In this document: piece by piece, positions 1-64,000 of the stretch | Layout: every line of letters begins with the position of its first letter | Position numbering within the stretch: position 1 is the first letter of the stretch | Assembly: GCF_003991155.1 (NCBI RefSeq) | Contig: NZ_CP031297.1 | Direction: 5' to 3' (one strand) | Source of the DNA: Escherichia coli | Lineage (GTDB): Bacteria; Pseudomonadota; Gammaproteobacteria; Enterobacterales; Enterobacteriaceae | Length of the DNA: 64,000 nucleotides | Made by a program: the position numbers and the translations under genes | Notes under the pieces: generated by a model | What the model was told of the DNA's origin: nothing | What the model saw: only the letters and a program-made list of their open reading frames with translations | Databases searched by the model: none

Positions 1-400
1 TTTCCATCCAGTGAATGGCGTTGATGCCAGAACCACAGCAGGGCTCATAAAAGTCTGCCGAAGACTGTGAGCCAACAATGAGTGACATCAAGCGGCCAAT
101 CTCTGGAGGAGTGGGGAAGTAATTGGTGCCCTTCTTGTGGAAGCCAGACATGCTTAGGACGTAACCCAAAACATCGCTGGTGGGGTCGCGCTTAATGGCG
201 GCAGACAGGACGTGAGAGAGCTCGAAGGCGACCGGCTGAAGTTCTTCCGGGATCTCCTCCTTGGCTGGGTATAGGCCAGTCTGCAAGTATGCCCACTGGT
301 CAATAAAGGCCTCAACAAACCGAGATGTGCCCATTCTGTATCGGGACTGCTCGATGAGAGATAAAGCCTTGGATGTAAGTTGCTGTGTTTCTGGTGACAT
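1..400 (-). CDS. N6-adenine DNA methyltransferase, N-terminal part (gene continues beyond window start)
   Basis: Minus-strand translation from ATG at 400: MSPETQQL...NYFPTPPEIGRLMSLIVG...FYEPCCGSGINAIHW, matching the (F/Y)xTP and DPxCGSG region of N6 methyltransferases; SD GGAG upstream; not in ORF track because no stop falls in the window. Confidence 0.7.
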   Translation of the reverse strand, partial: MSPETQQLTSKALSLIEQSRYRMGTSRFVEAFIDQWAYLQTGLYPAKEEIPEELQPVAFELSHVLSAAIKRDPTSDVLGYVLSMSGFHKKGTNYFPTPPEIGRLMSLIVGSQSSADFYEPCCGSGINAIHWME

Positions 401-491
401 AAGCGCTCCAGTTTGTTCTGACGAAACATTCAAGAGGTAGAAACGAAGAACCCCGCCGAAGCGAGGTTCTTTGCTTTCCTGCCTGATCGCC

Positions 492-635
492 TTAATGCCG
501 AAGCAAAGACGTCTTGATAAAGTCGGGGCAACCGGACATTTCCCGGTCGATGAAGTCCTGACGTTTCGCCAGCGGCCATTTCATGAACGCCGCGAGCGGG
601 ATGCGCTTATTCGTGTTAGTATTGCCTTGCAGCAT
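492..635 (-). CDS. Small hypothetical protein (47 aa) upstream of the methyltransferase gene
   Basis: ATG at 635 preceded by AAGGAG at 7 nt spacing; MLQGNTNTNKRIPLAAFMKWPLAKRQDFIDREMSGCPDFIKTSLLRH. Confidence 0.3.
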   Translation of the reverse strand: MLQGNTNTNKRIPLAAFMKWPLAKRQDFIDREMSGCPDFIKTSLLRH

Positions 636-771
636 AACAAAGCTCCTTAATTGCTTGATTGTGTTGTAAGGGCTGCAACGAAGGTCGAAGAGCGATGCGG
701 CCCTTATTTATGATTATTACAGCATCATAAAATAATATCAAGAGACAATAAAACGATACCAAGAAACAAAA

Positions 772-787
772 CTTTCACATGTGAAAG
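772..787. promoter_or_regulatory. Perfect 16-bp palindrome CTTTCACATGTGAAAG (copy 1 of 4), putative operator
   Basis: Exact palindrome in an AT-rich divergent intergenic region; identical copies at 18191, 39250 and 54646. Confidence 0.5.
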
Positions 788-847
788 TCTCCCCGCTGTC
801 CACCTCGCACACTCCAAACGCCCAAACGCCCAAATAACTTGTCTATC

Positions 848-875
848 TGCCCAAAATGGGCGCGTAAGCGTCCGA
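848..875 (+). promoter_or_regulatory. Motif B (GCCC-AAAAT-GGGC dyad followed by TAAGCG), copy 1 of 8
   Basis: Recurring dyad/hairpin motif located upstream of plus-strand transcription units. Confidence 0.4.
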
Positions 876-961
876 TAGAAAGTAATTGTTAGTGAGATAT
901 TGACTACACGGAATATGGCTATATCATAGAATCATAAAATGATGCTGTAAAAGTGATATGT

Positions 962-1339
962 ATGCCAAAGCAAGCAAATCATCTCCGTTTGAAGAAACCT
1001 TGCGCCAACTGTCCATTCCGGAAGGAGGGCGCTATCGAGCTGGCCCCTGGGCGATTAGAAGGCATCATCAACGACATCGTTGAAAACGACATGACGACGT
1101 TTCATTGCCACAAGACCGTGCACTCAAAGTCAGGTGGTGAATGGGATGAAGAGGGTAACTATGCACCTTCGGGACAAGAGTCGATGTGTGCCGGTGCTGC
1201 GGCTTACTTGATGAAAATAGGCAGGCCGACAGTGGCTATGCGAATTGCCTTTGCGTTTGGTGATGCAAAGGTGTCCGACTGGGACGAAGCTCAAGAGCTG
1301 GTTGTCGAGCCTTTGGTACAAGGGGACCGAAATGAGTAA
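962..1339 (+). CDS. Hypothetical protein with Cys/His cluster (CANCPF...FHCHKT)
   Basis: ORF 953..1339; first ATG at 962; first gene of plus operon. Confidence 0.65.
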   Translation: MPKQANHLRLKKPCANCPFRKEGAIELAPGRLEGIINDIVENDMTTFHCHKTVHSKSGGEWDEEGNYAPSGQESMCAGAAAYLMKIGRPTVAMRIAFAFGDAKVSDWDEAQELVVEPLVQGDRNE

Positions 1340-1613
1340 GCGATATGCGGTAGTGCCGCATCCGAAACTGAAACGAGAGTACAAAGGTCGGCTGGTCAGA
1401 ACTACTCGGGTACTAAAAAACGGCTGGGGGTTGATCCCTCTAGGGGCTGTGGCAACGGTCACGCATCAGTCTCCCAAGGGATCAGAACTGACCTTTGAAC
1501 CATGCGACTGCTGCGGCCTGAAAGCCATTATCAGTCATGTAAGCATGGACTCCATTGAATTTATCGAACCGATTACTGAGGAAGAAGATGGACGAGAACA
1601 AGCTCAACATTGA
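1332..1613 (+). CDS. Hypothetical protein
   Basis: ATG at 1332 with AAGGGGA upstream, overlaps preceding stop; in-frame part of ORF 1245..1613. Confidence 0.55.
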   Translation: MSKRYAVVPHPKLKREYKGRLVRTTRVLKNGWGLIPLGAVATVTHQSPKGSELTFEPCDCCGLKAIISHVSMDSIEFIEPITEEEDGREQAQH

Positions 1614-2262
1614 AACGGTCGATGGGCACAACGAGCTGGTAGTCAGCTTTTTGTCCAGAATGGTAAGCCTGAGTGACGAGGAAAAGCAGACAGTATTGTC
1701 CTGCCTTCCGGACACCGGCAAACAAACAATCACCCAGCTCTATGAGGCGCTGCGTTCTCAAGGGCACCAGGATCTTGCAGAGAAAGTCGAACCATACCTC
1801 CAGCAGGGGGTGTTTGGGCCGATCTTCGATAACGCCAAGTCCAAGGTGTTCGTTCGGGACGAAGCGCCTTTTTTCCTCATGGATGAAAATCCTTTGAACT
1901 GGGATGACGCTAAAGCATTCAATCGCCTACGTATGAGTACGACCTGTGTTCTTGGCCGTGGCGGCTGGACTATCGGTGAGCGCTTTGATGACCGCTTTGA
2001 TACCGAGGTGGGCGGAACACAGCTTATCGTCACTCAGTCACTCAACGAAAAAGGTGAGATTGAAGGAGGACTTCCTACCTCGATGTCGCTGAATGACTTT
2101 GCTGAGTTCCCTAAACAGCCAAGGCCTCCTCAAATAGTCGATTACCAGGAAGACAAGCGATACACGCTTGAGGAAGCGGAAGCTATCCCTGAGCTCGCAC
2201 CAGTGGTTCAGCGTCTGAAAGAGCGCATCGAAGAGTATGAGGAGAGAAGAGCCCATGATTGA
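1588..2262 (+). CDS. Hypothetical protein
   Basis: ATG at 1588 with GAGGA upstream; ORF track start 1555 is TTG. Confidence 0.75.
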   Translation: MDENKLNIETVDGHNELVVSFLSRMVSLSDEEKQTVLSCLPDTGKQTITQLYEALRSQGHQDLAEKVEPYLQQGVFGPIFDNAKSKVFVRDEAPFFLMDENPLNWDDAKAFNRLRMSTTCVLGRGGWTIGERFDDRFDTEVGGTQLIVTQSLNEKGEIEGGLPTSMSLNDFAEFPKQPRPPQIVDYQEDKRYTLEEAEAIPELAPVVQRLKERIEEYEERRAHD

Positions 2263-2761
2263 CCTGACATGCCGCCTTTGTGCTGGTTCCGGTGTTTATG
2301 ACTTTTCCCCTTCCAAAGAAACCTGCGGTATGTGCCAAGGGCATGGGAAATTTGTTGACGCCAAAGCAATGCTGGTGGCTGCCATCGAGCTGGCAAAGAA
2401 GCAACGCGAGCCTGTCATTGAAGTGGTAATGGGGTTGGTGCTCCAGGGTGTGGATGTTAGAGGGAAGGAGCCTGGAGAGCGGTTCAAGGCTGCTCAGGCC
2501 TTTAACGCCCCAGGGCACAACCTATTACGATACGGGTGGGATGCTTGGGAGCTCTATGCCCTCCATGAGGGTGTAAGTCCAGAACTTGCATCGCTTGGCC
2601 GAAGTGTGATGCGCGAGTGGCATAGCCATTCATGGGGCCGGTTCAGTGGAGAGGTAGGCTTTAACGCCGCCGAGATCATGATCAAACAGGCCAAAGACAA
2701 CCCAGAAAAAGCAGAAGAGCGCTGGGCGTTCCTGCTTAGTGAAGAATGGATGGTGGAGTAA
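2255..2761 (+). CDS. Hypothetical protein with N-terminal zinc-ribbon (CRLCAGSG...CGMCQGHG)
   Basis: ATG at 2255 with GAGGAGAGAAGAG upstream; two CxxCxGxG repeats. Confidence 0.75.
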   Translation: MIDLTCRLCAGSGVYDFSPSKETCGMCQGHGKFVDAKAMLVAAIELAKKQREPVIEVVMGLVLQGVDVRGKEPGERFKAAQAFNAPGHNLLRYGWDAWELYALHEGVSPELASLGRSVMREWHSHSWGRFSGEVGFNAAEIMIKQAKDNPEKAEERWAFLLSEEWMVE

Positions 2762-3078
2762 TTGTCGTGACAGAACAAACCAATAAGAAATTGATGCTGG
2801 ATGAGTCTCCAGATATGCCCCTGCAATTCAAGTGGAGAAAGTTTGGTGGTGCGATTTTTACTGCCACGCAAACAATGGAGCACGTCAAGGAAGGACGTAA
2901 GCTCGGGCCGACTCCAGCAGGGATGCTACCTCAAGAAGTGTGGCTGAACCGCCTGATCGCTATGGAAGAAACCCTGCCACGAGGGAAGTTTTTTGACAGA
3001 TTCCGCCGCCGCGACAAAAACGAGCAGTATGACTTGGCCGCCGATCATCTCCGTCTTGTCGGACAGAAAAAGCGATAG
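2746..3078 (+). CDS. Hypothetical protein (alternative GTG start at 2767 with GGAG SD)
   Basis: ORF 2746..3078 in operon context. Confidence 0.6.
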   Translation: MDGGVIVVTEQTNKKLMLDESPDMPLQFKWRKFGGAIFTATQTMEHVKEGRKLGPTPAGMLPQEVWLNRLIAMEETLPRGKFFDRFRRRDKNEQYDLAADHLRLVGQKKR

Positions 3079-3086
3079 GGGGATAG

Positions 3087-3587
3087 ATGAAAGCCCAGGC
3101 ATACCCACCATCAGTCATTCGTAAAGGCGCTGTGTTGTACGCAGCCCTTTATTACATCTCTGATGATGATAAAGCAAAGGTCGAGGTTACAGAGTGGATA
3201 GTTCGCTCTATTCAGAAACGACGCAACTCAACCAGCGATCAACGCTATGTCAATCTTGCCCAAAAGTTAGATGGGATTACGTGGGGGAAAAGGTCACGGA
3301 AGAATGGGGACTTTGGTTGGTTGCCATCTATACCGAGCTGGTGCTTGAAGCAGTTCCGGGAAGGTGGCGAATTGCCTTTTGGCGTTTATACGACGCGACT
3401 GGCCGCTCTCAAGTTTGCGAAAGTCAGCTTGCAGGAAGAGGTCCAATATTGCGAGGCCGAGCTGAAAAAGGCTCAGACAGAAGAGGATACTCAGGAACTC
3501 CAAGAGGAGCTGGCGGAGAACCAGAGACTTCTGAAAGCTGCTGGAGCAATGGTGAAGCGCGAGCAAAACAAGAAGAAAAGAGGTTGA
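3087..3587 (+). CDS. Hypothetical protein, coiled-coil C-terminus
   Basis: ATG with AGGGGGA SD; ORF 166 aa. Confidence 0.75.
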   Translation: MKAQAYPPSVIRKGAVLYAALYYISDDDKAKVEVTEWIVRSIQKRRNSTSDQRYVNLAQKLDGITWGKRSRKNGDFGWLPSIPSWCLKQFREGGELPFGVYTTRLAALKFAKVSLQEEVQYCEAELKKAQTEEDTQELQEELAENQRLLKAAGAMVKREQNKKKRG

Positions 3588-3590
3588 CCA

Positions 3591-5018
3591 ATGTTACCGA
3601 TCGTCTCCCCCTCCGTAGTAACCAAACAACTTGCGTTCAATCGAGTAGGCGATAAACGCAAGGTTAGGGTTTCGTCCAACTTTTTGGATGTTATGGGGTT
3701 CAAGCCAGGTATGGGCATCGCCGTTGAGCCAGGGGAGGGGATGGGCGGTTTTTCGGTGATCCCAGCGACCGATGAACTACAGACACACCAGGTTTATCAG
3801 CGCCGGTATCAACCAAAGAGTCGCTCCAACAACCCGCTGGAAACCGTTATTGAGTTTTCTGGACAAGGGCTCATAGATAAGTGCTTCCCTCGCTATACAG
3901 AGCGTTTCCACGTCGAAATGCGAAAAGGTCGAGTAGTCTTCACTCCCGTCGCAAACAGAGCCTTTGCCATTGCTGATCGGTTCAGAAAAACCAGCCCTTT
4001 CCGTGCCTTTGTGGCATTGACTGGCGGGGTAGACATTCATGTTATGGAATCGCTTGGCTGGAAGGCTGAGATTGTTTTGGAACATCGTCCAGTTGAAGCC
4101 AGAGACAGAGCATCCGGGCGGAACCTGAGTGAAGTACATGCGCTCAATACGCTGGTGAACAGCTCCCCGCGTATCCTGCTGAATGAAGACATTCATCACC
4201 TGGAGCTGGATCGCCTTGGAGCCTTGCTGGCGGAGTGCCCACCAATTGGTTTGGCCCATTACTCGTTGGGGTGTGATGACCACTCAAACGCCAAAAGTCC
4301 AAGGGACAAAGAGCGTTCTCTTGAAGATCTCTCCACCATGCTCGACATGGTTTACCCGGCACTAAAACAGATCGAGGTCGTGAACCCTGCCGTCGTGCTG
4401 GTGGAAAACGTCCCGAACTTCAAAGCATCCGGAGCCGGGGCGATGATGGGAACGACACTGCGGCGGATGGGGTACTTCCTCACTGAGATGGTCTTGAACG
4501 GTCTGGATTTCGGCGCGTACCAGGGGCGAGAACGCTATTACATGGTGGCGTCGGTCTTCCCTGGGTTCGTTCCACCGAAACCTGAGCAGAGAGCTGGTGG
4601 ACGATTGTGGCCGGTGATCGAGAAGCACCTCGGGGATTGTGCAGACGTCACAGCGTTGAAGTCAATTCAGGCCAGAGAGTCAACTTCTCGCAGGATGCCT
4701 GCGTTCTTGACGAGAGAAAGCACCAGTTGCCCGACCATCCTCAAGTCTCAGGATCGTGGGGTAAAGGATGCAGTGTACATCCAAGACGGTGGCCGCATTT
4801 ACAAGCCATCGGTCGATCTGGTTCAGGAGTTGATGTCGATACCTGATAGCTTTGATATTTCGTGGATGGCAAAAGAACAAGCGACAGAAACACTTGGGCA
4901 GAGTGTGGATTACAGATTGCATTCAGCGGTCATGGCCGCAGTTCGGGATCACCTGAATGTGAATTGCGGTCGCCATACCGTGGTGCAGCACGGTATCAGA
5001 AGTAAGGAAGGTAAATAA
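3591..5018 (+). CDS. DNA (cytosine-5)-methyltransferase-like protein with N-terminal AbrB/MazE-like domain
   Basis: C5-methyltransferase motifs: LTGGVD (I-like), SLGCDDHS (PC-like), NPAVVLVENVPNF (ENV), QGRERYYMVA (QxRxR), LGQSVD (X-like); N-terminal ~110 aa with AbrB-like pattern; paralog of 55614..57239. Confidence 0.8.
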   Translation: MLPIVSPSVVTKQLAFNRVGDKRKVRVSSNFLDVMGFKPGMGIAVEPGEGMGGFSVIPATDELQTHQVYQRRYQPKSRSNNPLETVIEFSGQGLIDKCFPRYTERFHVEMRKGRVVFTPVANRAFAIADRFRKTSPFRAFVALTGGVDIHVMESLGWKAEIVLEHRPVEARDRASGRNLSEVHALNTLVNSSPRILLNEDIHHLELDRLGALLAECPPIGLAHYSLGCDDHSNAKSPRDKERSLEDLSTMLDMVYPALKQIEVVNPAVVLVENVPNFKASGAGAMMGTTLRRMGYFLTEMVLNGLDFGAYQGRERYYMVASVFPGFVPPKPEQRAGGRLWPVIEKHLGDCADVTALKSIQARESTSRRMPAFLTRESTSCPTILKSQDRGVKDAVYIQDGGRIYKPSVDLVQELMSIPDSFDISWMAKEQATETLGQSVDYRLHSAVMAAVRDHLNVNCGRHTVVQHGIRSKEGK

Positions 5019-5674
5019 TGGCAGTCATTTACTACGGCGAGGGAACCCATGACGCCGGTTTCGTCGGGTTCCGTGTCGCACGAACAGTTGGGGTGGCGGA
5101 TGATTACCGGCAGGAATACTTCTCCTTGAGAGAGTATTCCTACGCAACAGCTCACCGGCTGGCCTACAGCTTGGACCGAAAGTGGGAAGCTGAGGCAGAA
5201 GAGGTGAAGCGTCAGAATAAGACTTGTAAGCGGCGACGCAACTCCGGGCCAAATATCATTGCTGAGGGGCTGAGGGCTTATATCAGTATCGAGAACCGGA
5301 GCCGGATGGGGGTGAAGAGAACCTACTTCGCACCTTGTTTTCTCGTCACAAAGCCAGGCTACGGCAATGGGGATATTGTTTTCAGGATTTCCACTCATGG
5401 CTACGCAGAAGCCTACGAAAAGGCGGTGGAAAAATATTGTGAGATCCATGATTTGACGGATGAGCAGTATGTTGAGTTGCTTGACCGTATGCCGAGTACA
5501 GAGGTGTTCACTGGATACCTGCTGAATGCTCTTTTAATACGCGGTCATCGCGCCACAAAAGCTGAAATACTGAGTAAGCTGGGGGCTGCGAAGAATGAAG
5601 ATGACATCACCAATAGCAAAGGGAAAAGCGGCCACAACAGAGTGCGTTGCCCAGAGTATCGGTGGGCGCAATAA
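5018..5674 (+). CDS. Hypothetical protein
   Basis: ATG overlaps preceding stop (TAATG); AAGGAAGG upstream. Confidence 0.75.
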   Translation: MAVIYYGEGTHDAGFVGFRVARTVGVADDYRQEYFSLREYSYATAHRLAYSLDRKWEAEAEEVKRQNKTCKRRRNSGPNIIAEGLRAYISIENRSRMGVKRTYFAPCFLVTKPGYGNGDIVFRISTHGYAEAYEKAVEKYCEIHDLTDEQYVELLDRMPSTEVFTGYLLNALLIRGHRATKAEILSKLGAAKNEDDITNSKGKSGHNRVRCPEYRWAQ

Positions 5675-5729
5675 CAGCGCCAGATGTTCAAACCATGTTT
5701 TATAGCAACACCTCTTTGGGGGCGGAATT

Positions 5730-6347
5730 ATGTTTTTTGATAACAAAGTAGAATCTCACTCGCTCGTAATGGGAGCCAGCGGGAAGGGCAAATCGGTCTT
5801 GTCCGAACAAGTGCGGAAAAACGCGAGGCTGCGCGGTGATCTGCTGGTGGATACTGAGATGTACCGTGAAGGTCGAGGGTTGAAACCATACGAGCATGAG
5901 TACGCTCGTCGCTTAGTTCTGGGGCTAAGTGGACCGTTGCCGCGTGAACTGCGTGGGAAGCCGGTGACGGTTATCTCTGATGTGTCCAGACCAAAAAAGG
6001 TAAAGCGTCAGCCAAAGCAATTTGTTAAGACCGTAAATGGCGTCACCCTTGAACGCCAATTGGTGGCAGATGCAAGAGACCAGTTGGAAATGCAAACAGG
6101 CGTCTGGCTCAAACAACCTCAGCTCATCGAGCTGATGGAAGAGTCGGGCATAGACGAAACTCTAGCCGATTTTGGTGAGGCTGAAACACAGATCCGAGAA
6201 ATGCTGGCGGATGCGTTGGCGATGAAACTGGTAGGGCGCTCATGGCCCAAGTGTGGAGCCCTCTATAACGCGGCAGAAAAGTCCGACGTTAACTTTTCCT
6301 CCGAGCTTGATGCTGCGGCAAAAGAAGCTGGATACATGGTTCGCTGA
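5730..6347 (+). CDS. P-loop NTPase of unknown function (Walker A GASGKGKS at residues 15-22)
   Basis: ORF 205 aa; GGGGG SD; Walker A motif read from translation. Confidence 0.7.
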   Translation: MFFDNKVESHSLVMGASGKGKSVLSEQVRKNARLRGDLLVDTEMYREGRGLKPYEHEYARRLVLGLSGPLPRELRGKPVTVISDVSRPKKVKRQPKQFVKTVNGVTLERQLVADARDQLEMQTGVWLKQPQLIELMEESGIDETLADFGEAETQIREMLADALAMKLVGRSWPKCGALYNAAEKSDVNFSSELDAAAKEAGYMVR

Positions 6348-6554
6348 ATGGGATTTGGTGTGGACAAGATAGATCGGCAAAGTTGGCTCGTTAAATTCAG
6401 GCGAGCGAAGTGTCAGGACACTTTAGACACGATGCGGGATGCGGCCATTCGCAACTATGAAGGGAATATTCGTGTTATCGCGGATATTGTATTGGCCCAT
6501 GAGGCGAGAGAGACAGAAATTGAAAAAGGGATGTTTTGTCTAATAGTTAGATAG
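6348..6554 (+). CDS. Small hypothetical protein
   Basis: ATG adjacent to preceding stop (TGAATG); weak SD. Confidence 0.45.
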   Translation: MGFGVDKIDRQSWLVKFRRAKCQDTLDTMRDAAIRNYEGNIRVIADIVLAHEARETEIEKGMFCLIVR

Positions 6555-6579
6555 TCTGATGAGCTATCAGGTGGTGATT

Positions 6580-6858
6580 ATGAAAAAGAGAATACTTCAT
6601 CTGCCCGTAAAAAAGATTTACTTCGATCAGATCAAATCTGGAGAAAAACCAGATGAATATCGCCTCGTCACAGACTACTGGATAAAAAGACTAGAGGGGC
6701 GCGAGTATGATGAAGTCCATGTTAAGTGTGGCTACCCAAAGGCTGGAGATATGTCCAGGATAGAGATTCGTCCTTGGCGTGGCTTCTCAAGGAACGTCAT
6801 AACGCACCCGCACTTTGGAGATTATCCGGTTGAAGTATTCGCCATCCATGTGAATTGA
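6580..6858 (+). CDS. Small PUA/ASCH-like domain protein (tentative)
   Basis: ATG at 6580 with AGGTGG SD; resemblance to ASCH-type small proteins is from memory only. Confidence 0.6.
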   Translation: MKKRILHLPVKKIYFDQIKSGEKPDEYRLVTDYWIKRLEGREYDEVHVKCGYPKAGDMSRIEIRPWRGFSRNVITHPHFGDYPVEVFAIHVN

Positions 6859-6920
6859 TTTTGGTATTCTGATTTAAAACTATTGTAGCTCAGGTATCAA
6901 AAGAACTTGGGTAATTAAAG

Positions 6921-6950
6921 ATAAGGGGCCGACGGCCCCTTAATTGTTTT
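6921..6950. terminator. Bidirectional intrinsic terminator (GGGGCC-gacg-GGCCCC hairpin)
   Basis: GC hairpin flanked by A/T runs between convergent genes. Confidence 0.5.
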
Positions 6951-7437
6951 AGTTTGTGAATATTGAACAATCGAGGTGGGATAGCGCTTGTTCGTAGCTA
7001 CCTTTGTTGTTCGTCTTACGCAGTGCCACCAGCTCAACAATCAATTGGCTTAAAGCCAGTGATTGAGGCTCCCAGACGCGCTTGCATTTGTCAGCCATGT
7101 TGGCATTTACGTCTGTAATGACGTAGAGGAAATCAGGGACGTCTTTCAAGGTCCCCAGGCCTTTTGCCATATCAACAGCCTCAGGGTTTTGATAGCTTCG
7201 AGTGGCGCTCAGGTCATCGTGGGAAATATAGCTGGCAGATGTCTCAGCGAAACCTAACACCATGCCTTTTCCTGCGCTTTTTGCAATGGCCGAGCCGATA
7301 GCTAGAGTTGGCATGATGGCCTGACCTATTTGGCGGGTAGATGCAGTTGCCAAGCCTGAGGCGATGTTCTTCCCGGCATCTTCGGCAGTGGCAGAGCTGG
7401 TTGTGAGCATCGCAGTTAAAATGATTTTTCCAAACAT
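6949..7437 (-). CDS. Secreted Ala/Gly-rich protein (signal peptide MFGKIILTAMLTTSSATA)
   Basis: ATG at 7437 with GAGGA SD; in-frame part of ORF 6949..7497. Confidence 0.7.
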   Translation of the reverse strand: MFGKIILTAMLTTSSATAEDAGKNIASGLATASTRQIGQAIMPTLAIGSAIAKSAGKGMVLGFAETSASYISHDDLSATRSYQNPEAVDMAKGLGTLKDVPDFLYVITDVNANMADKCKRVWEPQSLALSQLIVELVALRKTNNKGSYEQALSHLDCSIFTN

Positions 7438-7451
7438 ACTTAATTCCTCTA

Positions 7452-9644
7452 TCAATCCATAAAGTCCGACTTTTTGAAGGGCATAGTGCCTTTGCAATCG
7501 GGATACGCTGTGCAGCCCCAGAACTTAGAGGCTCGTTTCTTGCCAGGGGCTTTTCCTTTCCTGAGACGCATCGGGCTACCGCAATCTGGGCAGTCTGGAC
7601 AATCCTCCGCCGCGATACGTTTCTCGGGTTTCCCTCGGTTGTCTGGGAACGTCTTCTTGCAAGCCTCGTTCTGGCAGCCCCAGAAAAAACCGTTCTTCCC
7701 TTTGATCCGGTGCATCTCTCCACCGCAGTTGAAGCATTCGTGTGAAGGAGGCTTCGCGCCCTCGAAGGCTTTAGCCATCGCGCCACCTTCTTTGGTCAGA
7801 ACCGGTGCGGCCACTTTGAGCTGCTCAACCATTTGGCAGATCCAGGTGGAAATCTGCTTCATGAAGACAGACATGTTCCCGGAGCCGGAGGCAACTTTCT
7901 CAAGCTCCTGCTCCCAAGCCGCAGTCATGCCGGGTGATTTGATGGCTGGTGGAAGCACTGCTATAAGCGCATGAGCCTTATCAGTTGCAAGCAGTACCTT
8001 TTTCTGACGCTTGAAGTAGCCTTTATCAACAGCGCCCTGGATGATGCTTGCGCGTGTTGCTGGAGTGCCTAAACCGGCTGTGTCTTTGAGGATTTGTTTG
8101 AACTTCTCCTCAGTCACGAACCGGGCAATGTTCTCCATCGCGGCAAGCAATGTGGCTTCGGTGAAGTGCGGTGCTGGCCGCGTCATTTTGTTTGCCAGCT
8201 CGGCCCCATTCAGCAAGGCAGGTTCGCCCTGGCTAACCCTGGGGAGCTTCTCTTGTTCAACCGGCGCGTCGGTGTCTTCCCCCTCGTCCTTGGGACTGCT
8301 TTCACTATCAGAAGCAAACAAAACCTTCCAGCCTTGTTTGGTAGGTGTCTTACCAGCGGACGCAAAGAGGTGACGCCCACACTGCACCTCGATGGAGGTT
8401 TTGGTGAACTCGAACTCGCTGTAGAACTGCGCGATGTAGAAACGACGGATGGCGTCGTAAAGATTGAACTCGATCTCAGACATGGCACTGATGTCTGTTC
8501 TGGCCGGTGTTGGAATGATCGCGTGGTGCGCGGTCACTTTGGCGTCATTGAATACCCTGGCCTTGCGATGAGGATCTGCGCCAGCCACCAGCCCAGAGAC
8601 GTTCTGATCGGACAAAATGAGCGCCTGGAGAATGTCCGGAATGTCTTCCTTTTGGCTCTCGGGTAGATAACGACTGTCAGTACGAGGGTAGGTGGTCGCT
8701 TTGTGCGTCTCGTACAGAGCTTGAGCTGCATCCAGTACCTGCTGAGCTGTGTATCCCCATCGTTTGCTCGCGTATTGTTGCAGCGACGTTAGATCGAAGG
8801 GGAGGGGGGCTGACTCTTTACCTGGTTTGGTTTCTGCTTTGCTGATAACAGCATTGGCACCATTGACCTGGGAGGCTACCTGCTCGGCATAGGCCTTATT
8901 GACGCACCGGCCTTGCTCGTCACTGCACTCTTCTGGTGGTATCCATTGGGCGGCAAACTGTCCATTCTGTACGGACACGTTCACACCCAGAGTCCAGTAT
9001 GGTGAGGGGGTGAAACCGGCGATCTCTCGGTCCCGTTGACAAACAAGAGCGACGGTTGGGGTGATAACCCTGCCAACGTGAAGAGTGTGGTTGAAGCCGA
9101 CATCTCGGGCCAGCACTGTGTAGAGGCGGCTCACGTTCATGCCTACCAACCAGTCAGCGCGTTGCCGTGCCAATGCGGCGTAGTAGAGTGAGACCGTATC
9201 CTTGCCATCCTTTACGTTGTTCAGCGCTTTCTTGATGCTTGACTCATCGAGAGCCGTCAAACAAACTCGGCGAATAGGGCCAGAGTAGCGGAATCGATCC
9301 AGAAGCGAACGGGCGATAGCCTCACCTTCTCGGTCGTAGTCCGTTGAGATGTAGATGGTGCTCGCCTTTTTGACCAGTCCCTCAACAATTTTGTACTGTT
9401 TGAACGCACTCTTGCGAACGTTGTACCGCCATGACTCTGGTGCAATAGGGAGGGTCTCCAGTGACCATGACTTGTAGCGTTCGTCATAATCGTCTGGCAT
9501 ATACAATTCCAGCAGGTGGCCGAACGCCCACGTAATAACGCGGTTTCCTCCATCATGGAGAAATCCATCACCTCGTTGGGAGGCCTTCATTACGCCAGCC
9601 AAATCTTTTGCCTGAGAAGGCTTCTCGCAGATATAAAGGTCCAT
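7452..9644 (-). CDS. topB: DNA topoisomerase III with C-terminal zinc-ribbon repeats
   Basis: 730 aa; Toprim N-terminus (ISTDYDREGEAIA), type IA topoisomerase core, C-terminal CxxC clusters; GAGGAG SD. Confidence 0.95.
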   Translation of the reverse strand: MDLYICEKPSQAKDLAGVMKASQRGDGFLHDGGNRVITWAFGHLLELYMPDDYDERYKSWSLETLPIAPESWRYNVRKSAFKQYKIVEGLVKKASTIYISTDYDREGEAIARSLLDRFRYSGPIRRVCLTALDESSIKKALNNVKDGKDTVSLYYAALARQRADWLVGMNVSRLYTVLARDVGFNHTLHVGRVITPTVALVCQRDREIAGFTPSPYWTLGVNVSVQNGQFAAQWIPPEECSDEQGRCVNKAYAEQVASQVNGANAVISKAETKPGKESAPLPFDLTSLQQYASKRWGYTAQQVLDAAQALYETHKATTYPRTDSRYLPESQKEDIPDILQALILSDQNVSGLVAGADPHRKARVFNDAKVTAHHAIIPTPARTDISAMSEIEFNLYDAIRRFYIAQFYSEFEFTKTSIEVQCGRHLFASAGKTPTKQGWKVLFASDSESSPKDEGEDTDAPVEQEKLPRVSQGEPALLNGAELANKMTRPAPHFTEATLLAAMENIARFVTEEKFKQILKDTAGLGTPATRASIIQGAVDKGYFKRQKKVLLATDKAHALIAVLPPAIKSPGMTAAWEQELEKVASGSGNMSVFMKQISTWICQMVEQLKVAAPVLTKEGGAMAKAFEGAKPPSHECFNCGGEMHRIKGKNGFFWGCQNEACKKTFPDNRGKPEKRIAAEDCPDCPDCGSPMRLRKGKAPGKKRASKFWGCTAYPDCKGTMPFKKSDFMD

Positions 9645-9877
9645 TAAGCAGCTCCTCTCATCTTTGATTCCAGATTCGCCAGCTCAGTCCAGCTTTGAGC
9701 CAGACCTTTGACTTCGGGGTAGTCTCTGGAGAGGTTTTCGAGGACTCCAGAAATGACATAGGCCGCTTCGCTGGAATTACCCCTCGAACCGGCCTCCTGG
9801 AGCATGATTAATAAAGCGTCGAAGAGCTCAGCCTTACGGCCTAGCTCTGTCTGGTTTCTTATTTCAGAGCTTTGCAT
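9644..9877 (-). CDS. Small hypothetical protein, translationally coupled to topB (TAATG overlap)
   Basis: ORF 77 aa ending 1 nt into topB start. Confidence 0.5.
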   Translation of the reverse strand: MQSSEIRNQTELGRKAELFDALLIMLQEAGSRGNSSEAAYVISGVLENLSRDYPEVKGLAQSWTELANLESKMRGAA

Positions 9878-10476
9878 GGGTTCACCACTGAATAGGGACG
9901 CACGGACTCGCGCACAATGCGGCGATCTGCGTCAGTTACAGCCTGACTGGTGCAAAAGTGCGTCCAGGCATTCAGATAATCTTTATAGGTGTGGGTAGGT
10001 GGTATGCAGCCGGTTACAACGTCCTTGGGGATGTTTGTGGTTCCCTCGGCTTCCACAAAGCGCCAATCGTGCTCGTCCATACCTTTGCCACCATCGCAAT
10101 AGCGTTCCCAGCGTGACAACTCGTACAGCGAGTAGCCTTTGCCTTTATTCATGGACTTGAAGGTATTGATGGCTTCGTTGACATCCCCGTGCTGTTTGAT
10201 CCCTGCTGGAGTTTTATCTGAACCAGCGGAGTCATCTTTGACCTTGTTCATCGTTGCGCTGACATTACCGTCGCCCAGCACATGGATATAACCAGGTTGA
10301 CGTAATGCAGCACCACCGCGCCCCATGTTGTCCCATGCCATCGACAGTTCCCGGCTAACTCGGGCAGGTTTGTCATTTTCGGCAGGGGCAGTCTGGGGCT
10401 GAGGCTTTTGCTCGGGGGCGTTAGAGGCACACCCGGCCAGAATTGCCACTCCCAGAATTGCTATCAGTTGTCTCAT
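9859..10476 (-). CDS. Lipoprotein (MRQLIAILGVAILAGCASN lipobox)
   Basis: ATG at 10476 (residue 55 of ORF 9859..10638); lipobox LAGC. Confidence 0.75.
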   Translation of the reverse strand: MRQLIAILGVAILAGCASNAPEQKPQPQTAPAENDKPARVSRELSMAWDNMGRGGAALRQPGYIHVLGDGNVSATMNKVKDDSAGSDKTPAGIKQHGDVNEAINTFKSMNKGKGYSLYELSRWERYCDGGKGMDEHDWRFVEAEGTTNIPKDVVTGCIPPTHTYKDYLNAWTHFCTSQAVTDADRRIVRESVRPYSVVNPCKALK

Positions 10477-10599
10477 CGTGTCGTTCCTCATAAAAAATTG
10501 TCGATGAGCCCATTCTAAAAGGGGGGGGATGGAAAGCTGGTTTCTCAAACTGCCCAAATTGGACAGATAGGCGTGTGTGCGATCTAAAGGTGTTTTGAG

Positions 10600-10648
10600 A
10601 GCATGTAGCGACGAGAAATACGATAGGAATATGGTCAACCTACATGCT
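10600..10648. promoter_or_regulatory. 9-bp inverted repeat AGCATGTAG / CTACATGCT spanning the relaxase start codon
   Basis: Arms at 10600-10608 and 10640-10648 in the divergent intergenic region. Confidence 0.3.
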
Positions 10649-13616
10649 GAAAGCCCTTAACAAGTTATTTGGTGGGCGAAGTGGAGTGATCGAGACCGCG
10701 CCGAGCGTCAGAGTGTTGCCGCTTAAAGACGTGGAAGATGAAGAAATCCCTCGATACCCACCTTTTGCCAAGGGCCTGCCAGTGGCCCCACTAGACAAGA
10801 TACTGGCAACCCAAGCTGAACTGATTGAGAAAGTGCGGAACTCTCTCGGTTTCACTGTGGACGACTTCAACCGGCTTGTTTTGCCGGTGATCCAGCGGTA
10901 TGCCGCGTTTGTTCACCTGTTGCCAGCTTCCGAATCACACCACCACCGTGGCGCTGGTGGTCTGTTCCGACATGGGCTTGAAGTGGCCTTCTGGGCAGCT
11001 CAGGCATCTGAGTCAGTTATCTTTTCCATCGAGGGGACGCCTCGTGAACGCCGTGACAATGAGCCGCGTTGGAGACTGGCGAGCTGTTTCTCCGGGCTGC
11101 TGCATGATGTGGGTAAACCGCTCTCGGATGTGTCCATTACGGACAAAGACGGGTCAATCACATGGAACCCGTATTCGGAGTCACTTCATGACTGGGCACA
11201 CCGTCACGAAATCGACCGTTACTTTATCCGGTGGCGCGACAAGCGACACAAAAGACATGAGCAATTCTCGCTGCTGGCGGTGGATCGAATTATTCCGGCT
11301 GAGACTCGGGAGTTTCTGTCCAAGTCTGGCCCGTCCATCATGGAAGCGATGCTGGAAGCTATCTCAGGAACCAGCGTCAATCAGCCTGTGACCAAGCTGA
11401 TGCTTCGCGCTGACCAAGAGAGCGTCTCACGGGACCTTCGCCAGAGTCGTCTCGATGTGGACGAGTTCTCCTATGGTGTGCCTGTCGAGCGGTACGTGTT
11501 CGATGCCATCCGCCGCCTGGTTAAAACCGGAAAATGGAAGGTCAATGAGCCAGGCGCGAAAGTCTGGCACCTCAACCAAGGTGTATTCATTGCCTGGAAA
11601 CAGCTTGGGGACCTTTATGACTTGATCAGCCACGACAAGATCCCCGGTATTCCACGAGACCCTGACACACTGGCCGACATTCTCATCGAACGTGGTTTTG
11701 CTGTACCAAACACGGTGCAGGAGAAGGGTGAACGTGCGTACTACCGCTACTGGGAAGTTTTGCCTGAGATGCTCCAGGAGGCGGCGGGATCGGTGAAGAT
11801 CTTGATGCTCCGACTCGAATCAAACGACCTGGTGTTTACGACTGAGCCTCCTGCGGCTGTTGCTGCGGAAGTTGTTGGTGATGTTGAGGACGCTGAGATT
11901 GAGTTCGTTGATCCTGAGGAAGTCGATGACGACCAAGAGGAAGATGTGTCAGCTCTGAACGATGACATGTTGGCCGCAGAGCAGGAAGCAGAGAAAGCTC
12001 TAGCTGGTCTTGGCTTTGGTGATGCGATGGAGATGCTGAAAAGCACCTCAGATGCTGTCGAGGAGAAACCAGAGCAAAAAGATGCTGGATCAACGGAATC
12101 ATCTAAGCCTGACGCTGGCAAGAAGGGTAAGCCGCAGAGCAAACCGGGCAAAGCAAAACCGAAGAGTGATACAGAGAAACAACCCCACAAACCAGAGGCA
12201 AAAGAGGATTTGTCCCCTCAGGACATTGCCAAAAACGCACCACCTTTGGCAAACGACAATCCGTTACAAGCACTCAAGGATGTTGGGGGTGGACTGGGGG
12301 ACATCGACTTTCCGTTTGACGCATTCAGCGCATCGGCAGAGACAGCCAGCACTGACGCAACAAACTCAGAAATCCCAGATGTGGCAATGCCCGGAAAGCA
12401 AGAGAAGCAGCCAAAACAGGACTTCGTTCCACAAGAACAAAACTCCCTGCAGGGCGATGACTTTCCAATGTTCGGTAGTTCTGATGAACCGCCATCATGG
12501 GCGATTGAGCCGCTCCCTATGCTGACTGACGCACCAGAACAAACAACACCAGCGCCAGCAATGCCACCTACGGACAAACCTAATCTGCATGAGAAAGACG
12601 CAAAGACCTTACTCGTTGAGATGTTAGCCGGGTACGGAGAAGCATCGGCGTTGCTTGAACAAGCGATCATGCCTGTTTTGGAAGGTAAAACGACGCTGGG
12701 CGAAGTCCTATGCCTGATGAAGGGTCAAGCCGTCATTTTGTACCCGGATGGCGCTCGGTCGCTGGGTGCGCCGTCAGAGGTTCTCTCGAAGCTGTCCCAC
12801 GCCAACGCGATTGTTCCAGACCCGATTATGCCAGGTCGCAAAGTTCGTGATTTCAGCGGAGTGAAGGCAATTGTACTGGCGGAGCAGCTTTCAGATGCAG
12901 TCGTAGCGGCCATTAAGGATGCCGAGGCGTCAATGGGGGGATACCAGGATGCCTTTGAGCTCGTCTCTCCCCCTGGCTTGGATGCAAGCAAGAATAAGTC
13001 TGCACCGAAACAACAAAGCCGAAAAAAGGCGCAGCAGCAGAAGCCTGAGGTTAACGCCGGTAAACCCTCGCCTGAACAAAAGGCGAAAGGTAAGGACTCC
13101 CAGCCACAGCAGAAGGAGAAGAAGGTCGATGTTACTTCTCCGGTTGAAGAGCCGCAGCGCCAGCCGGTCCAAGAAAAACAGAACGTGGCTCGCCTTCCTA
13201 AGCGGGAGGTTCAACCAGTGGCTCCTGAGCCCAAAGTTGAGCGTGAGAAGGAATTGGGACACGTCGAGGTGCGAGAAAGGGAAGAGCCAGAGGTTAGGGA
13301 GTTTGAGCCGCCTAAGGCGAAAACAAACCCGAAAGACATCAACGCGGAAGATTTCTTGCCGTCTGGTGTTACGCCTCAGAAAGCACTCCAGATGCTCAAG
13401 GACATGATCCAAAAACGCTCGGGCAGATGGCTCGTGACACCTGTCCTGGAAGAGGATGGCTGCTTAGTAACCAGTGACAAAGCCTTCGACATGATTGCCG
13501 GTGAAAACATCGGCATCAGCAAACACATCCTCTGCGGGATGCTGAGCCGGGCACAGAGACGGCCTTTGCTCAAGAAACGTCAGGGAAAACTGTATTTAGA
13601 GGTAAATGAAACATGA
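10644..13616 (+). CDS. traI: Conjugative relaxase with HD-type metal-binding motif (MOBH-like), long acidic/Lys-Pro-rich low-complexity middle region
   Basis: 990 aa; SESHHHRGAGGLFRHGLEVAFWAAQ motif; immediately upstream of and overlapping the coupling-protein gene. Confidence 0.85.
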   Translation: MLKALNKLFGGRSGVIETAPSVRVLPLKDVEDEEIPRYPPFAKGLPVAPLDKILATQAELIEKVRNSLGFTVDDFNRLVLPVIQRYAAFVHLLPASESHHHRGAGGLFRHGLEVAFWAAQASESVIFSIEGTPRERRDNEPRWRLASCFSGLLHDVGKPLSDVSITDKDGSITWNPYSESLHDWAHRHEIDRYFIRWRDKRHKRHEQFSLLAVDRIIPAETREFLSKSGPSIMEAMLEAISGTSVNQPVTKLMLRADQESVSRDLRQSRLDVDEFSYGVPVERYVFDAIRRLVKTGKWKVNEPGAKVWHLNQGVFIAWKQLGDLYDLISHDKIPGIPRDPDTLADILIERGFAVPNTVQEKGERAYYRYWEVLPEMLQEAAGSVKILMLRLESNDLVFTTEPPAAVAAEVVGDVEDAEIEFVDPEEVDDDQEEDVSALNDDMLAAEQEAEKALAGLGFGDAMEMLKSTSDAVEEKPEQKDAGSTESSKPDAGKKGKPQSKPGKAKPKSDTEKQPHKPEAKEDLSPQDIAKNAPPLANDNPLQALKDVGGGLGDIDFPFDAFSASAETASTDATNSEIPDVAMPGKQEKQPKQDFVPQEQNSLQGDDFPMFGSSDEPPSWAIEPLPMLTDAPEQTTPAPAMPPTDKPNLHEKDAKTLLVEMLAGYGEASALLEQAIMPVLEGKTTLGEVLCLMKGQAVILYPDGARSLGAPSEVLSKLSHANAIVPDPIMPGRKVRDFSGVKAIVLAEQLSDAVVAAIKDAEASMGGYQDAFELVSPPGLDASKNKSAPKQQSRKKAQQQKPEVNAGKPSPEQKAKGKDSQPQQKEKKVDVTSPVEEPQRQPVQEKQNVARLPKREVQPVAPEPKVEREKELGHVEVREREEPEVREFEPPKAKTNPKDINAEDFLPSGVTPQKALQMLKDMIQKRSGRWLVTPVLEEDGCLVTSDKAFDMIAGENIGISKHILCGMLSRAQRRPLLKKRQGKLYLEVNET

Positions 13617-15478
13617 CAATGAGTTATGACCCGCTCGCCTACGAGATGCCGTGGCGGCCCAACTATGAAAAAAATGCTGTAGCAGGCTGGCTTGCCGCCT
13701 CCGGCGCGGCTTTGGCCGTAGAGCAAGTCAGCACGATGCCTCCGGAGCCCTTCTATTGGATGACGGGGATCTGTGGCGTGATGGCGATGGCTCGTTTGCC
13801 AAAGGCTATCAAACTTCACCTGCTCCAAAAGCATTTGAAGGGGCGTGATCTGGAGTTTATTTCTATTGCGGAGCTCCAAAAGTACATCAAGGACACGCCG
13901 GACGATATGTGGCTTGGTAGTGGGTTCCTGTGGGAAAACCGCCATGCCCAGCGCGTGTTTGAGATCCTGAAACGCGACTGGACTTCCATCGTAGGGAGAG
14001 AGTCCACGGTCAAAAAGGTTGTCCGGAAGATACAGGGTAAGAAAAAGGAGCTGCCAATCGGCCAGCCCTGGATTCACGGGGTAGAACCCAAAGAAGAGAA
14101 GCTGATGCAGCCACTCAAGCACACTGAGGGGCATTCGCTGATCGTTGGGACCACCGGCTCGGGCAAGACCCGTATGTTCGACATCCTGATTTCACAGGCC
14201 ATTCTGCGTGGGGAAGCCGTGATCATCATAGACCCGAAAGGGGATAAGGAGATGCGGGACAATGCACGACGTGCCTGTGAAGCTATGGGGCAGCCGGAAA
14301 GATTCGTCTCATTTCATCCAGCATTCCCGGAAGAGTCGGTGCGTATCGACCCTCTGCGTAACTTCACCCGCGTGACTGAAATTGCAAGTCGTTTGGCAGC
14401 GTTGATCCCGTCCGAAGCAGGGGCCGACCCGTTCAAATCATTTGGATGGCAGGCACTGAACAACATCGCTCAGGGCTTGGTCATCACTCATGATCGTCCC
14501 AACCTGACAAAGCTCCGCCGATTCCTTGAAGGTGGCGCTGCTGGCTTGGTCATCAAGGCCGTTCAGGCTTACTCAGAGCGAGTTATGCCCGACTGGGAGG
14601 CAGAAGCAGCGGCTTATTTGGAGAAAGTCAAAAACGGTTCGCGTGAGAAGATCGCTTTCGCGTTGATGAAGTTCTACTACGACATCATCCAACCTGAGCA
14701 CCCAAACTCTGATCTGGAAGGCTTGCTGTCGATGTTCCAGCACGACCAAACCCACTTCTCCAAGATGGTGGCGAACCTCCTGCCGATCATGAATATGCTG
14801 ACGTCCGGGGAGCTAGGCCCTCTGCTGTCTCCAGACTCATCTGATCTGAGCGACGAACGCCAGATCACTGATTCCGCAAAAATCATCAACAACGCTCAAG
14901 TTGCTTATCTGGGGCTCGACTCCCTGACCGACAACATGGTTGGTAGTGCTATGGGGTCCATCTTCCTGTCAGACCTGACAGCGGTTGCCGGTGACAGATA
15001 CAACTACGGCGTCAACAACAGACCCGTAAATATCTTTGTTGATGAGGCTGCTGAGGTGATCAACGACCCGTTCATCCAGCTCCTGAACAAAGGTCGCGGT
15101 GCGAAACTTCGTCTTTTCGTTGCAACTCAGACTTTTGCTGACTTCGCAGCTCGACTGGGTAGCAAAGACAAAGCGCTCCAAGTGTTGGGGAACATCAACA
15201 ACACGTTTGCTCTGCGTATCGTCGATGGTGAAACACAGGAGTATATCGCAGATAACTTGCCGAAGACCCGGCTCAAGTACGTCATGCGGACTCAAGGCCA
15301 GAACTCGGATGGCAAGGAGCCCATTATGCACGGAGGCAACCAAGGCGAGCGTTTGATGGAGGAGGAAGCTGATCTGTTCCCAGCCCAGTTATTGGGAATG
15401 CTTCCGAACCTGGAATACATAGCCAAAATTTCAGGCGGAACAATCGTAAAAGGCCGTCTGCCCATATTGACCCAGTAA
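13613..15478 (+). CDS. traD: Type IV coupling protein (TraD/VirD4 family)
   Basis: 621 aa; N-terminal TM segments; Walker A GTTGSGKT; Walker B IFVDEAAE; ATGA overlap with relaxase. Confidence 0.9.
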   Translation: MTMSYDPLAYEMPWRPNYEKNAVAGWLAASGAALAVEQVSTMPPEPFYWMTGICGVMAMARLPKAIKLHLLQKHLKGRDLEFISIAELQKYIKDTPDDMWLGSGFLWENRHAQRVFEILKRDWTSIVGRESTVKKVVRKIQGKKKELPIGQPWIHGVEPKEEKLMQPLKHTEGHSLIVGTTGSGKTRMFDILISQAILRGEAVIIIDPKGDKEMRDNARRACEAMGQPERFVSFHPAFPEESVRIDPLRNFTRVTEIASRLAALIPSEAGADPFKSFGWQALNNIAQGLVITHDRPNLTKLRRFLEGGAAGLVIKAVQAYSERVMPDWEAEAAAYLEKVKNGSREKIAFALMKFYYDIIQPEHPNSDLEGLLSMFQHDQTHFSKMVANLLPIMNMLTSGELGPLLSPDSSDLSDERQITDSAKIINNAQVAYLGLDSLTDNMVGSAMGSIFLSDLTAVAGDRYNYGVNNRPVNIFVDEAAEVINDPFIQLLNKGRGAKLRLFVATQTFADFAARLGSKDKALQVLGNINNTFALRIVDGETQEYIADNLPKTRLKYVMRTQGQNSDGKEPIMHGGNQGERLMEEEADLFPAQLLGMLPNLEYIAKISGGTIVKGRLPILTQ

Positions 15479-15527
15479 GAGCAGAGCTATGTGTGACAAG
15501 AAGTATAGAAATTACGAGGTAGCCATC

Positions 15528-16073
15528 ATGGTCGATGTGAACCCTTTCGACAGGGTTATGAATGAATTGAAAAGTCGTGGCCGCAAGAACGCTCACATCC
15601 TGAGCATCCTCCAATTCGACTGGCCTGCATCGGAGGCCATCATCGAGAAGCTGAGCTGCTACATCACAGACGGGATTAAGGCTAATCAGGAGCCTGTGAT
15701 TTACCCGATCATTGAAGAAGCTCTGCATCGCTACAGCCAGCTCGTGTTTCATGAGCAGAGAGAGAAATATGAAGACCCGGCCAGAATTGGGGCATTTCTG
15801 GAAACCCTGATCACCGAAACCTGCCGGGCGTTGGAAGTGCAAATTGTCGATAGTGGCGGTGATTCATGGTCTGTCGATTCAGGAGAGTCGTTCTCACTGT
15901 GGCTTTCTTCCCATCCAGGAGAACTATCCATTAACCCGCAGCCCCATGAGGATGAGACCTCTTTGCGTGGCTTGCTGTATGAGCTCATCACCTGTGAGAG
16001 CGTGAAAACTGTTTTAAGGAGAACCGACTATGAAGAAGCCGTGGTTGCTGGTCGCATGGCTGCTGGTTATTGA
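15528..16073 (+). CDS. Conserved transfer-region protein, unknown function
   Basis: ATG at 15528 with GAGGT SD; in-frame part of ORF 15489..16073. Confidence 0.7.
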   Translation: MVDVNPFDRVMNELKSRGRKNAHILSILQFDWPASEAIIEKLSCYITDGIKANQEPVIYPIIEEALHRYSQLVFHEQREKYEDPARIGAFLETLITETCRALEVQIVDSGGDSWSVDSGESFSLWLSSHPGELSINPQPHEDETSLRGLLYELITCESVKTVLRRTDYEEAVVAGRMAAGY

Positions 16074-16659
16074 GTTGCTGGCAATATTGCTGCTGATCCC
16101 TGGCGACTGGACAGACAGAGCCATCAAAAGGGAATCCGAGCTGGTGGAACAGAGTCTTGGTGTCGAAGCAAGAGACTGGATACAGAACAAAGCATCTACC
16201 TGGTTCAGGTCGAGCGTTATTGATTCAGGATTCTATGAGGGGATGTACCAAACGCTGATCCCATCAGAAGAGGAGCGCCAGAAGTCCAAGGGGATGCAGG
16301 ACATGGGCAAGGGCTGGTTTGTGTGGGTCAAAGGCCGCATGGAAGCCTTTGTCAACGTCATTTACCAGTTCTACACAAGGTTGGCACTGTTAGCCGCGTG
16401 GGCTCCCTATATGCTGATCCTGTTCGTACCTGCGGTATATGACGGGATGATGACATGGCGAATTAAGCGGACCAACTTCGATTATGCGAGTCCGGTTCTC
16501 CATCGTTACAGCGTTCGCGGAACGATGTACCTGATGGCCGGATTGTTCATCGCGTTCTTCATCCCCATAGCGCTCGATCCGGTTGTCATCCCGATGACAA
16601 TGATGACGTGCTGTGTCCTGGTTGGCCTGACGTTCGGCAACCTCCAGAAACGGGTATAG
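16030..16659 (+). CDS. Integral membrane protein of the transfer cluster
   Basis: AAGGAG SD; several hydrophobic segments. Confidence 0.8.
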   Translation: MKKPWLLVAWLLVIELLAILLLIPGDWTDRAIKRESELVEQSLGVEARDWIQNKASTWFRSSVIDSGFYEGMYQTLIPSEEERQKSKGMQDMGKGWFVWVKGRMEAFVNVIYQFYTRLALLAAWAPYMLILFVPAVYDGMMTWRIKRTNFDYASPVLHRYSVRGTMYLMAGLFIAFFIPIALDPVVIPMTMMTCCVLVGLTFGNLQKRV

Positions 16660-16668
16660 GGAGGGAGG

Positions 16669-17115
16669 ATGAGCTACTCCGTTATAAATCAAGATGGGGT
16701 GCATCTGTGCGACATCCCATTGAACGTCTACCAGGTGATACGTCGCCAATCCTTGTCTGCGTTGTGGCTTTACTGGGCGCAGAGCTTGAATTTGGTGAAG
16801 GTGCTCATTGCTTGCGTCGGAAAGATGATCTTTGTGATGCCGGTAATGTGGTTCTGGGTGCTGGTGGTGTGCCGCTTGGTTGAACCAGAACGTATCTCAG
16901 ACGTGTCAGGACTTATCTCTCCGGACGTGATCGGGTGGGCCGCTGGTGCGGCCATCACCCTCATTATCTTTTCCGTATTTACACGCCCAGCGTTGTACGG
17001 ATACCACAACTTTTTCAAGCAGCATATTTGCTCAAGAGTAAAGCAAGTAACGCCGGAACTCAGAACAGTCACTGGGCCACTGTTCTTTTACCGAAACGAA
17101 ATTGGAACGATATAG
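16669..17115 (+). CDS. Integral membrane protein of the transfer cluster
   Basis: GGGAGGGAGG SD; hydrophobic segments. Confidence 0.8.
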   Translation: MSYSVINQDGVHLCDIPLNVYQVIRRQSLSALWLYWAQSLNLVKVLIACVGKMIFVMPVMWFWVLVVCRLVEPERISDVSGLISPDVIGWAAGAAITLIIFSVFTRPALYGYHNFFKQHICSRVKQVTPELRTVTGPLFFYRNEIGTI

Positions 17116-17124
17116 AGAGGAACC

Positions 17125-17502
17125 ATGAAAGTAACTAATAGACTCCAACTGCTGGCACTGGGGCTGTGTATAGCCGGTACTGCCATCGCGGCTCCTGATG
17201 TGCTCAATGACGACGCAAAGCTCAAGAACCTTGAGAAGGTGTGTCCCGACTGTCAGATGGTGGCAAAAGATGTACTCAATCTGCGGGTTGAAAACTGCCA
17301 GCTCAAAGACACTTCCAGTGCAATGATGATTGGCACCATGCAAAATGACCCTATGTTTTCGTTTATGCTGGCTGTACACACAGCGGCAGGCTCGGAGGCA
17401 TACAAAACGGTAGTTGGTGCCGCTGGCAACCATGTTGACTGTGAAAACCCGTTGAACTGGATCAAGCTGACCCAGCAAGCGATTAAAGGTGGCAAAGTCT
17501 AA
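17125..17502 (+). CDS. Small secreted protein (signal peptide MKVTNRLQLLALGLCIAGTAIA)
   Basis: GAGAGGAA SD; signal peptide. Confidence 0.8.
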   Translation: MKVTNRLQLLALGLCIAGTAIAAPDVLNDDAKLKNLEKVCPDCQMVAKDVLNLRVENCQLKDTSSAMMIGTMQNDPMFSFMLAVHTAAGSEAYKTVVGAAGNHVDCENPLNWIKLTQQAIKGGKV

Positions 17503-18164
17503 TGCGTAAGAGAGATTTCTTTTTTGGAGAGGTGTATGAGGGGAGTGGAGGAGCCACTCTACGACTGAGTGATATGGAACCATTGGCAAGAAAAGTGTCG
17601 GCAGAGTTCTTCACTGCACAACTGAACCGTATACTGAAAGAGCATGACGGTCAGTTGACGCTCAGCGATGGAACGTCGTACCCCAGCTTTTGGAGCTTCA
17701 TCGACAAGGTTGATCCAGAGCAGGTTGGTTTCGTGGAGATCTACGCTCGGCAGGATGTTAACGATAATGTTGAAGCGACACTGGCGTGTGACATCGTTTT
17801 GGTAAATGGTGTGATCACCGTTAAACCTCACTGGTGTGCTTACAAAGACATCAGGGCTGACGAAGTGATTTCCACCTTACTGGTGCCTTTGCATTTGAAG
17901 GCTCTCCAGGGTAAGGCTTACATTCGCTGGGATGATGGTGAAACCGAACCTCTGTTACAAAACGACGACTATCAGGCTGAACTTGAAAATGTGTTTAGTG
18001 TTTCCAAGTACCCATCAGCCATGAGCTGGGGCGATACAGCAGACCAGAAGGTTAAGCAGTACAAGATGGACCTTGAGTGCGCCACAGATGTTGGTCGTCG
18101 AGGTGTCTCATCAGAGCAAGCATGGGATGCTTATCGAGAACTCCGTTACAATAGAACAGTGTGA
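17502..18164 (+). CDS. Hypothetical protein of the transfer cluster
   Basis: TAATG overlap; AAAGGTGG SD. Confidence 0.8.
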   Translation: MRKRDFFFGEVYEGSGGATLRLSDMEPLARKVSAEFFTAQLNRILKEHDGQLTLSDGTSYPSFWSFIDKVDPEQVGFVEIYARQDVNDNVEATLACDIVLVNGVITVKPHWCAYKDIRADEVISTLLVPLHLKALQGKAYIRWDDGETEPLLQNDDYQAELENVFSVSKYPSAMSWGDTADQKVKQYKMDLECATDVGRRGVSSEQAWDAYRELRYNRTV

Positions 18165-18190
18165 AACAAGCGGCCATCGGCCGCTTTGAA

Positions 18191-18206
18191 CTTTCACATG
18201 TGAAAG
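18191..18206. promoter_or_regulatory. Palindrome CTTTCACATGTGAAAG (copy 2)
   Basis: Exact copy, intergenic. Confidence 0.5.
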
Positions 18207-18251
18207 TTTTTCGCCTCCCGCTCTTATCATCTCCTCGAATAAACCTCCATA

Positions 18252-18281
18252 AAGTGCCCAAAATGGGCCGTAACAGCACTG
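18252..18281 (+). promoter_or_regulatory. Motif B (GTGCCC-AAAAT-GGGC ... TAACAGCA), copy 2
   Basis: About 45 bp downstream of palindrome copy 2. Confidence 0.4.
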
Positions 18282-18344
18282 TTCCTAGATTGATCAATTA
18301 AGAGACGATTACTCCGTGATGACGACAAGTTATTTGGAGGGTCT

Positions 18345-18488
18345 ATGTCCGCACAAGCTCACGTCAGAGAAAGCGAAAGCTCATCTGGTTCATTCATCTC
18401 CTGGCAGTTCCTTGTCTGGCAGGTGATGTTCGTTATAGGTGTTGTTGCAGGGATGAACCTGGAACACGCATTCAATTTTCTAGGTTAA
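18345..18488 (+). CDS. Small hydrophobic protein (47 aa)
   Basis: ATG with GGAGGG SD; stop overlaps next start (TAATG); not in ORF track (below size cutoff). Confidence 0.35.
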   Translation: MSAQAHVRESESSSGSFISWQFLVWQVMFVIGVVAGMNLEHAFNFLG

Positions 18489-18865
18489 TGGGAGGAAGTG
18501 TGAACCTTAATAAACAATTTTTCTGGTTTTTGATGAACGCGGTGCTGATGTGCATCTTCATCGTTCCAGTGGCCGTCGCGTTTTGGCTGTCTGCTTTTGC
18601 GGCAGGTTTTGACTGGAGTCAGTGGGTTAAGTTGGCTGCTGATACGGCCAACAGAGCTGCAAGTGACCCGGCCAAGGCTCTGGGCACGGTTCAGACCTAC
18701 TGGGGCATTCTCAGCTTCTTCCTGCTGGCGGCGTACAGTCTGATGTTCAAGTTTAAAGCCAATGCTAACAAGGAAGTGAAAACTCTGGAGGTGGCCCGAC
18801 CAGCCAATGAAGTTAGCGTTGCGGCTTCGGAAAAACATTCGGAAGCGGTTCCTCAAAATCAATAA
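18488..18865 (+). CDS. Membrane protein of the transfer cluster
   Basis: ORF 125 aa with two hydrophobic segments. Confidence 0.75.
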   Translation: MGGSVNLNKQFFWFLMNAVLMCIFIVPVAVAFWLSAFAAGFDWSQWVKLAADTANRAASDPAKALGTVQTYWGILSFFLLAAYSLMFKFKANANKEVKTLEVARPANEVSVAASEKHSEAVPQNQ

Positions 18866-18882
18866 CCGATCCAGTAAACGCA

Positions 18883-18912
18883 AAAAAGGCGGCTTAGGCC
18901 GCCTTTTTTTAT
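18883..18912 (+). terminator. Intrinsic terminator (GGCGGC-ttag-GCCGCC + T-run)
   Basis: Perfect GC hairpin followed by TTTTTTT. Confidence 0.7.
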
Positions 18913-18920
18913 TTGTCGCT

Positions 18921-18952
18921 GGAAGTGCCCGAAAAGGGCGCGAAGCCGTGGC
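18921..18952 (+). promoter_or_regulatory. Motif B (GTGCCC-GAAAA-GGGC), copy 3
   Basis: 10 bp after terminator, 60 bp before next operon. Confidence 0.4.
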
Positions 18953-19009
18953 AGAAAATCAGTGACCCTGAATGAGAATACAGGCCACTAGGAAAAGAAG
19001 AGGGTTGCT

Positions 19010-19291
19010 ATGAAGCCTGTAAAGATACCGCGCCGGGTCGATGAGCCCCCGCATCTGCTGTTGTGGAGCGCAGATGAGTTGGCCCCGATGCTTTTGGGGC
19101 TAACGATAGGGGTCATCATCGGTAAGGCTCTGATCTGCTTTCTGGGGGGGTTACTTGTAACCAACCTTTATCGCCGATTCAGGGATAACCATCCGGATGG
19201 ATACCTGCTCCACATGATCTACTGGGCCGGGTTCATCATGACCAAGGCCAAATCTCTCAAGAACCCGTTTGTCCGGAGGTATTTGCCTTGA
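19010..19291 (+). CDS. Small membrane protein of the T4SS cluster
   Basis: AAGAGGG SD; hydrophobic core. Confidence 0.8.
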   Translation: MKPVKIPRRVDEPPHLLLWSADELAPMLLGLTIGVIIGKALICFLGGLLVTNLYRRFRDNHPDGYLLHMIYWAGFIMTKAKSLKNPFVRRYLP

Positions 19292-19914
19292 ACCTGAAAA
19301 AGTATCTCAAGACCTGGGAAGGGACCCAAACAGAAAATAAGTGGGGGCGAATCTTCCAGGGTGGTCTTATTGCTATCGTTTTCCTGCTGGTGGTCCAAGT
19401 ATTCAGCAAGGAAACCATCGTCACTATCCAGCCTTTCACGCTCACGGAAGAAGCCTGGGTGACGAAAAGTAACGCCTCTCAGTCCTATAAAGAGGCTTGG
19501 GGTTTCGCTTTTGCTCAGCTCCTTGGCAATGTGACGCCAGGAACCGTTGACTTTGTGAAAGAACGGATCACCCCGCTTCTCTCCCCGAGCATCTATCAGG
19601 ACGTGATTGATGCCATCGAAATTCAAGCTCAACAGATCAAGAACGACCGCGTAACCATGCGGTTTGAGCCGCGTTTTGTTGAGTACGAGCCCAAGAGCGA
19701 CAAGGTGTTTGTCTACGGATATTCCTACGTCAAAGGGGCTTCTTCTAACGAAGAGCGTAGCGAACGCTCCTACGAGTTCGCCATCAAGATTTCAAACTAC
19801 GCGCCCGTGCTGGACTACATCGACACCTATGTAGGAAAGCCACGCACCAAAACTGTTTTGGAGCAACTCCAGCGCAAAGAAGAAAACCGGAGAAAGCATG
19901 AAGAACAACGCTAA
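19288..19914 (+). CDS. Membrane-anchored T4SS protein (TTG start)
   Basis: TTG start with GGAGG SD overlapping preceding stop; single N-terminal TM. Confidence 0.7.
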   Translation: MNLKKYLKTWEGTQTENKWGRIFQGGLIAIVFLLVVQVFSKETIVTIQPFTLTEEAWVTKSNASQSYKEAWGFAFAQLLGNVTPGTVDFVKERITPLLSPSIYQDVIDAIEIQAQQIKNDRVTMRFEPRFVEYEPKSDKVFVYGYSYVKGASSNEERSERSYEFAIKISNYAPVLDYIDTYVGKPRTKTVLEQLQRKEENRRKHEEQR

Positions 19915-20815
19915 ACTTTCGCTCCTGGCGCTGTCCTTGGCGCTTGGAACTTCAATGGCCTATGCCTCGGATGACATTCCTGTTGTCCCGGCCAGTGTTA
20001 TGAAAAAGGATGTTCCTGCCCCTGTGACGTCAGGACAAAGCTCCCATGAGGTTGTGGGCAGCATGAATGAAAACCCCTTACTGACGATGAAGCCGGGGGT
20101 TAACCAGATCATCCCGATAGCCGTTGGTCATCCGAACCGAATCGTCACGCCTTTCAGCAATCCTGAGATCGTTTCAACATCTCTGACCGGGGCGACGGAT
20201 AACGGCCAGTGTGGTGAGGTCTGCATCAAAGAGAATGTGGTCTATGTCGCCACGGATAAGCAGTATCCGGTGACTATGTTCATTACTGAAAAAGGCTCGG
20301 AAGCCCAAGCTCTCAGCCTGACGATGGTTCCCCGTCGTATTCCGCCCAGAGAAGTCTTTCTCAAGCTCGATGGTGGTGTAGGTATCACTGGTGCTTTTGC
20401 CAATACCAAGGCTGAGACCTGGGAACAGAGCCAGCCTTATGTCGAAACCATCCGGTCGGTATTCCGCAAGATTGCTCTTGGTGAAGTCCCTCAAGGTTAC
20501 ACGTTGAACCGCATCCCTGCTGGTGCTGCGGTGCCGAGCTGCGCTCATCCTGGGGTAAAGGTGGATTTCAGCAAGGGGCAATACATGATGGGCCACCACC
20601 TTAACGTGTTCATCGGTGTCGCCCTGAACGTCTCTGATCAGCCTATTGAGTTCAAAGAGGCGTTGTGTGGGAGCTGGGATGTGGCTGCGGTGACTACGTG
20701 GCCGCTTAACGTGCTTGAGCCCGGCCAGAAGACGGAGATCTATGTGGCGAAGAAGCAGAAGCGTGGTCTCGCACCAACGTCTAAGCGTCCATCGCTGCTG
20801 GGAGGTGCCCAATGA
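19898..20815 (+). CDS. Secreted T4SS protein (signal peptide)
   Basis: Signal peptide MKNNAKLSLLALSLALGTSMAYA. Confidence 0.8.
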   Translation: MKNNAKLSLLALSLALGTSMAYASDDIPVVPASVMKKDVPAPVTSGQSSHEVVGSMNENPLLTMKPGVNQIIPIAVGHPNRIVTPFSNPEIVSTSLTGATDNGQCGEVCIKENVVYVATDKQYPVTMFITEKGSEAQALSLTMVPRRIPPREVFLKLDGGVGITGAFANTKAETWEQSQPYVETIRSVFRKIALGEVPQGYTLNRIPAGAAVPSCAHPGVKVDFSKGQYMMGHHLNVFIGVALNVSDQPIEFKEALCGSWDVAAVTTWPLNVLEPGQKTEIYVAKKQKRGLAPTSKRPSLLGGAQ

Positions 20816-22128
20816 TTAAGCGATTTTGGACACAGTTAGACCCCAACAAGAAGCGTTGGGTGTCTATCGCTGGCGGCGTCTTCGTTCTTTTTGCGGTCGT
20901 GACAATGTTCTCTGGTGAACCCAAGAAAGAAGAGAAGCGCGGTCGCCAAGAAACCATCAAGCACGTTCTCACAGACAAAAACACCCGTGAGATCGGGATA
21001 GATTCGTTGTCTGCCGATGTGAAGATGGTGTCTCGTGAAAACTCCGACCTGAAAAAGGAGCTGGAACGAGTCAAGAAAGAGCTGGAGGAAACCAAAACCA
21101 CTGCCGGGAAATCCAGTGATGTTGGCCGTGAGATGACCCGCCTTCGTCAAGATTTGGACCGCCTGACCCAGAAGAACATGGAATTGGCTAAGAAAGTCGA
21201 AACCGGCGCTGCTGGTGGAAAAACATCCTCTTCATCAGAGGATGCCAGAGCCGATGTTAATGGTGCATCTGGTGGTGATGGTCAGTTCATGGAGAAAAAG
21301 CTCGACTACAAAGATCCTGCATCCTTTTTTCGGGACGCACCGCTTCCTGACTCGAAGGGTGGGGCTCCTGCAACTGGCAAGGGAGACGGTCGTGATGCAA
21401 CTAAACCAGGCATCCAAATAGTGAGCTACTCGCAGAAAGCGCCAGAAGTTGAAGAGAAGGACAACAAGGATGATGAGTCTATCTACCTACCTTCTGGCTC
21501 CATCCTGACAGGGGTGCTCATCAACGGTATGGACGCACCAACATCTCAAGGTGCTCGTCGAGATCCGTTCCCTTCGACCCTCAGGATTCAGAAAGAGGCT
21601 ATTTTGCCTAACCGCTTCCGTGCGGATGTTCGTGAGTGCTTCCTGATTGTTTCAGGCTATGGAGATCTCAGTTCAGAGCGAGCGTACCTGCGTGGCGAGA
21701 CCTTCTCGTGCGTTCGGGATGATGGGGGTGTCATAGAAGCGAAGCTGGATTCCTATGCAGTGGGTGAAGACGGTAAGGCCGGTGTCCGTGGTCGCGTCGT
21801 ATCGAAGCAGGGGCAAATCATCGCCAAGAGCTTGATGGCAGGCTTCCTTGGTGGCGTTTCCGAAGCCTTTGACGTCAATCCTGTGCCGGTCGTTAGCACT
21901 AACCCTGGCTCAAATACCCAGTACCAGTCTGTGTTCTCCGACCAGATGTTGCAGGGAGCAGCAGTGAAGGGGGCCAGTAAGGCGCTAGATCGCATCGCTC
22001 AGTTCTATATCGACATGGCCGAAGGCATCTTCCCTGTTATCGAGGTCGATGCTGGCCGTCAGGTAGACATCATCGTGACCAAAGGAACCAAGCTACAAAT
22101 TCGTTCCACCGGGGGAACCAAGAAATGA
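20812..22128 (+). CDS. T4SS protein with N-terminal TM, coiled-coil and C-terminal domain (VirB10/TraB-like by architecture)
   Basis: ATGA overlap; GGGAGG SD; TM + coiled-coil + Gly-rich region. Confidence 0.8.
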   Translation: MIKRFWTQLDPNKKRWVSIAGGVFVLFAVVTMFSGEPKKEEKRGRQETIKHVLTDKNTREIGIDSLSADVKMVSRENSDLKKELERVKKELEETKTTAGKSSDVGREMTRLRQDLDRLTQKNMELAKKVETGAAGGKTSSSSEDARADVNGASGGDGQFMEKKLDYKDPASFFRDAPLPDSKGGAPATGKGDGRDATKPGIQIVSYSQKAPEVEEKDNKDDESIYLPSGSILTGVLINGMDAPTSQGARRDPFPSTLRIQKEAILPNRFRADVRECFLIVSGYGDLSSERAYLRGETFSCVRDDGGVIEAKLDSYAVGEDGKAGVRGRVVSKQGQIIAKSLMAGFLGGVSEAFDVNPVPVVSTNPGSNTQYQSVFSDQMLQGAAVKGASKALDRIAQFYIDMAEGIFPVIEVDAGRQVDIIVTKGTKLQIRSTGGTKK

Positions 22129-22703
22129 AAAATTTGAACATTTTGACCAGAAAGGGCAGTTCCAGAGGCGAGGCTCAAAAGGAACAGGCAGTAAGATCCG
22201 CAAAGATGTTGGGGGTGGGTGCAGCGCTACTTATTTTGTCGGGCTGTTCGACGTTCAACATCGGCAAGGATGAGTATAGCTGTCCGGGAATGCCGAATGG
22301 TGTTCAGTGTATGTCAGCGCGAGACGTTTACGCCGCAACCAATGACGGAAATGTCCCGCGTCCAATGAAACCAGAGGAAGTCGAGGCCAAAGCGGAAGCG
22401 GATGGCGAAGGTTCCTCAAACGTTTCAGCGAACTCATCTAGCTCCGGAGACCCGGTGATTGACAACTATGTCGCACCGCGTCTTCCGGATCGCCCGATTC
22501 CAATTCGTACACCAGCACAGGTTATGCGGATTTGGGTAGCTCCCTGGGAGGACACCAATGGTGATCTCATCGTGACAGGGTATGTCTATACCGAAATCGA
22601 ACCGCGCAGGTGGGTGATTGGGGATGGCACACCGCAAAGTGAGCCAGTTTTGAGACCGCTGCAAACGGTACAACACGAACCGAAGTCTGAAACAACCAAA
22701 TAG
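22125..22703 (+). CDS. T4SS lipoprotein (LILSGCS lipobox)
   Basis: ATGA overlap; lipobox. Confidence 0.8.
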   Translation: MKNLNILTRKGSSRGEAQKEQAVRSAKMLGVGAALLILSGCSTFNIGKDEYSCPGMPNGVQCMSARDVYAATNDGNVPRPMKPEEVEAKAEADGEGSSNVSANSSSSGDPVIDNYVAPRLPDRPIPIRTPAQVMRIWVAPWEDTNGDLIVTGYVYTEIEPRRWVIGDGTPQSEPVLRPLQTVQHEPKSETTK

Positions 22704-22715
22704 GAGATGTTCTTG

Positions 22716-23099
22716 ATGAACGCAAATCAGTTGGCGAATGCCTCAAGTAAAAACAACGCACTCTTCCTCTTCCTGGGGTTGATGGTGGTAGCCTTCCTGC
22801 TCGTGCCGGATCAGGCCCACGCTGGTACTGGTGGTACAGCGTTTGACGACGTATGGGTAACTCTCAAGGATTGGACCCAAGGTACTTTGGGTCGAATCGT
22901 TGCGGGTGCGATGATCCTGGTCGGTGTTGTTGGTGGTATCGCTCGCCAGAGCCTCATGGCTTTCGCTATGGGTATCGGTGGCGGTATGGGCCTGTACAAC
23001 TCCCCGACCGTAGTGGAATCCATCATGTCTGCTACTCTGGAACATGCAGAGAAGGTCATCCCGGCTGTTGTGCAACTCAGCAATGGCCTGGGGGTGTAA
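22716..23099 (+). CDS. Pilin-like protein (long signal peptide + two hydrophobic segments)
   Basis: ATG at 22716 (ORF 22707..23099); TrbC/VirB2-like topology. Confidence 0.7.
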   Translation: MNANQLANASSKNNALFLFLGLMVVAFLLVPDQAHAGTGGTAFDDVWVTLKDWTQGTLGRIVAGAMILVGVVGGIARQSLMAFAMGIGGGMGLYNSPTVVESIMSATLEHAEKVIPAVVQLSNGLGV

Positions 23100-23131
23100 A
23101 AGACACCTTGCCGTTAATCAACGGGTGATAG

Positions 23132-23160
23132 GGGCAGCCTAAAAGCTGCCCTTATTTTTT
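23132..23160 (+). terminator. Intrinsic terminator (GGGCAGC-ctaaaa-GCTGCCC + T-run)
   Basis: GC hairpin + TTATTTTTT. Confidence 0.7.
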
Positions 23161-23206
23161 GGCAAAAAGTCCAGTCATAACAAATTCCAACTATTTCCTT
23201 ATTTGC

Positions 23207-23236
23207 TCAAAAAGGGCACTTCCACAGCCCATGTTT
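23207..23236 (+). promoter_or_regulatory. Motif B variant (GCTC-AAAAA-GGGCAC ... CACAGCCC)
   Basis: Between terminator and giant gene. Confidence 0.3.
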
Positions 23237-23299
23237 ATGCACTCCCTCCCGTAACCTCCAGCATTGGGTTCTTGTAACTCAAAACGAATGGAGAATGCG

Positions 23300-26200
23300 A
23301 TGATCAATTTCAAGCCTAAAATTCCGGCGATGCTTGGGGCTCTGGCGGTTCTTACCGCTGGTGCTGCTCATGCAGAGCTGCTGGAATACACCTTTAAGGC
23401 TCCAGATGGTACGCAACGGTCTCTGACTCCGAATGCCAACTATGCCAACCCAACGGGCAATATCTCGTTTGCCTTGAGTGCCGGTATCGACCGAAAGGTA
23501 AAGATTTCGGTGCTTCGGTCGGATGGAACAGTGGTTTCGACAGCGACCAGCCACCTTCTTGGGGCTACTGATCGCATCACAGTGGGTGGAAAATCCTACT
23601 ATGGTGCGGAACTTCAACTACCAGCTCCAGTTGGTGGGGCATACACTATCAGGGCGGAAATTCTTGCCTCTGATGGTTCTACAGTACAGACGGATGAATA
23701 CCCTCTTACTGTCGATGTGACGCCGCCAACCTACTCTTCGCTTGCCCCGGTTTATAGTAACTATGGGCAGGTTACTAGCGGTGATGTTTGGAAACTGGGT
23801 CTAGGTGGCTCTGAGGATAATGCCTTTTTGCTGTCAGGAATCTCTGATGAGTCACCCATCAAAGGCGTCAAAGCAAAGCTGTATCGTCAAGACGGTTCAC
23901 TCTACAAAGATGTATCCGTGAACTACGATGACGCTAACGGACAAGCTAGACAGTCTTTCCAATCTGGCTTTTTCCCAGCCTCTGACTTGGATGAAGTGTT
24001 TACACTTCAGTTTGAGATAAGCGATAGCGCTGGAAATAGCTATCTTTCACCTCGTCAAAAAGTGATGTTTGATAGCATAACCAATGCTCCGTCTGCACCT
24101 TTTGGTGTTTATGACCCTTCAAGTACAAACAACTTAGGCCCTGGATTAACCGGATTTGTTGCTTACACTGAGGGCATGACAGTTAAAACTAACCCAATCA
24201 AGTTAGCTTGGCGTGTTCCGCGTGATAACTGGCATGAGTATAGAGAAGGTGGGATAAATATGACCAATGCCTTGGGAGAGATGTCCAAGGTAGGAGAAGA
24301 TGCCAGCTATGTTTATCTCGTCACAACCGCACCTTATGGCAATACCGACGGCAATTATTGGCGTTGGGTGAACTTCGGCCAGTGGGGGGGAGGCGGTATT
24401 GCTTATAACCTCACACTCTCTCCATCAGCGCCTAAAAGTCCCAGACTTTTGGGTGTGGACTACAATTACAGTGATATAGGATGGTCTAGTTTTTACCGCT
24501 ACTGGGTGAACAATTCTGTTCTTCCTGTCACTGTTAGTAGTATCCGTGTCAAAGTTGAACCAAGGCCTTACGTTCAAACTGCCGTTCACAGGGGAAGCTG
24601 TGAAATTCCTGTTGGTCAAGATAGCTGCGTGATTGCAAATAGCTTCACAATGGCTAAAGGCACAACAGGGTACGTCCACGATAATGCGACAGTTTTCAAT
24701 CCGGATAAATCTCTTCGCTCGAATCCTCTTTGGGCAGAGGTTAACTGGAACGATCAGCACTACCCTCAGCTAAGTCAGCAGTTCGATCAAAATAGCAAGG
24801 TATTTACCTTATTCGTTAACCAGCCAGGACGAGGCGCTTACTTTGATAGGCTGCGTCTGCGAAGTGCATGGATTGAAGATAGCAAAGGCAACAAGCTGTC
24901 TCCAACTGGTGGGTTAATAGCCAACAACTGGGAGAACTACACTTACCAGTGGGATCTTAAAACTCTCCCTGAGGGGCAATACAGTCTTGTTGCCGCAGCA
25001 GAGGAGATGCACGGGCCTTTAACGCGACAACCAATGTTCCAGATAACGTCTGATAGAACGCCACCAACCATGACACTCAGTGTGGCAGATGGAGCAGCTA
25101 TCCAGACTCTAGATGATGTTGTTATTACCTTGGCTGATGCTATCGACCCTTCACCTAAATTGACCTCTATTGCCCTTGTAGGGGGGCCTGCCAATGACAA
25201 GGTGCAGTTGTCTTGGCGTGAGGAGTCGAAAGGTCGATTCCGCCTTGAGTACCCGGTAATGTTCCCTTCTTTGAAGGAAGGGGAATCTTACACGCTGACT
25301 GTTTCCGGTGAGGATGCACAAGGCAATGCGGTTCAAAAGGCTGTTGGCTTCGAGTACAAACCTCGTCAGGTAATGCTGGCGGATGGGATGGATGGCAAGG
25401 TCATGGTCCCCGCTGTCACTCATGAATTTGTTCATGCAGATGGCAAACGGATCATCGAAACCAAGCCGCTGACGCTCAGTGATGGTGCTGTCGTGACAGG
25501 TTCATACGACGTGTTTGCGACCCTACGTTCTGATGCGAAAGTACCGCTGGTGGTTAATGGGGTGCGTATCGAGCCAGGCCAGACAATGGGGATCATGAGC
25601 CAACATGATTTCGGTGCGTCAGGTGGTCGTTTGAGCATTCCGGTTAAACCTGCTGTTCCTGATGTGGTCGGCTCTTCCAGCCTTCTTGTCATGACCTCCG
25701 CGCCGAACTCACCCATCTTGGTTGTGGACATCAATACCTGGAAAGGGACGGCTAAGCTCTCTGCTGAATCATGGACAATTCGCCAGGTCATTGACCCAGT
25801 GAAAATCTATGCCCTGCCAGAGTCGGGTGTGCCTTGCCGGTTCACCACGAAAGAGGATGTGGCTATGGCCGCAGACCCAATTCGTGACCCGGTGTGTTTG
25901 CTCCAGTGGGACAGAACTCCAGATGAGGCTGAACAAACTACGCAGGACAACAACGGGATGAAAGTTGCTGGGCTGGTGGGGCAGGCTGTGAGCATTGGTG
26001 AACAACCTGTCGAATACAGCCTGTACCTGTTCAGTGGTGACGGTTCCAAGGTAAAAGTTGGGTCTGGCTCTCAGAACCTGACGGTAACTACTGCCTATGG
26101 CTCTGTTGGCTACACCCCGATTGATGACATTGCTCAGGTGAATCGCGTCATTGAAGATTTTGATGTGAACTTCAAGCAGAGCAAGGGGCCAGACTGTTCT

Positions 26201-34841: not shown

Positions 34842-35845
34842 TGCAAAAAATTCTACGGATCATGGCCGTTAGCGCGGTCTTTTGGGTTGGTTCGGTATCG
34901 GCTGACCCTGGGTGCCAGAATGCGGAAGTGATCGGCGGAAAACTGATTACTGACATCTGCTGGAGCTGTATTTTCCCTATCAAAGTAGCAGGGGTTCCTA
35001 TAAGTGGTGGAGGCGGATCATTCCCGAGTGAAGCCGTAAGCAACCCTCTGTGTATGTGCAAGGATAATCTAGGGGTCCCTCGGCCTGGAGTCACCACTTC
35101 TATGTGGGAGCCAGCACGGCTCGTTGAATTTCAGAGAGTGCCTGGCTGCTCATCAGTCTTGAATGGTGTCAGGTTCCCGTTTGATAGGACTAACCAAGGG
35201 CATCATGGCATGGGAGACATGGATGGTGGTGATGGTTCTTTTATGCACTATCACTACTATGCGTTTCCTCTGTTGGTGATGCTCGATTTATTTATTAAGC
35301 AGACCTGTAATGCTGATGGGTATATGGATCTCGACATCATGTACATGTCGGAGCTCGACCCGACCTGGAACAATGATGAGCTCGCTTTTTTTACCAATCC
35401 AGAGGCGGCGGCAGTAGCAAACCCAATTGCGGCGGCTGCGTGTACTGCTGATGCTGTCTCATCAACCGCTGGAAAACCTTTAAAACAGCTTTTCTGGTGT
35501 GCTGGTTCATGGGGCACCCTGTATCCATTTAGTGGCAACCAGAATGGTGGAAAAGGTGTTATCCGCGATAGCAGTCTTCTTAGCACAAGGGTTCTGGCTG
35601 CTTTGCATCGCCGGGGGTTAGCGTGGAAGACAATGGGTTCTGAGGCTATGTGTAGAGGCGTTATTAGCCCAACACTACCCAAAACGCAGTACAAATTCAC
35701 GCTATTGCATCCGGTTCCAGAGACAAACTCATCTCACGTAATTGGCGAATCCACTCTTACGTGGGGTCTGGCGCGAACTATACCGGCAATTGGGCAAGAC
35801 CCTATTTACACCATCTGGCGATGGAATGATTGCTGTAACAATTGA
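34838..35845 (+). CDS. TraU-like periplasmic pilus-assembly protein (tentative)
   Basis: ATG at 34838 overlapping preceding stop (ATGA); signal peptide; Cys/Trp-rich; TraU assignment is by position and composition. Confidence 0.7.
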   Translation: MMQKILRIMAVSAVFWVGSVSADPGCQNAEVIGGKLITDICWSCIFPIKVAGVPISGGGGSFPSEAVSNPLCMCKDNLGVPRPGVTTSMWEPARLVEFQRVPGCSSVLNGVRFPFDRTNQGHHGMGDMDGGDGSFMHYHYYAFPLLVMLDLFIKQTCNADGYMDLDIMYMSELDPTWNNDELAFFTNPEAAAVANPIAAAACTADAVSSTAGKPLKQLFWCAGSWGTLYPFSGNQNGGKGVIRDSSLLSTRVLAALHRRGLAWKTMGSEAMCRGVISPTLPKTQYKFTLLHPVPETNSSHVIGESTLTWGLARTIPAIGQDPIYTIWRWNDCCNN

Positions 35846-35960
35846 GCAGACCCTAACGAATTTGCACGGGCATTTTAGATTATGCCCCAAAAGGGCCACT
35901 ACACGTACAGGTGGCCCTTGTCTTCTCAGATAGCATGGGAAGGTTGAAATGGAGAACACA

Positions 35961-38756
35961 ATGCGAAGTCATAATTACTTTATGAAAGCTGTGGCCTCGC
36001 TGTTGACAGTAACCATGTCTGCGCTGCCGATACATTCCTACGCTAACGGTAGCCAAGACCAGGACATCACAGCGGTGGGTAAAGAGGCCCAGGCTTTCGG
36101 ACAAAACCTCTCAAACTCATTCAAGTCGAGCTCGGGGACTGTGCAAGATGGCACAATCTCTATGCCGACGTTGAAAGACGGTCAATTCCAAATGAACGGG
36201 GGGAGTCAGATTAATGTCAATGATCTATTCCCCGGAACGAGCGGGACCAACAATAAACCTGATAGTTATTACTTCCCTGATGCCAATAAACCTGATGTGG
36301 GCGGTCTGCAAGGCATTTACGACTCTGGCGATGACATGGACAGCGTGGGGAATAATGCAAAAGGGTCGCTGTGGAGTGATGCCAATAGTGCTAATCCATC
36401 AATCTCTGGTGCGGCATACAAGGTTCTTCTCGATGCCTCTAATCGATCACGCCCTGATTTCAGTAATGACCCGGTACTAAATCTAAGCAAAAAGACCTAT
36501 GAGGATATGGACCTCATCGCAGGTGGCTTTGGGGATTGTTCTGCCGAAACAACCATCAATCAGAATACTATCAACGCCCACATTCCAGAGTATGAACGGT
36601 GTCAGCGTGTTGTAGATCAAAGCGCGGACTGTGAGGTTGTCCATGACTACGACGCCTCTGTGGTGAAGCACTATGATGGTCCATATAACCTCAAATCTTG
36701 TGGAGAAGGCTGTACTGAGTTGTGGATTGGTCGAGTGGGGGACAACTACTGGAGTGGTAACTGCAAGATTTATGAGGAGTACACGCGGGTCCAAGTCAGC
36801 AATCCAGATGCCATAGTGTCTGCAACGCTTGAATACGCCAAGTGGGATGACTACATGCAAGTGTGGGTCGGTAAGTCCGGCCAAGAGACTAAAGTGTGGT
36901 CTGGCCCAGATGGCAACTTCCCTCCAGAAACAGCCGGTAGATGTGAGCTCTCCACGAGTTGGGAGCGAAACCCTAATGTTGATGTCACTCCCTATTTTAA
37001 GAACGTGAAAGATGGTGATGTTGTTACGTTTAAGATCCGCGTTTCAGTAAGTGGCGAAGGTGAGGGTTTTGGCCGCATAAAACTCCGCTATGACCCATCG
37101 AAAGCCATTACCAAGGATGAGTGGGCTCCACAGAGCTGCATGGATTCAGCCAAAGGGGTGGTAGATGGTTTTGCGGAAGGCGAGATCACATGTATAGATG
37201 ACCCGACTGATGCTACTGGCTGCACAGTCATCAATGGGATCAAAGTTTGCGAATCTCAACTCAAGCCGTCACCTTTGCCTGGTATTCCAAAACTATGCAA
37301 AAAGGTTCGAGTTAAAGCTGACTATGACTTCTATAAGGGGCAAATGGACTGCTGGACAGACCCTCAAGGTGAAACGCACTGTCCGGTAAACACGGGCGGG
37401 AATCTCGATAGCTGTCAGAAATATGAAGAAAACCCTCAGTGCGGCTTCATCAGTTCCAAATGTGTTGATGGTGCTCAGGGAAGTTCTGGTACGTGCTACG
37501 TCCACGAGGATACTTATGACTGTGGTACAGATGTTTCTGTTCCGACCTTGGAAAAGGAAACTGAGTACCAGTGCGGTGGGCCTATACGCTGCATGGGAGA
37601 TGACTGCCTTGATTTGACCAAAACACAAAGCACTGATTTTGCTCGCGCTACTGCGTTGCTCAATGCAGCCCAATTCATGACGCAGGATATGAGCTGCACA
37701 GGCCAAGATGGGGATGACAATCCTACCGGGGATGAAAACGTTATTTGCTCTGCTTTTGCAGGGGAAGCTGGCGAATGCAAGATAGCTGTTGGGGGAGTTT
37801 CTGATTGCTGTGAAAAGCCAACCAATATATCTCTTGCCGATTATCTGAACCTAATAATGGCCGTTCCAAAGCTCGATGGCGCAGTGATGGGGCTGACTGA
37901 TGGTAATGCGCTTAAAGGTGCTTATCAGGTACTTAGGGAACCTGCCCTTCAAGGGTGGACAGAAGTCACAAAACCGTTCACAAGTTATATAGAGAACGTT
38001 TCAGGTGCTGTTGATTCGTTCTTCCAGCCTGTAGAGCAGTTTGTTGATCAACTCATTGACCAGCTCAAAGAGCAAGTCAAAGAAGTGATGATGGATGTCA
38101 TGAAATCAGCAGGCCAAGATGCAGCAACAGAGCAGGCGGCTGCCGCAGCATCTGAACAAGCTGCCGAAGCAATGATGGAGACTGCGACAACATGGCTTAG
38201 CACTGCCATGACGATATATACCGTCTATGTCGTTGCGATGGTGATGATCCAGATGATTTATAAGTGCGAGGAAGAAGAGTTCACTATGAACGCAAAAAGA
38301 GCGCTCAAGAATTGCACCTATGTAGGCTCTTATTGTAAATCTAAGGTGTTGGGCGCTTGTATTGAAAAAAGAGAAGCGTATTGCTGCTTCAATTCTCCGC
38401 TCTCTCGTATTATACAAGAACAGGTTCGCCCTCAATTGGGGCAGAACTTTGGAGACCCCAAAAATCCTCAGTGTGAAGGGATTCCACTAGATAAAATTGC
38501 CGAAATTGATTGGAGCAAAATTAATTTGGATGAGTGGCTTGGGATATTACAGCAGAACGGTAAATTCCCTGATCCGGCCTCAATAAATCTCGACTCGCTG
38601 ACTGGAGCAGGGAATGACTTCAATATTGACGGGACGCGGAAGAATGCTCAGGAAAGGGCGTTGGAGCGGTTGGAAGGGATTGATATTGACGCGAAGCGAA
38701 AAGAGGCGACAAACAGCATAGACCCTCAAACAGGCGCGCCAACTGGTGGTGGATAA
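35961..38756 (+). CDS. Cys-rich mating-pair stabilisation protein (TraG/TraN-like)
   Basis: ATG at 35961 with GGAGA SD; signal peptide; more than 30 Cys; C-terminal hydrophobic segment. Confidence 0.8.
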   Translation: MRSHNYFMKAVASLLTVTMSALPIHSYANGSQDQDITAVGKEAQAFGQNLSNSFKSSSGTVQDGTISMPTLKDGQFQMNGGSQINVNDLFPGTSGTNNKPDSYYFPDANKPDVGGLQGIYDSGDDMDSVGNNAKGSLWSDANSANPSISGAAYKVLLDASNRSRPDFSNDPVLNLSKKTYEDMDLIAGGFGDCSAETTINQNTINAHIPEYERCQRVVDQSADCEVVHDYDASVVKHYDGPYNLKSCGEGCTELWIGRVGDNYWSGNCKIYEEYTRVQVSNPDAIVSATLEYAKWDDYMQVWVGKSGQETKVWSGPDGNFPPETAGRCELSTSWERNPNVDVTPYFKNVKDGDVVTFKIRVSVSGEGEGFGRIKLRYDPSKAITKDEWAPQSCMDSAKGVVDGFAEGEITCIDDPTDATGCTVINGIKVCESQLKPSPLPGIPKLCKKVRVKADYDFYKGQMDCWTDPQGETHCPVNTGGNLDSCQKYEENPQCGFISSKCVDGAQGSSGTCYVHEDTYDCGTDVSVPTLEKETEYQCGGPIRCMGDDCLDLTKTQSTDFARATALLNAAQFMTQDMSCTGQDGDDNPTGDENVICSAFAGEAGECKIAVGGVSDCCEKPTNISLADYLNLIMAVPKLDGAVMGLTDGNALKGAYQVLREPALQGWTEVTKPFTSYIENVSGAVDSFFQPVEQFVDQLIDQLKEQVKEVMMDVMKSAGQDAATEQAAAAASEQAAEAMMETATTWLSTAMTIYTVYVVAMVMIQMIYKCEEEEFTMNAKRALKNCTYVGSYCKSKVLGACIEKREAYCCFNSPLSRIIQEQVRPQLGQNFGDPKNPQCEGIPLDKIAEIDWSKINLDEWLGILQQNGKFPDPASINLDSLTGAGNDFNIDGTRKNAQERALERLEGIDIDAKRKEATNSIDPQTGAPTGGG

Positions 38757-38783
38757 AAAAAGGGGCCTTTCGGCCCCTTTCTC
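38755..38783. terminator. Bidirectional terminator (GGGGCC-tttc-GGCCCC flanked by A and T runs)
   Basis: Between convergent genes. Confidence 0.6.
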
Positions 38784-38794
38784 ATGTAGATTGA

Positions 38795-39655
38795 TTACGC
38801 TTCTGGGTAAACAAATAACTCTGCTTTTCCCTGATCAAGAAGGTAAGGGAAAGCAACTTTTTCGCCATTATCCAGCTCAACCGATTTTGGAGCAAGGTAG
38901 AGGTAGGCCCAAGCTGGTAGCTGTTTGCTAATAGCTGCGTAGATCGCTTGCTGAGGAGCATGGCTTGCTGCCCCATTACCGACATTCACAAAGTTGTATG
39001 CGGTCTCATGGCCTGATGTGAAGGCATACGCTGTACCTTGAACGCCAGAGACAAAATTAGGAGCTGACCCTAGGCGAGGCTCCACGATTTTCACCTTAAC
39101 GGAACACATGTCAGCTACCTTACTTTGTCCGTTCACCCACGTCGGGCAACCCCATTCATTCTTGTAGAACTGATAGGTTAGGCGACCGTCTTTGTCATAC
39201 AGAAGCGTGAAATTGGCACCCAAATCAGTCAGCGCTGACTCAATGGAAACTTTCACATGTGAAAGAAATTTGGCCTGAGCGTCTGCCGGTGAAACTGCTT
39301 CGTTAGCAGGCATCCAAGCGATCAAGCTATTGCGAGCGCCATGCTGTTTGGGGCCGATAGCCCAGTTCGCAAGGTTGACCAAGCCACCTTGCCAGTCGGT
39401 CATTCCGAGCTGAGGGGACATGTAGCCAGACAGCACGTAGGCTGCCCCAAACGTTTTGGTGTCGGTCAGACGCTCCAGCTTGTCACGCGGAACAGAAGCG
39501 TCTTGGATGCCTGTTACCAGGCCACCGGCCTCCGCGATGTTGTAAGCGCGACTGTGATTGGTTTTGTACGCTGTGGGTTCGTAACTGCTGGTGGATGCAC
39601 AGCCAGATAGAGCTGCTACAGCCAGAGCCACGGTGGTGATTAAAGCCTTTTTCAT
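38795..39655 (-). CDS. Lipoprotein (LSGC lipobox)
   Basis: GGAGA SD; signal peptide + lipobox. Confidence 0.8.
   Translation of the reverse strand: MKKALITTVALAVAALSGCASTSSYEPTAYKTNHSRAYNIAEAGGLVTGIQDASVPRDKLERLTDTKTFGAAYVLSGYMSPQLGMTDWQGGLVNLANWAIGPKQHGARNSLIAWMPANEAVSPADAQAKFLSHVKVSIESALTDLGANFTLLYDKDGRLTYQFYKNEWGCPTWVNGQSKVADMCSVKVKIVEPRLGSAPNFVSGVQGTAYAFTSGHETAYNFVNVGNGAASHAPQQAIYAAISKQLPAWAYLYLAPKSVELDNGEKVAFPYLLDQGKAELFVYPEA
39250..39265. promoter_or_regulatory. Palindrome CTTTCACATGTGAAAG (copy 3), located inside the lipoprotein gene
   Basis: Exact copy within coding sequence. Confidence 0.35.
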
Positions 39656-39734
39656 GTTGTTCTCCGTTCTTACCTGAGTTGAATCTGATTTACTTCGATA
39701 ATATCACAGCATCAAAAAATGCAACCATAAAAGA

Positions 39735-39762
39735 CAAAAAAAAGCCCCTCGGGCGAGGGGCA
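39735..39762 (-). terminator. Intrinsic terminator for the minus-strand gene (GCCCCTCG-ggc-GAGGGGC + U-run on minus strand)
   Basis: Hairpin with A9 on plus strand immediately 3' of gene 39778..40419. Confidence 0.55.
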
Positions 39763-39777
39763 AAGGTTTGGGCTGGG

Positions 39778-40419
39778 TTATGCTGCTTTTGTTTTCTCGG
39801 CTTCGTCTGCGATTTCCTTGTCGCCGGTTGCAGATTCCGGAGCGGCTTCGGCCACTTCACCTTCTTTGCCTTTGCTGTGGGCGGAAATGCGAGCCCGTTT
39901 CTCGATGCCGATGATTCGACCGGCCAGCTTGATGAGGCGTTGCTGCCATTGGTAAGTGGCGTCGGTGCGCTGCTTGCTGGTCAGTACGGTGTTCAGCCAG
40001 AGAGTGTCAACGATCCCCATCAGGGTATCCAGTTTGCGGATCAGGTGTGCAAACTGAGCAACCTGAGGAGAGTTGATCTCGATGGTGTATTCATTCGGGT
40101 TGGTGTAGCCGGGCATCATGTCGATGCCGTTGTCTTCCATCAGCTTGTTGAGCTGGGCGGTAGCTTTGTCCAGGTCTTCGGAGACCTTGGAAATGTGTTC
40201 CAGGATGACGGTTTCAACCTGGTCGATTTCGTCCTGCTCACCGATGATGCGAAGGATCACGTCGATGGAGAACAGGGAGTTGGAAACTCGCTCAAAGCTG
40301 CGTTCCATGACGCGCTGAGCTTGGAGGCTGTTTACTTTCAGAACTTGCTTGAAAACAGGGCGAGAGTAGTGGTTGCTGCGGTCGTTGTTTGTGTCCAGTG
40401 CTACTTGTGCTTCTGCCAT
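39778..40419 (-). CDS. Hypothetical protein with Lys/Glu-rich C-terminus
   Basis: ATG at 40419 with AGGAG SD (residue 21 of ORF 39778..40479). Confidence 0.75.
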   Translation of the reverse strand: MAEAQVALDTNNDRSNHYSRPVFKQVLKVNSLQAQRVMERSFERVSNSLFSIDVILRIIGEQDEIDQVETVILEHISKVSEDLDKATAQLNKLMEDNGIDMMPGYTNPNEYTIEINSPQVAQFAHLIRKLDTLMGIVDTLWLNTVLTSKQRTDATYQWQQRLIKLAGRIIGIEKRARISAHSKGKEGEVAEAAPESATGDKEIADEAEKTKAA

Positions 40420-40497
40420 TAGAGATACTCCTAAATTTGAGGTACAGATAAACGCACTGGAAAGGATAAATGCGGTCAATCTGTAACCTGACCTCTC

Positions 40498-40530
40498 GAA
40501 GTGCCCAAAATGGACAGTTACAGCGTTTTC
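40498..40530 (+). promoter_or_regulatory. Motif B (GTGCCC-AAAAT-GGAC ... TTACAGCG), copy 6
   Basis: Divergent intergenic region before the array. Confidence 0.4.
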
Positions 40531-40565
40531 TGTTTAGCAAAGGTGAGCTATATTTGAATCATCTT

Positions 40566-40616
40566 AGTCGCTCTGCGGCTATAGGTGAGATAGCTGGTCT
40601 CCGAAAACAAACAGCA
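40566..40616 (+). promoter_or_regulatory. Conserved leader element C, copy 1 (hairpin GAGA-TAGCTGG-TCTC + CGAAAACAAACAGCA)
   Basis: Seven related copies, each before a gene block. Confidence 0.45.
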
Positions 40617-40713
40617 TCTAGTCTTATGCCGTATGGCATTACTTAACCCCAAGCCGGGGGCTTCTCCCGGTTTTCGGGTGTTGCCCCTGTTTTTTTTACA
40701 TAGGAGCAACACC

Positions 40714-41034
40714 ATGCACATCATCACTTTCATTGTAGTTCTGCTTGCATCTCTGGGCGCACTGTACGTAGGCGCGAAGGCATTTGCTTTTTCCTTCATC
40801 GTTCTCGCTAAAGTGTTCCAGCGTATCGGTTTGTTCCTTTGGAACAAATTCGCAGTTCCTGCAATGCGGTCTGTACAGGCCGTCATCAAAGAACGTGCTG
40901 CCAAGGCTGAACAAGCCAAAGCAGTCGTTGAACCTGAGGTAACTCAAGTTCAAGAAGTCGCTAAACAAGAACCTGACTGGGATTATCTCGAAATCCCGAC
41001 TTACCTTCGTAAGGGCAAGGAACTTGTTTGGTAA
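40714..41034 (+). CDS. Small membrane protein carrying an FtsZ C-terminal-peptide-like tail (EPDWDYLEIPTYLRK)
   Basis: ATG at 40714 with AGGAG SD; N-terminal hydrophobic 35 aa; C-terminus matches the FtsZ conserved C-terminal peptide (E. coli ...EPDYLDIPAFLRKQAD, from memory). Confidence 0.75.
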   Translation: MHIITFIVVLLASLGALYVGAKAFAFSFIVLAKVFQRIGLFLWNKFAVPAMRSVQAVIKERAAKAEQAKAVVEPEVTQVQEVAKQEPDWDYLEIPTYLRKGKELVW

Positions 41035-41073
41035 TAACTGTCGCTGAGTAATCTTCGACACTTTCAAACCCAT

Positions 41074-41113
41074 CGGGGCAACCATACCCCGACGGGGATG
41101 TTGCCCCTTTTTG
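41074..41113 (+). terminator. Terminator-like hairpin (GGGGCAAC ... GTTGCCCC + TTTTT)
   Basis: GC stem + T-run after gene 40714..41034. Confidence 0.45.
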
Positions 41114-41128
41114 CTTAGGAGCAACATC

Positions 41129-41221
41129 ATGGAAATCGCTATCATCGCTTTGTGTATCCCTGCTGGTTGGGCAATCTCTCGTCCTTTCGTGAGAATCGCT
41201 GAATCGTTCGGTTACTGCTGA
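41129..41221 (+). CDS. Tiny hydrophobic peptide (30 aa)
   Basis: Same TAGGAGCAACAYCATG context as the preceding gene; MEIAIIALCIPAGWAISRPFVRIAESFGYC. Confidence 0.35.
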   Translation: MEIAIIALCIPAGWAISRPFVRIAESFGYC

Positions 41222-41337
41222 TAGTCAACGCAAAGGGAGGGGGCAACCCCTCTCTTTCTGGTCAAGCCTCTGTGGCTTGTCCTCAAAGTCTTCTGGTGTC
41301 AGTTGGCTTTGACGACAAGCTACAGGGGGAATGTCGA

Positions 41338-41523
41338 ATGCAACAGAATCTTCATGTTTACGACGATCACGCAGGCATCATCTATCTGGCTGATGGACGC
41401 GAGGTGAAATTTGATCCGAAACTGTATTCCAGCTCCTACCAGGCGCACAGTGAAGCAGTGAAGTGGGCCAAAGAAACCGGGGTCATTGGTCAAAACGACG
41501 ATGTGGTGATGTTCGTCCATTGA
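41338..41523 (+). CDS. Small hypothetical protein (61 aa)
   Basis: ATG at 41338 with AGGGGGA SD. Confidence 0.5.
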   Translation: MQQNLHVYDDHAGIIYLADGREVKFDPKLYSSSYQAHSEAVKWAKETGVIGQNDDVVMFVH

Positions 41524-41600
41524 GGGAGTAGCCTCCAGGAGAGGCTACTCTCCTCGCTCCTTAAAAGTCTTCTTACTCATGGTGAATACCATCAGTAAGC

Positions 41601-41660
41601 AGATTTTGTTCTCTTCGGAGAGCGAAAAGTGCGATAGCTGGTCGCCAAAAACAAACAGCA
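41601..41660 (+). promoter_or_regulatory. Leader element C, copy 2 (hairpin CTCTTCGGAGAG, hairpin GCGA-TAGCTGG-TCGC, CAAAAACAAACAGCA)
   Basis: Part of a 121-bp block identical to 46436..46556. Confidence 0.5.
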
Positions 41661-41742
41661 AATTAACGTTAATTTACTAGCCCAACCGGGCGCATCCGCC
41701 CGGTTCGGGACGTGGTGCGCCTGTCACAATAGGAGCGCACCT

Positions 41743-42711
41743 ATGTCTCAATACTCTCAATTCTCAGTAAGCAAGGTTTTCGGTATGCCCAGCATTCCGG
41801 AGAAGGTAACGGCCATCGGCTACGCTGACGGTTCAAACCCTTTCATCCCTGCCACTGATACCAACTACGTTTTCCGCAAAGAGTTTCTGCGAGAGGTCTT
41901 GGCCTATCTCAAAGAGCCTGGCGGTGACGCATTGTTCGTAACCGGCCCTACCGGGTCTGGCAAAACCTCAGGTATCACCGAGATCGCTGGTCGTCTCAAC
42001 TGGCCTGTTCAGCAAATCACTGCCCACGGGCGGATGGAGCTGACAGATCTGATTGGACATCACGCTCTGGTCGCGGAAAAGCCTGGTCAACCACCTGTCA
42101 TGAAGTTCATGTATGGACCTCTGGCAGTCGCTATGCGTGAAGGTCATCTGCTCCTCATCAACGAGGTGGATTTGGCCGACCCTGCCGAGCTGGCTGGTCT
42201 CAACGATGTCCTTGAAGGGCGTCCCCTTGTGATCGCTCAGAATGGCGGGGAAATCATCAAGCCGCACCCGATGTTTCGTGTGGTCGTTACTGGTAACTCT
42301 ACGGGGTCCGGTGATGCTTCTGGTTTGTACCAGGGGGTGATGATGCAGAACCTCGCAGCTATGGATCGCTATCGTTTCACCAAAGTAGGGTATGCGGATG
42401 AGGAAGCTGAACTCAGCATTCTTGGCCGTGCTACTCCGAAACTTCCGGAAAATGTGCGGAAGGGAATGGTTCGGATTGCTAATCAGGTCCGCAAACTGTT
42501 TCTTGGCGAAAACGGTGAAGATGGTCAGATCAGCGTCACCATGTCCACTCGGACGTTGGTGCGTTGGGCGAAACTGTCTCTAGCGTTCCGTGGTGCCCCA
42601 AATGCTCTTGAATACGCCTTGGATCAAGCTCTGCTTATCCGTGCGGCCAAAGAGGAGCGTGAAGCCATCCTGCGTGTTGCGAAGGATGTGTTCGGGGACC
42701 AATGGCGCTAA
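41743..42711 (+). CDS. AAA+ ATPase, MoxR/CobS-like
   Basis: Walker A GPTGSGKTS; Walker B LLLINEVD; 322 aa. Confidence 0.85.
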   Translation: MSQYSQFSVSKVFGMPSIPEKVTAIGYADGSNPFIPATDTNYVFRKEFLREVLAYLKEPGGDALFVTGPTGSGKTSGITEIAGRLNWPVQQITAHGRMELTDLIGHHALVAEKPGQPPVMKFMYGPLAVAMREGHLLLINEVDLADPAELAGLNDVLEGRPLVIAQNGGEIIKPHPMFRVVVTGNSTGSGDASGLYQGVMMQNLAAMDRYRFTKVGYADEEAELSILGRATPKLPENVRKGMVRIANQVRKLFLGENGEDGQISVTMSTRTLVRWAKLSLAFRGAPNALEYALDQALLIRAAKEEREAILRVAKDVFGDQWR

Positions 42712-42721
42712 GAGGTGACGC

Positions 42722-43630
42722 ATGAAGAAAAATGACTGTTTGTGCCGTCGTTACACTGCTAAAGAGTGGGGCAATGACGAAACCACAATAGAAGTCTTCA
42801 TTGGCTACAAGTTGCTCCGGGAGCCCAGCTCCTCGGAGCCAGGCCAATTCACGATGGTCGAGCTACGCCGAACCGTCACTGATGGGAAAGCTGAAAATTG
42901 GTCTGAGACAAAGCTCGAAGGACCTTTTGAAGCTAACGGCCCAGACACGATCCCAATGTCCTACAAGGACAAAGAAAGCCAGTATGTGTCACAGTTTCTC
43001 AGCCAGGGGTACACCTTTCTGGATGAGGTGCTGGTAAACGCAGAGACACAGACGGTGCTGGAAGGGGGGAATGTTTCAGCCGGACAAACAGCCAGCTTGG
43101 GATCTCTCAACTGGCTGTTATCTCCGCCCTCTGAGTTACCTCCAGGTGACATAAACCTCTTCAAAGGTTTTGTTGCTGGGGTTTTTGCCAAAGGAGCCGG
43201 TTTAATCGGCTTTGAGGTTGCTCGGAGCGAAGGCTCAAATGACTTGCTACCCAGTGTGCTGATGCGTACTGACAGCGGTTATGAGCTTGGGGTTAGCACT
43301 GGACTAGGCGAAAACACTATCCATCCAGCTACGCTGGAAGGCGCTGGTGAACTCCGCCCGGAACATGGTCACAAACCCCTGCTGATGTTGGTTTACCTGC
43401 AACAGCGTTTCGCGGATGACTTTTCAAACGTAGAGAAGCCGCTGGTGGCATTCTGTGATGAACAGGGTGATACCTTCGACTACGAGCGTTTTGATTCACT
43501 AAAACCCCTCATTGAACGGTTTGGTTTCAGCTACGACGAAGTAAGAGCAGATGCAGAAAGGCTTGGCCTTGTATCTGAGCTGATTCGCCTGGCAGAGATC
43601 GACGCCGAACAAGAGGATCACTTTTTTTAA
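42722..43630 (+). CDS. Hypothetical protein
   Basis: AGAGGTGA SD; 302 aa. Confidence 0.8.
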   Translation: MKKNDCLCRRYTAKEWGNDETTIEVFIGYKLLREPSSSEPGQFTMVELRRTVTDGKAENWSETKLEGPFEANGPDTIPMSYKDKESQYVSQFLSQGYTFLDEVLVNAETQTVLEGGNVSAGQTASLGSLNWLLSPPSELPPGDINLFKGFVAGVFAKGAGLIGFEVARSEGSNDLLPSVLMRTDSGYELGVSTGLGENTIHPATLEGAGELRPEHGHKPLLMLVYLQQRFADDFSNVEKPLVAFCDEQGDTFDYERFDSLKPLIERFGFSYDEVRADAERLGLVSELIRLAEIDAEQEDHFF

Positions 43631-43675
43631 CCCTTACGGGGGCTTGCTCCCCGAAAGGGGCGTTGGCCCTCTCCA
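43629..43675 (+). repeat. Intercistronic GC-hairpin element (AACCC-N-CGGGGG...CCCCG type), example 1
   Basis: Starts at the preceding stop codon; one of at least 17 similar elements between genes from 43.6 to 63.8 kb. Confidence 0.6.
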
Positions 43676-43693
43676 AATAACTTGGAGGTCATG

Positions 43694-44221
43694 ATGTCTA
43701 AAGGCGTCAACAAAGTAATTCTGGTCGGTAATCTCGGTTCTGACCCGGAAATTCGCTACATGCCAAGCGGCACTGCCGTTGCCAACTTCAACGTTGCAAC
43801 AACGGATACGTGGCGCGATAAGCAGTCTGGCGAGCAAAGAGAGCATACTGAGTGGCACCGTATTGTGCTTAAAGGTCGTTTGGCGGAAGTCGCTGGTGAG
43901 TACCTGAAAAAGGGCTCCCAAGTCTATCTCGAAGGGAGCAACCGCACCCGGAAGTGGACTGACAGCCAACAAATCGAGCGCTACACCACCGAAGTACACT
44001 GCGTTGAAATGCAGATGCTTGGTGGTCGTGGAAATGCACCTCAGGACAACTCTCAACGTGCAGCGCCCCAAAAAGGGCAACGTACAGGAGCCGGTACGCA
44101 ATCTGCTCCTGTGCAGCAATCAGCACCGCAAGGTGGTATGGGCGGAGGCTATGGTCCCGCTCCTGATGGCTGGGATGATGACATCCCGTTCATGCGGCTG
44201 CACCACTTGGCTGGCGGGTAA
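43694..44221 (+). CDS. ssb: Single-stranded DNA-binding protein
   Basis: OB-fold N-terminus, Gly/Gln-rich linker, acidic tail DDDIPF. Confidence 0.95.
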
Positions 44222-44238
44222 CACCGCCAACTCTTACT

Positions 44239-44284
44239 AAACCCCACGGGGGCACTCATGCCCCGAGGGGGTCATGGTGTCCTC
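44239..44284 (+). repeat. Intercistronic GC-hairpin element, example 2 (CATGGTGT pairs with ACACCATG at the recT start)
   Basis: Upstream segment is complementary to the SD/start region. Confidence 0.6.
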
Positions 44285-44315
44285 AAACCGTTCATTCGTG
44301 AATTGGAGAAACACC

Positions 44316-45305
44316 ATGTCTGATAACAAATCTCTTGTAACCCGTATCGCAAGCCGGTTTGGCGTGGACACCCGAAAGTTCTATGAAACTTTGAAGGCGA
44401 CCGCATTCAAGCAGCGAGATGGAAGTGCCCCGACCGATGAGCAGATGATGACGCTCCTGATCGTGGCTGAACAGTACGGTTTGAACCCTTTCACTCGGGA
44501 AATCTATGCGTTTCCTGACAAGCAAAATGGGATCATTCCGGTAGTAGGTGTTGATGGTTGGAGCCGCATCATCAACGAGCATCCCCAGTATGATGGCGTC
44601 GAGTTCGTGTATTCGGACAAGATGGTCAGAATGCAGGGGGCGAAAGTTGACTGCCCTGAGTGGATTGAATGCGTGATTTACCGTAAGGACAGATCTCGCC
44701 CTATCCGCATCAAGGAGTTCATTGATGAGGTGTACCGTGAACCGTTTCAGGGTCAAGGTCGCAATGGTGCTTACACTGTTGATGGCCCCTGGCAAACGCA
44801 CACCAAGCGTCAACTCCGGCACAAGTCGCTGATCCAGTGTTCTCGTGTCGCATTTGGTTTCTCTGGTATTTATGACCAGGATGAAGCTGAACGCATCCGT
44901 GAAATGGAGCAGGCATCGGCCATTAACCCGGCTATTGCCAATCTCCCTTCACCATCTCAAGTTCAAAGCCAAGAGCCTTTGGCTATTGAGCACAAAGAGC
45001 TTGACCCGATCCTAACCAAACTCGCAAATCGCGCCATTGCTGAAAACGCATGGTCTGCGGCGCATGAGTATGTGAAGGGACGGTATGAAGGTTCGGAACT
45101 GCAATATGCGACTCAATTCCTTCGTGACAAGGAGATGGATCAAATGGAGCCTCCGAAACCTGACTACCAGGAAGCGCACGAGCAAGAGTCCGCCGCTGGT
45201 GGTTCTGCAAATGCTGAACCTGGTGCCGAAGAAATGCCGCCTTTGAGTGACGAGGACATGATCCCTGTTACAGAAGAGGAGGGCGCGGAAGGCAGTTACT
45301 ACTAA
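44316..45305 (+). CDS. recT: RecT/Red-beta-like single-strand annealing protein (tentative family assignment)
   Basis: ATG at 44316 with GGAGA SD; followed by YqaJ-type exonuclease; acidic C-terminus. Confidence 0.7.
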   Translation: MSDNKSLVTRIASRFGVDTRKFYETLKATAFKQRDGSAPTDEQMMTLLIVAEQYGLNPFTREIYAFPDKQNGIIPVVGVDGWSRIINEHPQYDGVEFVYSDKMVRMQGAKVDCPEWIECVIYRKDRSRPIRIKEFIDEVYREPFQGQGRNGAYTVDGPWQTHTKRQLRHKSLIQCSRVAFGFSGIYDQDEAERIREMEQASAINPAIANLPSPSQVQSQEPLAIEHKELDPILTKLANRAIAENAWSAAHEYVKGRYEGSELQYATQFLRDKEMDQMEPPKPDYQEAHEQESAAGGSANAEPGAEEMPPLSDEDMIPVTEEEGAEGSYY

Positions 45306-45346
45306 CCCCAACGGGGGGGACTCCCCCGCTGGGGGAGATCTCCCTC
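45303..45346 (+). repeat. Intercistronic GC-hairpin element, example 3
   Basis: CGGGGGG-act-CCCCCG hairpin then GGAGATCTCC palindrome. Confidence 0.6.
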
Positions 45347-45367
45347 CTAACCATTGGAGAGAGGTCC

Positions 45368-46378
45368 ATGAAAATAGTCAACCTATCGCAACGCGAGGAA
45401 GATTGGCTTGATTGGCGGCGTCAAGGTGTAACAGCCACTGACGCCGCTATCCTGCTCAATCGGTCTCCGTACAAAACACGATGGAGACTGTGGGCCGAGA
45501 AGACTGGGTATGCGCGTGAAGTCGATCTGAGTCTTAATCCGCTGGTTCGCCGGGGGATAGAAAACGAAGATGCTGCAAGACGCGCTTTCGAGGAGAAGTA
45601 TGATGACATGCTGCTCCCCGCCTGTGTCGAATCGGTTCAATACCCGCTCATGAGGGCCTCCCTGGATGGCCTGAGAGATAACGGGGAGCCCGTCGAGCTG
45701 AAAAGCCCGAGTGCGACTGTCTGGGAAGATGTTTGTGCTGAGAAAGCAAACAGCAAGGCATACCAGCTTTATTACCCGCAGGTGCAACACCAGCTCCTGG
45801 TAACGGGGGCCAAGCAAGGCTGGTTAGTCTTCTACTTTGAAGGTCAGATTCAGGAGTTTCCAATACTCCGAGACGAAGCCATGATTCAAGAAATCTTGGC
45901 CGAGGCTAAAAAGTTCTGGCAACAGGTAGTAGACAAGAAGGAGCCCGACAAAGATCCAGAGAGAGACCTGTACATACCGCAAGGTGAAGAGGTCAACCGT
46001 TGGATTGCTGCTGCTGAGGAATACCGCCTCTATGATGCAGAGATTCAGGAGCTGAAACAGCGACTGTCTGAGCTTCAAGAAAGGCAAAAGCCTCATCTCG
46101 ACACCATGAAGTCCCTCATGGGGGAATACTTCCATGCCGACTACTGCGGTGTGATGGTAACGAGATACAAAGCGGCTGGCCGGGTAGACTACAAAAAGCT
46201 GTTGGCTGATAAGGCGTCAGGCGTGAAGCCTGAGGATGTTGACCAGTACAGAGAGAAGTCATCAGAGCGGTGCCGTGTAACGGTTACTGGCTCTGTGAAG
46301 CCACGGTACATTGTTGATGAGGACGTGCTTGCTCCTCTTGATGATTTGCCGGAAGAAGTAGAGACGTTCTACTGGTGA
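45368..46378 (+). CDS. YqaJ-like recombination exonuclease
   Basis: N-terminal TATDAAILLNRSPYKTRWRLW pattern; 336 aa. Confidence 0.8.
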   Translation: MKIVNLSQREEDWLDWRRQGVTATDAAILLNRSPYKTRWRLWAEKTGYAREVDLSLNPLVRRGIENEDAARRAFEEKYDDMLLPACVESVQYPLMRASLDGLRDNGEPVELKSPSATVWEDVCAEKANSKAYQLYYPQVQHQLLVTGAKQGWLVFYFEGQIQEFPILRDEAMIQEILAEAKKFWQQVVDKKEPDKDPERDLYIPQGEEVNRWIAAAEEYRLYDAEIQELKQRLSELQERQKPHLDTMKSLMGEYFHADYCGVMVTRYKAAGRVDYKKLLADKASGVKPEDVDQYREKSSERCRVTVTGSVKPRYIVDEDVLAPLDDLPEEVETFYW

Positions 46379-46435
46379 GTGGGGGATTTTCCCCCGCTTT
46401 CCCTTGGGGATTCTGGGAGTCTCCAACGGAAAGCA

Positions 46436-46495
46436 AGATTTTGTTCTCTTCGGAGAGCGAAAAGTGCGATAGCTGGTCGCCAAAAACAAACAGCA
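46436..46495 (+). promoter_or_regulatory. Leader element C, copy 3 (identical to copy 2)
   Basis: 121-bp identity with 41601..41721. Confidence 0.5.
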
Positions 46496-46577
46496 AATTA
46501 ACGTTAATTTACTAGCCCAACCGGGCGCATCCGCCCGGTTCGGGACGTGGTGCGCCCCCAACTTTTTGGAGTGCATC

Positions 46578-47855
46578 ATGACTAAAGTGAACCATCTACA
46601 AAGCCTCTGTGTTATCCACGTAGACTTTGACATCTGGAGTGGACAAACCCGTTTGTCTGCATCTGATCTCAAGCTGGGCGAGGGTGGTGAAATTCCACCT
46701 GAGAAAGTAGCTCAACTGGGAAGTAAGAAGATCTGTGATCCGGCTAAGCTGAAAGGCTTTCATCGCCTGAAAACAGAAACTCGTCGCCTCCTGCTGAAAT
46801 TCGGTATGCCGTTCATGAACGGATTTGCCGTACCCGTCAGCAAGACCGATGAAATCTGTAACAAGCTGAATGACATCAACTTTCAGTTTAACCAACTGAA
46901 ACAGGATTTCATCAAAGGTTACAACAAAGCCGTGGATGAATGGTGTCAGGAGAACCCTGAGTATGAACGAGCTATCCGTGCCGGAGCCCTTCCAAAGGAA
47001 ACGGTCGAGGAGCGGATTGGCTTTGAGTACCAGGTGTTCATGATCCAGCCTGTGAACGAAGATGAGGCCAACGCCAAACGCCTTAACCGCAAGGTTGAGC
47101 GCCTGGGTGACGATCTCATCTCCGAAGTGGTTCAGGAAGCGAATAAGTTCTATATGGAACGTTTGGCCGGTCGAGACCAATGTGCGGTCACTACTCGGCA
47201 GACACTCCGTAACATCCGCGACAAGGTGGATGGGCTTAGCTTCCTGAACAGCGCTTTTAACCCTCTGGTCAAGCTGCTCGACCAAACCCTCCGGGGATAC
47301 GAGCAACATGCCGATGGCCGAAACATCGTTGCGCCTTTCTTTTATCAGGTCGTGGCCGCAGTGCTGATCATGAGCGAGAGGGACCGCATCGAGCAGTATG
47401 CCAATGGCTCGATTACTGTAGAGGGCATGGCTAATGACATTGGCGGTTCGGGAGCCCAGATGGGGGACCGTTCTAAAGATGAAAAGGCCGAACAGAAAAG
47501 CGATAAAGCCGGTGAGCTTATCCCTGCAACAGAGGGTGGCGAAACCAAGCAGCAACAGGTAGGTGGTACTGAATCTGTTCAATCAGAACAGACTAACAGC
47601 GGTGGTAACTCTGTTGACCTGGATGAAGACATCGACAACTTCTTCAAGAGTTTTGCAGAACGAGGCGAGGGTGAATCGGAAGATGAATCCAATGCCGGTG
47701 ATGTGGTTCGAGAAGAGCGTGTTGATGTTGAGGATGAGCTGGTTTTGCCTGAGGAAACTCCGGTAGAGCAAGAGCCTGTCCAAGAGGAGACGACAGAGGA
47801 GCCTCTCAACCAGGAGCTGCCTAAAACTGACGACGATGGCGACTATTTCTTCTAA
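46578..47855 (+). CDS. Hypothetical protein with acidic C-terminal tail
   Basis: ATG at 46578 with GGAG SD; 425 aa. Confidence 0.8.
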   Translation: MTKVNHLQSLCVIHVDFDIWSGQTRLSASDLKLGEGGEIPPEKVAQLGSKKICDPAKLKGFHRLKTETRRLLLKFGMPFMNGFAVPVSKTDEICNKLNDINFQFNQLKQDFIKGYNKAVDEWCQENPEYERAIRAGALPKETVEERIGFEYQVFMIQPVNEDEANAKRLNRKVERLGDDLISEVVQEANKFYMERLAGRDQCAVTTRQTLRNIRDKVDGLSFLNSAFNPLVKLLDQTLRGYEQHADGRNIVAPFFYQVVAAVLIMSERDRIEQYANGSITVEGMANDIGGSGAQMGDRSKDEKAEQKSDKAGELIPATEGGETKQQQVGGTESVQSEQTNSGGNSVDLDEDIDNFFKSFAERGEGESEDESNAGDVVREERVDVEDELVLPEETPVEQEPVQEETTEEPLNQELPKTDDDGDYFF

Positions 47856-47939
47856 TAGTCACTTCAACTAAACCGACCCGGAGGGGATAGCCATTCCCTC
47901 CAGGGGTGGACTATCTCCTTCCCTACCAGGAGAAAAGAT

Positions 47940-49736
47940 ATGTCCAAAAAACGCACCATTTACAGCGCTCTACCAATCGTGGCCGCAGCCTATGGTGAAA
48001 AACTCGGTGTCAAAGTCGCCATCGGTAACGATGACGCATACACCGATGGTAAGACCATCGTGGTTCCGAATATCCCCGACGACTATCCTCACATGGATGC
48101 TGTCTGGGGGTATTTGGCCCATGAAGCAGCCCATGTCCGGTTTACGGACTTTGGTGTTGAGCGCCGCAGAGGTCTTCATGCTGAGTTGTCCAACGTTTTG
48201 GAGGACTGCCGCATAGAACGGGCCATGATGGAACTCTTCCCCGGTACGTCGCAGACCCTGAATGAGGTTGCTCGCTATATGGCTCAAGCTGGTCATTACG
48301 AGCACGTCACAGACAAAGAGGCCCCTGCCTCCATTCTGACAGGGTTTTGTTTGTACTGGTTGCAAACCAAGGCTGTAGGGCAATCCGTCCTTCAACCCTA
48401 TCTCGATTCGGCTACCCCCGTATTCGAGCGCGTGTTCCCTCAGGGTGTTGTTGTTCGGCTGAACGCTTTACTGCGTAAGGCTGTGAACACTAAGTCAACC
48501 GCAGAGGTGACATCCTTGGCCGACCAAATCATCAAGATGATCGAGGAGGAAAAGGAGAAAGAAGAGCAAAAGCCCCAGAATGGTCAGGATGGTAACAACC
48601 AGCAGAATGCTGGTGGCAACCAACCTCAGAACAGTCAGGGCGGAAGTGGTAACGATCAAAACCAAGGGCCTGATGCCAATGGTGGTGATCAGCAAGGTAA
48701 AGACCAGAAGCAAGACGATGCTAACGGGAAATCTGATCCGAAAGGACAGGGCGACCAAGGCAAGTCGGATACTGATGGTGGCAGCAAGGCAGGACAAAGC
48801 CAGGCTGGTGGCAATTCTGACGCGGCGAAACAAGACGCGGCCAAAATGCTCCAGCAGGTTCTGAATGCCGGTGCCGGTGATTTGCGTGGTGACGCGCATG
48901 ATGCACTTAAAGCCGAGCTCAACCGGGTGGCTCAAGATAAGGGGGACAGTAGCTATATGACTGTTCGCTCTGCTGTGAACACCCAGGACAACCCTGCTGT
49001 TGGCAAAAGCCTGGTAGGGGATGTGAAGAGCACCACTTCAAAGATAAGAACGCAGCTCTACGGATTGGTCCAGGCCAGCCAGCGAGTTGCTCACCGTAAC
49101 CAACGATCAGGGAAGCGTGTGGATGCTCGGAAACTACATCGTGTAGTGACGGGTGATACCCGCGTATTCCTCAAGCCAGAAGCCAAGAAACGCCCTAATA
49201 CGGCGGTTCACATCCTGGTTGATATGAGCTCCTCGATGGCCTACAAGGCCGCCAATGGAAAGGAGCGTCAAGACATTGCGCGGGAAGCGTCCTTGGCTAT
49301 TTCGATGGCTCTGGAAGCAATACCCGGCGTAAACCCGGCAGTCACCTTTTTTGGTGGCAACCGGAACCAGCCAGTGTTCAGTGTCGTGAAGCATGGAGAT
49401 ACGGTTCAGAATCGGGCCGGTCGGTTTGGGTTCAAAGCAACTGGCGGTACGCCTATGGCGGAAGCTATGTGGTATGCAGCTTTTGAACTCACCAAGACCC
49501 GTGAAGAGCGAAAAATGTTGATCGTAGTGACTGACGGGCAGCCTCAAAGAGCCCCGGCATGTCGCTCAGTGATTGACCTCTGTGAACGAAGCGATGTTGA
49601 GGTGATCGGCATAGGGGTAGAGACTACCGCAGTGTCAGGACTGTTCCAAAAGAACATTGTCATTGATGATGCGGCAGCTCTGCAACGCACACTGTTTAAG
49701 TTGATGGAGCGGTCATTGACTGCTTTTGCAGCTTAA
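47940..49736 (+). CDS. VWA-domain protein, CobT-like architecture (N-domain, Gln/Gly/Asp-rich linker, C-terminal VWA)
   Basis: MIDAS motif VDMSSSM, then GGTPM and VTDGQP. Confidence 0.85.
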   Translation: MSKKRTIYSALPIVAAAYGEKLGVKVAIGNDDAYTDGKTIVVPNIPDDYPHMDAVWGYLAHEAAHVRFTDFGVERRRGLHAELSNVLEDCRIERAMMELFPGTSQTLNEVARYMAQAGHYEHVTDKEAPASILTGFCLYWLQTKAVGQSVLQPYLDSATPVFERVFPQGVVVRLNALLRKAVNTKSTAEVTSLADQIIKMIEEEKEKEEQKPQNGQDGNNQQNAGGNQPQNSQGGSGNDQNQGPDANGGDQQGKDQKQDDANGKSDPKGQGDQGKSDTDGGSKAGQSQAGGNSDAAKQDAAKMLQQVLNAGAGDLRGDAHDALKAELNRVAQDKGDSSYMTVRSAVNTQDNPAVGKSLVGDVKSTTSKIRTQLYGLVQASQRVAHRNQRSGKRVDARKLHRVVTGDTRVFLKPEAKKRPNTAVHILVDMSSSMAYKAANGKERQDIAREASLAISMALEAIPGVNPAVTFFGGNRNQPVFSVVKHGDTVQNRAGRFGFKATGGTPMAEAMWYAAFELTKTREERKMLIVVTDGQPQRAPACRSVIDLCERSDVEVIGIGVETTAVSGLFQKNIVIDDAAALQRTLFKLMERSLTAFAA

Positions 49737-49753
49737 CAGGAAGTGAAACGACA

Positions 49754-49787
49754 AACGGCTATCCCTTCGGGGGTGGCCGTTTTTATT
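49754..49787 (+). terminator. Possible intrinsic terminator
   Basis: ACGGC...GCCGT stem with inner CCCTTCGGGG, followed by TTTTTATTT. Confidence 0.4.
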
Positions 49788-49797
49788 TGGAGAGTCT

Positions 49798-50133
49798 ATG
49801 AACCAATTCCATTCATCTTTGGATTTGTATCATCGGAACAAAGGTAGAAGGGCTACAGTGCCGGAGACGCCTTTTTTACTGCTTGCTAAGCGCATTCCTC
49901 CGATGTACTGGAGACTGTTCCAGGGTGTTACTTTGGATAGTCGTATGGGATACACAGGCAGGCGGCAGTTCCACCGTCTTGGGCAAGCAATCGACTGGGC
50001 AAAGTCATCAGTTGGCGATTCCTGGTCAAATAAGCGCTTTCACAAGCCGGTAGGCCTCGATGTATTGCTGGCCTGTACTGCGAGTAAGGTGCCTGAACAT
50101 CTGGTCGAAGAACTGAAAAGACGGGGCAGTTGA
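49798..50133 (+). CDS. Hypothetical protein
   Basis: GGAGA SD; 111 aa. Confidence 0.7.
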   Translation: MNQFHSSLDLYHRNKGRRATVPETPFLLLAKRIPPMYWRLFQGVTLDSRMGYTGRRQFHRLGQAIDWAKSSVGDSWSNKRFHKPVGLDVLLACTASKVPEHLVEELKRRGS

Positions 50134-50145
50134 TGCGTCTTTGAG

Positions 50146-50178
50146 CTTTGCACCCGAAAAGGGCAGTTTGAGCGTTCC
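50146..50178 (+). promoter_or_regulatory. Motif B (GCACCC-GAAAA-GGGC ... TTTGAGCG), copy 7
   Basis: Stem GCCC/GGGC with GAAAA loop. Confidence 0.4.
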
Positions 50179-50267
50179 TGTTCACACAGCTCTCGTGGAA
50201 CAATCAAAGTGAGGAGGGAATACCCTCCCACTTTCTCAGAGGCCTTCATTGAGGGTTGCTGAGAAAG

Positions 50268-50327
50268 TGAATTTTGTCCTCTCTGAGGGCGAAACGTGCG
50301 ATAGCTGGTCGCCAAAAACAAACAGCA
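50268..50327 (+). promoter_or_regulatory. Leader element C, copy 4
   Basis: CCTCTCTGAGGG hairpin, GCGATAGCTGGTCGC hairpin, CAAAAACAAACAGCA. Confidence 0.5.
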
Positions 50328-50397
50328 TTCAACCTCAGCCTAAGGGCGCACTGCGCCTGACAGGCTCTGTGTGCCCAAGTTACTTTAAGGAGCACAC

Positions 50398-50937
50398 ATG
50401 TCTCATCTGAACAATCTCAAATCCGTAATGATCTCTCTCGCCGCCGAACATAAGCTGCCTGAAATCTACCAGGATGACATCACTACCGATGTGGAGTCTC
50501 TGGATCGATTCGATGGTTTACGTCTGGTCTGGCTGTTGCGGTCTTGCGGCAGCGTATTGGTGCCAGCGGAAGTTGGCGTTAATCCGATCTATATCACCCA
50601 TTGGTTGTGGTCTAACCACGGTCAACAGGTGGTTCCATTCTCTGTGGATACCCGCACGGGGTTGATTGAAAAAATCGACTTCGAGCAAGCTGAAAAGCTG
50701 ATCATGCAGATGCCTTGCAACCTCTCTTCATTGCAGAACAAGGAATACTTGGTTGACCAGGTAAACCGAGTATTGCAACGAGGTTGTGAAATGCGTATCT
50801 GGGGTATCTTCGAGTCTCCAAGCTCGGTGGAATCCGTTGGTGGTTGGAAAGAGTGGCAGAGCTATTTCAGCTCTACTGGGAATCGACTGATGGCCGATTT
50901 CGTTGGTAAAGCCATTCGATTCACCAACCCTCGATAA
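50398..50937 (+). CDS. Hypothetical protein
   Basis: AAGGAG SD; 179 aa. Confidence 0.75.
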   Translation: MSHLNNLKSVMISLAAEHKLPEIYQDDITTDVESLDRFDGLRLVWLLRSCGSVLVPAEVGVNPIYITHWLWSNHGQQVVPFSVDTRTGLIEKIDFEQAEKLIMQMPCNLSSLQNKEYLVDQVNRVLQRGCEMRIWGIFESPSSVESVGGWKEWQSYFSSTGNRLMADFVGKAIRFTNPR

Positions 50938-51027
50938 ATCGCCGTTCAACCATTAACCCTAATTAACCCTATGGGGCTCCGATAGCCCTGAGGGGACGGG
51001 GCTCCGCAATCGCAATAAGGAGTCCCT

Positions 51028-51528
51028 ATGAAAAACCTATCAGCTTTGGAAGCAGTTCTTGACTACGACAAACCTTCTCGACGTTTTCTTGATGAGCTCA
51101 ACGAAAACCAGATGAAGGATTTGTCCGGGGAAATCTTCGCCAAGCTCTACTGGAGCAAGCGTAATCCCCAGTGGTACGAGAAAGACACCAATCGGCTGTT
51201 TGCACGACTTCGTTGGGTTCAGCGCATCATCAAGAAGCGCTTGAAAACCGGCAAGGTTAAACCTGAACTGACAGAAAATGGTTCAGTGATGGAGCGCTTC
51301 AACTTCCCTTATGGTGACACTCTCGATTTCTTCCATCGGTACTTGCGACATCCCAAATGGGAGGTTGTGTATCAAGAATCGGGGTGCAGTGCCTTTTGGA
51401 AAAATGAAGCAACGCTTGAGCTATGCACCTACTGCGAAGGTGATGTGGTCATGATGAAGGCTCCTGATGAAGCAACCTTCTTTCGTGATTGCAATCGCCT
51501 TAGCTGGTGGTATGCAGATAACGCTTGA
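51028..51528 (+). CDS. Hypothetical protein
   Basis: AAGGAG SD; 166 aa. Confidence 0.75.
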   Translation: MKNLSALEAVLDYDKPSRRFLDELNENQMKDLSGEIFAKLYWSKRNPQWYEKDTNRLFARLRWVQRIIKKRLKTGKVKPELTENGSVMERFNFPYGDTLDFFHRYLRHPKWEVVYQESGCSAFWKNEATLELCTYCEGDVVMMKAPDEATFFRDCNRLSWWYADNA

Positions 51529-51601
51529 TCTTAATCCCTAACCAGGGGCGAACCGGCCCCTGATGGGAGCATGGTGCGCCCCATCTATGATGGAGGACGC
51601 C

Positions 51602-52486
51602 ATGTTCAAATCATCAGTATGCTCCTACGAAAACAGGGGGCCTTACGGAAACAACAAGTACCGAGGCAACTGCTCGGGCTTTATCGTTAAAGACTTCATT
51701 GAGTCTTACATGAGAAAGCCGAACGGGCTGGTGGCAGACCCAAGTGTTGGGGGTGGCTCTAGCATCGACGTTGCCAATGAACTTGGTGTCCGTTTCAAAG
51801 GGACAGACTTGCATCAGGGGTTCAACCTGTTGCGGGATGACTTCCTTTCGTTCCTCGGAGAGCCTGCACACCTGATCTGGTGGCACCCTCCTTACTGGGA
51901 CATGATCCAGTATTCAGGTAAGCAGTGGGGCGAGCCCAACAAATGGGATATGAGCCGCATGAATTTGCCTGAGTTCGTTGAAGCCCTTGAGCTGGCCGTT
52001 ATGAATATTCATGACGCCTGTGAGCGAGGAGGGCATTACGGAATCCTCATGGGAAACCTGAGGCGCGATGGGGATTATTTCAACCTGTCCAGCCTTGTGG
52101 AACGTATCGCACCTGGGAAGCTGGTGGATGAGATCATCAAAACACAGCACAACTGTGTGAGTGACCGAACTCAGTATTCCGGGAAGCTGGTGCGTATCGC
52201 CCATGAAAAGCTGTTGGTGTTTCGTCGTAACGACGTTGCCTCATCGCTCTGTCTTCTTGCTGCCGTACACCGTCGAGCAACCAATATGGTTTCGACTACG
52301 TGGAAAGCTGCAATACGCCGAACCCTACAGGGGAAAACGTTGAAGCTGGAGCAGATTTACAAAGAGATTGAACCCTACGCAAAGCATCGAGAGAACAACC
52401 ACTGGCAAGCAAAGGTCAGGCAAGTTCTTCAAGATGCCAGGTTCTTTATTCGCATCGAGGTAGGTGTCTATGCACTTGCTGAGTAG
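51602..52486 (+). CDS. Putative DNA methyltransferase (motif I-like ADPSVGGGSS, motif IV-like HPPY)
   Basis: ATG at 51602 with GGAGGA SD; motif order I then IV about 50 aa apart. Confidence 0.65.
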   Translation: MFKSSVCSYENRGPYGNNKYRGNCSGFIVKDFIESYMRKPNGLVADPSVGGGSSIDVANELGVRFKGTDLHQGFNLLRDDFLSFLGEPAHLIWWHPPYWDMIQYSGKQWGEPNKWDMSRMNLPEFVEALELAVMNIHDACERGGHYGILMGNLRRDGDYFNLSSLVERIAPGKLVDEIIKTQHNCVSDRTQYSGKLVRIAHEKLLVFRRNDVASSLCLLAAVHRRATNMVSTTWKAAIRRTLQGKTLKLEQIYKEIEPYAKHRENNHWQAKVRQVLQDARFFIRIEVGVYALAE

Positions 52487-52551
52487 CCCAACCGGGGCGT
52501 GACATCCCGGAGGGGATTGGTCGCGCTCATCAACAACAAAGGAGCGTGACC

Positions 52552-52776
52552 ATGAACGTACAACTTCAAGCCAGCAACAATGTGCTGTTGGCGCAAATCG
52601 AAAGCAAAGGCCTCACTGTTGAAACGCATTGTCGCAGTGGCTTTTGTGGCATGTGCCGGGTTCGTCTACTCGAAGGTCAAGTGGCTTATGACGAGACGCC
52701 CATCGCATTTGTCAAAGAAGGGGAAGTGTTGGTTTGCTGCGCTAAAGCAAAAACCGATGTGACCTTGGAAATTTAA
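52552..52776 (+). CDS. YfaE-like 2Fe-2S ferredoxin
   Basis: 74 aa; C-x4-C-x2-C ... C pattern (HCRSGFCGMCRVRL...VLVCCAK). Confidence 0.8.
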   Translation: MNVQLQASNNVLLAQIESKGLTVETHCRSGFCGMCRVRLLEGQVAYDETPIAFVKEGEVLVCCAKAKTDVTLEI

Positions 52777-52837
52777 CCCATCCGGAGGAGCCTTTCCTGC
52801 GGGTGGGGCTCCTCTATCCATTACGAGGAGAAACACT

Positions 52838-53227
52838 ATGTCTATCAATACCAAAGTTGAACAAATCGCATACGGTCATGCTACCGCTCTAGTGCTCAGT
52901 GAACTGGGCCAACAAGAGAATTGGTGCAAGGCTTATGAGTATTTGTCTGAGTGTGTAGAACGGGGAGACGAACCTGAGGATCTGGTCGTTTGGCAACCGT
53001 TTGAGCACTGGGAATGGAAAGACATTCTGGAGCAGATCGAGAGCGAAGCCGAGTCTCTGCTTTCGACTATTAAGTCGGTTTTAGGCTTGGCCCACAAAGG
53101 CATCATTCAGTCAGCAATTGACTGCTCTCTGGATTCGGACATGACCCAGCTTGACCTGATTGGAATGGTCGAGCTCGGAAGTGAAATCGAAGATGGGGAG
53201 TGTGCTGGAGGTGGCTATGCAGCTTAA
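52838..53227 (+). CDS. Small highly acidic protein
   Basis: GAGGAGA SD; about 20% Asp+Glu. Confidence 0.7.
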   Translation: MSINTKVEQIAYGHATALVLSELGQQENWCKAYEYLSECVERGDEPEDLVVWQPFEHWEWKDILEQIESEAESLLSTIKSVLGLAHKGIIQSAIDCSLDSDMTQLDLIGMVELGSEIEDGECAGGGYAA

Positions 53228-53669
53228 CCGATACACGGCCAGGGAGTCTGACAAAAGTCGGATACTTCGGACCATAGGCTGGTGCAAGCGCAACCACCTT
53301 ACACTTGCCGGTCTTCCATACGAGGACAATCTTGCAGGAAGTGATGGGATCAGCATAGAGATCATCACTCCTCCTGGTATGTCGCGGGAAATGTTGGAGC
53401 AAGCCGTCAGAGAGGGGTATTCAGAGCGAGATGTCGTAAGGCATCGCATTCTGGAGTGCCCTGTCGGTTGGTTCATGGAAGCTGATGGCAAGGCATTTGA
53501 TCATGAAGTGTTCCACGATTACGTGGTGGCTCATGGTTATGGCGAACCTTCCAGCGAAGCCTATGAGCTGGCGGAGCGGTGGTTCTGGCAGGGCAACGAT
53601 TATGCGTTGATAGCTGCGGAAATAGTTGCTCGTGATCTTTGTGTTCGTGATGACGAAGATGAGGACTGA
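53217..53669 (+). CDS. Hypothetical acidic protein
   Basis: ATG at 53217 with GGAGG SD; C-terminal DDEDED. Confidence 0.7.
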   Translation: MQLNRYTARESDKSRILRTIGWCKRNHLTLAGLPYEDNLAGSDGISIEIITPPGMSREMLEQAVREGYSERDVVRHRILECPVGWFMEADGKAFDHEVFHDYVVAHGYGEPSSEAYELAERWFWQGNDYALIAAEIVARDLCVRDDEDED

Positions 53670-53673
53670 TCCT

Positions 53674-53949
53674 ATGGATGCTGTAGCGCATATAGCAGCA
53701 GATAACCTTGTACCGGCATGTGGAGGTGCAGAGAAGCCGTTTACCGTTAGTGGTAGACAGTGGCTTTACTGCTATCACCCAGCCAGTGGGAGGCACTGCT
53801 ACTTAGACCTCGATAATGACCGTCCAGTCTGGCATCGAGGATTTCATCCTGCTTTTCATCCTGAGCTTGAGTTCGCTGATGAAGCTGAGTTGCTTCGACC
53901 AGTTGAGCGAAAGCCTGACCATGAAGAGCTGGAGGATTTTTACTTTTAA
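53674..53949 (+). CDS. Small hypothetical protein
   Basis: ATG at 53674 with GAGGA SD. Confidence 0.6.
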   Translation: MDAVAHIAADNLVPACGGAEKPFTVSGRQWLYCYHPASGRHCYLDLDNDRPVWHRGFHPAFHPELEFADEAELLRPVERKPDHEELEDFYF

Positions 53950-54006
53950 CCCACGGGGCCGCTCTTCCTGATGGGAGACGGTCCTCCATTCTCAAAGGAG
54001 AAGACC

Positions 54007-54198
54007 ATGAAAGATCACAGTCAAACGATTGTGTTCCCTGGGAACAATGTTGAATCACTTGCTGAGGCTAACGCCATGTTGAGCGCTGTGTCGGAAGATG
54101 CACGTAAAGCCAGCAATACGGAAGACAAACGTGACCTTGAATCGCTTCAAGGCTGGCTGGAAGAGAACATCAATTCTCAACTGGCAGGCGTGAAGTAA
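54007..54198 (+). CDS. Small hypothetical protein (63 aa)
   Basis: ATG at 54007 with AAGGAG SD. Confidence 0.6.
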   Translation: MKDHSQTIVFPGNNVESLAEANAMLSAVSEDARKASNTEDKRDLESLQGWLEENINSQLAGVK

Positions 54199-54266
54199 CT
54201 ATGACTGTAACCCCACTGGGGGCTTCATGCCCCTGTGGGGGCATGGTGCCCGTAAAAGGAGTCACC

Positions 54267-54620
54267 ATGAATGCAGTGAAGATGATCCAGAAGGAAAACC
54301 AGCTTGAGCTGCCGCTTTTCTTCCTGGATGAAGAGCCGAAGACCGCAGAAGTCATTCCATTTGAGCCAAAGCCTGAATGGACTGATGATGAGGTAAGGCA
54401 GTTACGTGATGGGCTTTTATGGCATAGCCTTAGAGTCCTTGCTGATGGTCGAGCTGGAAGTGAAATCAAGCAGGAAACGATGGCTTGGGTGATGTCCGAT
54501 GAGGTACATCCATTCTCATTTGTGGTCTGCTGCGATGAAGCAGGTTACGATCCATCTGGAGTAAGGGAAGGCGTGAAGTCTATCCTAAACCGCTTAGCGC
54601 GGGTTAAAGCGGGGGGTTAA
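54267..54620 (+). CDS. Hypothetical protein
   Basis: ATG at 54267 with AAGGAG SD. Confidence 0.7.
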   Translation: MNAVKMIQKENQLELPLFFLDEEPKTAEVIPFEPKPEWTDDEVRQLRDGLLWHSLRVLADGRAGSEIKQETMAWVMSDEVHPFSFVVCCDEAGYDPSGVREGVKSILNRLARVKAGG

Positions 54621-54645
54621 CCCCCTGCTTTCCCAGTGGCATCGA

Positions 54646-54661
54646 CTTTCACATGTGAAAG
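54646..54661. promoter_or_regulatory. Palindrome CTTTCACATGTGAAAG (copy 4)
   Basis: Exact copy 20 bp upstream of leader element C copy 5. Confidence 0.5.
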
Positions 54662-54681
54662 TTTGTGCCCCTCGGAAAGCA

Positions 54682-54741
54682 AGATTTTGCTCTCTGTCGA
54701 GAGTGAATAGTGAGGTAGCTGGCCTCCCCAAACAAACAGCA
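54682..54741 (+). promoter_or_regulatory. Leader element C, copy 5 (stems CTCTC/GAGAG and GAGG/CCTC)
   Basis: Stem sequences differ from other copies while base pairing is kept. Confidence 0.5.
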
Positions 54742-54811
54742 TTCTACATAACCCTTGGGGGATCACTGCCCCTCGGGCTGGTGGTTCCCTGACAAACATG
54801 GAGCCACAACT

Positions 54812-55156
54812 ATGACTACTCTTGCCAGCTTTGCGAATCCGATTTCTGTTATTCAACGCTCACCAACCAGTGGGGTGTTTGGCACAAATCAGTTCGTAGG
54901 AGACAAAGAGGGATTTGTACAAAAGGTGCTCGGAAAGTGGTACTGCAATCCAGGGAATACCATTCCCGTTGAGAGCATGTCCCACCTTGAGCAGGCGGAG
55001 AAACTGTATGACTTCTATGTCAAGTATCTCCAAGTGAAAGAAAAGATCTCTGTGAACCTTGGCCGGGTGCTGCATAAGCTGTACAGCACTGGTTCTATCA
55101 AGGAAGCAGAGATCGTGCTTGAAGCAATAAAGGCTCAGGCTGGCGTAACAGCTTGA
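54812..55156 (+). CDS. Hypothetical protein
   Basis: ATG at 54812 with GGAG SD. Confidence 0.7.
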   Translation: MTTLASFANPISVIQRSPTSGVFGTNQFVGDKEGFVQKVLGKWYCNPGNTIPVESMSHLEQAEKLYDFYVKYLQVKEKISVNLGRVLHKLYSTGSIKEAEIVLEAIKAQAGVTA

Positions 55157-55164
55157 GCAATCTA

Positions 55165-55233
55165 CTAACCCTAAACCGGGTGCATCCGCCCGGTTCGGGA
55201 CGTGGTGCGCCCCCAAACTATTTGGAGTGCATC
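55165..55233 (+). repeat. Intercistronic hairpin/leader identical over about 60 bp to the leader at 46498..46577
   Basis: CCGGGYGCATCCGCCCGGTTCGGGACGTGGTGCGCCCCCAA...TTGGAGTGCATC shared. Confidence 0.6.
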
Positions 55234-55536
55234 ATGGAAAAACATAACCTCAAATCCGGATTCAGCATCTATTTCGCTGACGTCCATTTCGAGAAACAAG
55301 TCTACGCATTCGGCTCAGGACTTGGCTTCACCTCTGTGATTTACGCCTACTCGCTGGGCCGAGATCCGGAAGAAGCTGAGAAGCTGGCGCTTGAAAAGTA
55401 CGACTCTGACGAAACGAAGGTGAAGAAGGTGCATGTCAATCTGGCTCGCAGCCAGGACATCAACCGCTACACCTTCCCTGAACAAATGGCTGGCTTTGCT
55501 AATGCCATTCAGTCTCACGGCATCGCTGTGAACTGA
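55234..55536 (+). CDS. Hypothetical protein
   Basis: ATG at 55234 with GGAG SD. Confidence 0.7.
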   Translation: MEKHNLKSGFSIYFADVHFEKQVYAFGSGLGFTSVIYAYSLGRDPEEAEKLALEKYDSDETKVKKVHVNLARSQDINRYTFPEQMAGFANAIQSHGIAVN

Positions 55537-55613
55537 GAACCACTTTAAACCCATCGGGGCCATTACTTCCCGATTGGGACGGTAGTGGCCTCTCAACCGA
55601 AAGGAGAGAGCTC

Positions 55614-57239
55614 ATGGCTACTATCGTAAACACCAAGTTAGGAGAACATCGAGGCAAGAAGCGCGTCTGGCTGGAAGGCCAAAAGCTACTGCGTGAAGGT
55701 TACTATCCTGGCATGAAGTATGATCTGGAGCTGAAAGATTCCCAGGTTGTGCTTCGCGTCAAAGAGGAGGGTAAGTTCACCATCAGTAAGCGTGAGCGCA
55801 ATGGCCGGGTGTCTCCAATCATCGATCTGACCGTGCAGGAGCTTGCTACCGTTTTTGACGGTGTAGAGATGCTCCGCGTGTTCATCCGTAACGGCGCAAT
55901 TGTGATCTCTGCTCACCATCAACAAGAGCGAGTGATCGAGCGCGTCAACCGGCTTATCAGTAAGCTGGAGAATGGAGAATCGCTTTCGGTATGCAGCCTC
56001 TTTCATGGGGGTGGTGTGCTTGATAAAGCGATTCACGCCGGTTTTCACAAGGCGGGAATTGCCAGTGCCATATCTGTGGCCGTGGAGATGGAAGGGAAAT
56101 ATCTCGATTCGTCTTTGGCAAATAACCCGGAGCTTTGGAACGAAGATTCTATTGTTATCGAATCGCCAATCCAGGCTGTGAATCTCAGCAAACGCCCACC
56201 ACAGGTGGATGTTTTGATGGGGGGCATACCGTGTACCGGCGCGTCAAAGTCAGGTCGCAGTAAGAACAAGTTGGAGTTTGCCGAATCGCATGAGGCGGCA
56301 GGTGCCATGTTCTTCAACTTCCTGCAATTCGTAGAAGCGCTAAACCCAGCCGTTGTGCTGATTGAGAACGTGCCTGAGTACCAGAACACCGCTTCGATGG
56401 AAGTGATTCGTTCGGTGCTCTCTTCGTTGGGTTACTCCCTACAAGAGCGCATTCTCGACGGCAATGAGTTTGGGGTTATTGAGCGCCGCAAGCGTCTTTG
56501 TGTTGTTGCGCTTTCCCACGGGATCGACGGGTTTGAACTTGAGAAGGTTCAGCCTGTTCGCACCAAGGAAAGTCGCATACAGGACATCCTGGAGCCAGTT
56601 CCGCTCGATTCTGAACGTTGGAAGTCATTTGACTATCTGGCTGAGAAGGAGTTGAGAGACAAAGCTGCTGGCAAGGGGTTCTCTCGCCAGCTTCTGACTG
56701 GCGACGATGAGTTTTGCGGCACCATAGGTAAGGACTATGCAAAATGCAGAAGTACCGAACCTTTCATTGTTCATCCAGAACAGCCGGAGTTGTCTCGCAT
56801 CTTTACACCGACAGAACATTGTCGAGTGAAAGGGATACCAGAGGAACTCATCCAAGGTCTGTCGGACACTATTGCCCACCAGATTCTCGGGCAATCGGTA
56901 GTCTTTCCCGCGTTCGAGGCTTTAGCCCTCGCATTAGGGAACAGCCTGTGGAGCTGGGTTGGAATGATGCCAATCATGGTCGAAGTCGTGGATGAATCAC
57001 AGCCGGTGATCGGTGGTGAAGACTTCCATTGGGCAACGGCATTGGTTGACGCAAAGGGCACTCTCAAGCTGTCACCGGCAGCGAAAAAACAGGGGATGCC
57101 CTTCAACATTATGGATGGTCAATTGGCTGTCTATTCACCTAACGGAACTAAAAAGAGCTGCGGCCATGAGCCTTGCGAATATCTCCCGGTAATGATGTCC
57201 GGAGACGCAATCATGGTCACTTCATCTTTGGTTCATTAG
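55614..57239 (+). CDS. DNA (cytosine-5)-methyltransferase-like protein with N-terminal AbrB/MazE-like domain (paralog of 3591..5018)
   Basis: Motifs LFHGGG (I), GGIPCTGAS (PC), ENVPEY (ENV), RRKRLCVVA (VIII), LGQSVV (X). Confidence 0.85.
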   Translation: MATIVNTKLGEHRGKKRVWLEGQKLLREGYYPGMKYDLELKDSQVVLRVKEEGKFTISKRERNGRVSPIIDLTVQELATVFDGVEMLRVFIRNGAIVISAHHQQERVIERVNRLISKLENGESLSVCSLFHGGGVLDKAIHAGFHKAGIASAISVAVEMEGKYLDSSLANNPELWNEDSIVIESPIQAVNLSKRPPQVDVLMGGIPCTGASKSGRSKNKLEFAESHEAAGAMFFNFLQFVEALNPAVVLIENVPEYQNTASMEVIRSVLSSLGYSLQERILDGNEFGVIERRKRLCVVALSHGIDGFELEKVQPVRTKESRIQDILEPVPLDSERWKSFDYLAEKELRDKAAGKGFSRQLLTGDDEFCGTIGKDYAKCRSTEPFIVHPEQPELSRIFTPTEHCRVKGIPEELIQGLSDTIAHQILGQSVVFPAFEALALALGNSLWSWVGMMPIMVEVVDESQPVIGGEDFHWATALVDAKGTLKLSPAAKKQGMPFNIMDGQLAVYSPNGTKKSCGHEPCEYLPVMMSGDAIMVTSSLVH

Positions 57240-57299
57240 TAACTCACCGGGGCAATGCCGAAAGGCCTTTGCTCCGGCCTATCCGAAAGGAGAGTAATC

Positions 57300-57731
57300 A
57301 TGAAAATCGAAACTGTTGTGCCTTTACCTCCCGAGGATTCAGGCCTTCAACACTGCATTGCCAGGTTCCATAACCGCAACATGGATTCCAAGCGAAAAGA
57401 CAAGACCCGTTTTTTCAGGAGGGAGCCGGTTATGATCGTAAACCCAGAGACCAAAGCAAAGGTTCTCCGGTATGCGATGGGCAACCCTGGGAATTTATCC
57501 ATCACAAAGCTGGCGGTCGCGCTGGATTACGATGCGGTAGATGCTCTGGGTGTTCGTTTTAAAGACACTGTAAATCTTGAGGTTCGCAGAGCCAGGCGCT
57601 GGGAAGTCTGGCAGTGGTTCTGGAACCATCCGGATCAAAGTGTCCAACTGTCAATCAAATTGGGCGTGGTTGGCGCTGTGTTGGGAGTCATGGGCTTCCT
57701 GACTGGCGTAGCTCCGTACCTCTTGGGATAA
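57300..57731 (+). CDS. Hypothetical protein with C-terminal TM helix
   Basis: ATG at 57300 with AAGGAGAG SD. Confidence 0.7.
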   Translation: MKIETVVPLPPEDSGLQHCIARFHNRNMDSKRKDKTRFFRREPVMIVNPETKAKVLRYAMGNPGNLSITKLAVALDYDAVDALGVRFKDTVNLEVRRARRWEVWQWFWNHPDQSVQLSIKLGVVGAVLGVMGFLTGVAPYLLG

Positions 57732-57804
57732 ACCAATAAAGCCGTTAACGGGCAATGTAAGTCCGGAGACGGCTTGCATTGCTCTCTCGAAAGTGGAGAG
57801 TCAA

Positions 57805-58359
57805 ATGAACACATTAGAACAACTTGTAAATCAGAGAGTGCTTGAGGAAGGTCTGAAAAAGGCGAAGCCATTGGCCGCGCAAATGGGGCTTGAATCTGTA
57901 CCTGATGAGATGCTTGAAATGATCTGCCCAAACTTGAACTACTCTGGGCAGTTTACGCCAGCTCTGTACGCGAGATTTCAAAGCGTAAAGCGATTACTGA
58001 AAGAGTTGTCGGAACAAACCTCACCTAAGCACGGGCATATTGTGAAGTTTACCAACCAATATGGGAGCTACGATGAGTCAGCTTTGCTGTTCAAAGAAGG
58101 CGACGTCAGAAACCAGAACTTGGTTGCTTGTGTGGGCGGGAAGACGATAAATCTCGGAGAGCTAGAGCTTCGAGATTATGGGCTCAATATGCACATCGGT
58201 TGCGGTGGACCATTTGAGCCGATCTCAGAAGCGCAGATTCAGTCCTTGTCTGAGTTTGACTTCTATGAGACGACCTACAGATTCTGGGGCCAGAATCCAT
58301 GTGGAAACGGGATGATAGACATCACCGTCCCTATGAAACGTTGGTTCTTGACTGTGTAG
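57805..58359 (+). CDS. Hypothetical protein
   Basis: ATG at 57805 with GGAGA SD. Confidence 0.75.
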   Translation: MNTLEQLVNQRVLEEGLKKAKPLAAQMGLESVPDEMLEMICPNLNYSGQFTPALYARFQSVKRLLKELSEQTSPKHGHIVKFTNQYGSYDESALLFKEGDVRNQNLVACVGGKTINLGELELRDYGLNMHIGCGGPFEPISEAQIQSLSEFDFYETTYRFWGQNPCGNGMIDITVPMKRWFLTV

Positions 58360-58454
58360 CTTCAACCTGAGTGCGCCGAGAAATCGGCGTACCGGCCCCT
58401 TAAAAAGGGTAATCAGCGCAGGGGGAAACCCCGCGCTTTCCCAAGCATCTCGGT

Positions 58455-58523
58455 TTCCCAGGGTGCTTCGGAAAGTGCCTTAGGCGCTCAAGTGCGGTAG
58501 CTGGCTGCCAAAAACAAACAGCA
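58455..58523 (+). promoter_or_regulatory. Leader element C, copy 6
   Basis: GCGGTAGCTGGCTGCCAAAAACAAACAGCA. Confidence 0.45.
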
Positions 58524-58591
58524 AATTATCAACCCTGACGGGAGCACCTCCTGTTAGGGGGGCTCCGTCATAAACTGAACGGAGATATAGC

Positions 58592-58978
58592 ATGTCTAAA
58601 AACGTCAACGATGTTTTTTCAAACCGAACTTCTTTGGAATGTACTGTGAATGCAGCGCTGGATCGTCGTATCGGTCTGCGTGTCGGGTTCCCTCATTACA
58701 GAGAAGGAGCAAACGGTGTGGTTTGTGAGATCGAAGCAGAGTACCCATTGCTCAACACTCATTCGAGTGTTGCATGGCCCCTGCTCGATGAACTCAACAG
58801 TTACACCATCCAAAAAAACCAATCGCTCATTGATCACATTGATAATGCGGTCGCTGAACTGTTGAAACACAAGGCTCGTCTACAGCTTGATATTCAAAAG
58901 CTGCAAGACGGTGACATTGATCTGGTGAAACAGGCCAAGCAGCAATACGAAGACAACCAGATGTCGAGTAGCAGCTAG
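58592..58978 (+). CDS. Hypothetical protein
   Basis: GGAGA SD; 128 aa. Confidence 0.75.
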   Translation: MSKNVNDVFSNRTSLECTVNAALDRRIGLRVGFPHYREGANGVVCEIEAEYPLLNTHSSVAWPLLDELNSYTIQKNQSLIDHIDNAVAELLKHKARLQLDIQKLQDGDIDLVKQAKQQYEDNQMSSSS

Positions 58979-59065
58979 TTCAGGTCTGATAGCCAGGATT
59001 CAATTTTAACCCTACCGGGGTGCTTTCCCGGAAGGGATGGGCACCCTGCTAATCCAGGAGGCCCT

Positions 59066-61519
59066 ATGCAACAAACATTAAACTTTGATCTATCAGAACA
59101 ACCCATCCCAGTGCTTTTGCGTGGGGATAAGTGGGATTCTGTTTGGTCAGAACTGACTGATAACGAGGATTTGAACTTCGTTGATGCCAGTAGAGGAACC
59201 AGTCTGTCATCGTTGATCACGTCATCGGTTGAGTCCATTCACACGGCCTTAATTGATGGGTGGACCATGATGATCGGCTATTCCAGTGGTAAAGATTCTG
59301 AAACGGTCTTGCACCTGTTCCTGATGGCCCTGATCCGGGCTGTAAGGAGTGGGGCGACCATCAGCCAGCACCACTTCATCTTGCACACTGACACACTGAT
59401 CGAAAGCCCAGAGGTAAGGTGGCTGGCGGATCAGAAACTGGCCGAGCTGGAGCGTTTCATTGCGAAGGAAAACCTTCCTCTGACCATCGTTCTAGCAAAG
59501 CCTGGGATCTCGCAGAGTTGGACGGGCCGAATCCTTACTGGGAGGGGGTTGCCTACGTTTTCCAACTCCACGGCCCGCCAGTGTAGCCAGGATTTAAAAA
59601 TCACCTCTGCCAAAAGAGCGAAGGCAGCTTATATGCGAGAGCTTCCCAAAGAGGTTCGACAGAAAGTCTGCCTTTTGCTGGGCAGTCGTGATGCTGAAAG
59701 CACTATTCGTGCGGCCAACATTGCAAAACAGCGAGGAAGCTCAGATCGCGTCATTAAGACGAAAGATGGGGGTGAGCTGTATGTGGTGAAAAACTGGTTG
59801 GCGAGTGATGTCTGGGAGTTCTTACTATCCGCTGGCATGGGCTCAGCATATCCTCTGCCAAGTTACTTGGAGAGCAATGTCACTACGGCAGAGCTTTACA
59901 AGGCGGCAACAGGGGAGTGCGTGTGGTCGGCAACAGAGAAGAAGGCCAGTGACGCCTGTGGCGCTCGCTTCGGTTGCTGGGCTTGCCAGGCTGTTGGGTT
60001 GGATAAGTCAATGGAGACGTTGCTTGCCACGGACCCTGAAAGGCATGGCTATATGTCGGGGCTGAACCGCATCCAGCGCTACTTGGCAAAACGCCGGTAC
60101 GCATGGGAAGACCGCCATCCCGTAGGTCGAACGATTTACGAGGGCGGATACATCAAAATACAGCCGGACGTTTACAGTCCTGTTTTCCTAGAACGATTGC
60201 TTCATGTCTGTTGCAGCATGGACTACATGGAGCAAAAGAGAGCTGATGAGCTGGCATACAAGCTGGCTACTGGTCAAGCAGAGGATAACGACTGGAACCG
60301 TCGAATGGCAGAGCCACAATTCCGGATCATATCGGAAGAGGCTTTAGTCCATATCGACTTCATGTGGGCCTTCCATCATTTCAATGATAAGCCTTTCCAT
60401 GCCCTGGAGATTTACCACAGGGTTTGGTCGATGGGTGATCTGGACTTGCTGGAAGACGAGCCGCAGTGTGAAACCGTTCCTCAGTCACCAATTCCGAAGC
60501 CATTGTGGTTGAAGGTTGGTCGCTGGGGCGATGGTTCGCTTTCTGATGGCTTGGCCGATCCGTTAGCGGAAATGGCTTACTTTGACGGCGGGGATGACCC
60601 GTTGGCAGCGCAAGTGATCAATACCGCAGACGGAAAGAGAAGGGTGGTTTGCTTCGCAGAAGATGATGAAGTGAAAGTCGATCCCGACTCCGCTGCGTTC
60701 ATCATCTGGAACGAATACCCGCGACTAAGGGAGTCTGTACTAAAGGGACATTATACGCCCGGTAGTGCAGCGCAGTTCTACCTTCGGTTCGGAGCAATCC
60801 AGCTTGCGAAAGGAAAAGGCGCTTTGTATCACCGTATGATGCAAAGAGGTCAAACCTACCACCAGATGGGCCTTACAGGGCTACAGACGATGGAAGGAAT
60901 CCAACAGCGCAAGGATGTCAAAGTGCTTAGCGATGCTAAGTACAAAGATCTGGTGAAGCGAAAAATCAAGGGAAGACTGGCAACGGTACGCTGGTGGGTC
61001 AACTTGCACTTAACGTTCAAGTACCATCTGCACCACCGTACTCCGACGGGGTTGTTCATCGAGAAGCAACTTGACCAGGAAGCAATGGAAGAACAGAAAC
61101 GGCATCAGGAGCGATGGTTTAACTACGTGACTGACGCGATGCTTTGTTACTCCAGCGCATTCTGTATGAGCGTCATGGAAGGGCGAGAGGGGAGCGGAAA
61201 CGCCAACATTCGTCGTTACATGGCCGCGACCAGAAGGAAGGCTTATACGGCCCTCTGCGAGCTCTTGGACAATACTGACGCCCAGTGGATGAATGATGTG
61301 GTCCAGAGTGCCGTAGGGCAGTATGAGGCGATACAGGCAGCCCTAACCGAAGGTTCCGCGCTTGCTATCTATCTCGACTGGATCAACCTACTGTCAAAAC
61401 GCCATCCAGCCTCTTTGGAGCGACATGTCAGAACGATGATCAAGGCGGTTCAACGCTTACATCGCCGCGACGACACAGAGTTGCAAAGAGGACAGCAAGG
61501 CTTGTCCTTGGCCGCATAA
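59066..61519 (+). CDS. PP-loop ATP pyrophosphatase family protein (PAPS reductase/DndC-like N-domain) with long C-terminal extension
   Basis: 817 aa; PP-loop IGYSSGKDS; Cys cluster CGARFGCWAC; AGGAGG SD. Confidence 0.85.
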   Translation: MQQTLNFDLSEQPIPVLLRGDKWDSVWSELTDNEDLNFVDASRGTSLSSLITSSVESIHTALIDGWTMMIGYSSGKDSETVLHLFLMALIRAVRSGATISQHHFILHTDTLIESPEVRWLADQKLAELERFIAKENLPLTIVLAKPGISQSWTGRILTGRGLPTFSNSTARQCSQDLKITSAKRAKAAYMRELPKEVRQKVCLLLGSRDAESTIRAANIAKQRGSSDRVIKTKDGGELYVVKNWLASDVWEFLLSAGMGSAYPLPSYLESNVTTAELYKAATGECVWSATEKKASDACGARFGCWACQAVGLDKSMETLLATDPERHGYMSGLNRIQRYLAKRRYAWEDRHPVGRTIYEGGYIKIQPDVYSPVFLERLLHVCCSMDYMEQKRADELAYKLATGQAEDNDWNRRMAEPQFRIISEEALVHIDFMWAFHHFNDKPFHALEIYHRVWSMGDLDLLEDEPQCETVPQSPIPKPLWLKVGRWGDGSLSDGLADPLAEMAYFDGGDDPLAAQVINTADGKRRVVCFAEDDEVKVDPDSAAFIIWNEYPRLRESVLKGHYTPGSAAQFYLRFGAIQLAKGKGALYHRMMQRGQTYHQMGLTGLQTMEGIQQRKDVKVLSDAKYKDLVKRKIKGRLATVRWWVNLHLTFKYHLHHRTPTGLFIEKQLDQEAMEEQKRHQERWFNYVTDAMLCYSSAFCMSVMEGREGSGNANIRRYMAATRRKAYTALCELLDNTDAQWMNDVVQSAVGQYEAIQAALTEGSALAIYLDWINLLSKRHPASLERHVRTMIKAVQRLHRRDDTELQRGQQGLSLAA

Positions 61520-61520
61520 A

Positions 61521-61550
61521 AAGCCCTCCTTCGGGAGGGCTTTTTCTTTT
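61521..61550 (+). terminator. Intrinsic terminator (AGCCCTCC-ttcg-GGAGGGCT + T-run)
   Basis: Perfect hairpin + TTTTTCTTTT. Confidence 0.75.
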
Positions 61551-61580
61551 GCACCCCAAAAGGGCAATTACAGCGTTTTA
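61547..61580 (+). promoter_or_regulatory. Motif B (GCACCCC-AAAA-GGGC ... TTACAGCG), copy 8
   Basis: Immediately after terminator. Confidence 0.4.
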
Positions 61581-61599
61581 CCCTTTTAGGTGGCTGTCA

Positions 61600-61657
61600 T
61601 ACTCTTTGTTCATTGTCAGCGCTTGCTGGCTATAACGGTAGCTGGCCCAAAACAGCA
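61600..61657 (+). promoter_or_regulatory. Leader element C, copy 7 (divergent)
   Basis: GGTAGCTGGCCCAAAACAGCA. Confidence 0.35.
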
Positions 61658-61720
61658 ATAACCTAACCCCTCGGGAGGAAACCCCTCCTGGGTTCTCTCC
61701 CACAAACAAAGGAGAGAAGC

Positions 61721-61924
61721 ATGAGCCTAGACAAGTTAAGTCGGCTGGTGGACCAACAACGAAAGATCCAGGATGAAATCGACAATGAAATCATTCTGGC
61801 CGTCAAAGAGGTGTTGGCTACAAACTCAGTCGGTTTAGCCCGTGAGCTTGTTGGGGGTGTCCCGCAAGATCATCCATTCCATCCGTTTTTACTCGCTATA
61901 GCTAAGCAGCTTGACCCGAGATAA
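61721..61924 (+). CDS. Small hypothetical protein (67 aa)
   Basis: AAGGAGAGAAG SD. Confidence 0.65.
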   Translation: MSLDKLSRLVDQQRKIQDEIDNEIILAVKEVLATNSVGLARELVGGVPQDHPFHPFLLAIAKQLDPR

Positions 61925-61995
61925 CTAAGTAACCCAACCGGGTACACCAAGGCCCGGTCGGCTTTGGTGTACCTCCAACCAATTTTGGAGGCACT

Positions 61996-62601
61996 ATGTC
62001 TAATTCAAATTTCGGCTTTCTAGCTCTGGCCTTGCGCCAACGCCTGATCAAACGCTGGTCACTGATGCACTCTGTTCAACCGGAGTCTGTGTTGGAACAC
62101 AGCGCTGTTGTTACCCTGCTTTCCTACCTGGCTGGCAATATTGCCATTCAGCAAGGGAAGTCGGTGGATCTGGCAGTCATGCTTGCTCATGCTTCGTTGC
62201 ATGATGCAGCCGAGGTTCTCTGTTCGGATGTTGTAACACCGGTCAAGAAAGCAAACGCTGTTTTGCAGCGTGAGTTTGAACGACTGGAAAAGGCCGCAGA
62301 GGACAAACTCATCCAGACTCTTCCCGAAGAACTCCAGGATGCAGTCGCCATAGCCTTCGCTCCCGGTGGCTATGAACAATCACTGGTTAAGGCCTGTGAT
62401 ACCTACTCCGCTTACATCAAGTGCAAACTTGAGGTGGCCGCAGGTAATGGCCTTGAGTTCCAGGATGCTCTCAGCAAAATGGAACGTGTTGTTGCTCAGG
62501 TGAAATCGGACTTCCCGGAAATCGACGCTCTGGACAAATGGTTTGGTAACGGACTCGGCCATTCAGTAGATAAACTGCTGGCAGGGGGTAACGATGACTA
62601 A
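61996..62601 (+). CDS. HD-domain 5'-deoxynucleotidase, YfbR-like
   Basis: Aligns along its length with E. coli YfbR as recalled: RWSLM...SVLEHS...SLHDAAEVL...TPVKK...LVKACDTYSAYIKC. Confidence 0.85.
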   Translation: MSNSNFGFLALALRQRLIKRWSLMHSVQPESVLEHSAVVTLLSYLAGNIAIQQGKSVDLAVMLAHASLHDAAEVLCSDVVTPVKKANAVLQREFERLEKAAEDKLIQTLPEELQDAVAIAFAPGGYEQSLVKACDTYSAYIKCKLEVAAGNGLEFQDALSKMERVVAQVKSDFPEIDALDKWFGNGLGHSVDKLLAGGNDD

Positions 62602-62863
62602 TCCAATCCCTGGCGACATCAAGATTAAGGACTTTGGCCGCGACCGGAAATTCCGTTCGGTTGATGAGCTTCAAAGCACTTTGTCAGAACAGTACAAAGG
62701 TCAGCATGTCAGCATCGTTTACCCTGCAAAGCCCAGCGGTTTACTCCGCACGGTTTTTGTCAGTGTCGATGATGCTGGTGGCGTGAATCGAACCTATGGG
62801 GACCAGTCTCCTGTCGATTTTTCTGCCATCAAAGATGACCTGTATGTACCAAGTGACCTGTAG
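62594..62863 (+). CDS. Hypothetical protein
   Basis: GGGGGTAA SD; overlaps preceding stop. Confidence 0.65.
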   Translation: MTNPIPGDIKIKDFGRDRKFRSVDELQSTLSEQYKGQHVSIVYPAKPSGLLRTVFVSVDDAGGVNRTYGDQSPVDFSAIKDDLYVPSDL

Positions 62864-62876
62864 GAGAGCACTAGCT

Positions 62877-63095
62877 ATGGTGGTGATCATCGTAAACACA
62901 GGACACTATGAGTTTATCGGCCTTGGTGAGACCCACGGACAAGCCACAGAAGGGCTTTTGAAACGCTGGGACGAACACTGCGAACGTAATCCGGATGCTG
63001 AGTCTGGTTACATGCAGGAGCTGATAGAAGAAGGAAGCGCACAAGTTGTCGAGATGGAGCCCGGCTCCGCCGTAATTTACGGACTTGACGGCTAA
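62877..63095 (+). CDS. Small hypothetical protein (72 aa)
   Basis: ATG at 62877 with AGGAGA SD. Confidence 0.5.
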   Translation: MVVIIVNTGHYEFIGLGETHGQATEGLLKRWDEHCERNPDAESGYMQELIEEGSAQVVEMEPGSAVIYGLDG

Positions 63096-63168
63096 GCCTT
63101 CTCAACTAACCCACTCGGGCGCATCATCCCGAGAGGGTGTGGTGCGTCCTAACCAAAAGGAATGCACT

Positions 63169-64000: not shown

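What the first reader, a model, noticed from the sequence alone, without database searches (positions are those of the whole stretch)
40566..61657. Seven copies of a two-hairpin leader element, one per gene block
A 50-70 nt element recurs at about 40570, 41601, 46436, 50268, 54682, 58455 and 61600, each in front of a block of 2-9 co-oriented genes. It contains a first hairpin (CTCTTCGGAGAG, CCTCTCTGAGGG or CTCTCTGTCGAGAG), a second hairpin with a conserved loop TAGCTGG, and a conserved tail CAAAAACAAACAGCA. The second stem changes sequence between copies while keeping complementarity (GCGA/TCGC, GAGA/TCTC, GAGG/CCTC), which argues for selection on structure. The blocks include ssb and methyltransferases. 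The element could be a structured RNA leader, a protein-binding site, or a promoter that folds in single-stranded DNA during transfer.
Basis: seen in the sequence. Interest (0 to 1): 0.75.

Follow-up and report, generated by a model that had tools for sequence, protein, structure and literature searches.

The report
Repeated hairpin-pseudoknot mRNA leader element
A 60-base RNA fold (a hairpin followed by a small pseudoknot) is repeated eight times in front of the gene blocks that help a multidrug-resistance IncC plasmid settle in new hosts; related plasmids of many bacteria share it, RNA databases lack it, and it probably helps ribosomes start on these tightly folded messages.

Summary
The window is IncC (IncA/C2) plasmid backbone. 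It holds seven copies, and an eighth lies 0.7 kb past the window end. All are on the gene strand, in unannotated gaps, and only in the AcaCD-activated accessory region.

The anatomy needs correcting. Hairpin 1 is a roughly 10-bp stem rich in G·U pairs. The "conserved loop" and "conserved tail" pair with each other (GCUG:CAGC). Together with a 5-bp stem and an A-rich loop they form a 30-nt H-type pseudoknot.

Across 39 distinct copies from alpha-, beta- and gammaproteobacterial conjugative elements, 99.7% of pseudoknot pair cells are standard pairs. Compensatory changes occur in both stems.

Published RT-PCR and RNA-seq place copies 2 and 3 inside one AcaCD-dependent transcript. Copies 1, 4 and 7 follow AcaCD promoters. 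The element is therefore a transcribed mRNA module. It is not a promoter, an ops site or a single-strand DNA promoter. No Rfam family matches it, and a model of it finds nothing in phage HK022, which carries put.

Each copy lies 63-97 nt upstream of a start codon whose Shine-Dalgarno sequence is locked in a hairpin. My preferred mechanism, which is inferred, is a ribosome standby site like that of tisB. Antitermination, processing or stability, and operator or riboswitch roles remain open.

The parts
40496..40524 (+). AcaCD operator of P_vcrx087. It drives the transcript that begins with copy 1. It is context, not part of the repeat.
   Evidence: It corresponds to pVCR94 motif 65019-65047 with TSS 65081-65083, which is about window 40558-40560. 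The sequence was read.
40560..40586 (+). Copy 1, hairpin 1 (leader type, core UUAGUCGC-UCU-GCGGCUA). It starts at about +3 to +7 of the mRNA.
   Evidence: RNA fold. The same leader-type hairpin follows an AcaCD-like box in six other lineages.
40587..40616 (+). Copy 1 pseudoknot: stem 1 GAGAU/GUCUC, loop A-GCUG, A-rich loop 3 CGAAAACAAA, stem 2 partner CAGC.
41572..41599 (+). Copy 2 upstream stem P0 (CUUACUCA...UCAGUAAG), followed by CAGAUUUUG.
41604..41627 (+). Copy 2, hairpin 1 (internal type, 10 bp, UUCG loop).
41631..41660 (+). Copy 2 pseudoknot (stem 1 GCGAU/GUCGC).
46396..46434 (+). Copy 3 upstream stem P0 (GCUUUCC...GGAAAGC), preceded by a G+C hairpin at 46381-46395.
46439..46462 (+). 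Copy 3, hairpin 1.
   Evidence: It lies within the 121-nt stretch (46436-46556) that is identical to 41601-41721 of copy 2 (D3).
46466..46495 (+). Copy 3 pseudoknot.
49753..49790 (+). Canonical intrinsic terminator that ends the first AcaCD transcription unit. It is context.
   Evidence: 13-bp stem, 7 G-C pairs, T-run.
50146..50174 (+). AcaCD operator of P_vcrx098 (GCACCCGAAAAGGGCAGUUUGAGC), upstream of copy 4. It is context.
   Evidence: It corresponds to pVCR94 motif 75267-75295 with a ChIP-exo peak. The sequence was read.
50229..50269 (+). Copy 4 upstream stem P0 (CACUUUCUCAG...CUGAGAAAGUG).
50272..50294 (+). Copy 4, hairpin 1, with a compensatory U-A to C-G change relative to copies 2 and 3.
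50298..50327 (+). Copy 4 pseudoknot.
54626..54681 (+). Copy 5 upstream stem P0 (GCUUUCC...GGAAAGC with an inner hairpin).
54686..54707 (+). Copy 5, hairpin 1.
54712..54741 (+). Copy 5 pseudoknot (stem 1 GAGGU/GCCUC).
58436..58475 (+). Copy 6 upstream stem P0 (CUUUCC...GGAAAG). Coordinates are approximate.
58476..58487 (+). Copy 6, short hairpin 1 (UGCC-UUA-GGCG).
58494..58523 (+). Copy 6 pseudoknot (stem 1 GCGGU/GCUGC with one G·U pair).
61519..61551 (+). Terminator-like hairpin plus T-run that ends the second AcaCD unit. It is context.
   Evidence: The sequence was read. A weak terminator-type Rfam hit covers 61518-61552.
61544..61573 (+). AcaCD operator of P_vcrx114. It is context.
   Evidence: It corresponds to pVCR94 motif 86650-86678 with TSS 86713-15, which is about window 61610-61612. 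Pattern match.
61615..61630 (+). Copy 7, hairpin 1 (GUCAGC-GCUU-GCUGGC), at about +4 of the mRNA.
61636..61657 (+). Copy 7, a degenerate pseudoknot (CGG-UAGCUGG-CCC-AAAA-CAGCA) with a short stem 1 and a short loop 3.
   Evidence: 17.4 bits; 27.8 bits, E 3e-4.

Best explanation
**What it is (shown).** It is a conserved cis-acting mRNA module. It consists of:
- a stable hairpin (H1);
- 3-4 nt downstream, a compact H-type pseudoknot with a 5-bp stem 1 of free sequence closed by U·G, a loop A-GCUG whose GCUG pairs with a downstream CAGC, and a roughly 10-nt A-rich connecting strand;
- a G-poor, A-rich stretch after the pseudoknot.

The module sits at the very 5' end of the three AcaCD-driven transcripts of the IncC accessory (host-defence-evasion) region. 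It occurs again at each long untranslated junction inside them. It is always 63-97 nt upstream of the first start codon of a gene block.

**How it most likely works (inferred).** It acts as a ribosome standby or entry platform.
1. Nearly every gene here has its Shine-Dalgarno sequence locked in a strong hairpin.
2. Genes that follow closely on another gene can be opened by the terminating ribosome. The first gene after a 190-265-nt untranslated gap cannot.
3. There the pseudoknot and its single-stranded flank would capture a 30S subunit through protein S1, as in the tisB +42 mRNA.
4. The subunit can then enter the start site when the hairpin breathes. Early ribosome loading would also restore transcription-translation coupling and so limit Rho-dependent polarity in these roughly 10-kb operons.

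**My estimates.** About 0.9 that it is a functional sense-strand RNA structure. About 0.35 for the standby mechanism itself.
For: **Structure.**
- 60 matches (39 distinct) were found in IncC plasmids, pAQU-type Vibrio plasmids, and Pseudoalteromonas, Marinobacter, Modicisalibacter, Comamonas, Eoetvoesiella, Pseudovibrio and MAG elements. All are on the gene strand.
- Stem 1 is 100% paired, and 4 of its 5 pairs change on both sides.
- The pseudoknot stem was not in the search model. It is 99.4% paired, and two of its four pairs show G-C to A-U swaps in independent lineages (L006:38708 and L047:9172; L047:14877 and L055:9857). It has one G·U and one mismatch.
- Slid controls give 21-57% paired.
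- Hairpin 1 shows double changes at 10 of 10 pairs, and 65 G·U against 8 A·C cells.

**It is transcribed and internal to transcripts.**
- The TSS of P_vcrx087 lies 3-7 nt before copy 1.
- cDNA primed in vcrx094 contains vcrx087, vcrx089 and bet.
- vcrx087-125 give about 0-50 units in the acaCD deletion mutant against hundreds to about 11,000 when AcaCD is induced, with AcaCD sites only at vcrx087, 098, 114 and 128.

**Standby-type context.**
- Pseudoknot end to start codon is 63-97 nt in the window. From the end of the 65-nt model match, which runs 5 nt past the pseudoknot, to the called start codon it is about 60-100 nt in 17 of 18 cases in six other lineages, with one at 159 nt (gene calls).
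- Translation-start regions of the accessory region fold at a median of -28 to -30 kcal/mol (-60 to +20), against -15.5 for the other genes of the window. The Shine-Dalgarno sequence is paired.
- The 36 nt after stem 1 are 42% A and 12.5% G, against 25.5% G in the background.

**Precedent.** In tisB, a 5' H-type pseudoknot that binds S1/30S, together with a single-stranded region, lies about 100 nt upstream of a sequestered ribosome-binding site. S1 binds H-type pseudoknots with nanomolar affinity. A strong translational attenuator is already documented in the SXT homologue of this operon.
Against: - Nothing about ribosome or S1 binding was tested.
- S1 is not known to need a fixed sequence. 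Yet GCUG/CAGC, the loop A and the A-rich strand are almost invariant. That would suit a sequence-specific partner or ligand better.
- Strongly folded start regions are found at almost all genes of the region, not only those after the element. Shine-Dalgarno accessibility differs only slightly (0.34 against 0.46).
- RNA-seq levels do not rise consistently after internal copies. RNA-seq says nothing about translation, though.
- The constant spacing could simply reflect a conserved UTR cassette that is copied between sites. Stretches of 112-121 nt are identical between copies 2/3 and 2/8.
Confidence: 0.38

Rival explanations
1. **Processive antitermination or anti-polarity element acting on RNA polymerase**, like HK022 put or Tn916 canT. 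The nascent hairpin plus pseudoknot would bind the elongating polymerase and make it resistant to the stem-plus-U-tract structures (P0 followed by AUUUUG) and to Rho in the long untranslated junctions. Each block would re-arm the polymerase.
For: - It has a two-helix, roughly 65-nt architecture placed directly after the promoter, as putL is.
- The A-rich strand is of the kind that forms base triples in compact pseudoknots (my inference, not tested). The put RNA contains an RNA triplex.
- Transcripts read through at least two junctions that carry stem-plus-U-run structures, with little loss of RNA-seq signal.
- Cis-RNA antiterminators are known in conjugative elements of Gram-positive bacteria.
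- Polymerase is a universal partner, which would fit the spread over alpha-, beta- and gammaproteobacteria and the invariant nucleotides.
Against: - The model finds nothing in HK022, and no Rfam family matches.
- put works over more than 10 kb without re-loading, so eight copies would be unnecessary.
- The P0 stems are separated from the U-run by 1-3 nt and were not called as terminators.
- In pVCR94, RNA-seq signal falls between vcrx095 and vcrx097 (3015 to 1372 to 56). In this window a canonical terminator follows the vcrx095 homologue. That does not fit strongly modified polymerase.
- A constant 63-97-nt distance to the start codon is not expected.
Confidence: 0.2
2. **Processing and stability module.** The long AcaCD transcripts would be cut (for example by RNase E at the A/U-rich RN|WUU-type site between P0 and H1). 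Each upstream segment would then end in the protective P0 stem. Each downstream segment would begin with H1 plus the pseudoknot, as the primary transcripts do, and so be shielded from 5'-end-dependent decay.
For: - Leader-type and internal-type copies share only "hairpin immediately followed by pseudoknot". The leader type starts at the TSS.
- Internal copies are always preceded by one or two strong stems, then an AGAUUUU or CGGUUUU stretch.
- Six of the eight operon starts that Rockhopper predicted in this region from RNA-seq coincide with a copy: vcrx089, 094, 098, 107, 112 and 114.
Against: - A pure stabiliser needs structure, not sequence. Stem 2, the loop and the A-rich strand are nearly invariant, while stem 1 varies freely.
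- No 5'-end data for the junctions are available here.
- The spacing to the start codon is unexplained.
Confidence: 0.18
3. **Operator for one specific trans-acting partner.** The partner could be an element-encoded RNA-binding protein or a small ligand (a riboswitch-like pseudoknot with a preQ1-I-like topology). It would co-regulate all gene blocks of the establishment region.
For: - Loop, stem 2 and loop 3 are near-invariant across distant hosts, while stem 1 covaries freely. This is the usual signature of a recognition surface.
- The same site stands in front of every block, which would give coordinate control.
- Size and topology resemble the smallest pseudoknot aptamers: about 30 nt, with a 5-bp stem, an A-rich 3' strand and a short second stem (comparison from my own knowledge).
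Against: - No preQ1 or other riboswitch family matches, even at E up to 10.
- Loops 1 and 2 are only 1 and 0 nt long, which leaves little room for a ligand pocket.
- No RNA-binding protein is recognisable among 20 unknown ORFs of the region.
- No complementary trans RNA is encoded elsewhere on the plasmid.
- The site is 60-100 nt from the ribosome-binding site, not over it.
Confidence: 0.15
4. **DNA-level signal in the transferred single strand.** This would be a Frpo-type single-strand promoter or a priming (ssi) site used in the recipient.
For: - The blocks carry typical early-establishment genes: anti-restriction genes, ssb, bet/exo and methylases.
- The signal is strand-specific and recurs every 3-5 kb.
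- The loop contains CTG, the DnaG start trinucleotide (from my own knowledge).
- A toprim-domain protein is encoded nearby.
Against: - The fold is on the coding strand. A Frpo-type promoter for these genes must fold in the template strand, where the 65 G·U cells become A·C mismatches.
- DNA-parameter folds reach only -6 to -8 kcal/mol and do not differ significantly from shuffles.
- There are no -35/-10 mimics.
- The region is at least 73 kb from mobI/oriT.
- The position is fixed relative to the TSS and the start codons.
Confidence: 0.04
5. **Ordinary double-strand promoters, or RfaH/ops-type recruitment sites, one per block.**
For: - There is one copy per block.
- The core GGUAGCUGG resembles ops (GGCGGTAGnnTG) and the first half of JUMPstart (recalled from memory).
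Against: - The scan found no sigma-70-like hexamer pairs at any copy.
- The leader copies lie downstream of the TSS.
- Genes after copies 2, 3, 5 and 6 are silent without AcaCD although no AcaCD site is there.
- Published work counts only 18 AcaCD-responsive promoters, supported by ChIP-exo and Cappable-seq.
- The positions equivalent to ops G2-G5 vary and covary with the 3' arm: GCGA, GAGA, GAGG, AAGG, ACGU and others.
Confidence: 0.03

Closest known systems
Ribosome standby site of the tisB +42 toxin mRNA (5' H-type pseudoknot plus a single-stranded region; Romilly et al. 2019/2020, PMC6690012 and PMC7708055). The timP pseudoknot (PMC11228461) is related.
   Same: [quoted passage not shown]
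- It lies roughly 100 nt upstream of a ribosome-binding site buried in stable structure.
- A universal partner (S1/30S) would explain function in many hosts.
   Different: - There is no sequence or size similarity: tisB has S1 = 9, S2 = 5, L1 = 0, L2 = 2 and L3 = 3, against 5, 4, 1, 0 and about 10 here.
- tisB is a single toxin gene controlled by an antisense RNA. Here the module is repeated eight times inside long operons, and no antisense partner was found.
- Binding to S1/30S was not tested.
HK022 put RNAs and other cis-acting RNA antiterminators (Tn916 canT, pLS20 conAn2).
   Same: - It is a roughly 65-70-nt RNA made of two helical elements.
- It is placed directly downstream of the promoter of long operons of a mobile element, on the sense strand.
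- No dedicated protein is needed.
   Different: - There is no match in HK022 with the model, which scores sequence and structure together.
- The put RNA is V-shaped with two long stem-loops, not a hairpin plus H-type pseudoknot.
- put does not need repeated copies.
- Antitermination was not tested here.
preQ1-I riboswitch aptamer (Rfam RF00522).
   Same: It is about 33 nt long. It has a 5-bp stem, a loop that pairs with a short 3' segment, and an A-rich 3' strand that would lie along stem 1.
   Different: - Rfam gives no hit even at E up to 10.
- The junction loops are too short for the known ligand pocket.
- The downstream genes are unrelated to queuosine.
Translational attenuator hairpins of the SXT/R391 and IncC bet-exo operon (Garriss et al. 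2013, as summarised in PMC4542580).
   Same: They are in the same operons, on the same strand, and are also repeated. They act on translation of these genes.
   Different: They are a different repeat family (CCCC/GGGG hairpins at 41063, 44237, 50965, 54209, 55544 and 63737, D4/D6) that covers the Shine-Dalgarno sequence itself. The hairpin-pseudoknot module lies 60-100 nt further upstream. I found no description of it in the papers I could read.
ops/JUMPstart sites for RfaH.
   Same: Both share the GGTAGC core and a location in leaders of long horizontally acquired operons.
   Different: The ops-defining upstream bases are not conserved and instead covary with a 3' arm. The structure is too large for a transcription bubble. 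No RfaH paralogue is on the plasmid.

Membership tests
Any Rfam 15 family | Match to a curated covariance model. | tested here: not met
   There were no hits at gathering score in the whole window. At E up to 10 in 40400-62000, none of the 10 weak hits overlaps a hairpin-pseudoknot copy.
Ribosome standby site (tisB type) | [quoted passage not shown] | tested here: met
   The pseudoknot is supported by covariation in both stems. Copies 1 and 7 start 3-7 nt after mapped TSSs. 5' ends for the internal copies are unknown.
Ribosome standby site (tisB type) | A single-stranded region adjacent to the structure. | tested here: inconclusive
   The 36 nt after stem 1 are 42% A and 12.5% G. Part of that stretch is used in the pseudoknot, and copies 2, 3 and 8 have a weak A/U hairpin there.
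Ribosome standby site (tisB type) | A ribosome-binding site sequestered in stable structure tens to about 100 nt downstream. | tested here: met
   Distances are 63-97 nt. The median local MFE is -29.7 kcal/mol against -15.5 for other genes of the window, and the Shine-Dalgarno unpaired probability is 0.34.
Ribosome standby site (tisB type) | S1- or 30S-dependent binding, and translation that depends on the pseudoknot. | not testable with these tools
   This needs toeprinting, filter binding and compensatory mutants.
HK022 put-type antiterminator RNA | Sequence and structure related to putL/putR. | tested here: not met
   Model R2 found no match at E up to 1 in the HK022 genome.
HK022 put-type antiterminator RNA | A roughly 70-nt two-helix RNA just downstream of an operon promoter. 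| tested here: met
   compared with the description.
HK022 put-type antiterminator RNA | Suppression of downstream terminators in cis through the polymerase beta' zinc-binding domain. | not testable with these tools
   A reporter or an in vitro transcription assay is needed.
RfaH/ops | A conserved 12-nt non-template-strand sequence, GGCGGTAGnnTG. | tested here: not met
   Only UAGC is constant. The preceding four bases take at least 10 forms and covary with the 3' arm.
RfaH/ops | A dedicated NusG paralogue encoded by the element (optional). | tested here: not met
   phmmer with RfaH and NusG against all 1583 ORFs of the plasmid gave a best E-value of 0.78.
Frpo-type single-strand DNA promoter / leading-region ssi | A long hairpin in the template (transferred) strand that mimics -35 and -10. 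| tested here: not met
   The fold is specific to the coding strand (65 G·U against 8 A·C cells). DNA folds are weak. No promoter-like hexamers were found.
Frpo-type single-strand DNA promoter / leading-region ssi | Location in the leading region next to oriT. | tested here: not met
   mobI is at 172.7 kb and the elements are at 72.5-96.7 kb of a 173.5-kb record. That oriT lies upstream of mobI comes from my own knowledge of the IncC literature.
Sigma-70 / AcaCD-dependent promoter | -35/-10 hexamers or an AcaCD box at each copy, and a TSS downstream of it. | tested here: not met
   No hexamer pairs were found. AcaCD boxes occur only upstream of copies 1, 4 and 7. The TSS lies upstream of copies 1 and 7.
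Intrinsic terminator (for the P0 stem that precedes internal copies) | A G+C-rich stem directly followed by a U-run. | tested here: inconclusive
   The stems are strong, but the U-run (AUUUUGUU) starts 1-3 nt after the stem and doubles as the 5' arm of hairpin 1. The scan did not call them. Transcripts read through.

The most novel reading that the evidence does not exclude
The hairpin-pseudoknot is a self-sufficient nascent-RNA effector or sensor. It could be a put-like RNA that reprogrammes RNA polymerase. Alternatively it could be a new minimal riboswitch or operator class. Either would gate expression of the whole host-defence-evasion and establishment regulon of IncC and related conjugative elements across alpha-, beta- and gammaproteobacteria. 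It would be the first such system described in Gram-negative conjugative plasmids.
Probability: 0.3. Interest if true: 0.85.

Novelty: new variant of a known kind. Interest (0 to 1): 0.62.

Why it matters
IncC plasmids are among the main carriers of NDM, CMY and other resistance genes. The 25-kb region that holds these elements encodes the functions that let the plasmid survive restriction and CRISPR in a new host (vcrx089-090, ssb-bet-exo, methylases).

Its transcription is known to depend on AcaCD. How roughly 10-kb operons with long, heavily folded untranslated gaps are expressed after initiation has not been addressed in the papers I could read.

A single RNA module stands in front of every block and is conserved in relatives from Enterobacterales, Vibrionaceae, Pseudoalteromonas, Marinobacter, Comamonas, Alcaligenaceae and Pseudovibrio. 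That makes it a concrete, testable handle on this question.

- If it is a standby site, it extends a mechanism known from a few toxin mRNAs to large operons of mobile elements.
- If it acts on RNA polymerase or senses a signal, it is a new regulatory RNA class.
- In either case it is a candidate new Rfam family and a possible point of attack on plasmid establishment.

The near-identical copies are also likely substrates for the plasmid's own Bet/Exo recombination and for shuffling of modules.

Tried and rejected
- **RfaH/ops.** This was my first lead, because GGTAGC resembles ops and JUMPstart. I rejected it because the ops-defining bases covary as a stem and the plasmid encodes no NusG or RfaH paralogue.
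- **Sigma-70 or sigma-54 promoters.** No hexamers were found. By eye, the GG-N10-GC spacing needed for sigma-54 does not fit.
- **lambda nut boxA.** The resemblance of UGCUCUC in hairpin 1 is only partial, lies inside a stem, and is absent from leader-type copies. I dropped it.
- **CRISPR-repeat mimic (RNA anti-CRISPR).** Comparison from memory showed no resemblance to I-E, I-F, I-C or V-A repeats. This was not tested further.
- **Integron attC-like sites.** There are no R''/R' core sites.
- **Trans-encoded antisense partner.** The plasmid has no sense-oriented complement of the tail or loop apart from the elements' own opposite strand.
- **Protein searches.** PHROGs searches of 20 unknown ORFs of the region gave nothing useful.
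- **Papers not held.** Lang et al. 2012 (pAR060302 transcriptome) and Garriss et al. 2013 are not in the library. Supplementary promoter figures of Durand et al. 2021 are not held.
- **Genome-collection scan.** Bona fide SXT/R391 ICEs were therefore not sampled, and I make no claim about them.
- **Metagenome scan.** I left the stem 2 positions free, hoping for more covariation. It returned only GCUG/CAGC forms (plus one CAGU), together with random A-rich hits.
- **Literature strings.** A full-text search for the element's sequence strings found only unrelated primers.

Full report
**Where we are.** The 22-kb stretch 40000-62000 is 100% identical to many IncC (IncA/C2) conjugative plasmids. In all, 943 plasmid records match, typed MOBH / MPF_F. 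Window position equals position in NZ_CP082173.1 minus 31963. The window runs from a region upstream of traI, through the tra operons and traN (35949-38756), into the accessory region. That region holds the five "host defence evasion" genes vcrx089-093 (a CobS-like ATPase, vcrx090, ssb, bet and exo), then DUF3150 and VWA genes, a cytosine methyltransferase and a large PAPS-reductase-like gene.

**The observation.** The tail motif occurs far more often than chance allows: 12 matches against 2.75 expected, with none of 100 shuffles reaching 12. The repeat finder gives families of 69 nt and 39 nt at the reported sites. A covariance model built from six copies finds exactly eight copies on the complete 173.5-kb plasmid.
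- All eight are on the + strand, and all lie between record positions 72.5 and 96.7 kb.
- Seven are in the window. The eighth is 0.7 kb beyond its end, 77 nt upstream of a 48-codon gene.
- In all 60 listed records of the 870 plasmid records that hold the element, no annotated feature lies under the match.

**Anatomy.**
In copies 2-5 it is a 10-bp stem, UUUUGYUCUC/GAGRGYGAAA, with two G·U pairs and compensatory differences between copies.
2. *The second hairpin* has a 4-bp stem of free sequence plus a closing U·G pair (U-A or C-G in some relatives).
3. *The loop and the tail pair.* The loop GCUG is complementary to the CAGC of the "conserved tail". The approximately 10 nt between them are A-rich (CNAAAACAAA). 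Together this is a compact H-type pseudoknot of about 30 nt, with stem 1 = 5 bp, loop 1 = A, stem 2 = 4 bp, no loop 2, and loop 3 of about 10 nt.
4. *Two subtypes exist.* "Leader" copies (1 and 7) have a different hairpin 1 (UUAGUCGC...GCGGCUA in copy 1), and they start within a few nucleotides of a mapped transcription start. "Internal" copies are preceded by one or two strong stems. The last of these has arms CUUUCC and GGAAAG around a variable insert. It is followed by an A/U-rich stretch (AGAUUUUG) that forms the 5' arm of hairpin 1.

**Evidence that the structure is real and is RNA.** I collected relatives in three ways: from the plasmid collection, by anchoring on the CobS-like protein that follows copy 2, and by a metagenome scan. 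The model finds 60 matches, 39 of them distinct. They come from:
- IncC plasmids and pAQU-type Vibrio plasmids;
- Pseudoalteromonas/Rheinheimera-type and Comamonas elements (host names);
- Marinobacter, Modicisalibacter, Eoetvoesiella and Pseudovibrio;
- two MAGs.

Every match is on the strand of the flanking genes.

Pair counts on this alignment are as follows.

| Helix | Cells paired | Pairs changed on both sides | Note |
|---|---|---|---|
| Stem 1 | 100% | 4 of 5 | At least 10 stem variants |
| Pseudoknot stem (stem 2) | 99.4% | 2 of 4 | Not part of the search model |
| Hairpin 1 | 82.6% | 10 of 10 | The alignment is imperfect here |
| Partner slid by 1-3 columns | 21-57% | - | Control |

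For stem 2, G-C to A-U swaps occur twice at each of two pairs, in different lineages. The stem also has one G·U and one mismatch.

Hairpin 1 holds 65 G·U cells against 8 A·C cells, so the fold exists only on the sense strand. With DNA parameters the 65-mers fold at -6 to -8 kcal/mol and do not differ from shuffles. As RNA they fold at -15.5 to -21 kcal/mol.

**Transcription context, from published work on the near-identical plasmid pVCR94.** AcaCD ChIP-exo sites and mapped starts lie just upstream of copy 1 (P_vcrx087) and copy 7 (P_vcrx114). An AcaCD site without a mapped start lies upstream of copy 4 (P_vcrx098). The box is at window 50146-50174.

Copies 2, 3, 5 and 6 have no AcaCD site. Yet every gene from vcrx087 to vcrx125 gives about 0-50 units in the acaCD deletion mutant and hundreds to about 11,000 units when AcaCD is supplied.

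Roy et al. made cDNA from a primer in vcrx094 and amplified vcrx087, vcrx089 and bet from it. One transcript therefore crosses copies 2 and 3. Later ChIP-exo and Cappable-seq work again counts only 18 AcaCD-responsive promoters.

RNA levels do not jump after the internal copies. Canonical terminators on the + strand occur only at 49753-49790 and about 61519-61551, which are the ends of the first two AcaCD units.

The picture is three AcaCD-driven units. Each begins with a copy in its leader and carries further copies at its long internal junctions.

**Readings this rules out.**
- *Promoter.* There are no hexamers. The start lies upstream of the leader copies. Expression depends on AcaCD without AcaCD boxes.
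- *Frpo-like single-strand promoter or leading-region signal.* The wrong strand folds. The DNA fold is weak. The region is at least 73 kb from mobI/oriT.
- *ops site.* The ops-defining bases covary as a stem.
- *Member of a curated RNA family.* Rfam gives nothing, even at E up to 10.
- *Detectable relative of HK022 put.* The model finds no match in HK022.

**Mechanism.** This is inference. Four features point towards translation initiation.
1. The pseudoknot ends 63-97 nt before the first start codon of each block in the window. From the end of the 65-nt model match, which runs 5 nt past the pseudoknot, to the called start codon the distance is about 60-100 nt in 17 of 18 cases in six other lineages, and 159 nt in one. 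The sequence in between differs among them.
2. Start regions in the accessory region are unusually folded. The median MFE for -60 to +20 is -28 to -30 kcal/mol, against -15.5 for the other 35 genes of the window, and the Shine-Dalgarno sequence is paired. A "strong translational attenuator" upstream of bet is documented for SXT and noted in IncA/C plasmids.
3. Genes that follow closely on another gene can be opened by the terminating ribosome. The first gene after a 190-265-nt untranslated gap cannot, and those genes are the ones that carry the module.
4. The pseudoknot is followed by a G-poor, A-rich stretch.

This is the arrangement of the tisB +42 mRNA. There, a 5' H-type pseudoknot binds S1/30S. 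Together with a single-stranded region about 100 nt upstream of a sequestered ribosome-binding site, it forms a ribosome standby site. S1 is known to bind H-type pseudoknots tightly. A universal partner would also explain conservation across three proteobacterial classes.

Against this reading, the loop, stem 2 and the A-rich strand are almost invariant. S1 should not require that. Folded start regions are also general in the region rather than specific to these genes.

**Rivals.**
- *A put/canT-like RNA acting on polymerase* fits the position just after the promoter, the two-helix size and the read-through of stem-plus-U-run junctions. It does not fit the many copies, the fixed spacing to start codons, or the fall in RNA-seq signal after vcrx095 in pVCR94, where this window has a canonical terminator.
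- *A processing and stability module* fits the shared "hairpin plus pseudoknot at the 5' end" of leader and internal copies. It also fits the protective stems upstream. It does not fit the sequence invariance.
- *An operator for a specific protein or ligand* fits the invariance, but no partner was found.

My estimates are as follows.

| Reading | Probability |
|---|---|
| Standby | about 0.35-0.4 |
| Antitermination | 0.2 |
| Processing or stability | 0.18 |
| Operator or riboswitch | 0.15 |
| DNA-level readings together | under 0.1 |

**Novelty.** In the papers I could read, the hairpin-pseudoknot module is not described. These cover the AcaCD and SetCD regulons, the hde operon, SGI1 cross-talk and a review. 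A full-text search for its sequence strings found nothing relevant.

It is a new RNA motif family of a familiar general kind, a cis-regulatory mRNA structure. What is unusual is its repetition inside operons and its wide distribution. The public Cappable-seq and RNA-seq data for pVCR94, together with simple compensatory-mutation fusions, would settle the mechanism.

Noticed in passing
window 18252-18277, 28842-28867, 35868-35903, 40499-40524, 50146-50174, 61544-61573: A second repeat family (GTGCCCAAAATGGGC..TTACAGC; D11/D14) corresponds to the published AcaCD operator (GCCCNDWWWGGGC). Four of the sites match published ChIP-exo sites: upstream of traN, vcrx087, vcrx098 and vcrx114. The other two (18252, 28842) lie at the positions expected for the published vcrx068 and dsbC sites, by coordinate offset only.
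   Followed up: yes
window 41063-41098, 44237-44272, 50965-50995, 54209-54239, 55544-55579, 63737-63767: A third repeat family consists of runs CCCC..GGGG..CCCC..GGGG immediately before start codons (D4/D6). These can pair in alternative registers that free or bury the Shine-Dalgarno sequence. The copy before bet (44237-44272) lies where the SXT attenuator described in the literature is reported, immediately upstream of bet, and is probably its IncC counterpart.
   Followed up: partly
window 40500-64000 compared with 1-38000: Translation-start regions of the accessory region are far more structured than those of the tra and other genes in the same window. The median MFE for -60 to +20 is about -29 against -15.5 kcal/mol. 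This suggests region-wide translational damping or coupling.
   Followed up: partly
window 41601-41721 = 46436-46556; L003:46648-46760 compared with L003:23528-23640; window 55174-55216: The copies are mosaics. Copies 2 and 3 are identical over 121 nt (element plus downstream UTR). Copies 2 and 8 are identical over about 112 nt (upstream stem plus element). The downstream UTR piece recurs at 98% identity before vcrx108 without the element. This points to gene conversion or recombination between junction cassettes, which are possible substrates of the plasmid's Bet/Exo system.
   Followed up: partly
window 41130-41222: There is an unannotated 30-codon ORF (MEIAIIALCIPAGWAISRPFVRIAESFGYC) between vcrx087 and vcrx088. 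It is preceded by the same AGGAGCAAC-N-ATG start region as vcrx087 (repeat D17). It looks like a small membrane peptide.
   Followed up: no
window 40626-40639, and the equivalent sites in L006, L010, L047, L053, L056: Leader-type copies are followed by a third small conserved hairpin, NGCC-GUAU-GGCN, whose stem covaries between lineages (AUGCC/GGCAU, CGCC/GGCG, GCGCC/GGCGC, ACGCC/GGCGU).
   Followed up: no
L012:7076-7140, L013:6996-7060, L012:14550-14600 (Thiocapsa marina): In distant relatives the stem 1 hairpin with loop UAGCUGG or UCGCUGG is kept. The A-rich strand is replaced by an inserted G+C hairpin before ACAGC. This may be a variant of the same pseudoknot with a structured loop 3.
   Followed up: no
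literature on P_vcrx087 (window about 40496-40560): In a single-copy lacZ reporter, P_vcrx087 was reported as constitutive as well as AcaCD-responsive. In the plasmid lacking acaCD, vcrx087-095 RNA is near zero. The discrepancy could reflect silencing in the plasmid context or post-initiation control. It remains unexplained.
   Followed up: no
window 39781-40419 (- strand): The gene divergent from copy 1 is acaB, the DUF1845 RHH-type activator of acaDC. It and a 282-297-aa neighbour are conserved upstream of the first element copy in the lineages sampled through the CobS-like anchor.
   Followed up: partly

What the first reader, a model, noticed from the sequence alone, without database searches (positions are those of the whole stretch)
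40714..41034. Membrane-tethered mimic of the FtsZ C-terminal docking peptide
The 106-aa product has a hydrophobic N-terminal segment (MHIITFIVVLLASLGALYVGAKAFAFSFIVLAKVF), an Ala/Glu/Lys/Gln-rich linker, and ends in EPDWDYLEIPTYLRKGKELVW. That tail matches the conserved C-terminal peptide of FtsZ (E. coli FtsZ ends KEPDYLDIPAFLRKQAD, recalled from memory), which is the docking site for FtsA, ZipA, MinC, SlmA, ZapD and ClpX. A membrane-anchored decoy of this peptide on a mobile element could titrate those partners and modulate host division during transfer or establishment. I know of no described protein with this architecture.
Basis: partly seen in the sequence, partly recalled or inferred. 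Interest (0 to 1): 0.85.

Follow-up and report, generated by a model that had tools for sequence, protein, structure and literature searches.

The report
Plasmid membrane protein with FtsZ-like tail
A small, conserved membrane protein of IncC multidrug-resistance plasmids (vcrx087, function unknown) ends in a peptide that matches the docking tail of the cell-division protein FtsZ. It is therefore a strong but untested candidate for a plasmid-made decoy that interferes with host cell division.

Summary
The 106-aa ORF at 40714-41034(+) is real. It is vcrx087, a core backbone gene of IncC/IncA conjugative plasmids, annotated 'hypothetical' and present in 824 plasmid records.

**Architecture.** The protein has an uncharged hydrophobic N-terminus, a poorly conserved linker of variable length, and a C-terminal tail that is the best-conserved part of the family.

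**Match to FtsZ.**
- A profile built only from family tails and searched against all PDB sequences returned FtsZ extreme C-termini as its top three hits (E=0.002-0.025).
- BLASTP against E. coli FtsZ aligned only tail to tail.
- An FtsZ-tail pattern found nothing else in 427,000 six-frame residues.

**Context.** Published work shows vcrx087 is the first gene of the 'hde' establishment and anti-defence operon. It is transcribed constitutively and is further activated by AcaCD. Its function is unknown, and I found no paper linking it to FtsZ.

**What is not shown.** Cytoplasmic topology, binding to FtsA, ZipA or other tail receptors, and any division phenotype remain untested. My AlphaFold fusion test was uninformative.

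**Best reading (about 0.4).** Vcrx087 is a membrane-tethered competitor for the proteins that bind the FtsZ tail. It would be a new variant of division modulators encoded by mobile elements.

The parts
40714..41034 (+). vcrx087 coding sequence (106 aa plus stop); RefSeq WP_000547566.1, 'hypothetical protein'
   Evidence: ORF list and sequence. RefSeq annotation in an identical plasmid. Found in 824 plasmid records by tblastn. pN/pS is 0.13-0.44 against IncA and Edwardsiella variants. Transcribed according to PMC7498323.
40714..40851 (+). Residues 1-46: hydrophobic N-terminal membrane anchor (MHIITFIVVLLASLGALYVGAKAFAFSFIVLAKVFQRIGLFLWNKF)
   Evidence: Kyte-Doolittle windows of at least 1.6 span residues 1-42. 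None of the seven members tabulated has a charged residue in 1-21. K/R residues cluster straight after the hydrophobic stretch. Conserved positions include F6, G15, G20 and F28.
40852..40974 (+). Residues 47-87: poorly conserved linker rich in Ala, Glu, Lys, Gln, Val and Pro
   Evidence: This region has the highest entropy of the three (1.79 bits), and large insertions and deletions between homologs fall here.
40975..41031 (+). Residues 88-106: FtsZ-tail-like peptide DWDYLEIPTYLRKGKELVW. The family motif is D-W, two variable residues, Y/F/L, D/E, one variable residue, P, T/A/S, Y/F, L/I, R, K/R/Q/N, G, two variable residues, then L-V-W.
   Evidence: A tail-only profile finds FtsZ C-termini as the top PDB hits. 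BLASTP aligns it with FtsZ 367-380. It is the most conserved region. The FtsZ-tail pattern is unique to it in 427,000 six-frame residues.
40651..40713 (+). 5' leader with two hairpins: a GC-rich hairpin (40651-40673) and a hairpin (40677-40713) that pairs GGGTGTTGCCCCT with the Shine-Dalgarno AGGAG (40702-40706) and the bases up to the start codon
   Evidence: The RNA fold gives -33.4 kcal/mol, z=-4.8. The module is conserved upstream of 087-like genes in eight divergent loci, and 6 of 17 pairs carry compensatory changes. There is no Rfam match.
40420..40650 (.). Intergenic region holding the divergent promoters P_acaB (minus strand) and P_vcrx087 (plus strand)
   Evidence: PMC8373056 lists acaB-vcrx087 as a divergent AcaCD-dependent promoter pair, and reports P_vcrx087 as both constitutive and AcaCD/SgaCD-activated. 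I did not map exact boxes or transcription start sites. acaB is identified by PDB 6N8B, E=1e-135.

Best explanation
Vcrx087 is a small inner-membrane protein. I infer that its N-terminus is outside and its C-terminus is in the cytoplasm. A flexible linker of about 40 residues holds a short linear motif that copies the conserved C-terminal peptide of FtsZ (the 'tail').

The tail is the common docking site for the membrane tethers FtsA and ZipA, and also for MinC, SlmA, ZapD and ClpX. A copy of it confined to the membrane would sit next to FtsA and ZipA. It would compete with FtsZ filaments for them and so weaken or delay Z-ring anchoring.

The gene is the first in the hde establishment operon, whose downstream genes act on entry into a new host. 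It is further induced by the transfer activator AcaCD. The likely purpose is therefore a mild, transient delay of division in newly formed transconjugants or in transfer-active donors. Translation is held low by a hairpin that sequesters the Shine-Dalgarno sequence.

Shown: the motif equivalence, its conservation, the gene context and the expression. Inferred: the topology, the binding, the competition and the physiological benefit.
For: **The motif is an FtsZ tail.**
- The tail-only profile returns FtsZ C-termini as PDB hits 1-3, with E=0.0021, 0.025 and 0.025.
- BLASTP aligns tail to tail only.
- Real E. coli FtsZ ends ...KEPDYLDIPAFLRKQAD.
- The residues equivalent to I374, F377 and L378, which PMC8669495 reports as key for ZipA binding, are I, Y and L in Vcrx087.
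- P375, R379 and K380 are also kept.

**The tail is what selection preserves.** It stays conserved while the linker varies in sequence and length, as expected for a tethered ligand.

**The topology evidence fits.** The N-terminal segment is uncharged, and basic residues cluster right after it, which fits a cytoplasmic C-terminus.

**The context points to establishment.**
- Among the contigs long enough to show neighbours, all seven (eight loci; L003 and L004 carry the same protein) have the gene first after a divergent acaB-like gene, ahead of anti-restriction and recombination genes. One of them is a chromosomal ICE-like element.
- It is co-transcribed with the hde genes, and vcrx089-090 are needed in the recipient rather than the donor (PMC7498323).
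- Its promoter is constitutive and AcaCD-activated (PMC8373056).

**Other points.**
- The FtsZ tail is the shared dock for FtsA, ZipA, MinC, SlmA, ClpX and ZapD (PMC4835091).
- The conserved leader that sequesters the Shine-Dalgarno fits a protein that is harmful in excess.
Against: - There is no experimental or structural evidence of binding. My AlphaFold2 fusion of the ZipA C-terminal domain to the tail did not dock. The tail had pLDDT of about 30, the same as the scrambled control, and I had no positive control.
- Topology is only inferred. A small-residue pattern at about residues 25-27 would also allow a signal-peptide-like reading, which would put the tail in the periplasm.
- The promoter is constitutively active (PMC8373056). 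To my knowledge, cells carrying IncC plasmids are not reported to filament. Any inhibition must therefore be weak or tightly limited.
- A monomeric decoy competes poorly with multivalent FtsZ polymers (title of Du et al. 2015, cited, plus my own knowledge).
- Some distant family members carry E, Q or T at the I374-equivalent position.
- The family adds a conserved G, two variable residues and L-V-W beyond the E. coli tail. It also has a conserved W upstream. Both could point to a different partner.
- The TnSeq screen that defined hde flagged vcrx089-093 but not vcrx087.
Confidence: 0.4

Rival explanations
1. Localisation tag rather than inhibitor. The tail binds FtsA or ZipA so that this small membrane protein, and whatever its conserved transmembrane segment contacts, is carried to the division site or new poles without blocking division. 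Possible cargo includes T4SS or plasmid-associated components, or the neighbouring 30-aa microprotein.
For: The motif evidence is the same as for the main explanation. Constitutive transcription is easier to reconcile with a harmless passenger. The membrane segment has conserved positions (F6, G15, G20, F28), which suggests contacts within the membrane.
Against: The protein has no other domain, and no cargo has been identified. Nothing tested here separates this reading from the decoy model.
Confidence: 0.15
2. The tail targets a different FtsZ-tail receptor: ClpX, MinC, SlmA or ZapD. One version is that it sequesters or recruits ClpXP at the membrane. That could link to the ClpXP-dependent alleviation of type I restriction, and so to the anti-restriction role of the operon.
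For: All of these proteins dock on the same peptide, and K380 matters for MinC, SlmA, ClpX and ZapD (PMC4835091). K380 is K100 in Vcrx087, and the position is K, R, Q or N across the family. The gene heads an operon whose vcrx089-090 genes counter type I restriction. The ClpXP-HsdR link rests on my own knowledge, not on a test here.
Against: The residues after K380 (GKELVW) differ from FtsZ's QAD. TnSeq did not implicate vcrx087 in evasion of restriction or CRISPR. There are no binding data.
Confidence: 0.12
3. The resemblance is convergent or incidental. The tail would bind an unrelated partner, either a plasmid protein such as the Vcrx089 AAA+ ATPase or Vcrx090, or a periplasmic or envelope component if the C-terminus is outside. 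The protein would then have nothing to do with the divisome.
For: - The 087-like gene is followed by an AAA_5/CbbQ_C ATPase gene in every contig long enough to show it.
- The family-specific conserved W and the G, two variable residues and L-V-W are not part of the E. coli FtsZ tail.
- Topology is unproven.
- A single-sequence phmmer search with the tail did not retrieve FtsZ.
- AlphaFold2 did not dock the tail on ZipA.
Against: - The unbiased profile search puts FtsZ tails first among 177,635 sequences.
- Vcrx089-like ATPases occur in 1640 plasmids against 824 for Vcrx087. The related Microbulbifer and Proteus modules have no 087-like gene next to them, so Vcrx087 is not an obligate ATPase partner.
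- The charge distribution favours a cytoplasmic tail.
- T. maritima FtsZ also ends with R, one residue, G, one residue, E, one residue, then two hydrophobic residues, at the same distance from the proline. The extension is therefore within the natural range of FtsZ tails.
Confidence: 0.25

Closest known systems
FtsZ conserved C-terminal peptide (constant plus variable regions) on its disordered linker
   Same: Vcrx087 shares the motif core (D/E, I, P, one variable residue, F/Y, L, R, K) and the preceding E-P-D and Y-L residues. In both proteins the motif sits at the extreme C-terminus after a variable, poorly conserved linker.
   Different: Vcrx087 has no tubulin/FtsZ GTPase domain (no Pfam hit) and carries a membrane anchor instead. 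It has a W-D insertion and a six-residue ending, GKELVW, in place of QAD. Some family members replace the I374-equivalent residue.
ZipA (N-terminal membrane anchor, long flexible linker, cytoplasmic FtsZ-binding domain)
   Same: Both are inner-membrane proteins with one N-terminal hydrophobic anchor, a flexible linker and a C-terminal functional module. For ZipA. Both act at the interface between the FtsZ tail and its receptors.
   Different: ZipA carries the receptor domain (PF04354). Vcrx087 carries the ligand-like peptide and no folded domain. There is no sequence similarity.
Division inhibitors encoded by mobile elements or induced by stress (lambda Kil, Rac KilR, Qin DicB, T7 Gp0.4, SulA, CbtA, B. 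subtilis MciZ)
   Same: These are small proteins, mostly from mobile elements, that modulate Z-ring assembly. Some depend on ZipA or MinC (PMC11762379 and PMC5624674 abstracts; the rest is my own knowledge).
   Different: As far as I know and could find, these act on the FtsZ globular domain or its polymerisation, or through MinC. None is described as a copy of the FtsZ tail. Vcrx087 matches no Pfam, NCBIfam or PADLOC family, and its only PHROGs hit is one weak family of unknown function.
Engineered isolated or oligomerised FtsZ tails (Du, Park and Lutkenhaus 2015, Mol Microbiol 95:173)
   Same: Both rest on the idea that the tail alone is a ligand whose potency for ZipA and SlmA depends on valency or local concentration. 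This comes from the paper's title as cited; the details are from my own knowledge.
   Different: Those constructs are laboratory-made. Vcrx087 would be a natural version concentrated at the membrane. I could not read the paper.
Establishment and anti-defence genes of conjugative elements (hde operon vcrx089-exo; ArdA, ArdB, PsiB and SSB-type genes)
   Same: Vcrx087 shares an operon and promoter with the hde genes, and vcrx089-090 are needed in the recipient (PMC7498323). The ICE-like homolog locus L013 continues into ArdA and Antirestrict genes.
   Different: The known members target restriction, CRISPR damage or the SOS response, not the divisome. TnSeq did not assign vcrx087 a defence-evasion role.

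Membership tests
FtsZ/tubulin family | N-terminal GTPase (tubulin, PF00091) domain and FtsZ_C domain | tested here: not met
   A Pfam scan of the 106-aa protein gave no significant domain. BLASTP against E. coli FtsZ aligns only 16 tail residues.
FtsZ/tubulin family | Conserved C-terminal peptide at the extreme C-terminus | tested here: met
   The profile of family tails hits FtsZ C-termini as the top three PDB matches. A direct alignment with real E. coli FtsZ is.
Functional ligands of the FtsZ-tail receptors (FtsA, ZipA, MinC, SlmA, ZapD, ClpX) | Motif core [DE]-[ILV]-P-x-[FY]-[LIM]-[RK] at the C-terminus, after a flexible linker | tested here: met
   The window protein and the other IncC-type, IncA, Vibrio, Aeromonas and several metagenomic members match the pattern. 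The linker is variable in length and sequence. Some distant members have E, Q or T at the second position.
Functional ligands of the FtsZ-tail receptors (FtsA, ZipA, MinC, SlmA, ZapD, ClpX) | The peptide is located in the cytoplasm | not testable with these tools
   Only hydropathy and the positive-inside rule are available, and they favour a cytoplasmic C-terminus. Reporter fusions are needed.
Functional ligands of the FtsZ-tail receptors (FtsA, ZipA, MinC, SlmA, ZapD, ClpX) | Physical binding to at least one receptor | tested here: inconclusive
   An AlphaFold2 single-chain fusion of ZipA(185-328), a 30-residue Gly-Ser linker and the tail left the tail undocked (pLDDT about 30). The scrambled control gave the same result, and no positive control was possible.
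Known division-inhibitor families from mobile elements or stress responses (Kil, DicB, SulA, CbtA, Gp0.4) | Sequence membership in a described family | tested here: not met
   There were no hits in Pfam, NCBIfam or PADLOC, and one weak PHROGs hit of unknown function (E=0.027).
Known division-inhibitor families from mobile elements or stress responses (Kil, DicB, SulA, CbtA, Gp0.4) | Expression causes filamentation or loss of the Z ring | not testable with these tools
   This needs expression and microscopy.
ZipA family | C-terminal FtsZ-binding domain (PF04354) | tested here: not met
   Vcrx087 has no Pfam hit. ZipA homologs all carry PF04354.
hde (host defence evasion) operon of IncC-like and related MOBH elements | Co-transcription and conserved synteny with the vcrx089 AAA ATPase and the downstream genes | tested here: met
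   Synteny holds in seven independent contigs (L003/L004, L005, L008, L010, L011, L013, L018). Co-transcription from P_vcrx087 is shown by RT-PCR in PMC7498323.
hde (host defence evasion) operon of IncC-like and related MOBH elements | Contribution to evasion of restriction or CRISPR | not tested
   The published TnSeq screen flagged vcrx089-093 only. Its supplementary tables are not held.

The most novel reading that the evidence does not exclude
Vcrx087 would be the first natural molecular mimic of the FtsZ C-terminal docking peptide. It would be a membrane-tethered decoy encoded by the IncC, IncA and related MOBH conjugative elements. It would compete with FtsZ for FtsA and ZipA, giving the incoming or transferring plasmid a short pause in host cell division. 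This would be a new mechanism of divisome control and a new class of establishment function.
Probability: 0.4. Interest if true: 0.9.

Novelty: new variant of a known kind. Interest (0 to 1): 0.75.

Why it matters
IncC plasmids are among the main carriers of carbapenemase and multidrug resistance genes in Enterobacterales and Vibrio. vcrx087 is a strictly conserved backbone gene with no assigned function.

If its tail really engages FtsA, ZipA or another FtsZ-tail receptor, three things would follow:
- It would be the first natural case of short-linear-motif mimicry aimed at the bacterial divisome.
- It would show that conjugative elements manage host division during establishment or transfer.
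- It would provide a natural peptide scaffold that targets the FtsZ-tail pocket, which is already an antibiotic target.

The hypothesis can be tested directly with a handful of standard experiments.

Tried and rejected
**Searches and tests that gave nothing usable.**
- A single-sequence phmmer search of the 24-aa tail against PDB did not retrieve FtsZ. The top hit was NDUFB7 at E of about 2. Only the family profile had enough power.
- I ran AlphaFold2 on ZipA(185-328) joined by a 30-residue Gly-Ser linker to Vcrx087 residues 75-106, and on the same construct with a scrambled tail. Both left the tail disordered, so the test did not discriminate.
- Pfam, NCBIfam, PHROGs and PADLOC gave no family.
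- Rfam had no family for the leader.

**Literature.**
- No paper links vcrx087, IncC or conjugative plasmids to an FtsZ-tail mimic.
- The TnSeq supplement of PMC7498323 is not held.
- Du et al. 2015 is not held.

**Ideas rejected or weakened.**
- Vcrx087 as an obligate partner of the Vcrx089 ATPase is weakened. The ATPase occurs in twice as many plasmids, and the Microbulbifer and Proteus modules lack an 087-like gene.
- The longer 133-aa ORF from 40633 and the antisense 149-aa ORF (40696-41145, minus strand) are rejected. Homologs conserve only the 106-aa frame and its start.
- Recent capture of the host ftsZ 3' end is not supported. BLASTP aligns only 16 residues, with a two-residue gap.
- The promoter scan found no convincing sigma-70 site in the intergenic region. 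I rely on the published promoter data instead.

Full report
**What is there**

An AGGAG Shine-Dalgarno sits 7 nt upstream of the ATG. The 4-kb surroundings match 840 plasmid records, 733 of them at 99% identity or more. Those examined are typed IncC, MOBH, MPF_F. The hosts are Klebsiella, Escherichia, Salmonella, Citrobacter, Providencia, Vibrio, Aeromonas, Proteus and Shewanella. RefSeq annotates the ORF as WP_000547566.1, 'hypothetical protein'. No Pfam, NCBIfam or PADLOC family matches it, and PHROGs gave only one weak hit of unknown function.

**Identity and context**

The neighbours can be named from solved structures and papers:
- The large upstream gene is traN (Pfam on homologous loci).
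- The 286-aa lipoprotein gene on the minus strand is sfx, also called vcrx085 (PMC11493245).
- The divergent 213-aa gene is acaB, which matches PDB 6N8B at E=1e-135.
- The ORF itself is therefore vcrx087 of pVCR94.

Published results on vcrx087:
- RT-PCR shows that vcrx087, vcrx089 and bet lie on one transcript, probably started at P_vcrx087.
- The downstream genes vcrx089-090 (anti type I restriction) and ssb-bet-exo (repair of CRISPR-induced breaks) form the 'hde' host-defence-evasion operon. vcrx089-090 are needed in the recipient, not the donor (PMC7498323).
- P_vcrx087 is one of a divergent pair with P_acaB. It is both constitutive and activated by AcaCD/SgaCD, and the gene is explicitly called 'of unknown function' (PMC8373056).
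- Full-text searches found no paper connecting this gene, or any conjugative plasmid, with a mimic of the FtsZ tail.

**The family**

Word-indexed and exhaustive HMMER searches found only a small family: 16 close clusters and 14 representatives at the 50% level, going down to about 30% identity. A tblastn search found the gene in 824 plasmids, 822 of them conjugative, and in no genuine phage. The single hit in the phage collection is a 127.7-kb record labelled Salmonella Typhimurium.

Seven independent contigs were long enough to show neighbours, and in all of them the gene sits in the same place. It lies about 290 bp from a divergent acaB-like gene. An AAA_5/CbbQ_C ATPase gene follows, then RecT/YqaJ, DUF3150 and CobT/VWA genes. 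One chromosomal ICE-like locus continues into ArdA and Antirestrict genes.

All intact members share three parts:
- an uncharged hydrophobic N-terminus;
- a linker whose sequence and length vary widely;
- a tail with a conserved motif: D-W, two variable residues, Y/F/L, D/E, one variable residue, P, T/A/S, Y/F, L/I, R, K/R/Q/N, G, two variable residues, then L-V-W.

The tail is the most conserved region (entropy 1.02 bits, against 1.79 for the linker and 1.55 for the N-terminus). pN/pS is 0.13 to 0.44 overall. Between the IncC and IncA alleles it is 0.05 in the tail, from 5 synonymous and 1 non-synonymous change, so the counts are small.

**Is the tail really FtsZ-like?**

E. coli K-12 FtsZ ends ...TAKEPDYLDIPAFLRKQAD. 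BLASTP of the two proteins aligns only residues 85-100 with FtsZ 367-380 (QEPDWDYLEIPTYLRK against KEPD--YLDIPAFLRK, E=3e-4).

The decisive test was unbiased. I built a 22-column profile from 16 family tails, with no FtsZ sequence in it, and searched 177,635 distinct PDB sequences. The top three hits were FtsZ proteins:
- P. aeruginosa FtsZ, PQDDLDYLDIPAFLRR, E=0.0021;
- E. coli FtsZ, E=0.025;
- K. pneumoniae FtsZ, E=0.025.

Each hit lay at the extreme C-terminus. B. subtilis FtsZ also appeared, at E=1.1.

Two further observations:
- The family-specific extension also has a natural FtsZ counterpart. T. maritima FtsZ (PDB 1W5F) ends EGDIPAIYRYGLEGLL. It has the same eleven residues after the proline and the same ending as EIPTYLRKGKELVW: R, one residue, G, one residue, E, one residue, then two hydrophobic residues. 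This second resemblance is an observation only. The profile search did not reach significance for that sequence.

**How it probably works**

The FtsZ tail is the common dock for FtsA, ZipA, MinC, SlmA, ClpX and ZapD (PMC4835091). I374, F377 and L378 dominate ZipA binding (PMC8669495). Vcrx087 has I, Y and L at those positions and keeps the proline, R379 and K380.

None of the seven members tabulated has a charged residue in positions 1-21, and none has an acidic residue before about position 55. Lys and Arg cluster right after the hydrophobic stretch. By the positive-inside rule this favours a cytoplasmic C-terminus, the same orientation as ZipA.

The simplest mechanism is therefore a membrane-confined competitor for the receptors of the FtsZ tail. 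FtsA and ZipA are the most likely targets because they sit at the same membrane surface. The effect would be to weaken or delay Z-ring anchoring.

The gene's position at the head of an establishment operon, and its AcaCD boost, suggest two settings: newly formed transconjugants and transfer-active donors. A conserved hairpin that sequesters the Shine-Dalgarno sequence would keep the dose low.

Only the motif, its conservation, the context and the transcription are shown. Topology, binding, competition and benefit are inferences.

**Reasons for caution**

- An AlphaFold2 fusion of the ZipA C-terminal domain to the tail did not dock. It gave the same result as a scrambled control, and I had no positive control, so the test says nothing either way.
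- Constitutive promoter activity argues against strong inhibition. So does the absence, to my knowledge, of reports of filamentation in cells carrying IncC plasmids.
- A monomeric decoy competes poorly with multivalent FtsZ filaments.
- Some distant members have E, Q or T at the I374-equivalent position.
- The conserved upstream W and the terminal L-V-W could indicate another partner.
- A small-residue pattern near residues 25-27 leaves a signal-peptide-like topology open.
- The TnSeq screen that defined hde did not flag vcrx087.

**Rivals**

- A septal or polar localisation tag.
- A different tail receptor, for example ClpX. This could connect to restriction alleviation, which is my own speculation.
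- An unrelated partner.

The idea that Vcrx087 is an obligate partner of the Vcrx089 ATPase is weakened. The ATPase is found in 1640 plasmids against 824 for Vcrx087. The related modules in Microbulbifer and Proteus plasmids have no 087-like gene.

**Comparison and novelty**

Vcrx087 is not a member of the FtsZ family, because it has no GTPase domain. It is not a ZipA homolog either, nor a member of any described division-inhibitor family. It resembles FtsZ only in the short linear motif and the linker, and it resembles ZipA only in overall layout.

Mobile elements that modulate division are known (Kil, DicB, Gp0.4 and others). Isolated FtsZ tails have also been used as engineered competitors. 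A natural membrane-tethered copy of the FtsZ tail has not been described in the literature I could search. I therefore rate it a new variant of a known kind.

I put about 0.4 on the decoy mechanism. I put roughly 0.6 to 0.7 on the weaker claim that the tail binds some FtsZ-tail receptor.

Noticed in passing
window 41129-41221 (+): An unannotated 30-aa hydrophobic mini-ORF, MEIAIIALCIPAGWAISRPFVRIAESFGYC, lies between vcrx087 and vcrx088. It is conserved in divergent elements: L018 MEIAIIATCIPPAWFISRPLVKIAEWFGYR, L010 MTLVILGLCVLTGLFISRPVVKIANHFGLY, L008 ...VSGWYVSKPFRAIARSFGY. It has the same Shine-Dalgarno-sequestering leader as vcrx087. It is probably a real membrane microprotein that annotation has missed.
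   Followed up: partly
window 40651-40713, 41069-41128, 41684-41749 (+): A two-hairpin leader module occurs three times: before vcrx087, before the mini-ORF and before vcrx089. It consists of a GC-rich hairpin followed by a hairpin pairing GGGTGTTGCCCC(T) with AGGAGCAACAYC. The vcrx089 copy has compensatory changes (GGTGCGCC with GGAGCGCACC). Fold z-scores are -4.7 to -5.5. The module is conserved upstream of 087-like genes in eight divergent loci, with 6 of 17 pairs covarying. It has no Rfam family. PMC7498323 mentions only the vcrx089 copy.
   Followed up: partly
PDB 1W5F chain A, residues 338-353, compared with window 40984-41031: T. maritima FtsZ ends EGDIPAIYRYGLEGLL. It has the same number of residues after the proline as Vcrx087's EIPTYLRKGKELVW. 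It also has the same ending: R, one residue, G, one residue, E, one residue, then two hydrophobic residues. From my own memory, this T. maritima peptide is the one crystallised bound to FtsA (PDB 4A2A), which would hint at FtsA as the target.
   Followed up: partly
L013 (GCA_031963415.1, 2.96-Mb contig), 7001-14297: A chromosomal ICE-like relative carries the 087-like gene (tail ...DWVELDEPTFLRKGKKIACR, without the terminal L-V-W). The AAA ATPase, DUF3150, CobT/VWA, ArdA and two Antirestrict-domain genes follow, and there is no bet/exo. The 087-like gene therefore travels with different anti-defence cargo.
   Followed up: no
window 41743-42711 (vcrx089); plasmid loci L014 and L015: Vcrx089-like AAA_5/CbbQ_C ATPases, with DUF3150 and VWA neighbours, occur in 1640 plasmid records. 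These include Acinetobacter, Yersinia and Pseudomonas plasmids, many of them typed non-conjugative. About half of the records have no detectable vcrx087.
   Followed up: partly
window 41338-41523 (+), vcrx088: The 61-aa vcrx088 product (MQQNLHVYDDHAGIIYLADGRE...WAKETGVIGQNDDVVMFVH) is also conserved across the divergent loci L008, L010, L011, L018 and L003. It has no family match in PHROGs or PADLOC.
   Followed up: no
L001 1057-3473: In K. pneumoniae plasmid p1605752AC2, an IS66-family element (ISEc23) is annotated a few kb upstream of this locus, between the traU gene and sfx. Several other top-matching plasmids carry an ISKpn8/IS3 insertion that splits the 4-kb query region into two pieces.
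   Followed up: no

What the first reader, a model, noticed from the sequence alone, without database searches (positions are those of the whole stretch)
41601..41721. 121-bp leader duplicated exactly, with a third partial copy
The block from AGATTTTGTTCTCTTCGG to GTGGTGCGCC at 41601..41721 is identical to 46436..46556. About 60 bp of it recurs nearly identically at 55165..55233, running through the SD and into the ATG. The three downstream genes are unrelated in sequence. Exact identity across kb-scale distances suggests recent duplication, gene conversion, or recombination-driven shuffling of gene blocks behind a common leader.
Basis: seen in the sequence. Interest (0 to 1): 0.5.

Follow-up and report, generated by a model that had tools for sequence, protein, structure and literature searches.

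The report
Repeated structured mRNA leader, IncC plasmid
The duplicated 121-bp block is two copies of a known intergenic repeat of IncC resistance plasmids (rptI), a folded mRNA leader in front of defence-evasion genes that gene conversion keeps identical and that recombination occasionally uses to delete the genes between copies.

Summary
In detail: 41601-41721 equals 46436-46556 exactly, and its 3' 43 nt recur at 55174-55216 with one mismatch. The window is IncC plasmid backbone.

The two blocks are the best-matched pair of a family of six full copies in the window, plus one degenerate copy. They are the rptI repeats of Roy et al. 2020. That study showed that the plasmid's Bet/Exo recombinase anneals them to rescue Cas3-cut plasmids.

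The copies are not promoters. They lie inside AcaCD-dependent transcripts, as a 5' UTR or between cistrons.

Each has a conserved RNA architecture:
- a 10-bp hairpin;
- a 5-bp hairpin with an invariant AGCUG loop;
- an invariant A-rich tail ending in CAGC, which probably pairs with that loop as a pseudoknot;
- a GC-rich hairpin;
- a hairpin that occludes the Shine-Dalgarno sequence.

Covariation across 131 distinct copies from alpha-, beta- and gammaproteobacterial mobile elements supports the two hairpins strongly.

The exact identity reflects concerted evolution. IncA and IncC each homogenised their own pair, whereas an Edwardsiella relative keeps them 67% alike. Gene order is fixed. Four of 861 plasmids carry the predicted deletion junction and none the reciprocal one, so block shuffling is not supported.

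The repeat is already known. The widespread RNA motif appears undescribed, and its function is unknown.

The parts
41601..41742 (+). E2: leader of vcrx089 (AAA ATPase, first gene of the hde operon). 41601-41721 is the exact repeat. SL1 41604-41627, SL2 41631-41645, tail with CAGC 41646-41660, palindrome AATTAACGTTAATT 41661-41674, SL3 ~41681-41708, SL4 (SD hairpin) ~41709-41740, ATG 41743.
   Evidence: RNA fold z = -4.4; CM hit of 85.7 bits; annotation
46436..46577 (+). E3: leader of vcrx094 (DUF3150). 46436-46556 is identical to E2. The SL4 3' arm differs (GGAGUGCAUC) and pairs with the shared 5' arm through two G.U wobbles. ATG 46578.
   Evidence: z = -4.6
55174..55235 (+). Third, partial copy: the 3' module only (SL3 plus the SL4 5' arm, then an E3-like SD region) in front of a 100-aa ORF (ATG 55236).
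   Evidence: (D7 98%, D5 79%)
40560..40713 (+). E1: 5' UTR of vcrx087. It starts at the AcaCD-dependent TSS (pVCR94 65081-65083, about window 40560) and is ~155 nt long. ATG 40714.
   Evidence: PMC4207636 Table S3 mapped through gene offsets; (z = -4.8)
50259..50397 (+). E4: leader of vcrx098, ~50 nt downstream of the predicted AcaCD-dependent start (box at 50151).
54671..54811 (+). E5: leader of a 114-aa ORF (ATG 54812).
58467..58591 (+). E6: leader of a 128-aa ORF (ATG 58592). Its SL1 is of another sequence type (AGUGCC-UUA-GGCGCU). Its SL2 stem is GCGG/CUGC.
61605..61721 (+). Degenerate copy directly after the AcaCD promoter of vcrx114: AACGGTAGCTGGCCCAAAACAGCA, with a shortened tail.
   Evidence: 19.6 bits, E = 0.9
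40502..40516 (+). AcaCD box of the divergent vcrx086/vcrx087 promoters. It drives the transcript that contains E1, E2 and E3.
   Evidence: PMC4207636 Table S3; RT-PCR in PMC7498323
50151..50165 (+). AcaCD box of the vcrx098 promoter (upstream of E4).
49753..49782 (+). Strong intrinsic terminator (13-bp stem, UUCG loop, T-run) after the VWA gene. It is the likely end of the P087 transcription unit.

Best explanation
The 121-bp block is one member, present twice in identical form, of a family of structured mRNA leaders. These are the 'rptI' repeats of IncC plasmids. They precede gene blocks of the AcaCD-activated, non-tra 'establishment and defence-evasion' operons between traN and traF.

Shown:
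- The copies lie inside AcaCD-dependent transcripts, either right after the TSS or between cistrons.
- They carry no promoter of their own.
- They fold on the sense strand into SL1 (a ~10-bp hairpin) and SL2 (5 bp, with an invariant AGCUG loop closed by U.G), followed by an invariant tail (C)AAAAYAAACAGYA. A variable GC-rich hairpin (SL3) and a hairpin that pairs the Shine-Dalgarno sequence (SL4) follow, just before the ATG.

Inferred:
- The SL2 loop GCUG pairs with the tail CAGC, giving a compact H-type pseudoknot with an A-rich third loop.
- The leader acts post-transcriptionally. SL4 gates translation. SL1 and the pseudoknot act as a 5' stabiliser or as a docking site for a trans-acting factor not yet identified.

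The exact identity of E2 and E3 is a by-product of repeated gene conversion between paralogous leaders, by host RecA or by the plasmid's own Bet/Exo. The same homology mediates deletions. Natural plasmids have lost the vcrx089-exo block precisely between the two copies, and Bet/Exo single-strand annealing between family members rescues Cas3-cut plasmids.
For: Identity of the sequence: the window is IncC backbone, 100% identical to hundreds of IncC plasmids.

Already described: Roy et al. 2020 (PMC7498323) describe the intergenic rptIa-f repeats, all partial copies of a 155-bp rptIb. They are conserved in IncC, and a 32-bp piece occurs in SGI1. They are used by Bet/Exo for repair, with deletions of 9268-23702 bp. 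After conversion to pVCR94 coordinates, E2->E4 is 9268 bp and E1->E4 is 10311 bp. The reported values are 9268 and 10310. The 32-nt piece is found at 100% in an SGI1-like record (H150).

Transcribed, not promoters:
- Genes vcrx087-103 rise from 3-9 to 2800-11000 expression units only with AcaCD.
- AcaCD boxes lie only at 40502, 50151 and 61552.
- RT-PCR puts vcrx087, 089, bet and 094 on one mRNA.
- Sigma70-like sites are depleted, 3 found against 12.7 expected.
- The TSS of vcrx087 (5'-RACE) and of SGI1 S018 (primer extension, 135 nt before the ATG; PMC5058578) fall 5-7 nt before SL1.

Structure:
- In 33 copies from 5 plasmids, 96% of cells are paired.
- In 131 distinct copies from alpha-, beta- and gammaproteobacterial elements, SL2 is 99.8% paired with double compensatory changes at 4 of 5 pairs. 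SL1 has them at 6 of 6 pairs. 0 of 500 shuffles reach the observed score.
- G.U pairs are frequent and A.C pairs are rare, so the sense strand is the one that folds.
- 16 of 55 SL1 tetraloops are UNCG or GNRA.
- Fold z-scores are -4.4 to -4.8.
- SL4 arms differ between copies but always pair. E2 has GGUGCGC/GCGCACC in IncC and AGAUGCG/CGCAUCU in the Aeromonas plasmid.

Pseudoknot: the loop and tail can pair in 99.8% of cells. Both loop G->A variants carry tail C->U (L009, L040). Tail C->U alone gives G.U. RNAfold picks this helix in four leaders.

Concerted evolution and recombination.
Against: - No experiment shows what the 5' module does, and no binding factor is identified.
- The pseudoknot rests mostly on invariant bases. 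Only two independent compensatory events support it, and one low-scoring copy has a mismatch (CCGC).
- The distant copies were retrieved with an exact pattern that fixes the loop and the tail. That inflates their apparent invariance.
- The motif is essentially absent from 2.9 million viral contigs, although phages carry similar ssb/recT/exo genes. That would fit a conjugation-specific, possibly ssDNA-level, role as well as an RNA role.
- I could not see Table 2 or Fig. S1 of Roy et al., so the assignment of individual rptI letters to E1-E7 is uncertain. Some reported distances fit E1 as rptIb and others fit E2.
- It is not shown which recombination system performs the conversion.
Confidence: 0.75

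Rival explanations
1. The repeats exist primarily as DNA-level homology 'scaffolds'. They would be selected because the plasmid's Bet/Exo single-strand-annealing system can use them to repair double-strand breaks made by CRISPR-Cas or restriction during entry. Any RNA structure would be incidental.
For: Roy et al. 2020 showed that all rescued plasmids recombined at such repeats. They suggest that Bet/Exo systems co-evolved with sets of repeats. Natural deletion variants exist. The identity of E2, E3 and E7 maximises the annealing substrate.
Against: Selection for homology alone would not produce compensatory base changes that keep hairpins while changing sequence. It would not place copies at a fixed distance from transcription starts and start codons. 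It would not keep the motif in single copies such as SGI1 S018. Most family members share only ~30-70 nt. The two roles are not exclusive.
Confidence: 0.15
2. The conserved hairpin plus tail acts in single-stranded DNA of the transferred strand. It would be a priming signal (ssi) for complementary-strand synthesis in the recipient, reiterated through the establishment region so that it becomes double-stranded and expressible quickly.
For: The motif is confined to conjugative elements of Proteobacteria and is absent from phage contigs. All copies are co-oriented. It is associated with genes that act on entry (ssb, recT/exo, methylases, anti-restriction). The invariant loop contains CTG, which I recall as the DnaG initiation trinucleotide (own knowledge, not tested).
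Against: SL1 starts 5-7 nt after mapped TSSs in three independent promoters. The 5' module is tightly coupled to the SD-occluding hairpins. SL1 is enriched for UNCG and GNRA loops, which stabilise RNA rather than DNA. No copy occurs elsewhere on the 158-kb plasmid, where priming would also be needed. Mobilisation screens found no extra cis-acting transfer site here (PMC5587640).
Confidence: 0.1
3. The 5' module is a processive-antitermination loading site, nut/boxB-like or ops-like. It would be placed after each promoter and reiterated within long operons, and recognised by a host RfaH or NusG-type factor or by a small N-like protein.
For: It is located just after AcaCD promoters and again after terminator-like hairpins inside the operons. 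SL2 has 5 bp and a 5-nt loop, like boxB (own knowledge). E6 and most betaproteobacterial copies read GCGGTAGC, which is the ops core.
Against: The ops consensus GGCGGTAGnnTG is not met. The base corresponding to G5 is A in 4 of 6 window copies, and the spacing to TG is one base short. Stem covariation points to an RNA hairpin, not to a non-template DNA element. No NusG- or RfaH-like ORF was found in the window or in the fetched parts of five related plasmids. That search used phmmer with query sequences recalled from memory, at E<=10.
Confidence: 0.08
4. Each copy is an internal promoter cassette, so that the gene blocks are independent transcription units with duplicated regulatory DNA.
For: Rockhopper split the operons exactly at the elements: vcrx089-exo, vcrx094-095, vcrx098-103. 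A 14-bp perfect palindrome, AATTAACGTTAATT, in E2, E3 and E7 could be an operator.
Against: No -35/-10 match was found. There is no AcaCD ChIP-exo peak at E2 or E3. Expression is abolished without AcaCD. RT-PCR shows one mRNA from P087 through 094.
Confidence: 0.04

Closest known systems
rptI repeats of IncC plasmid pVCR94 (Roy, Huguet, Grenier & Burrus 2020, NAR 48:8815)
   Same: Same plasmid family and same intergenic positions. The repeats are partial copies of a ~155-bp unit. A 32-bp core occurs in SGI1. The reported deletion sizes match distances between copies. Those authors also predicted an RNA structure that sequesters the vcrx089 RBS.
   Different: They treated the repeats as DNA substrates for Bet/Exo annealing and reported them as IncC-specific by blastn. 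This report adds the hairpin covariation, the pseudoknot proposal, the two-module anatomy, the concerted evolution, and the distribution in alpha- and betaproteobacterial elements.
5' UTR of SGI1 S018 (Muranyi et al. 2016, PLoS One 11:e0164561)
   Same: An AcaCD-dependent promoter followed by a 135-nt 5' UTR. That UTR contains an E1-type copy whose core is identical over 32 nt. The downstream gene is a vcrx087-like small membrane protein.
   Different: It is a single copy on a genomic island. The paper mapped the TSS but did not analyse the UTR.
Small H-type pseudoknot cis-regulators with an A-rich third loop (preQ1-I riboswitch; T4 gene 32 5' pseudoknot; IncI/IncB repZ activator pseudoknot)
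   Same: A 5-bp stem, a short second helix formed by the hairpin loop, and an A-rich linker. The position is tens of nucleotides upstream of a structured ribosome-binding site. Helix 2 is invariant while helix 1 is free to covary.
   Different: No Rfam family matches, PreQ1 included. The hairpin loop has only 5-7 nt, so there is no ligand-pairing loop as in preQ1-I. No ligand, protein or antisense RNA is known. The resemblances are recalled from memory and not tested beyond Rfam.
ops/JUMPStart (RfaH) and lambda nut boxB sites
   Same: Placed in leaders of long horizontally acquired operons, and reiterated. The GCGGTAGC core is present in some copies. The hairpin size is like boxB.
   Different: The ops consensus is not met in most copies. 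No cognate factor was found. The covariation indicates that the RNA hairpin matters rather than the sequence of the non-template strand.
Intercistronic stabiliser hairpins and REP/BIME-type repeats in polycistronic mRNAs
   Same: Repeated structured intergenic sequences that segment operons. RNA-seq operon calls break at the elements.
   Different: These copies are gene-proximal, coupled to the SD, and have invariant single-stranded motifs. They are specific to mobile elements.

Membership tests
rptI repeat family of IncC plasmids (Roy et al. 2020) | Intergenic repeats in the IncC backbone that are partial copies of a ~155-bp unit | tested here: met
   Six copies plus one degenerate copy, all intergenic. 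E1 measures ~155 nt from the TSS to the ATG.
rptI repeat family of IncC plasmids (Roy et al. 2020) | Distances between copies equal the reported Bet/Exo deletion sizes | tested here: met
   In pVCR94 coordinates, E2->E4 is 9268 bp and E1->E4 is 10311 bp, against 9268 and 10310 reported. E2->55174 copy is ~14081 vs 14076, and E2->E7 is ~23712 vs 23702. The letter assignment remains ambiguous because their Table 2 is not held.
rptI repeat family of IncC plasmids (Roy et al. 2020) | A 32-bp segment 100% identical in SGI1 | tested here: met
   H150: query positions 40-71, 100% identity in an SGI1-like Salmonella record, downstream of an AcaCD box.
AcaCD-binding site / AcaCD-dependent promoter | Core GCCCAAAATGGGC ~35 nt upstream of a -10 box, with a ChIP-exo peak | tested here: not met
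   No such core lies within 41601-41721 or 46436-46556. No peak is listed there.
Sigma70 promoter | -35 and -10 hexamers with 16-18 nt spacing | tested here: not met
   No site falls in any element. The region is depleted, 3 found vs 12.7 expected.
ops element (RfaH recruitment) | 12-nt consensus GGCGGTAGnnTG on the non-template strand | tested here: not met
   Window copies read G(C/A)G(A/G)TAGCTGG. The G5 position is A in 4 of 6 copies, and TG lies one base too close.
Rfam families (including PreQ1, other pseudoknot riboswitches, small ribozymes) | Covariance-model score at or near the gathering threshold | tested here: not met
   No hit at gathering over the whole window. No relevant hit at E<=5 in 40000-59500.
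Intrinsic terminator | GC-rich hairpin followed by a U-tract | tested here: not met
   SL3 of E2 and E3 is followed by UUCGGG, and the scan reports none in the elements. E1's SL3 has UUUU, which is borderline.
Mobile repeat (MITE/IS-derived) | Terminal inverted repeats, target duplications, and variable insertion sites between relatives | tested here: not met
   Copies sit at orthologous positions in all relatives examined. No inverted termini were seen in the alignments.
H-type RNA pseudoknot | Hairpin-loop bases pair with a downstream single strand, with covariation | tested here: inconclusive
   99.8% of cells are pairable. There are two independent G-C to A-U double changes and several G.U, but 3 of the 4 pairs have no double compensatory change (one never varies). 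No structure probing is possible with these tools.

The most novel reading that the evidence does not exclude
The 5' module (SL1, then the SL2/AGCUG-loop pseudoknot with its A-rich tail ending in CAGC) is an undescribed, widely distributed cis-regulatory RNA motif of proteobacterial conjugative elements. It marks the leaders of establishment and anti-defence genes: ssb, recT/recE-type nucleases, vcrx089 anti-restriction ATPase, DUF3150, RadC and DNA methyltransferases. It would be read by a conserved trans-acting partner, a protein or a small ligand, that switches these genes on at the right moment of transfer.
Probability: 0.45. Interest if true: 0.7.

Novelty: already known. Interest (0 to 1): 0.4.

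Why it matters
IncC plasmids are major carriers of multidrug resistance. The genes behind these leaders (vcrx089/090, ssb, bet, exo) let the plasmid survive restriction and CRISPR on entry into a new host.

The repeats have two practical consequences:
- They are the homology at which cut plasmids are repaired.
- They are the homology at which the defence-evasion operon is occasionally lost. Four natural Salmonella plasmids have lost it this way.

For annotation, the finding is explained and needs no new category.

The part worth pursuing is the conserved RNA architecture. If the pseudoknot module is a real regulatory switch shared by conjugative elements of three proteobacterial classes, it would be a common post-transcriptional control point for establishment genes. 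It would also be a convenient sequence marker for such gene islands.

Tried and rejected
- AcaCD box: I first suspected the repeat core was the AcaCD or SetCD operator. The published motif (GCCCAAAATGGGC) is different, and the real boxes lie elsewhere.
- Rfam: no hits at gathering or at the relaxed threshold.
- Promoter and terminator scan: nothing in the elements.
- RNase E site: AGAUUUUG before SL1 looked like a cleavage site. Folding shows that UUUUG pairs with CGAAAA as the base of SL1, so I dropped this idea.
- ops/RfaH and a plasmid NusG paralogue: the consensus is not met. phmmer with RfaH and NusG sequences recalled from memory found nothing in ORFs of the window or of L001 and L004-L009. 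About 30 kb of the IncC plasmid were not examined.
- pVCR94 itself (KF551948) is not in the collections. Its coordinates were therefore mapped through published gene positions.
- Supplementary files of Roy et al. are not held, so the rptI letters could not be assigned.
- Transfer direction of IncC: the nic site is not determined, so a test based on the transferred strand was impossible.
- Viral contig scan: two hits. One is chance, inside a tape-measure gene. The other is a plasmid-like fragment.
- A loose structural regex meant to find pseudoknot variants was mostly noise.

Full report
OBSERVATION. Reading the three sites and the repeat finder confirm that 41601-41721 and 46436-46556 are identical over 121 nt. 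The last 43 nt recur at 55174-55216 with one mismatch. That third copy then follows copy 2 through the Shine-Dalgarno sequence and the ATG (79% over 39 nt). A 36-nt piece had 3 matches, against none in 100 shuffles. The downstream genes are unrelated.

The core TAGCTGG-N3-CC-N-AAAACAAACAGCA occurs six times, always on the + strand and always between genes. The sites are 40591, 41635, 46470, 50302, 54716 and 58498 (E1-E6), with zero expected by chance.

WHERE IT IS. The window is the backbone of an IncC (IncA/C2) conjugative resistance plasmid, 100% identical to hundreds of records. The region runs from traN through vcrx087-088, the AAA ATPase vcrx089, vcrx090, ssb, bet and exo. It continues through DUF3150 (vcrx094), a VWA protein, then methyltransferases, a PAPS reductase and many small ORFs.

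ALREADY DESCRIBED. Roy et al. 2020 (PMC7498323) named these sequences rptIa-f. They are intergenic, all are partial copies of a 155-bp rptIb, they are conserved in IncC, and a 32-bp piece occurs in SGI1.

After a Cas3 cut next to exo, every rescued plasmid had recombined between such repeats, through the plasmid's Bet/Exo single-strand-annealing system. The deletions measured 9268 to 23702 bp.

I converted window positions to pVCR94 coordinates with published gene positions. The results, each against the reported value, are:
- E2->E4: 9268 bp against 9268.
- E1->E4: 10311 bp against 10310.
- E2 to the 55174 copy: about 14081 bp against 14076.
- E2 to a seventh copy just beyond the window (L001 27522): about 23712 bp against 23702.

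I also recovered the 32-nt SGI1 piece (H150). Their Table 2 and supplements are not held, so I cannot assign the letters with certainty. The same paper shows that vcrx089-090 counter type I restriction, that ssb-bet-exo allow CRISPR evasion, and that vcrx087, 089, bet and 094 lie on one mRNA.

NOT PROMOTERS. AcaCD ChIP-exo peaks and boxes lie at window 35883 (traN), 40502 (vcrx086/087), 50151 (vcrx098) and 61552 (vcrx114). None lies at E2 or E3. All genes from 087 to 103 are silent without AcaCD (3-9 against 2800-11000 expression units). Sigma70-like sites are depleted, 3 against 12.7 expected.

The 5'-RACE start of vcrx087 maps about 6 nt before E1's first hairpin. In SGI1, primer extension places the S018 start 135 nt before the ATG, which is 5-6 nt before the same hairpin (PMC5058578). 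So the elements are transcribed, as a 5' UTR (E1, E4, and the degenerate copy after P114) or between cistrons (E2, E3, E5, E6).

ANATOMY. Each leader has two modules.

The 5' module has three parts:
- SL1, a ~10-bp hairpin: UUUUGUUCUC-UUCG-GAGAGCGAAAA in E2 and E3.
- SL2: 4 variable pairs plus a U.G closing pair around an AGCUG loop.
- An invariant tail, (C)AAAAYAAACAGYA.

The 3' module has two parts:
- AACCC followed by a long GC-rich hairpin (SL3).
- A hairpin (SL4) whose 3' arm or loop holds the SD, ending 1-5 nt before the ATG.

The 3' module also occurs alone, before many other genes (41063, 44237, 50965, 53947, 54209, 55544, 63737).

EVIDENCE FOR STRUCTURE. In 33 distinct copies from IncC and from four diverged plasmids (V. 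rumoiensis, Aeromonas, Edwardsiella, pAQU-like pVAS19), 96% of cells pair. SL2 never fails to pair.

A covariance model found copies only on the gene strand. It found none in the tra operons or in the other 100 kb examined of an IncC plasmid.

Many were multi-copy, same-strand arrays. The organisms included Rhodocyclaceae, Sulfuritalea, Accumulibacter, Dechloromonas, Gallionella and Lautropia (beta). They also included a Rhodospirillaceae MAG and Pseudovibrio (alpha), and Photorhabdus, Marinomonas, Marinobacter, Shewanella and Vibrio (gamma).

On 131 distinct model hits:
- SL2 is 99.8% paired, with double compensatory changes at 4 of 5 pairs. About 16 different stem sequences occur.
- SL1 has double changes at all 6 pairs.
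- No shuffle or register shift comes close to the observed score.

G.U pairs abound, so the sense strand is the folded one. 16 of 55 SL1 tetraloops are UNCG or GNRA. Fold energies have z-scores of -4.4 to -4.8.

SL4 also covaries. E2 has GGUGCGC/GCGCACC in IncC and AGAUGCG/CGCAUCU in the Aeromonas plasmid.

PSEUDOKNOT PROPOSAL. The loop GCUG is complementary to the tail CAGC. They are separated by the SL2 3' arm and ~10 A-rich nucleotides, which is the geometry of a compact H-type pseudoknot. The evidence is as follows:
- The helix is pairable in 99.8% of cells.
- Both copies with loop G->A also have tail C->U. They come from two unrelated elements (L009, L040).
- Tail C->U alone gives G.U.
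- One weak copy has a mismatch.
- RNAfold chooses this helix in four leaders.

The evidence is suggestive, not conclusive. Most positions never vary, and the retrieval pattern fixed them.

WHY E2 AND E3 ARE IDENTICAL. The paralogues compare as follows:
- IncC: 100% identical.
- IncA: 1 difference, yet both copies carry an IncA-specific SL1 (GUCCUCUCUGAGGGC) and an extra T.
- V. rumoiensis type: 96%.
- Aeromonas plasmid: 90%, with a shared private linker (AACGAACGTTTTTTT).
- Edwardsiella plasmid: 67%, with a different 3' half in E2.

Paralogues that share derived states within each lineage are the signature of repeated gene conversion.

The tract ends inside SL4. In IncC, the E3 5' arm reads GGUGCGC, as in E2. 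It pairs with its own 3' arm through two G.U wobbles, one more than the single wobble of the GAUGCGC arm kept in Aeromonas and Edwardsiella. This suggests conversion from E2 into E3.

The leaders are also more conserved than the flanking genes. E2 is 98% and 89% identical to its orthologues, against 93% and 81% for the region.

SHUFFLING TEST. Gene order is the same in all relatives. The predicted deletion junction is present, full length and exact, in 4 of 861 plasmid records. All four are Salmonella. The DUF3150 gene sits exactly where vcrx089 normally starts. The reciprocal junction occurs in none.

FUNCTION. The following is shown:
- The leaders are transcribed, structured and conserved.
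- The SD is occluded.
- They are associated, across taxa, with establishment and anti-defence genes. These are a RecE-like nuclease, vcrx089, SSB, a vcrx087-like membrane protein, DUF3150, RadC, Dcm, RecT and others.

Inferred: the leaders provide post-transcriptional control. SL4 gates translation, as Roy et al. also suspected for vcrx089. SL1 and the pseudoknot act as a 5' stabiliser and/or as the docking site of an unknown factor.

Four rivals remain:
- A purely DNA-level role as annealing scaffolds.
- An ssDNA priming signal. This is favoured by the absence of the motif from phage contigs. It is disfavoured by the fixed spacing from transcription starts and by the RNA-type loops.
- A nut- or ops-like antitermination site. 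The ops consensus is not met, and no NusG-like ORF was found.
- Internal promoters, which are contradicted by the expression data.

VERDICT. The conserved RNA architecture and its spread beyond IncC appear to be unreported. They are the only part that deserves follow-up.

Noticed in passing
window 41063-41129, 44237-44273, 50965-51027, 53947-54007, 54209-54268, 55544-55613, 63737-63801: A stand-alone '3' module' precedes many genes of this region that lack the 5' module. It consists of AACCC, a long GC-rich hairpin, and then a hairpin enclosing the SD just before the ATG. The arms differ from gene to gene but always pair.
   Followed up: partly
window 41661-41674 and 46496-46509 (also E7, L001 ~27548): A perfect 14-bp palindrome, AATTAACGTTAATT, lies in the linker of E2, E3 and E7 only. 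Its core AACGTT is kept in the Aeromonas, Edwardsiella and pVAS19 copies. It could be a small RNA hairpin or a DNA operator.
   Followed up: no
window 41130-41222: An unannotated ~30-codon ORF (MEIAIIALCIPAGWAISRPFVRIAESFGYC) has its own SD hairpin module. It lies between vcrx087 and vcrx088.
   Followed up: no
window 40000-59500: Sigma70-like promoter matches are strongly depleted on both strands (3 found, 12.7 +/- 4.1 expected). This fits a region driven only by AcaCD class II promoters.
   Followed up: no
window 54812-55156 vs L008 26278-26480: In the Edwardsiella plasmid, the 114-aa ORF behind E5 is absent. A decayed SD hairpin (GGAG changed to TGAG) is followed directly by the 55174-type module. 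Genes therefore appear to be gained or lost between modules.
   Followed up: partly
L003 (CP082599.1) and NZ_CP025245.1, NZ_CP016013.1, CP082440.1: Four Salmonella IncC plasmids lack the whole vcrx089-exo defence-evasion operon, through a clean deletion between the two 121-bp copies.
   Followed up: yes
L001 (NZ_CP023948.1) 23999-24700: This K. pneumoniae IncC plasmid lacks ~11 kb between a truncated vcrx098 and vcrx114, relative to the window. The endpoints were not examined for repeats.
   Followed up: no
L131 (IMGVR_UViG_3300011314_000013) and L022-L025 (NHHQ01000038.1, Rhodospirillaceae TMED167 MAG): A 4.6-kb 'viral' contig is the same sequence as an IncC-like element binned with a marine alphaproteobacterium. 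It probably is a plasmid fragment rather than a virus. The 43.6-kb MAG contig carries at least 8 copies of the leader, before vcrx087-, vcrx089- and DUF3150-like genes.
   Followed up: partly
window 41525-41600 and 46381-46435: Each internal copy is preceded by a terminator-like hairpin without a clear T-run: GAGTAGCCTC...GAGGCTACTC after vcrx088, and GGGGGATTTTCCCCC after exo. These may be 3' stabilisers of the upstream mRNA segment.
   Followed up: no

Follow-up and report, generated by a model that had tools for sequence, protein, structure and literature searches.

The CobS-like ATPase and the VWA protein of the hde (host defence evasion) operon of an IncC plasmid are read here, as a new proposal, as one CobS/CobT-type motor. 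Because of homology, matching architecture, conserved linkage, a contiguous four-gene order, the missing CobN, conserved tails and an HExxH motif, it seems rather probable that they constitute a MoxR-class motor-adaptor complex of the CobST/NorQD type serving defence evasion. That the two form a physical complex can be held with good confidence, and a need for both the VWA and the DUF3150 proteins in anti-restriction is slightly favoured. If this is true, an ATP-driven remodelling machine aids the plasmid in surviving restriction after it has entered a new cell.

Identity and extent of the operon

The window, i.e. the whole 64-kb stretch of DNA that was analysed, matches the IncC plasmid backbone with 100% identity, and typing of the host element (MOBH, MPF_F) bears out the conjugative element proposed in the initial annotation, all the ORFs of which lie exactly where it had placed them. 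The 9.5-kb region of interest is 100% identical to many PLSDB records, 727 records covering at least 80% of it. Since the IncC match is complete and the gene-by-gene Pfam content fits vcrx089-093 of PMC7498323, the region at 40.5-49.8 kb, one transcription unit of the plasmid, is identified as the hde operon described as vcrx089-vcrx093 on the IncC plasmid pVCR94 (Roy et al. 2020, PMC7498323; Dimitriu et al. 2024, PMC11602122). All the genes, domains, leaders and the terminator given below are on the plus strand.

The unit probably starts at an AcaCD-box-like palindrome, GCCCAAAATGGAC (40503..40515; one mismatch to the motif GCCCNDWWWGGGC), where the divergent acaB and vcrx087 promoters lie, both the motif and the promoter pair being taken from PMC8373056. 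According to that study, the vcrx087 promoter is constitutive and additionally activated by AcaCD, the AcaCD-dependent promoters of this stretch being acaB-vcrx087 and, as the next one, vcrx098; AcaCD-box-like sites were found here at 40503 and 50152. The first gene, vcrx087 by its position (40633..41034), encodes a basic protein of 133 aa that belongs to no family but is conserved in relatives. RT-PCR primed from vcrx094 found vcrx087, vcrx089 and bet to share a transcript, so that co-transcription has been shown for vcrx087 through vcrx094 (PMC7498323). The unit is read as reaching further, across the DUF3150 and VWA genes and up to a terminator-like hairpin with a 13-bp stem followed by TTTTTATTT (49753..49782), which lies 17 nt past the VWA stop codon and is its probable end.

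A structured leader with a repeat of the type named rptI in PMC7498323 precedes the ATPase gene (41592..41726; RNA fold z = -6.1, with covariation). It consists, in order, of hairpin 1, hairpin 2 with the invariant loop TAGCTGG, an A-rich tract, a GC hairpin and a last stem covering both the Shine-Dalgarno sequence and the ATG. The second full copy (46427..46561; z = -3.9) precedes the DUF3150 gene, 121 nt of the two being 100% identical (46436-46556 and 41601-41721). The leader core motif occurs in six same-strand copies—at 40591, 41635, 46470, 50302, 54716 and 58498—with none expected by chance, and the genes thus do lie in leader-headed blocks, as had been claimed.

The ATPase and the VWA protein

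The ATPase, vcrx089 (41743..42711; 322 aa), is of the MoxR/CobS type suspected from the beginning, with matches to Pfam AAA_5 (7e-16) and CbbQ_C (3.8e-15), an alignment to the solved CobS 9ujv_A at 4.6e-32 and further matches to NorQ and CbbQ. It possesses the Walker A motif GPTGSGKT, sensor-1 N185, the Arg finger R209 and sensor-2 R270, the last three being in register with CobS N186, R210 and R271 (numbering of bioRxiv 10.64898/2026.07.21.739949), as well as a conserved C-terminal helix, the last residues of which are DVFGDQW. In Walker B (N140-E141), essentially all 47 members of the ATPase subfamily have Asn where Asp is canonical, the related ATPases of the loci L062 and L063 retaining Asp-Glu; judged from this residue, ATP hydrolysis may be slow, or the motor may behave as a switch.

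Concerning the VWA protein, vcrx095 by gene order (47940-49736; 598 aa), both its CobT-like architecture and the Gln/Gly/Asp-rich linker described in the initial annotation are real. It matches Pfam VWA (2.8e-9), VWA_2 and CobT (5e-6; 26.6 bits against a cut-off of 26.1), its profile matches CobT 9uka_G (3.6e-12) and NorD (1e-8) over an alignment spanning the pre-VWA segment and the MIDAS, and no NCBIfam model was matched. Its layout reproduces the four parts of CobT. The CobT_N-like N-terminal domain (aa 1-205; 47940..48554) carries the invariant residues H61-E62-x-x-H65-x-R67 and N85/E88/D89/R91/E93; that this HExxH domain is an active peptidase is a tentative idea. It is followed by a disordered, acidic, Gln/Gly/Asp/Lys-rich linker (about aa 205-300; 48555..48839), which differs in length among homologues and corresponds to the approximately 90-aa disordered linker of CobT. 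The conserved segment at aa ~360-412, TTSKIRxQLxGLVQASQR...SGKRLD...RVVxGDTRVF (49017..49175), aligns by profile to CobT ~340-429 and thus with the CobT shaft Q373-R413, the part that enters the CobS ring. The VWA domain itself (49197..49733), supported by the CobT and NorD profile matches, has a complete MIDAS (D428, S430, S432, T504, D532).

Neighbouring genes, their linkage and the C-terminal tails

Directly 3' of the ATPase gene lies vcrx090 (42722..43630; 302 aa, net charge -24, ending in EDHFF), an acidic protein with 17 close homologues only and no family in the Pfam search, which has been described as acting with the ATPase in anti-restriction (PMC7498323). It is followed by the recombination genes. 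The plasmid SSB, vcrx091 (43691..44221; Pfam SSB), has its DDDIPF tip in an internal position, with MRLHHLAGG coming after it. Bet, vcrx092 (44316..45305 with the RefSeq start, the longest ORF beginning at 44274), is a single-strand annealing protein of the RecT family (Pfam RecT) ending in GSYY, and Exo, vcrx093 (45368..46378), is a YqaJ-family exonuclease (Pfam YqaJ) ending in ETFYW. The next gene, vcrx094 by gene order (46578..47855; 425 aa), encodes a DUF3150 protein (Pfam, 4e-91) composed of a domain of about 270 aa and a long acidic tail with the last residues GDYFF.

The gene-neighbourhood comparison suggested earlier covered 45 loci in which the sequence extends for 8 kb or more upstream of the VWA gene; they were retrieved by peptide patterns that are specific to this subfamily of VWA proteins, and the counts therefore describe that subfamily only. 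DUF3150 was present in all 45, the ATPase in 44, Exo in 42, Bet in 40 and, by iterated HMM, a vcrx090-like ORF directly 3' of the ATPase gene in 37. The order ATPase-(vcrx090-like)-DUF3150-VWA is contiguous in 26 distant loci, just 3' of ssb-recT-yqaJ, and in a 297-kb MOBH plasmid it adjoins traF-traH-traG. Homology and linkage thus support the pairing of the ATPase with the VWA protein and the belonging of both previously unassigned proteins to the pair, the DUF3150 protein being its constant third partner.

Ends with two aromatic residues were seen in 40/42 vcrx090-like proteins, 41/45 Exo and 47/54 DUF3150 proteins, against 12 of 1875 background ORFs and none of the ATPase, VWA and SSB proteins; in a 1.8-billion-protein library, 134 of 150 DUF3150 representatives end in F, Y or W. 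An aromatic tail common to three unrelated proteins of the module suggests a shared docking signal, and the ATPase/VWA pair could possibly, albeit doubtfully, be the hub at which it docks.

Proposed function and alternative explanations

Deletion of vcrx089-090 lowered transfer 25-fold into an hsdR+ recipient and not into an hsdR- one, abolishing type I restriction evasion; the genes act in the recipient, where alone the deletion was complemented, with just those two genes (PMC7498323). The same deletion raised EcoKI/EcoBI restriction 400-900-fold (PMC11602122). In the proposed mechanism, vcrx089 and vcrx095 would be the motor and the adaptor of a pair constructed on the plan of CobS-CobT and NorQ-NorD, with the ATPase assembling as a hexameric ring, the shaft of vcrx095 being inserted in the ring channel and its N-domain resting on the ATPase's C-terminal helices. 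Turnover of ATP would turn the VWA domain relative to the N-domain and strain the acidic linker, with the N-domain and the MIDAS site gripping a client between them. The set of constant partners would be completed by vcrx090 and the DUF3150 protein; like the YqaJ exonuclease (and Bet in the case of IncC), they might be recruited via the acidic-aromatic tail. In the recipient cell, the machine would neutralise restriction complexes on the plasmid that has just arrived, type I systems being hardest hit, in parallel with break repair by SSB/Bet/Exo. Against this reading, the TnSeq screen of PMC7498323 flagged vcrx089-093 only; it compared Cas+ and Cas- recipients both carrying a type I system, however, so that a restriction-specific role would cancel out. 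In SXT, deleting several genes of the interval (bet, exo, s067, s068, s070), which may or may not include the counterparts of the DUF3150 and VWA genes, altered E. coli-to-E. coli transfer at most 10-fold (PMC2791158).

It is improbable, yet the best of the alternatives, that one operon holds two separate systems, the ATPase working with vcrx090 only and the DUF3150 and VWA proteins being engaged in something unrelated, such as maintenance or a different anti-defence task, for which an AAA+ protein of the host might be the partner. The complementation did use vcrx089-090 only, but the incoming plasmid still supplied vcrx094-095 (PMC7498323). The two pairs lie 4.8 kb apart in IncC, each with its own leader, whereas the ATPase adjoins DUF3150-VWA in the 26 contiguous loci and is missing from just one of the 45. 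That locus, L013, has no CobS-like ATPase within 10 kb upstream of its DUF3150-VWA genes; however, a foreign island (ClpB-like, radical SAM, PIN, helicase) occupies the place, and the ATPase may lie farther away. Moreover, both proteins are homologous to an obligate motor-adaptor pair, with the shaft and the C-terminal ATPase helix conserved.

Slightly less probable still is that the ATPase/VWA complex serves Exo/Bet/SSB, which it would load, activate or regulate on incoming DNA, e.g. by assembling a nuclease-annealase complex or inserting its metal, anti-restriction being the indirect outcome of recombination-triggered restriction alleviation. The frequent linkage of Exo and Bet, the tail that Exo (in IncC also Bet) shares with vcrx090 and DUF3150, and the known MoxR/VWA pairs being metal-insertion or assembly chaperones would suit this, as would a 426-fold rise in EcoBI restriction on exo deletion (PMC11602122) and the ClpXP-dependent alleviation of EcoKI restriction triggered by plasmid DNA recombination (PMC11109961). 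Against it, complementation in trans cured the restriction defect of the vcrx089-090 deletion with ssb/bet/exo untouched, the phenotype of the ssb-to-exo deletion was linked to Cas3 breaks, which these genes repair, and vcrx094/095 were not flagged by TnSeq for CRISPR evasion (PMC7498323); SSU5-like phage-plasmids and ICP2-like phages also have CobS/CobT-like pairs without adjacent recT/yqaJ. The remodelling complex acting with SSB/RecT, as first proposed, is thus sustained by the nearly universal yqaJ/recT linkage and weakened by the separable phenotypes (restriction versus CRISPR-Cas); the case for it is only circumstantial.

A genuine cobaltochelatase, i.e. a pair of auxiliary metabolic genes serving the synthesis of cobalamin or porphyrin, was rejected as extremely improbable despite the homology to CobS and CobT, the record annotations ('cobalamin synthase', 'CobT', 'porphyrin biosynthesis protein') and the PHROG names, being contradicted by the lack of CobN or any cob gene in the window (seven ORFs of at least 600 aa, none of them CobN), scores far below the CobS/CobT equivalog cut-offs (the ATPase 105 bits against 558.55 for CobS), constant neighbours—DUF3150, yqaJ, recT and ssb—on conjugative elements, and the experimentally shown anti-restriction role (PMC7498323, PMC11602122), all in line with the initial suggestion of a role other than cobalt chelation.

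Comparison with known systems

The hde operon of pVCR94 has the same genes in the same plasmid family, and its ssb/bet/exo repair restriction breaks as well as Cas3 breaks. As published it ends at exo, whereas here it is read as continuing into the DUF3150 and VWA genes, which—except for vcrx094 as the RT primer site—were outside the published analysis. Nor did that work identify the ATPase as one half of a CobS/CobT-type pair or settle on a mechanism, and no paper connecting the ATPase with the VWA or DUF3150 protein was found in the literature. ArdC of plasmid R388 (PMC7213743) likewise counteracts restriction, being required in the recipient when this carries type I hsdRMS, and unites a metalloprotease domain with a function related to DNA, but it is a single protein without an AAA+ or VWA partner, and no sequence relationship to the present module was detected.

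CobS/CobT-like pairs are also found in SSU5-like elements, ICP2 (gp41), Rhizobium/Roseobacter phages and haloarchaeal tailed viruses (PHROG 249, 1576/17276). These mobile elements without CobN encode a homologous ATPase and a VWA protein with the same HExxH...EDxxIE N-domain motif; they differ in the canonical Asp-Glu Walker B, in adjoining replication genes such as dnaE and ligase, and in having no DUF3150, vcrx090 or aromatic-tailed neighbour.

In CobS-CobT (PDB 9ujv/9uka series; bioRxiv 10.64898/2026.07.21.739949), sensor-1, the Arg finger and sensor-2 are in register with vcrx089, and CobT has the same four parts as vcrx095, with a disordered acidic linker of ~90-100 aa and the shaft just before the VWA domain with its MIDAS. 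The C-terminal helix of CobS binds CobT_N, and the equivalent helix is conserved in vcrx089. The chelatase, however, has its CobN client and cob genes, both absent here, and an Asp-Glu Walker B instead of Asn-Glu; DUF3150 and vcrx090 are constant extra partners only in the present module, and neither zinc nor an HExxH motif, invariant in the vcrx095 N-domain, is mentioned in the CobT paper.

NorQ-NorD and CbbQ-CbbO (PMC13036017, PMC9976466) similarly join a CbbQ_C-type MoxR ATPase to a large VWA protein made up of an N-domain, a long linker and the VWA domain, and capture clients by the MIDAS and acidic residues. In NorQD, the VWA finger occupies the pore, the C-terminal helices bear the N-domain, and this domain and the MIDAS hold the client (PMC13036017). 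Their clients are metalloenzymes (cNOR, Rubisco), whereas the context here is DNA entry on mobile elements, where the clients are likely to be proteins of the module or host restriction complexes.

Identity of the region

The open reading frames described in the initial annotation were all found at exactly the coordinates it had given. The set opens with the gene of a CobS-like ATPase (vcrx089, 41743-42711; Pfam AAA_5 and CbbQ_C), followed by vcrx090 (42722-43630), which has no Pfam family and only 17 close homologues, and by three genes assigned by Pfam to SSB, RecT and YqaJ, i.e. a Lambda Red-like set of a RecT-family annealase (bet), a YqaJ-family exonuclease (exo) and an SSB in one operon. 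Downstream of them lie the genes of a DUF3150 protein (46578-47855; Pfam DUF3150, 4e-91) and of a VWA protein (47940-49736; Pfam VWA, VWA_2 and a borderline CobT match of 26.6 bits against a cut-off of 26.1). Many IncC plasmids in PLSDB are 100% identical to this 9.5-kb stretch; the matches comprise 862 records, 840 of them typed as conjugative, one example being IncC, MOBH and MPF_F, with traN (35949-38756) a short way upstream of the module. Lying between traN and traF of an IncC backbone, the AAA_5/CbbQ_C ATPase gene is followed by those of the family-less protein, SSB, RecT and YqaJ; this is the gene content and order of hde, and the region is the already published anti-defence operon of the IncC and SXT/R391 elements.

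The hde (host defence evasion) operon was named by Roy et al. 2020 (PMC7498323) for vcrx089-vcrx093 of pVCR94. In that study, the deletion of vcrx089-090 lowered transfer into Vibrio cholerae O395 25-fold, transfer into its hsdR mutant being unaffected, and the two genes complemented only when expressed by the recipient; ssb, bet and exo repaired Cas3 breaks via annealing of short repeats. In E. coli, the vcrx089-090 deletion raised EcoKI/EcoBI restriction 400-900-fold and the exo deletion raised EcoBI restriction 426-fold (Dimitriu et al. 2024, PMC11602122); that study does not go into the DUF3150 and VWA genes further downstream. The discoverers of the ATPase's anti-restriction activity termed its mechanism novel and unresolved. 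Deletions across the interval in SXT altered E. coli-to-E. coli transfer at most 10-fold (PMC2791158), which is compatible with a function outside the transfer machinery.

The PADLOC models yielded no useful defence match, just a weak P-loop match to mad8 (2.7e-4), and none at all for vcrx090, the DUF3150 protein and the VWA protein. The idea of vcrx090 as a DNA mimic is weakened, since the median net charge of the vcrx090-like proteins is only -4. Two methyltransferase genes are located downstream of the module on the plus strand, one for a DNA methyltransferase (51563-52486) with a weak N6_N4_Mtase match and a DpnI_C-like HTH, the other for a C-5 cytosine methylase (55614-57239; 9e-29); both probably add to restriction evasion.

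Transcription unit and leaders

In the published RT-PCR (PMC7498323), vcrx087 (the first gene of the unit), vcrx089 and bet were all present in cDNA whose primer lay at the 3' end of vcrx094. The AcaCD-dependent promoters given for the region are acaB-vcrx087 and, as the next one, vcrx098 (PMC8373056), and AcaCD-box-like sites were found at 40503-40515 and 50152-50164. A terminator-like hairpin with a 13-bp stem (49753-49782) starts 17 nt past the VWA stop codon. Taken together, the promoters, the AcaCD-like sites, the hairpin and the RT-PCR assign the ATPase, vcrx090, ssb, bet, exo, DUF3150 and VWA genes to a single transcript. The palindrome at 40503-40515 sits between the operon and a divergent gene on the minus strand (39778-40479), which encodes a 233-residue protein without a Pfam family and is acaB by position.

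Six leader cores are repeated on the plus strand (40591, 41635, 46470, 50302, 54716 and 58498) and correspond to the rptI repeats, reported as substrates of Bet/Exo repair (Roy et al., PMC7498323). The two full leaders, both on the plus strand (41592-41726 and 46427-46561), fold strongly as RNA (z = -6.1 and -3.9). Each of the six repeats has a covarying 4-bp stem with an invariant 7-nt loop TAGCTGG (UAGCUGG; hairpin 2), an A-rich tract (AAACAAACAGCA) and a last stem covering the Shine-Dalgarno sequence and the ATG start codon. Among 44 distinct copies from the window and its relatives, 96.6% of the positions in the stem of hairpin 2 pair, with 42 double-sided changes, a level reached by 0 of 500 shuffles, slid controls pairing at 28-53%. 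Conservation of the motif is confined to IncC/SXT-like relatives, and an Rfam scan of the whole window, leaders included, returned no family. The leaders may govern how each gene block is translated or processed. They were also considered as AcaCD boxes, which was rejected: the published box GCCCNDWWWGGGC (PMC8373056) occurs beside the leaders, not within them.

Two leader segments of 121 nt (41601-41721 and 46436-46556), 100% identical and 4,835 bp apart, bracket exactly the five published hde genes, from the ATPase gene to exo. If the two segments recombined, these five genes would be lost and a leader would be joined to DUF3150-VWA; this may also explain why the ATPase block is separated from DUF3150-VWA in this lineage.

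Gene linkage across elements

The initial annotation had suggested a comparison of gene neighbourhoods. One genome per species was scanned with patterns derived from the VWA alignment, and the resulting 60 loci were annotated by tblastn and by iterated hidden Markov models built from the window proteins. Of these, 45 extend 8 kb or more upstream of the VWA gene; in this set—retrieved via the VWA-subfamily patterns, so that the counts describe that subfamily—the DUF3150 gene was present in all 45, the ATPase gene in 44, the Exo gene in 42, the Bet gene in 40 and the vcrx090-like gene in 37. The order SSB-RecT-YqaJ-ATPase-(vcrx090-like)-DUF3150-VWA is seen in 26 loci, including Methylococcaceae, Chromatiaceae, Marinobacterium, Thorsellia and Methyloversatilis, with VWA proteins of 30-40% identity; here the ATPase, vcrx090-like, DUF3150 and VWA genes form a single contiguous block, in which stop and start codons often overlap. 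A 297-kb MOBH plasmid has the contiguous order followed by traF-traH-traG. In 17 loci of the IncC/SXT-like lineage, the ATPase-vcrx090 pair is positioned upstream of bet/exo.

The initial interpretation is partly supported. The pairing of the ATPase with the VWA protein and the membership of both unknown proteins, as proposed initially, are well supported, the specific link of the supposed complex to SSB/RecT action remaining circumstantial.

One metagenome-assembled gammaproteobacterial contig (L013, 33-7650) carries no ATPase upstream of DUF3150-VWA; in its place there is what looks like an inserted defence island, with an AAA_11/12 helicase, a PIN protein, a ClpB-like AAA_2 ATPase and a radical-SAM protein.

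The CobS-like ATPase

The ATPase aligns best to the solved CobS 9ujv_A (4.6e-32), then to NorQ and CbbQ, midasin being also among the PDB matches, and has the AAA_5 core with the CbbQ_C small-subdomain extension expected of the MoxR class. Its sensor-1 N185, Arg finger R209 and sensor-2 R270 are in register with N186, R210 and R271 of CobS, as numbered in the 2026 CobSTN preprint (bioRxiv 10.64898/2026.07.21.739949). Walker A and E141 are present along with these three, but the Walker B aspartate of the full catalytic set is replaced by Asn140; Walker B reads Asn-Glu in essentially all 47 ATPases of the subfamily (window 42160-42168, residues 140-142), whereas the relatives in an SSU5-like phage-plasmid (L062) and a MOBH plasmid (L063) still have Asp-Glu. 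The extreme C-terminal helix (...IA.DVFGD.W) is strongly conserved. The same region binds the N-domain of the partner in CobS and NorQ (bioRxiv 10.64898/2026.07.21.739949; PMC13036017), and by analogy the helix is likely the contact site for the VWA protein.

The CobT-like VWA protein

Like CobT, the VWA protein has four parts, i.e. an N-domain, a disordered acidic linker, a shaft and the VWA domain. Its profile, based on 20 homologues, matches the solved CobT 9uka_G (3.6e-12), mainly via the shaft and the VWA domain, and also NorD. The alignment passes through a conserved segment just before the VWA domain, the counterpart of the CobT shaft Q373-R413, which goes into the CobS ring upon ATP binding (bioRxiv 10.64898/2026.07.21.739949). 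The MIDAS motif (DxSxS...T...D) is intact, D428, S430, S432, T504 and D532 being invariant in the 20 homologues. The Gln/Gly/Asp-rich linker noticed initially is real, and its length differs among the homologues.

Concerning the N-domain, 39 sequences with identities as low as 32% all share H61, E62, H65 and R67 and, on the following helix, N85, E88, D89, R91 and E93; the HExxH motif is also found in one phage-plasmid homologue and in the MOBH-plasmid homologue. In the AF2 model (pLDDT 86.5), the HExxH and the acidic residues occupy consecutive helices (52-68 and 79-99) after two β-strands. This arrangement, HExxH on a helix and an acidic residue downstream on the next one, is that of a putative zincin of the M48-like (gluzincin) metallopeptidase kind. 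The genuine CobT_N has been described as M48C-like (bioRxiv 10.64898/2026.07.21.739949); the N-domain profile gave no CobT_N match among the PDB sequences, and in the alignments to the solved CobT the N-terminal region carrying HExxH was never aligned.

In about 30 of 54 VWA homologues, the last three residues are a hydrophobic one and Ala-Ala (LTAFAA, LLLAA, LLIAA, IVQAA; window 49716-49733), which resembles the ssrA/ClpX C-terminal degron; alternatively, by analogy with NorD, this end may contact the ATPase's post-sensor-1 loop. An E. coli protein of 569 residues (P0009) combines RecT and VWA Pfam domains, with 95% identity to the window VWA protein, and is probably a deletion derivative fusing bet to the VWA gene.

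Aromatic C-terminal tails

A C-terminus of two aromatic residues is shared by unrelated proteins of the module: the vcrx090-like proteins (40/42), Exo (41/45), DUF3150 (47/54) and, in the IncC-like lineage only, Bet (6/43). It occurs in none of the ATPases, VWA proteins and SSBs, and in 12 of 1875 other ORFs of at least 100 residues. Typical tails are DFYF, DFWF, GFYF, DHFF and TFYW, usually preceded by acidic residues. Just six ORFs of at least 60 residues in the window end this way, and four of them are module genes. An independent set of 150 DUF3150 representatives, drawn from 2045 hits in a library of 1.8 billion proteins, has F, Y or W at the end in 134 cases and two aromatics in 107. Some loci have small extra ORFs bearing the same tail wedged between DUF3150 and VWA, and the divergent tails of the MOBH plasmid (...VVF, ...MVF, ...IVF) recall the SSB tip ...IPF. 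The tail may be a recruitment signal. A reading of the tails as signals for translocation by the T4SS was judged less likely, because vcrx089-090 expressed in the donor failed to complement.

An unannotated plus-strand ORF of ~98-107 residues (53626-53949) ends in ...EELEDFYF, the tail motif of the module, and shares 57% amino-acid identity with a Halomonas counterpart (L016, 13879-14142, ending ...PDPFYW); RefSeq annotates an opposite-strand ORF there instead (53747-53989). The plasmid SSB (43691-44221) has the canonical tip DDDIPF followed by nine further residues, MRLHHLAGG, and therefore the Phe carboxylate normally bound by host partners is not free. The extension is present also in two related loci (L005 and L008), distant relatives ending in ...DDDIPF.

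Proposed mechanism

The most likely mechanism is modelled on the homology with CobST and NorQD (PMC13036017). Judging from the sequence, the ATPase ring would take in the shaft of the VWA protein, the N-domain of which would dock onto the C-terminal helices of the ATPase; upon ATP turnover, the VWA domain would rotate against the N-domain, straining the acidic linker, and a client would be gripped between the N-domain and the MIDAS. Since vWA domains in general capture substrate peptides (PMC7159879), the tail-bearing proteins are natural candidates for the captured substrate, and the HExxH cleft might be where a C-terminal peptide is bound or clipped. The output known from published work is that the plasmid is protected against type I restriction once in the recipient (PMC7498323), and two routes to it are plausible. 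Restriction complexes could be directly removed or proteolysed; as a precedent, the anti-restriction protein ArdC has a metalloprotease domain (PMC7213743). Or the module could promote recombination-triggered, ClpXP-dependent restriction alleviation (PMC11109961).

The broadest reading is that the module is an undescribed anti-defence machine, in which a CobST-type AAA+/VWA motor, a live zincin adaptor, a tail code and phage relatives belong together; as a joint claim this is tentative and, in our judgement, rather doubtful. The HExxH domain of the adaptor would then be catalytically live, and the recognised signal would be an acidic stretch with two or three terminal aromatics and a free carboxylate, common to the otherwise unrelated vcrx090, DUF3150 and YqaJ exonuclease, and sometimes to RecT and the small extra ORFs. 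ATP would be spent to assemble, deliver or clip the tailed factors on incoming DNA, type I restriction complexes being stripped or degraded while breaks undergo repair.

Both the IncC plasmids and the SXT/R391 elements rank as major carriers of multidrug resistance, and their broad host range depends partly on the hde operon. Seeing the ATPase as one half of a CobS/CobT-type pair, with the missing half—the VWA protein—and a third constant partner, DUF3150, located 4 kb downstream in the same operon, narrows the open question of its mechanism to a few experiments. The literature search retrieved no paper linking IncC/SXT with VWA, DUF3150 or MoxR, and the searchable literature seems to contain no description of the CobST-type pairing, the four-gene module or the tail motif.

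Comparison with cobaltochelatase and phage homologues

The module is not a cobalt chelatase, in agreement with the initial annotation. The ATPase scores 105.2 bits against the CobS equivalog TIGR01650, far too low for its cut-off of 558.55, and the VWA protein matches no NCBIfam model. CobN was sought among the seven ORFs of at least 600 residues in the 64-kb window and none was found: six scanned ORFs were a topoisomerase, TraI, TraD, an Ig-like giant protein, TraC and one unknown, the seventh (35949-38756) being annotated as TraN.

CobS/CobT-like pairs with the same N-domain motif are found in SSU5-like phage-plasmids, adjoining dnaE and ligase genes, and likewise in ICP2-like vibriophages, Rhizobium and Roseobacter phages, and haloarchaeal tailed viruses. 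In Shigella sonnei pMHMC-002 (L062, 7001-10440), a CobT-like gene (HEVAH...EDVFIE) adjoins those of an AAA ATPase and of dnaE. The arrangement recurs in some 1500 PLSDB records, non-mobilizable phage-plasmids of ~110 kb from Klebsiella, E. coli, Yersinia and Acinetobacter. The phage genes carry annotations for the biosynthesis of cobalamin or porphyrin (PHROG 249 and 17276), likely a misannotation in the case of the phage-plasmid CobT-like genes, and the present work suggests that hundreds of such annotations on plasmids, phage-plasmids and phages are wrong. The phage pairs differ from the window module in having neither DUF3150 nor vcrx090 nor tailed neighbours; if the reading with the tail code were true, they would be relatives, under a wrong name, of this motor for anti-defence or DNA entry.
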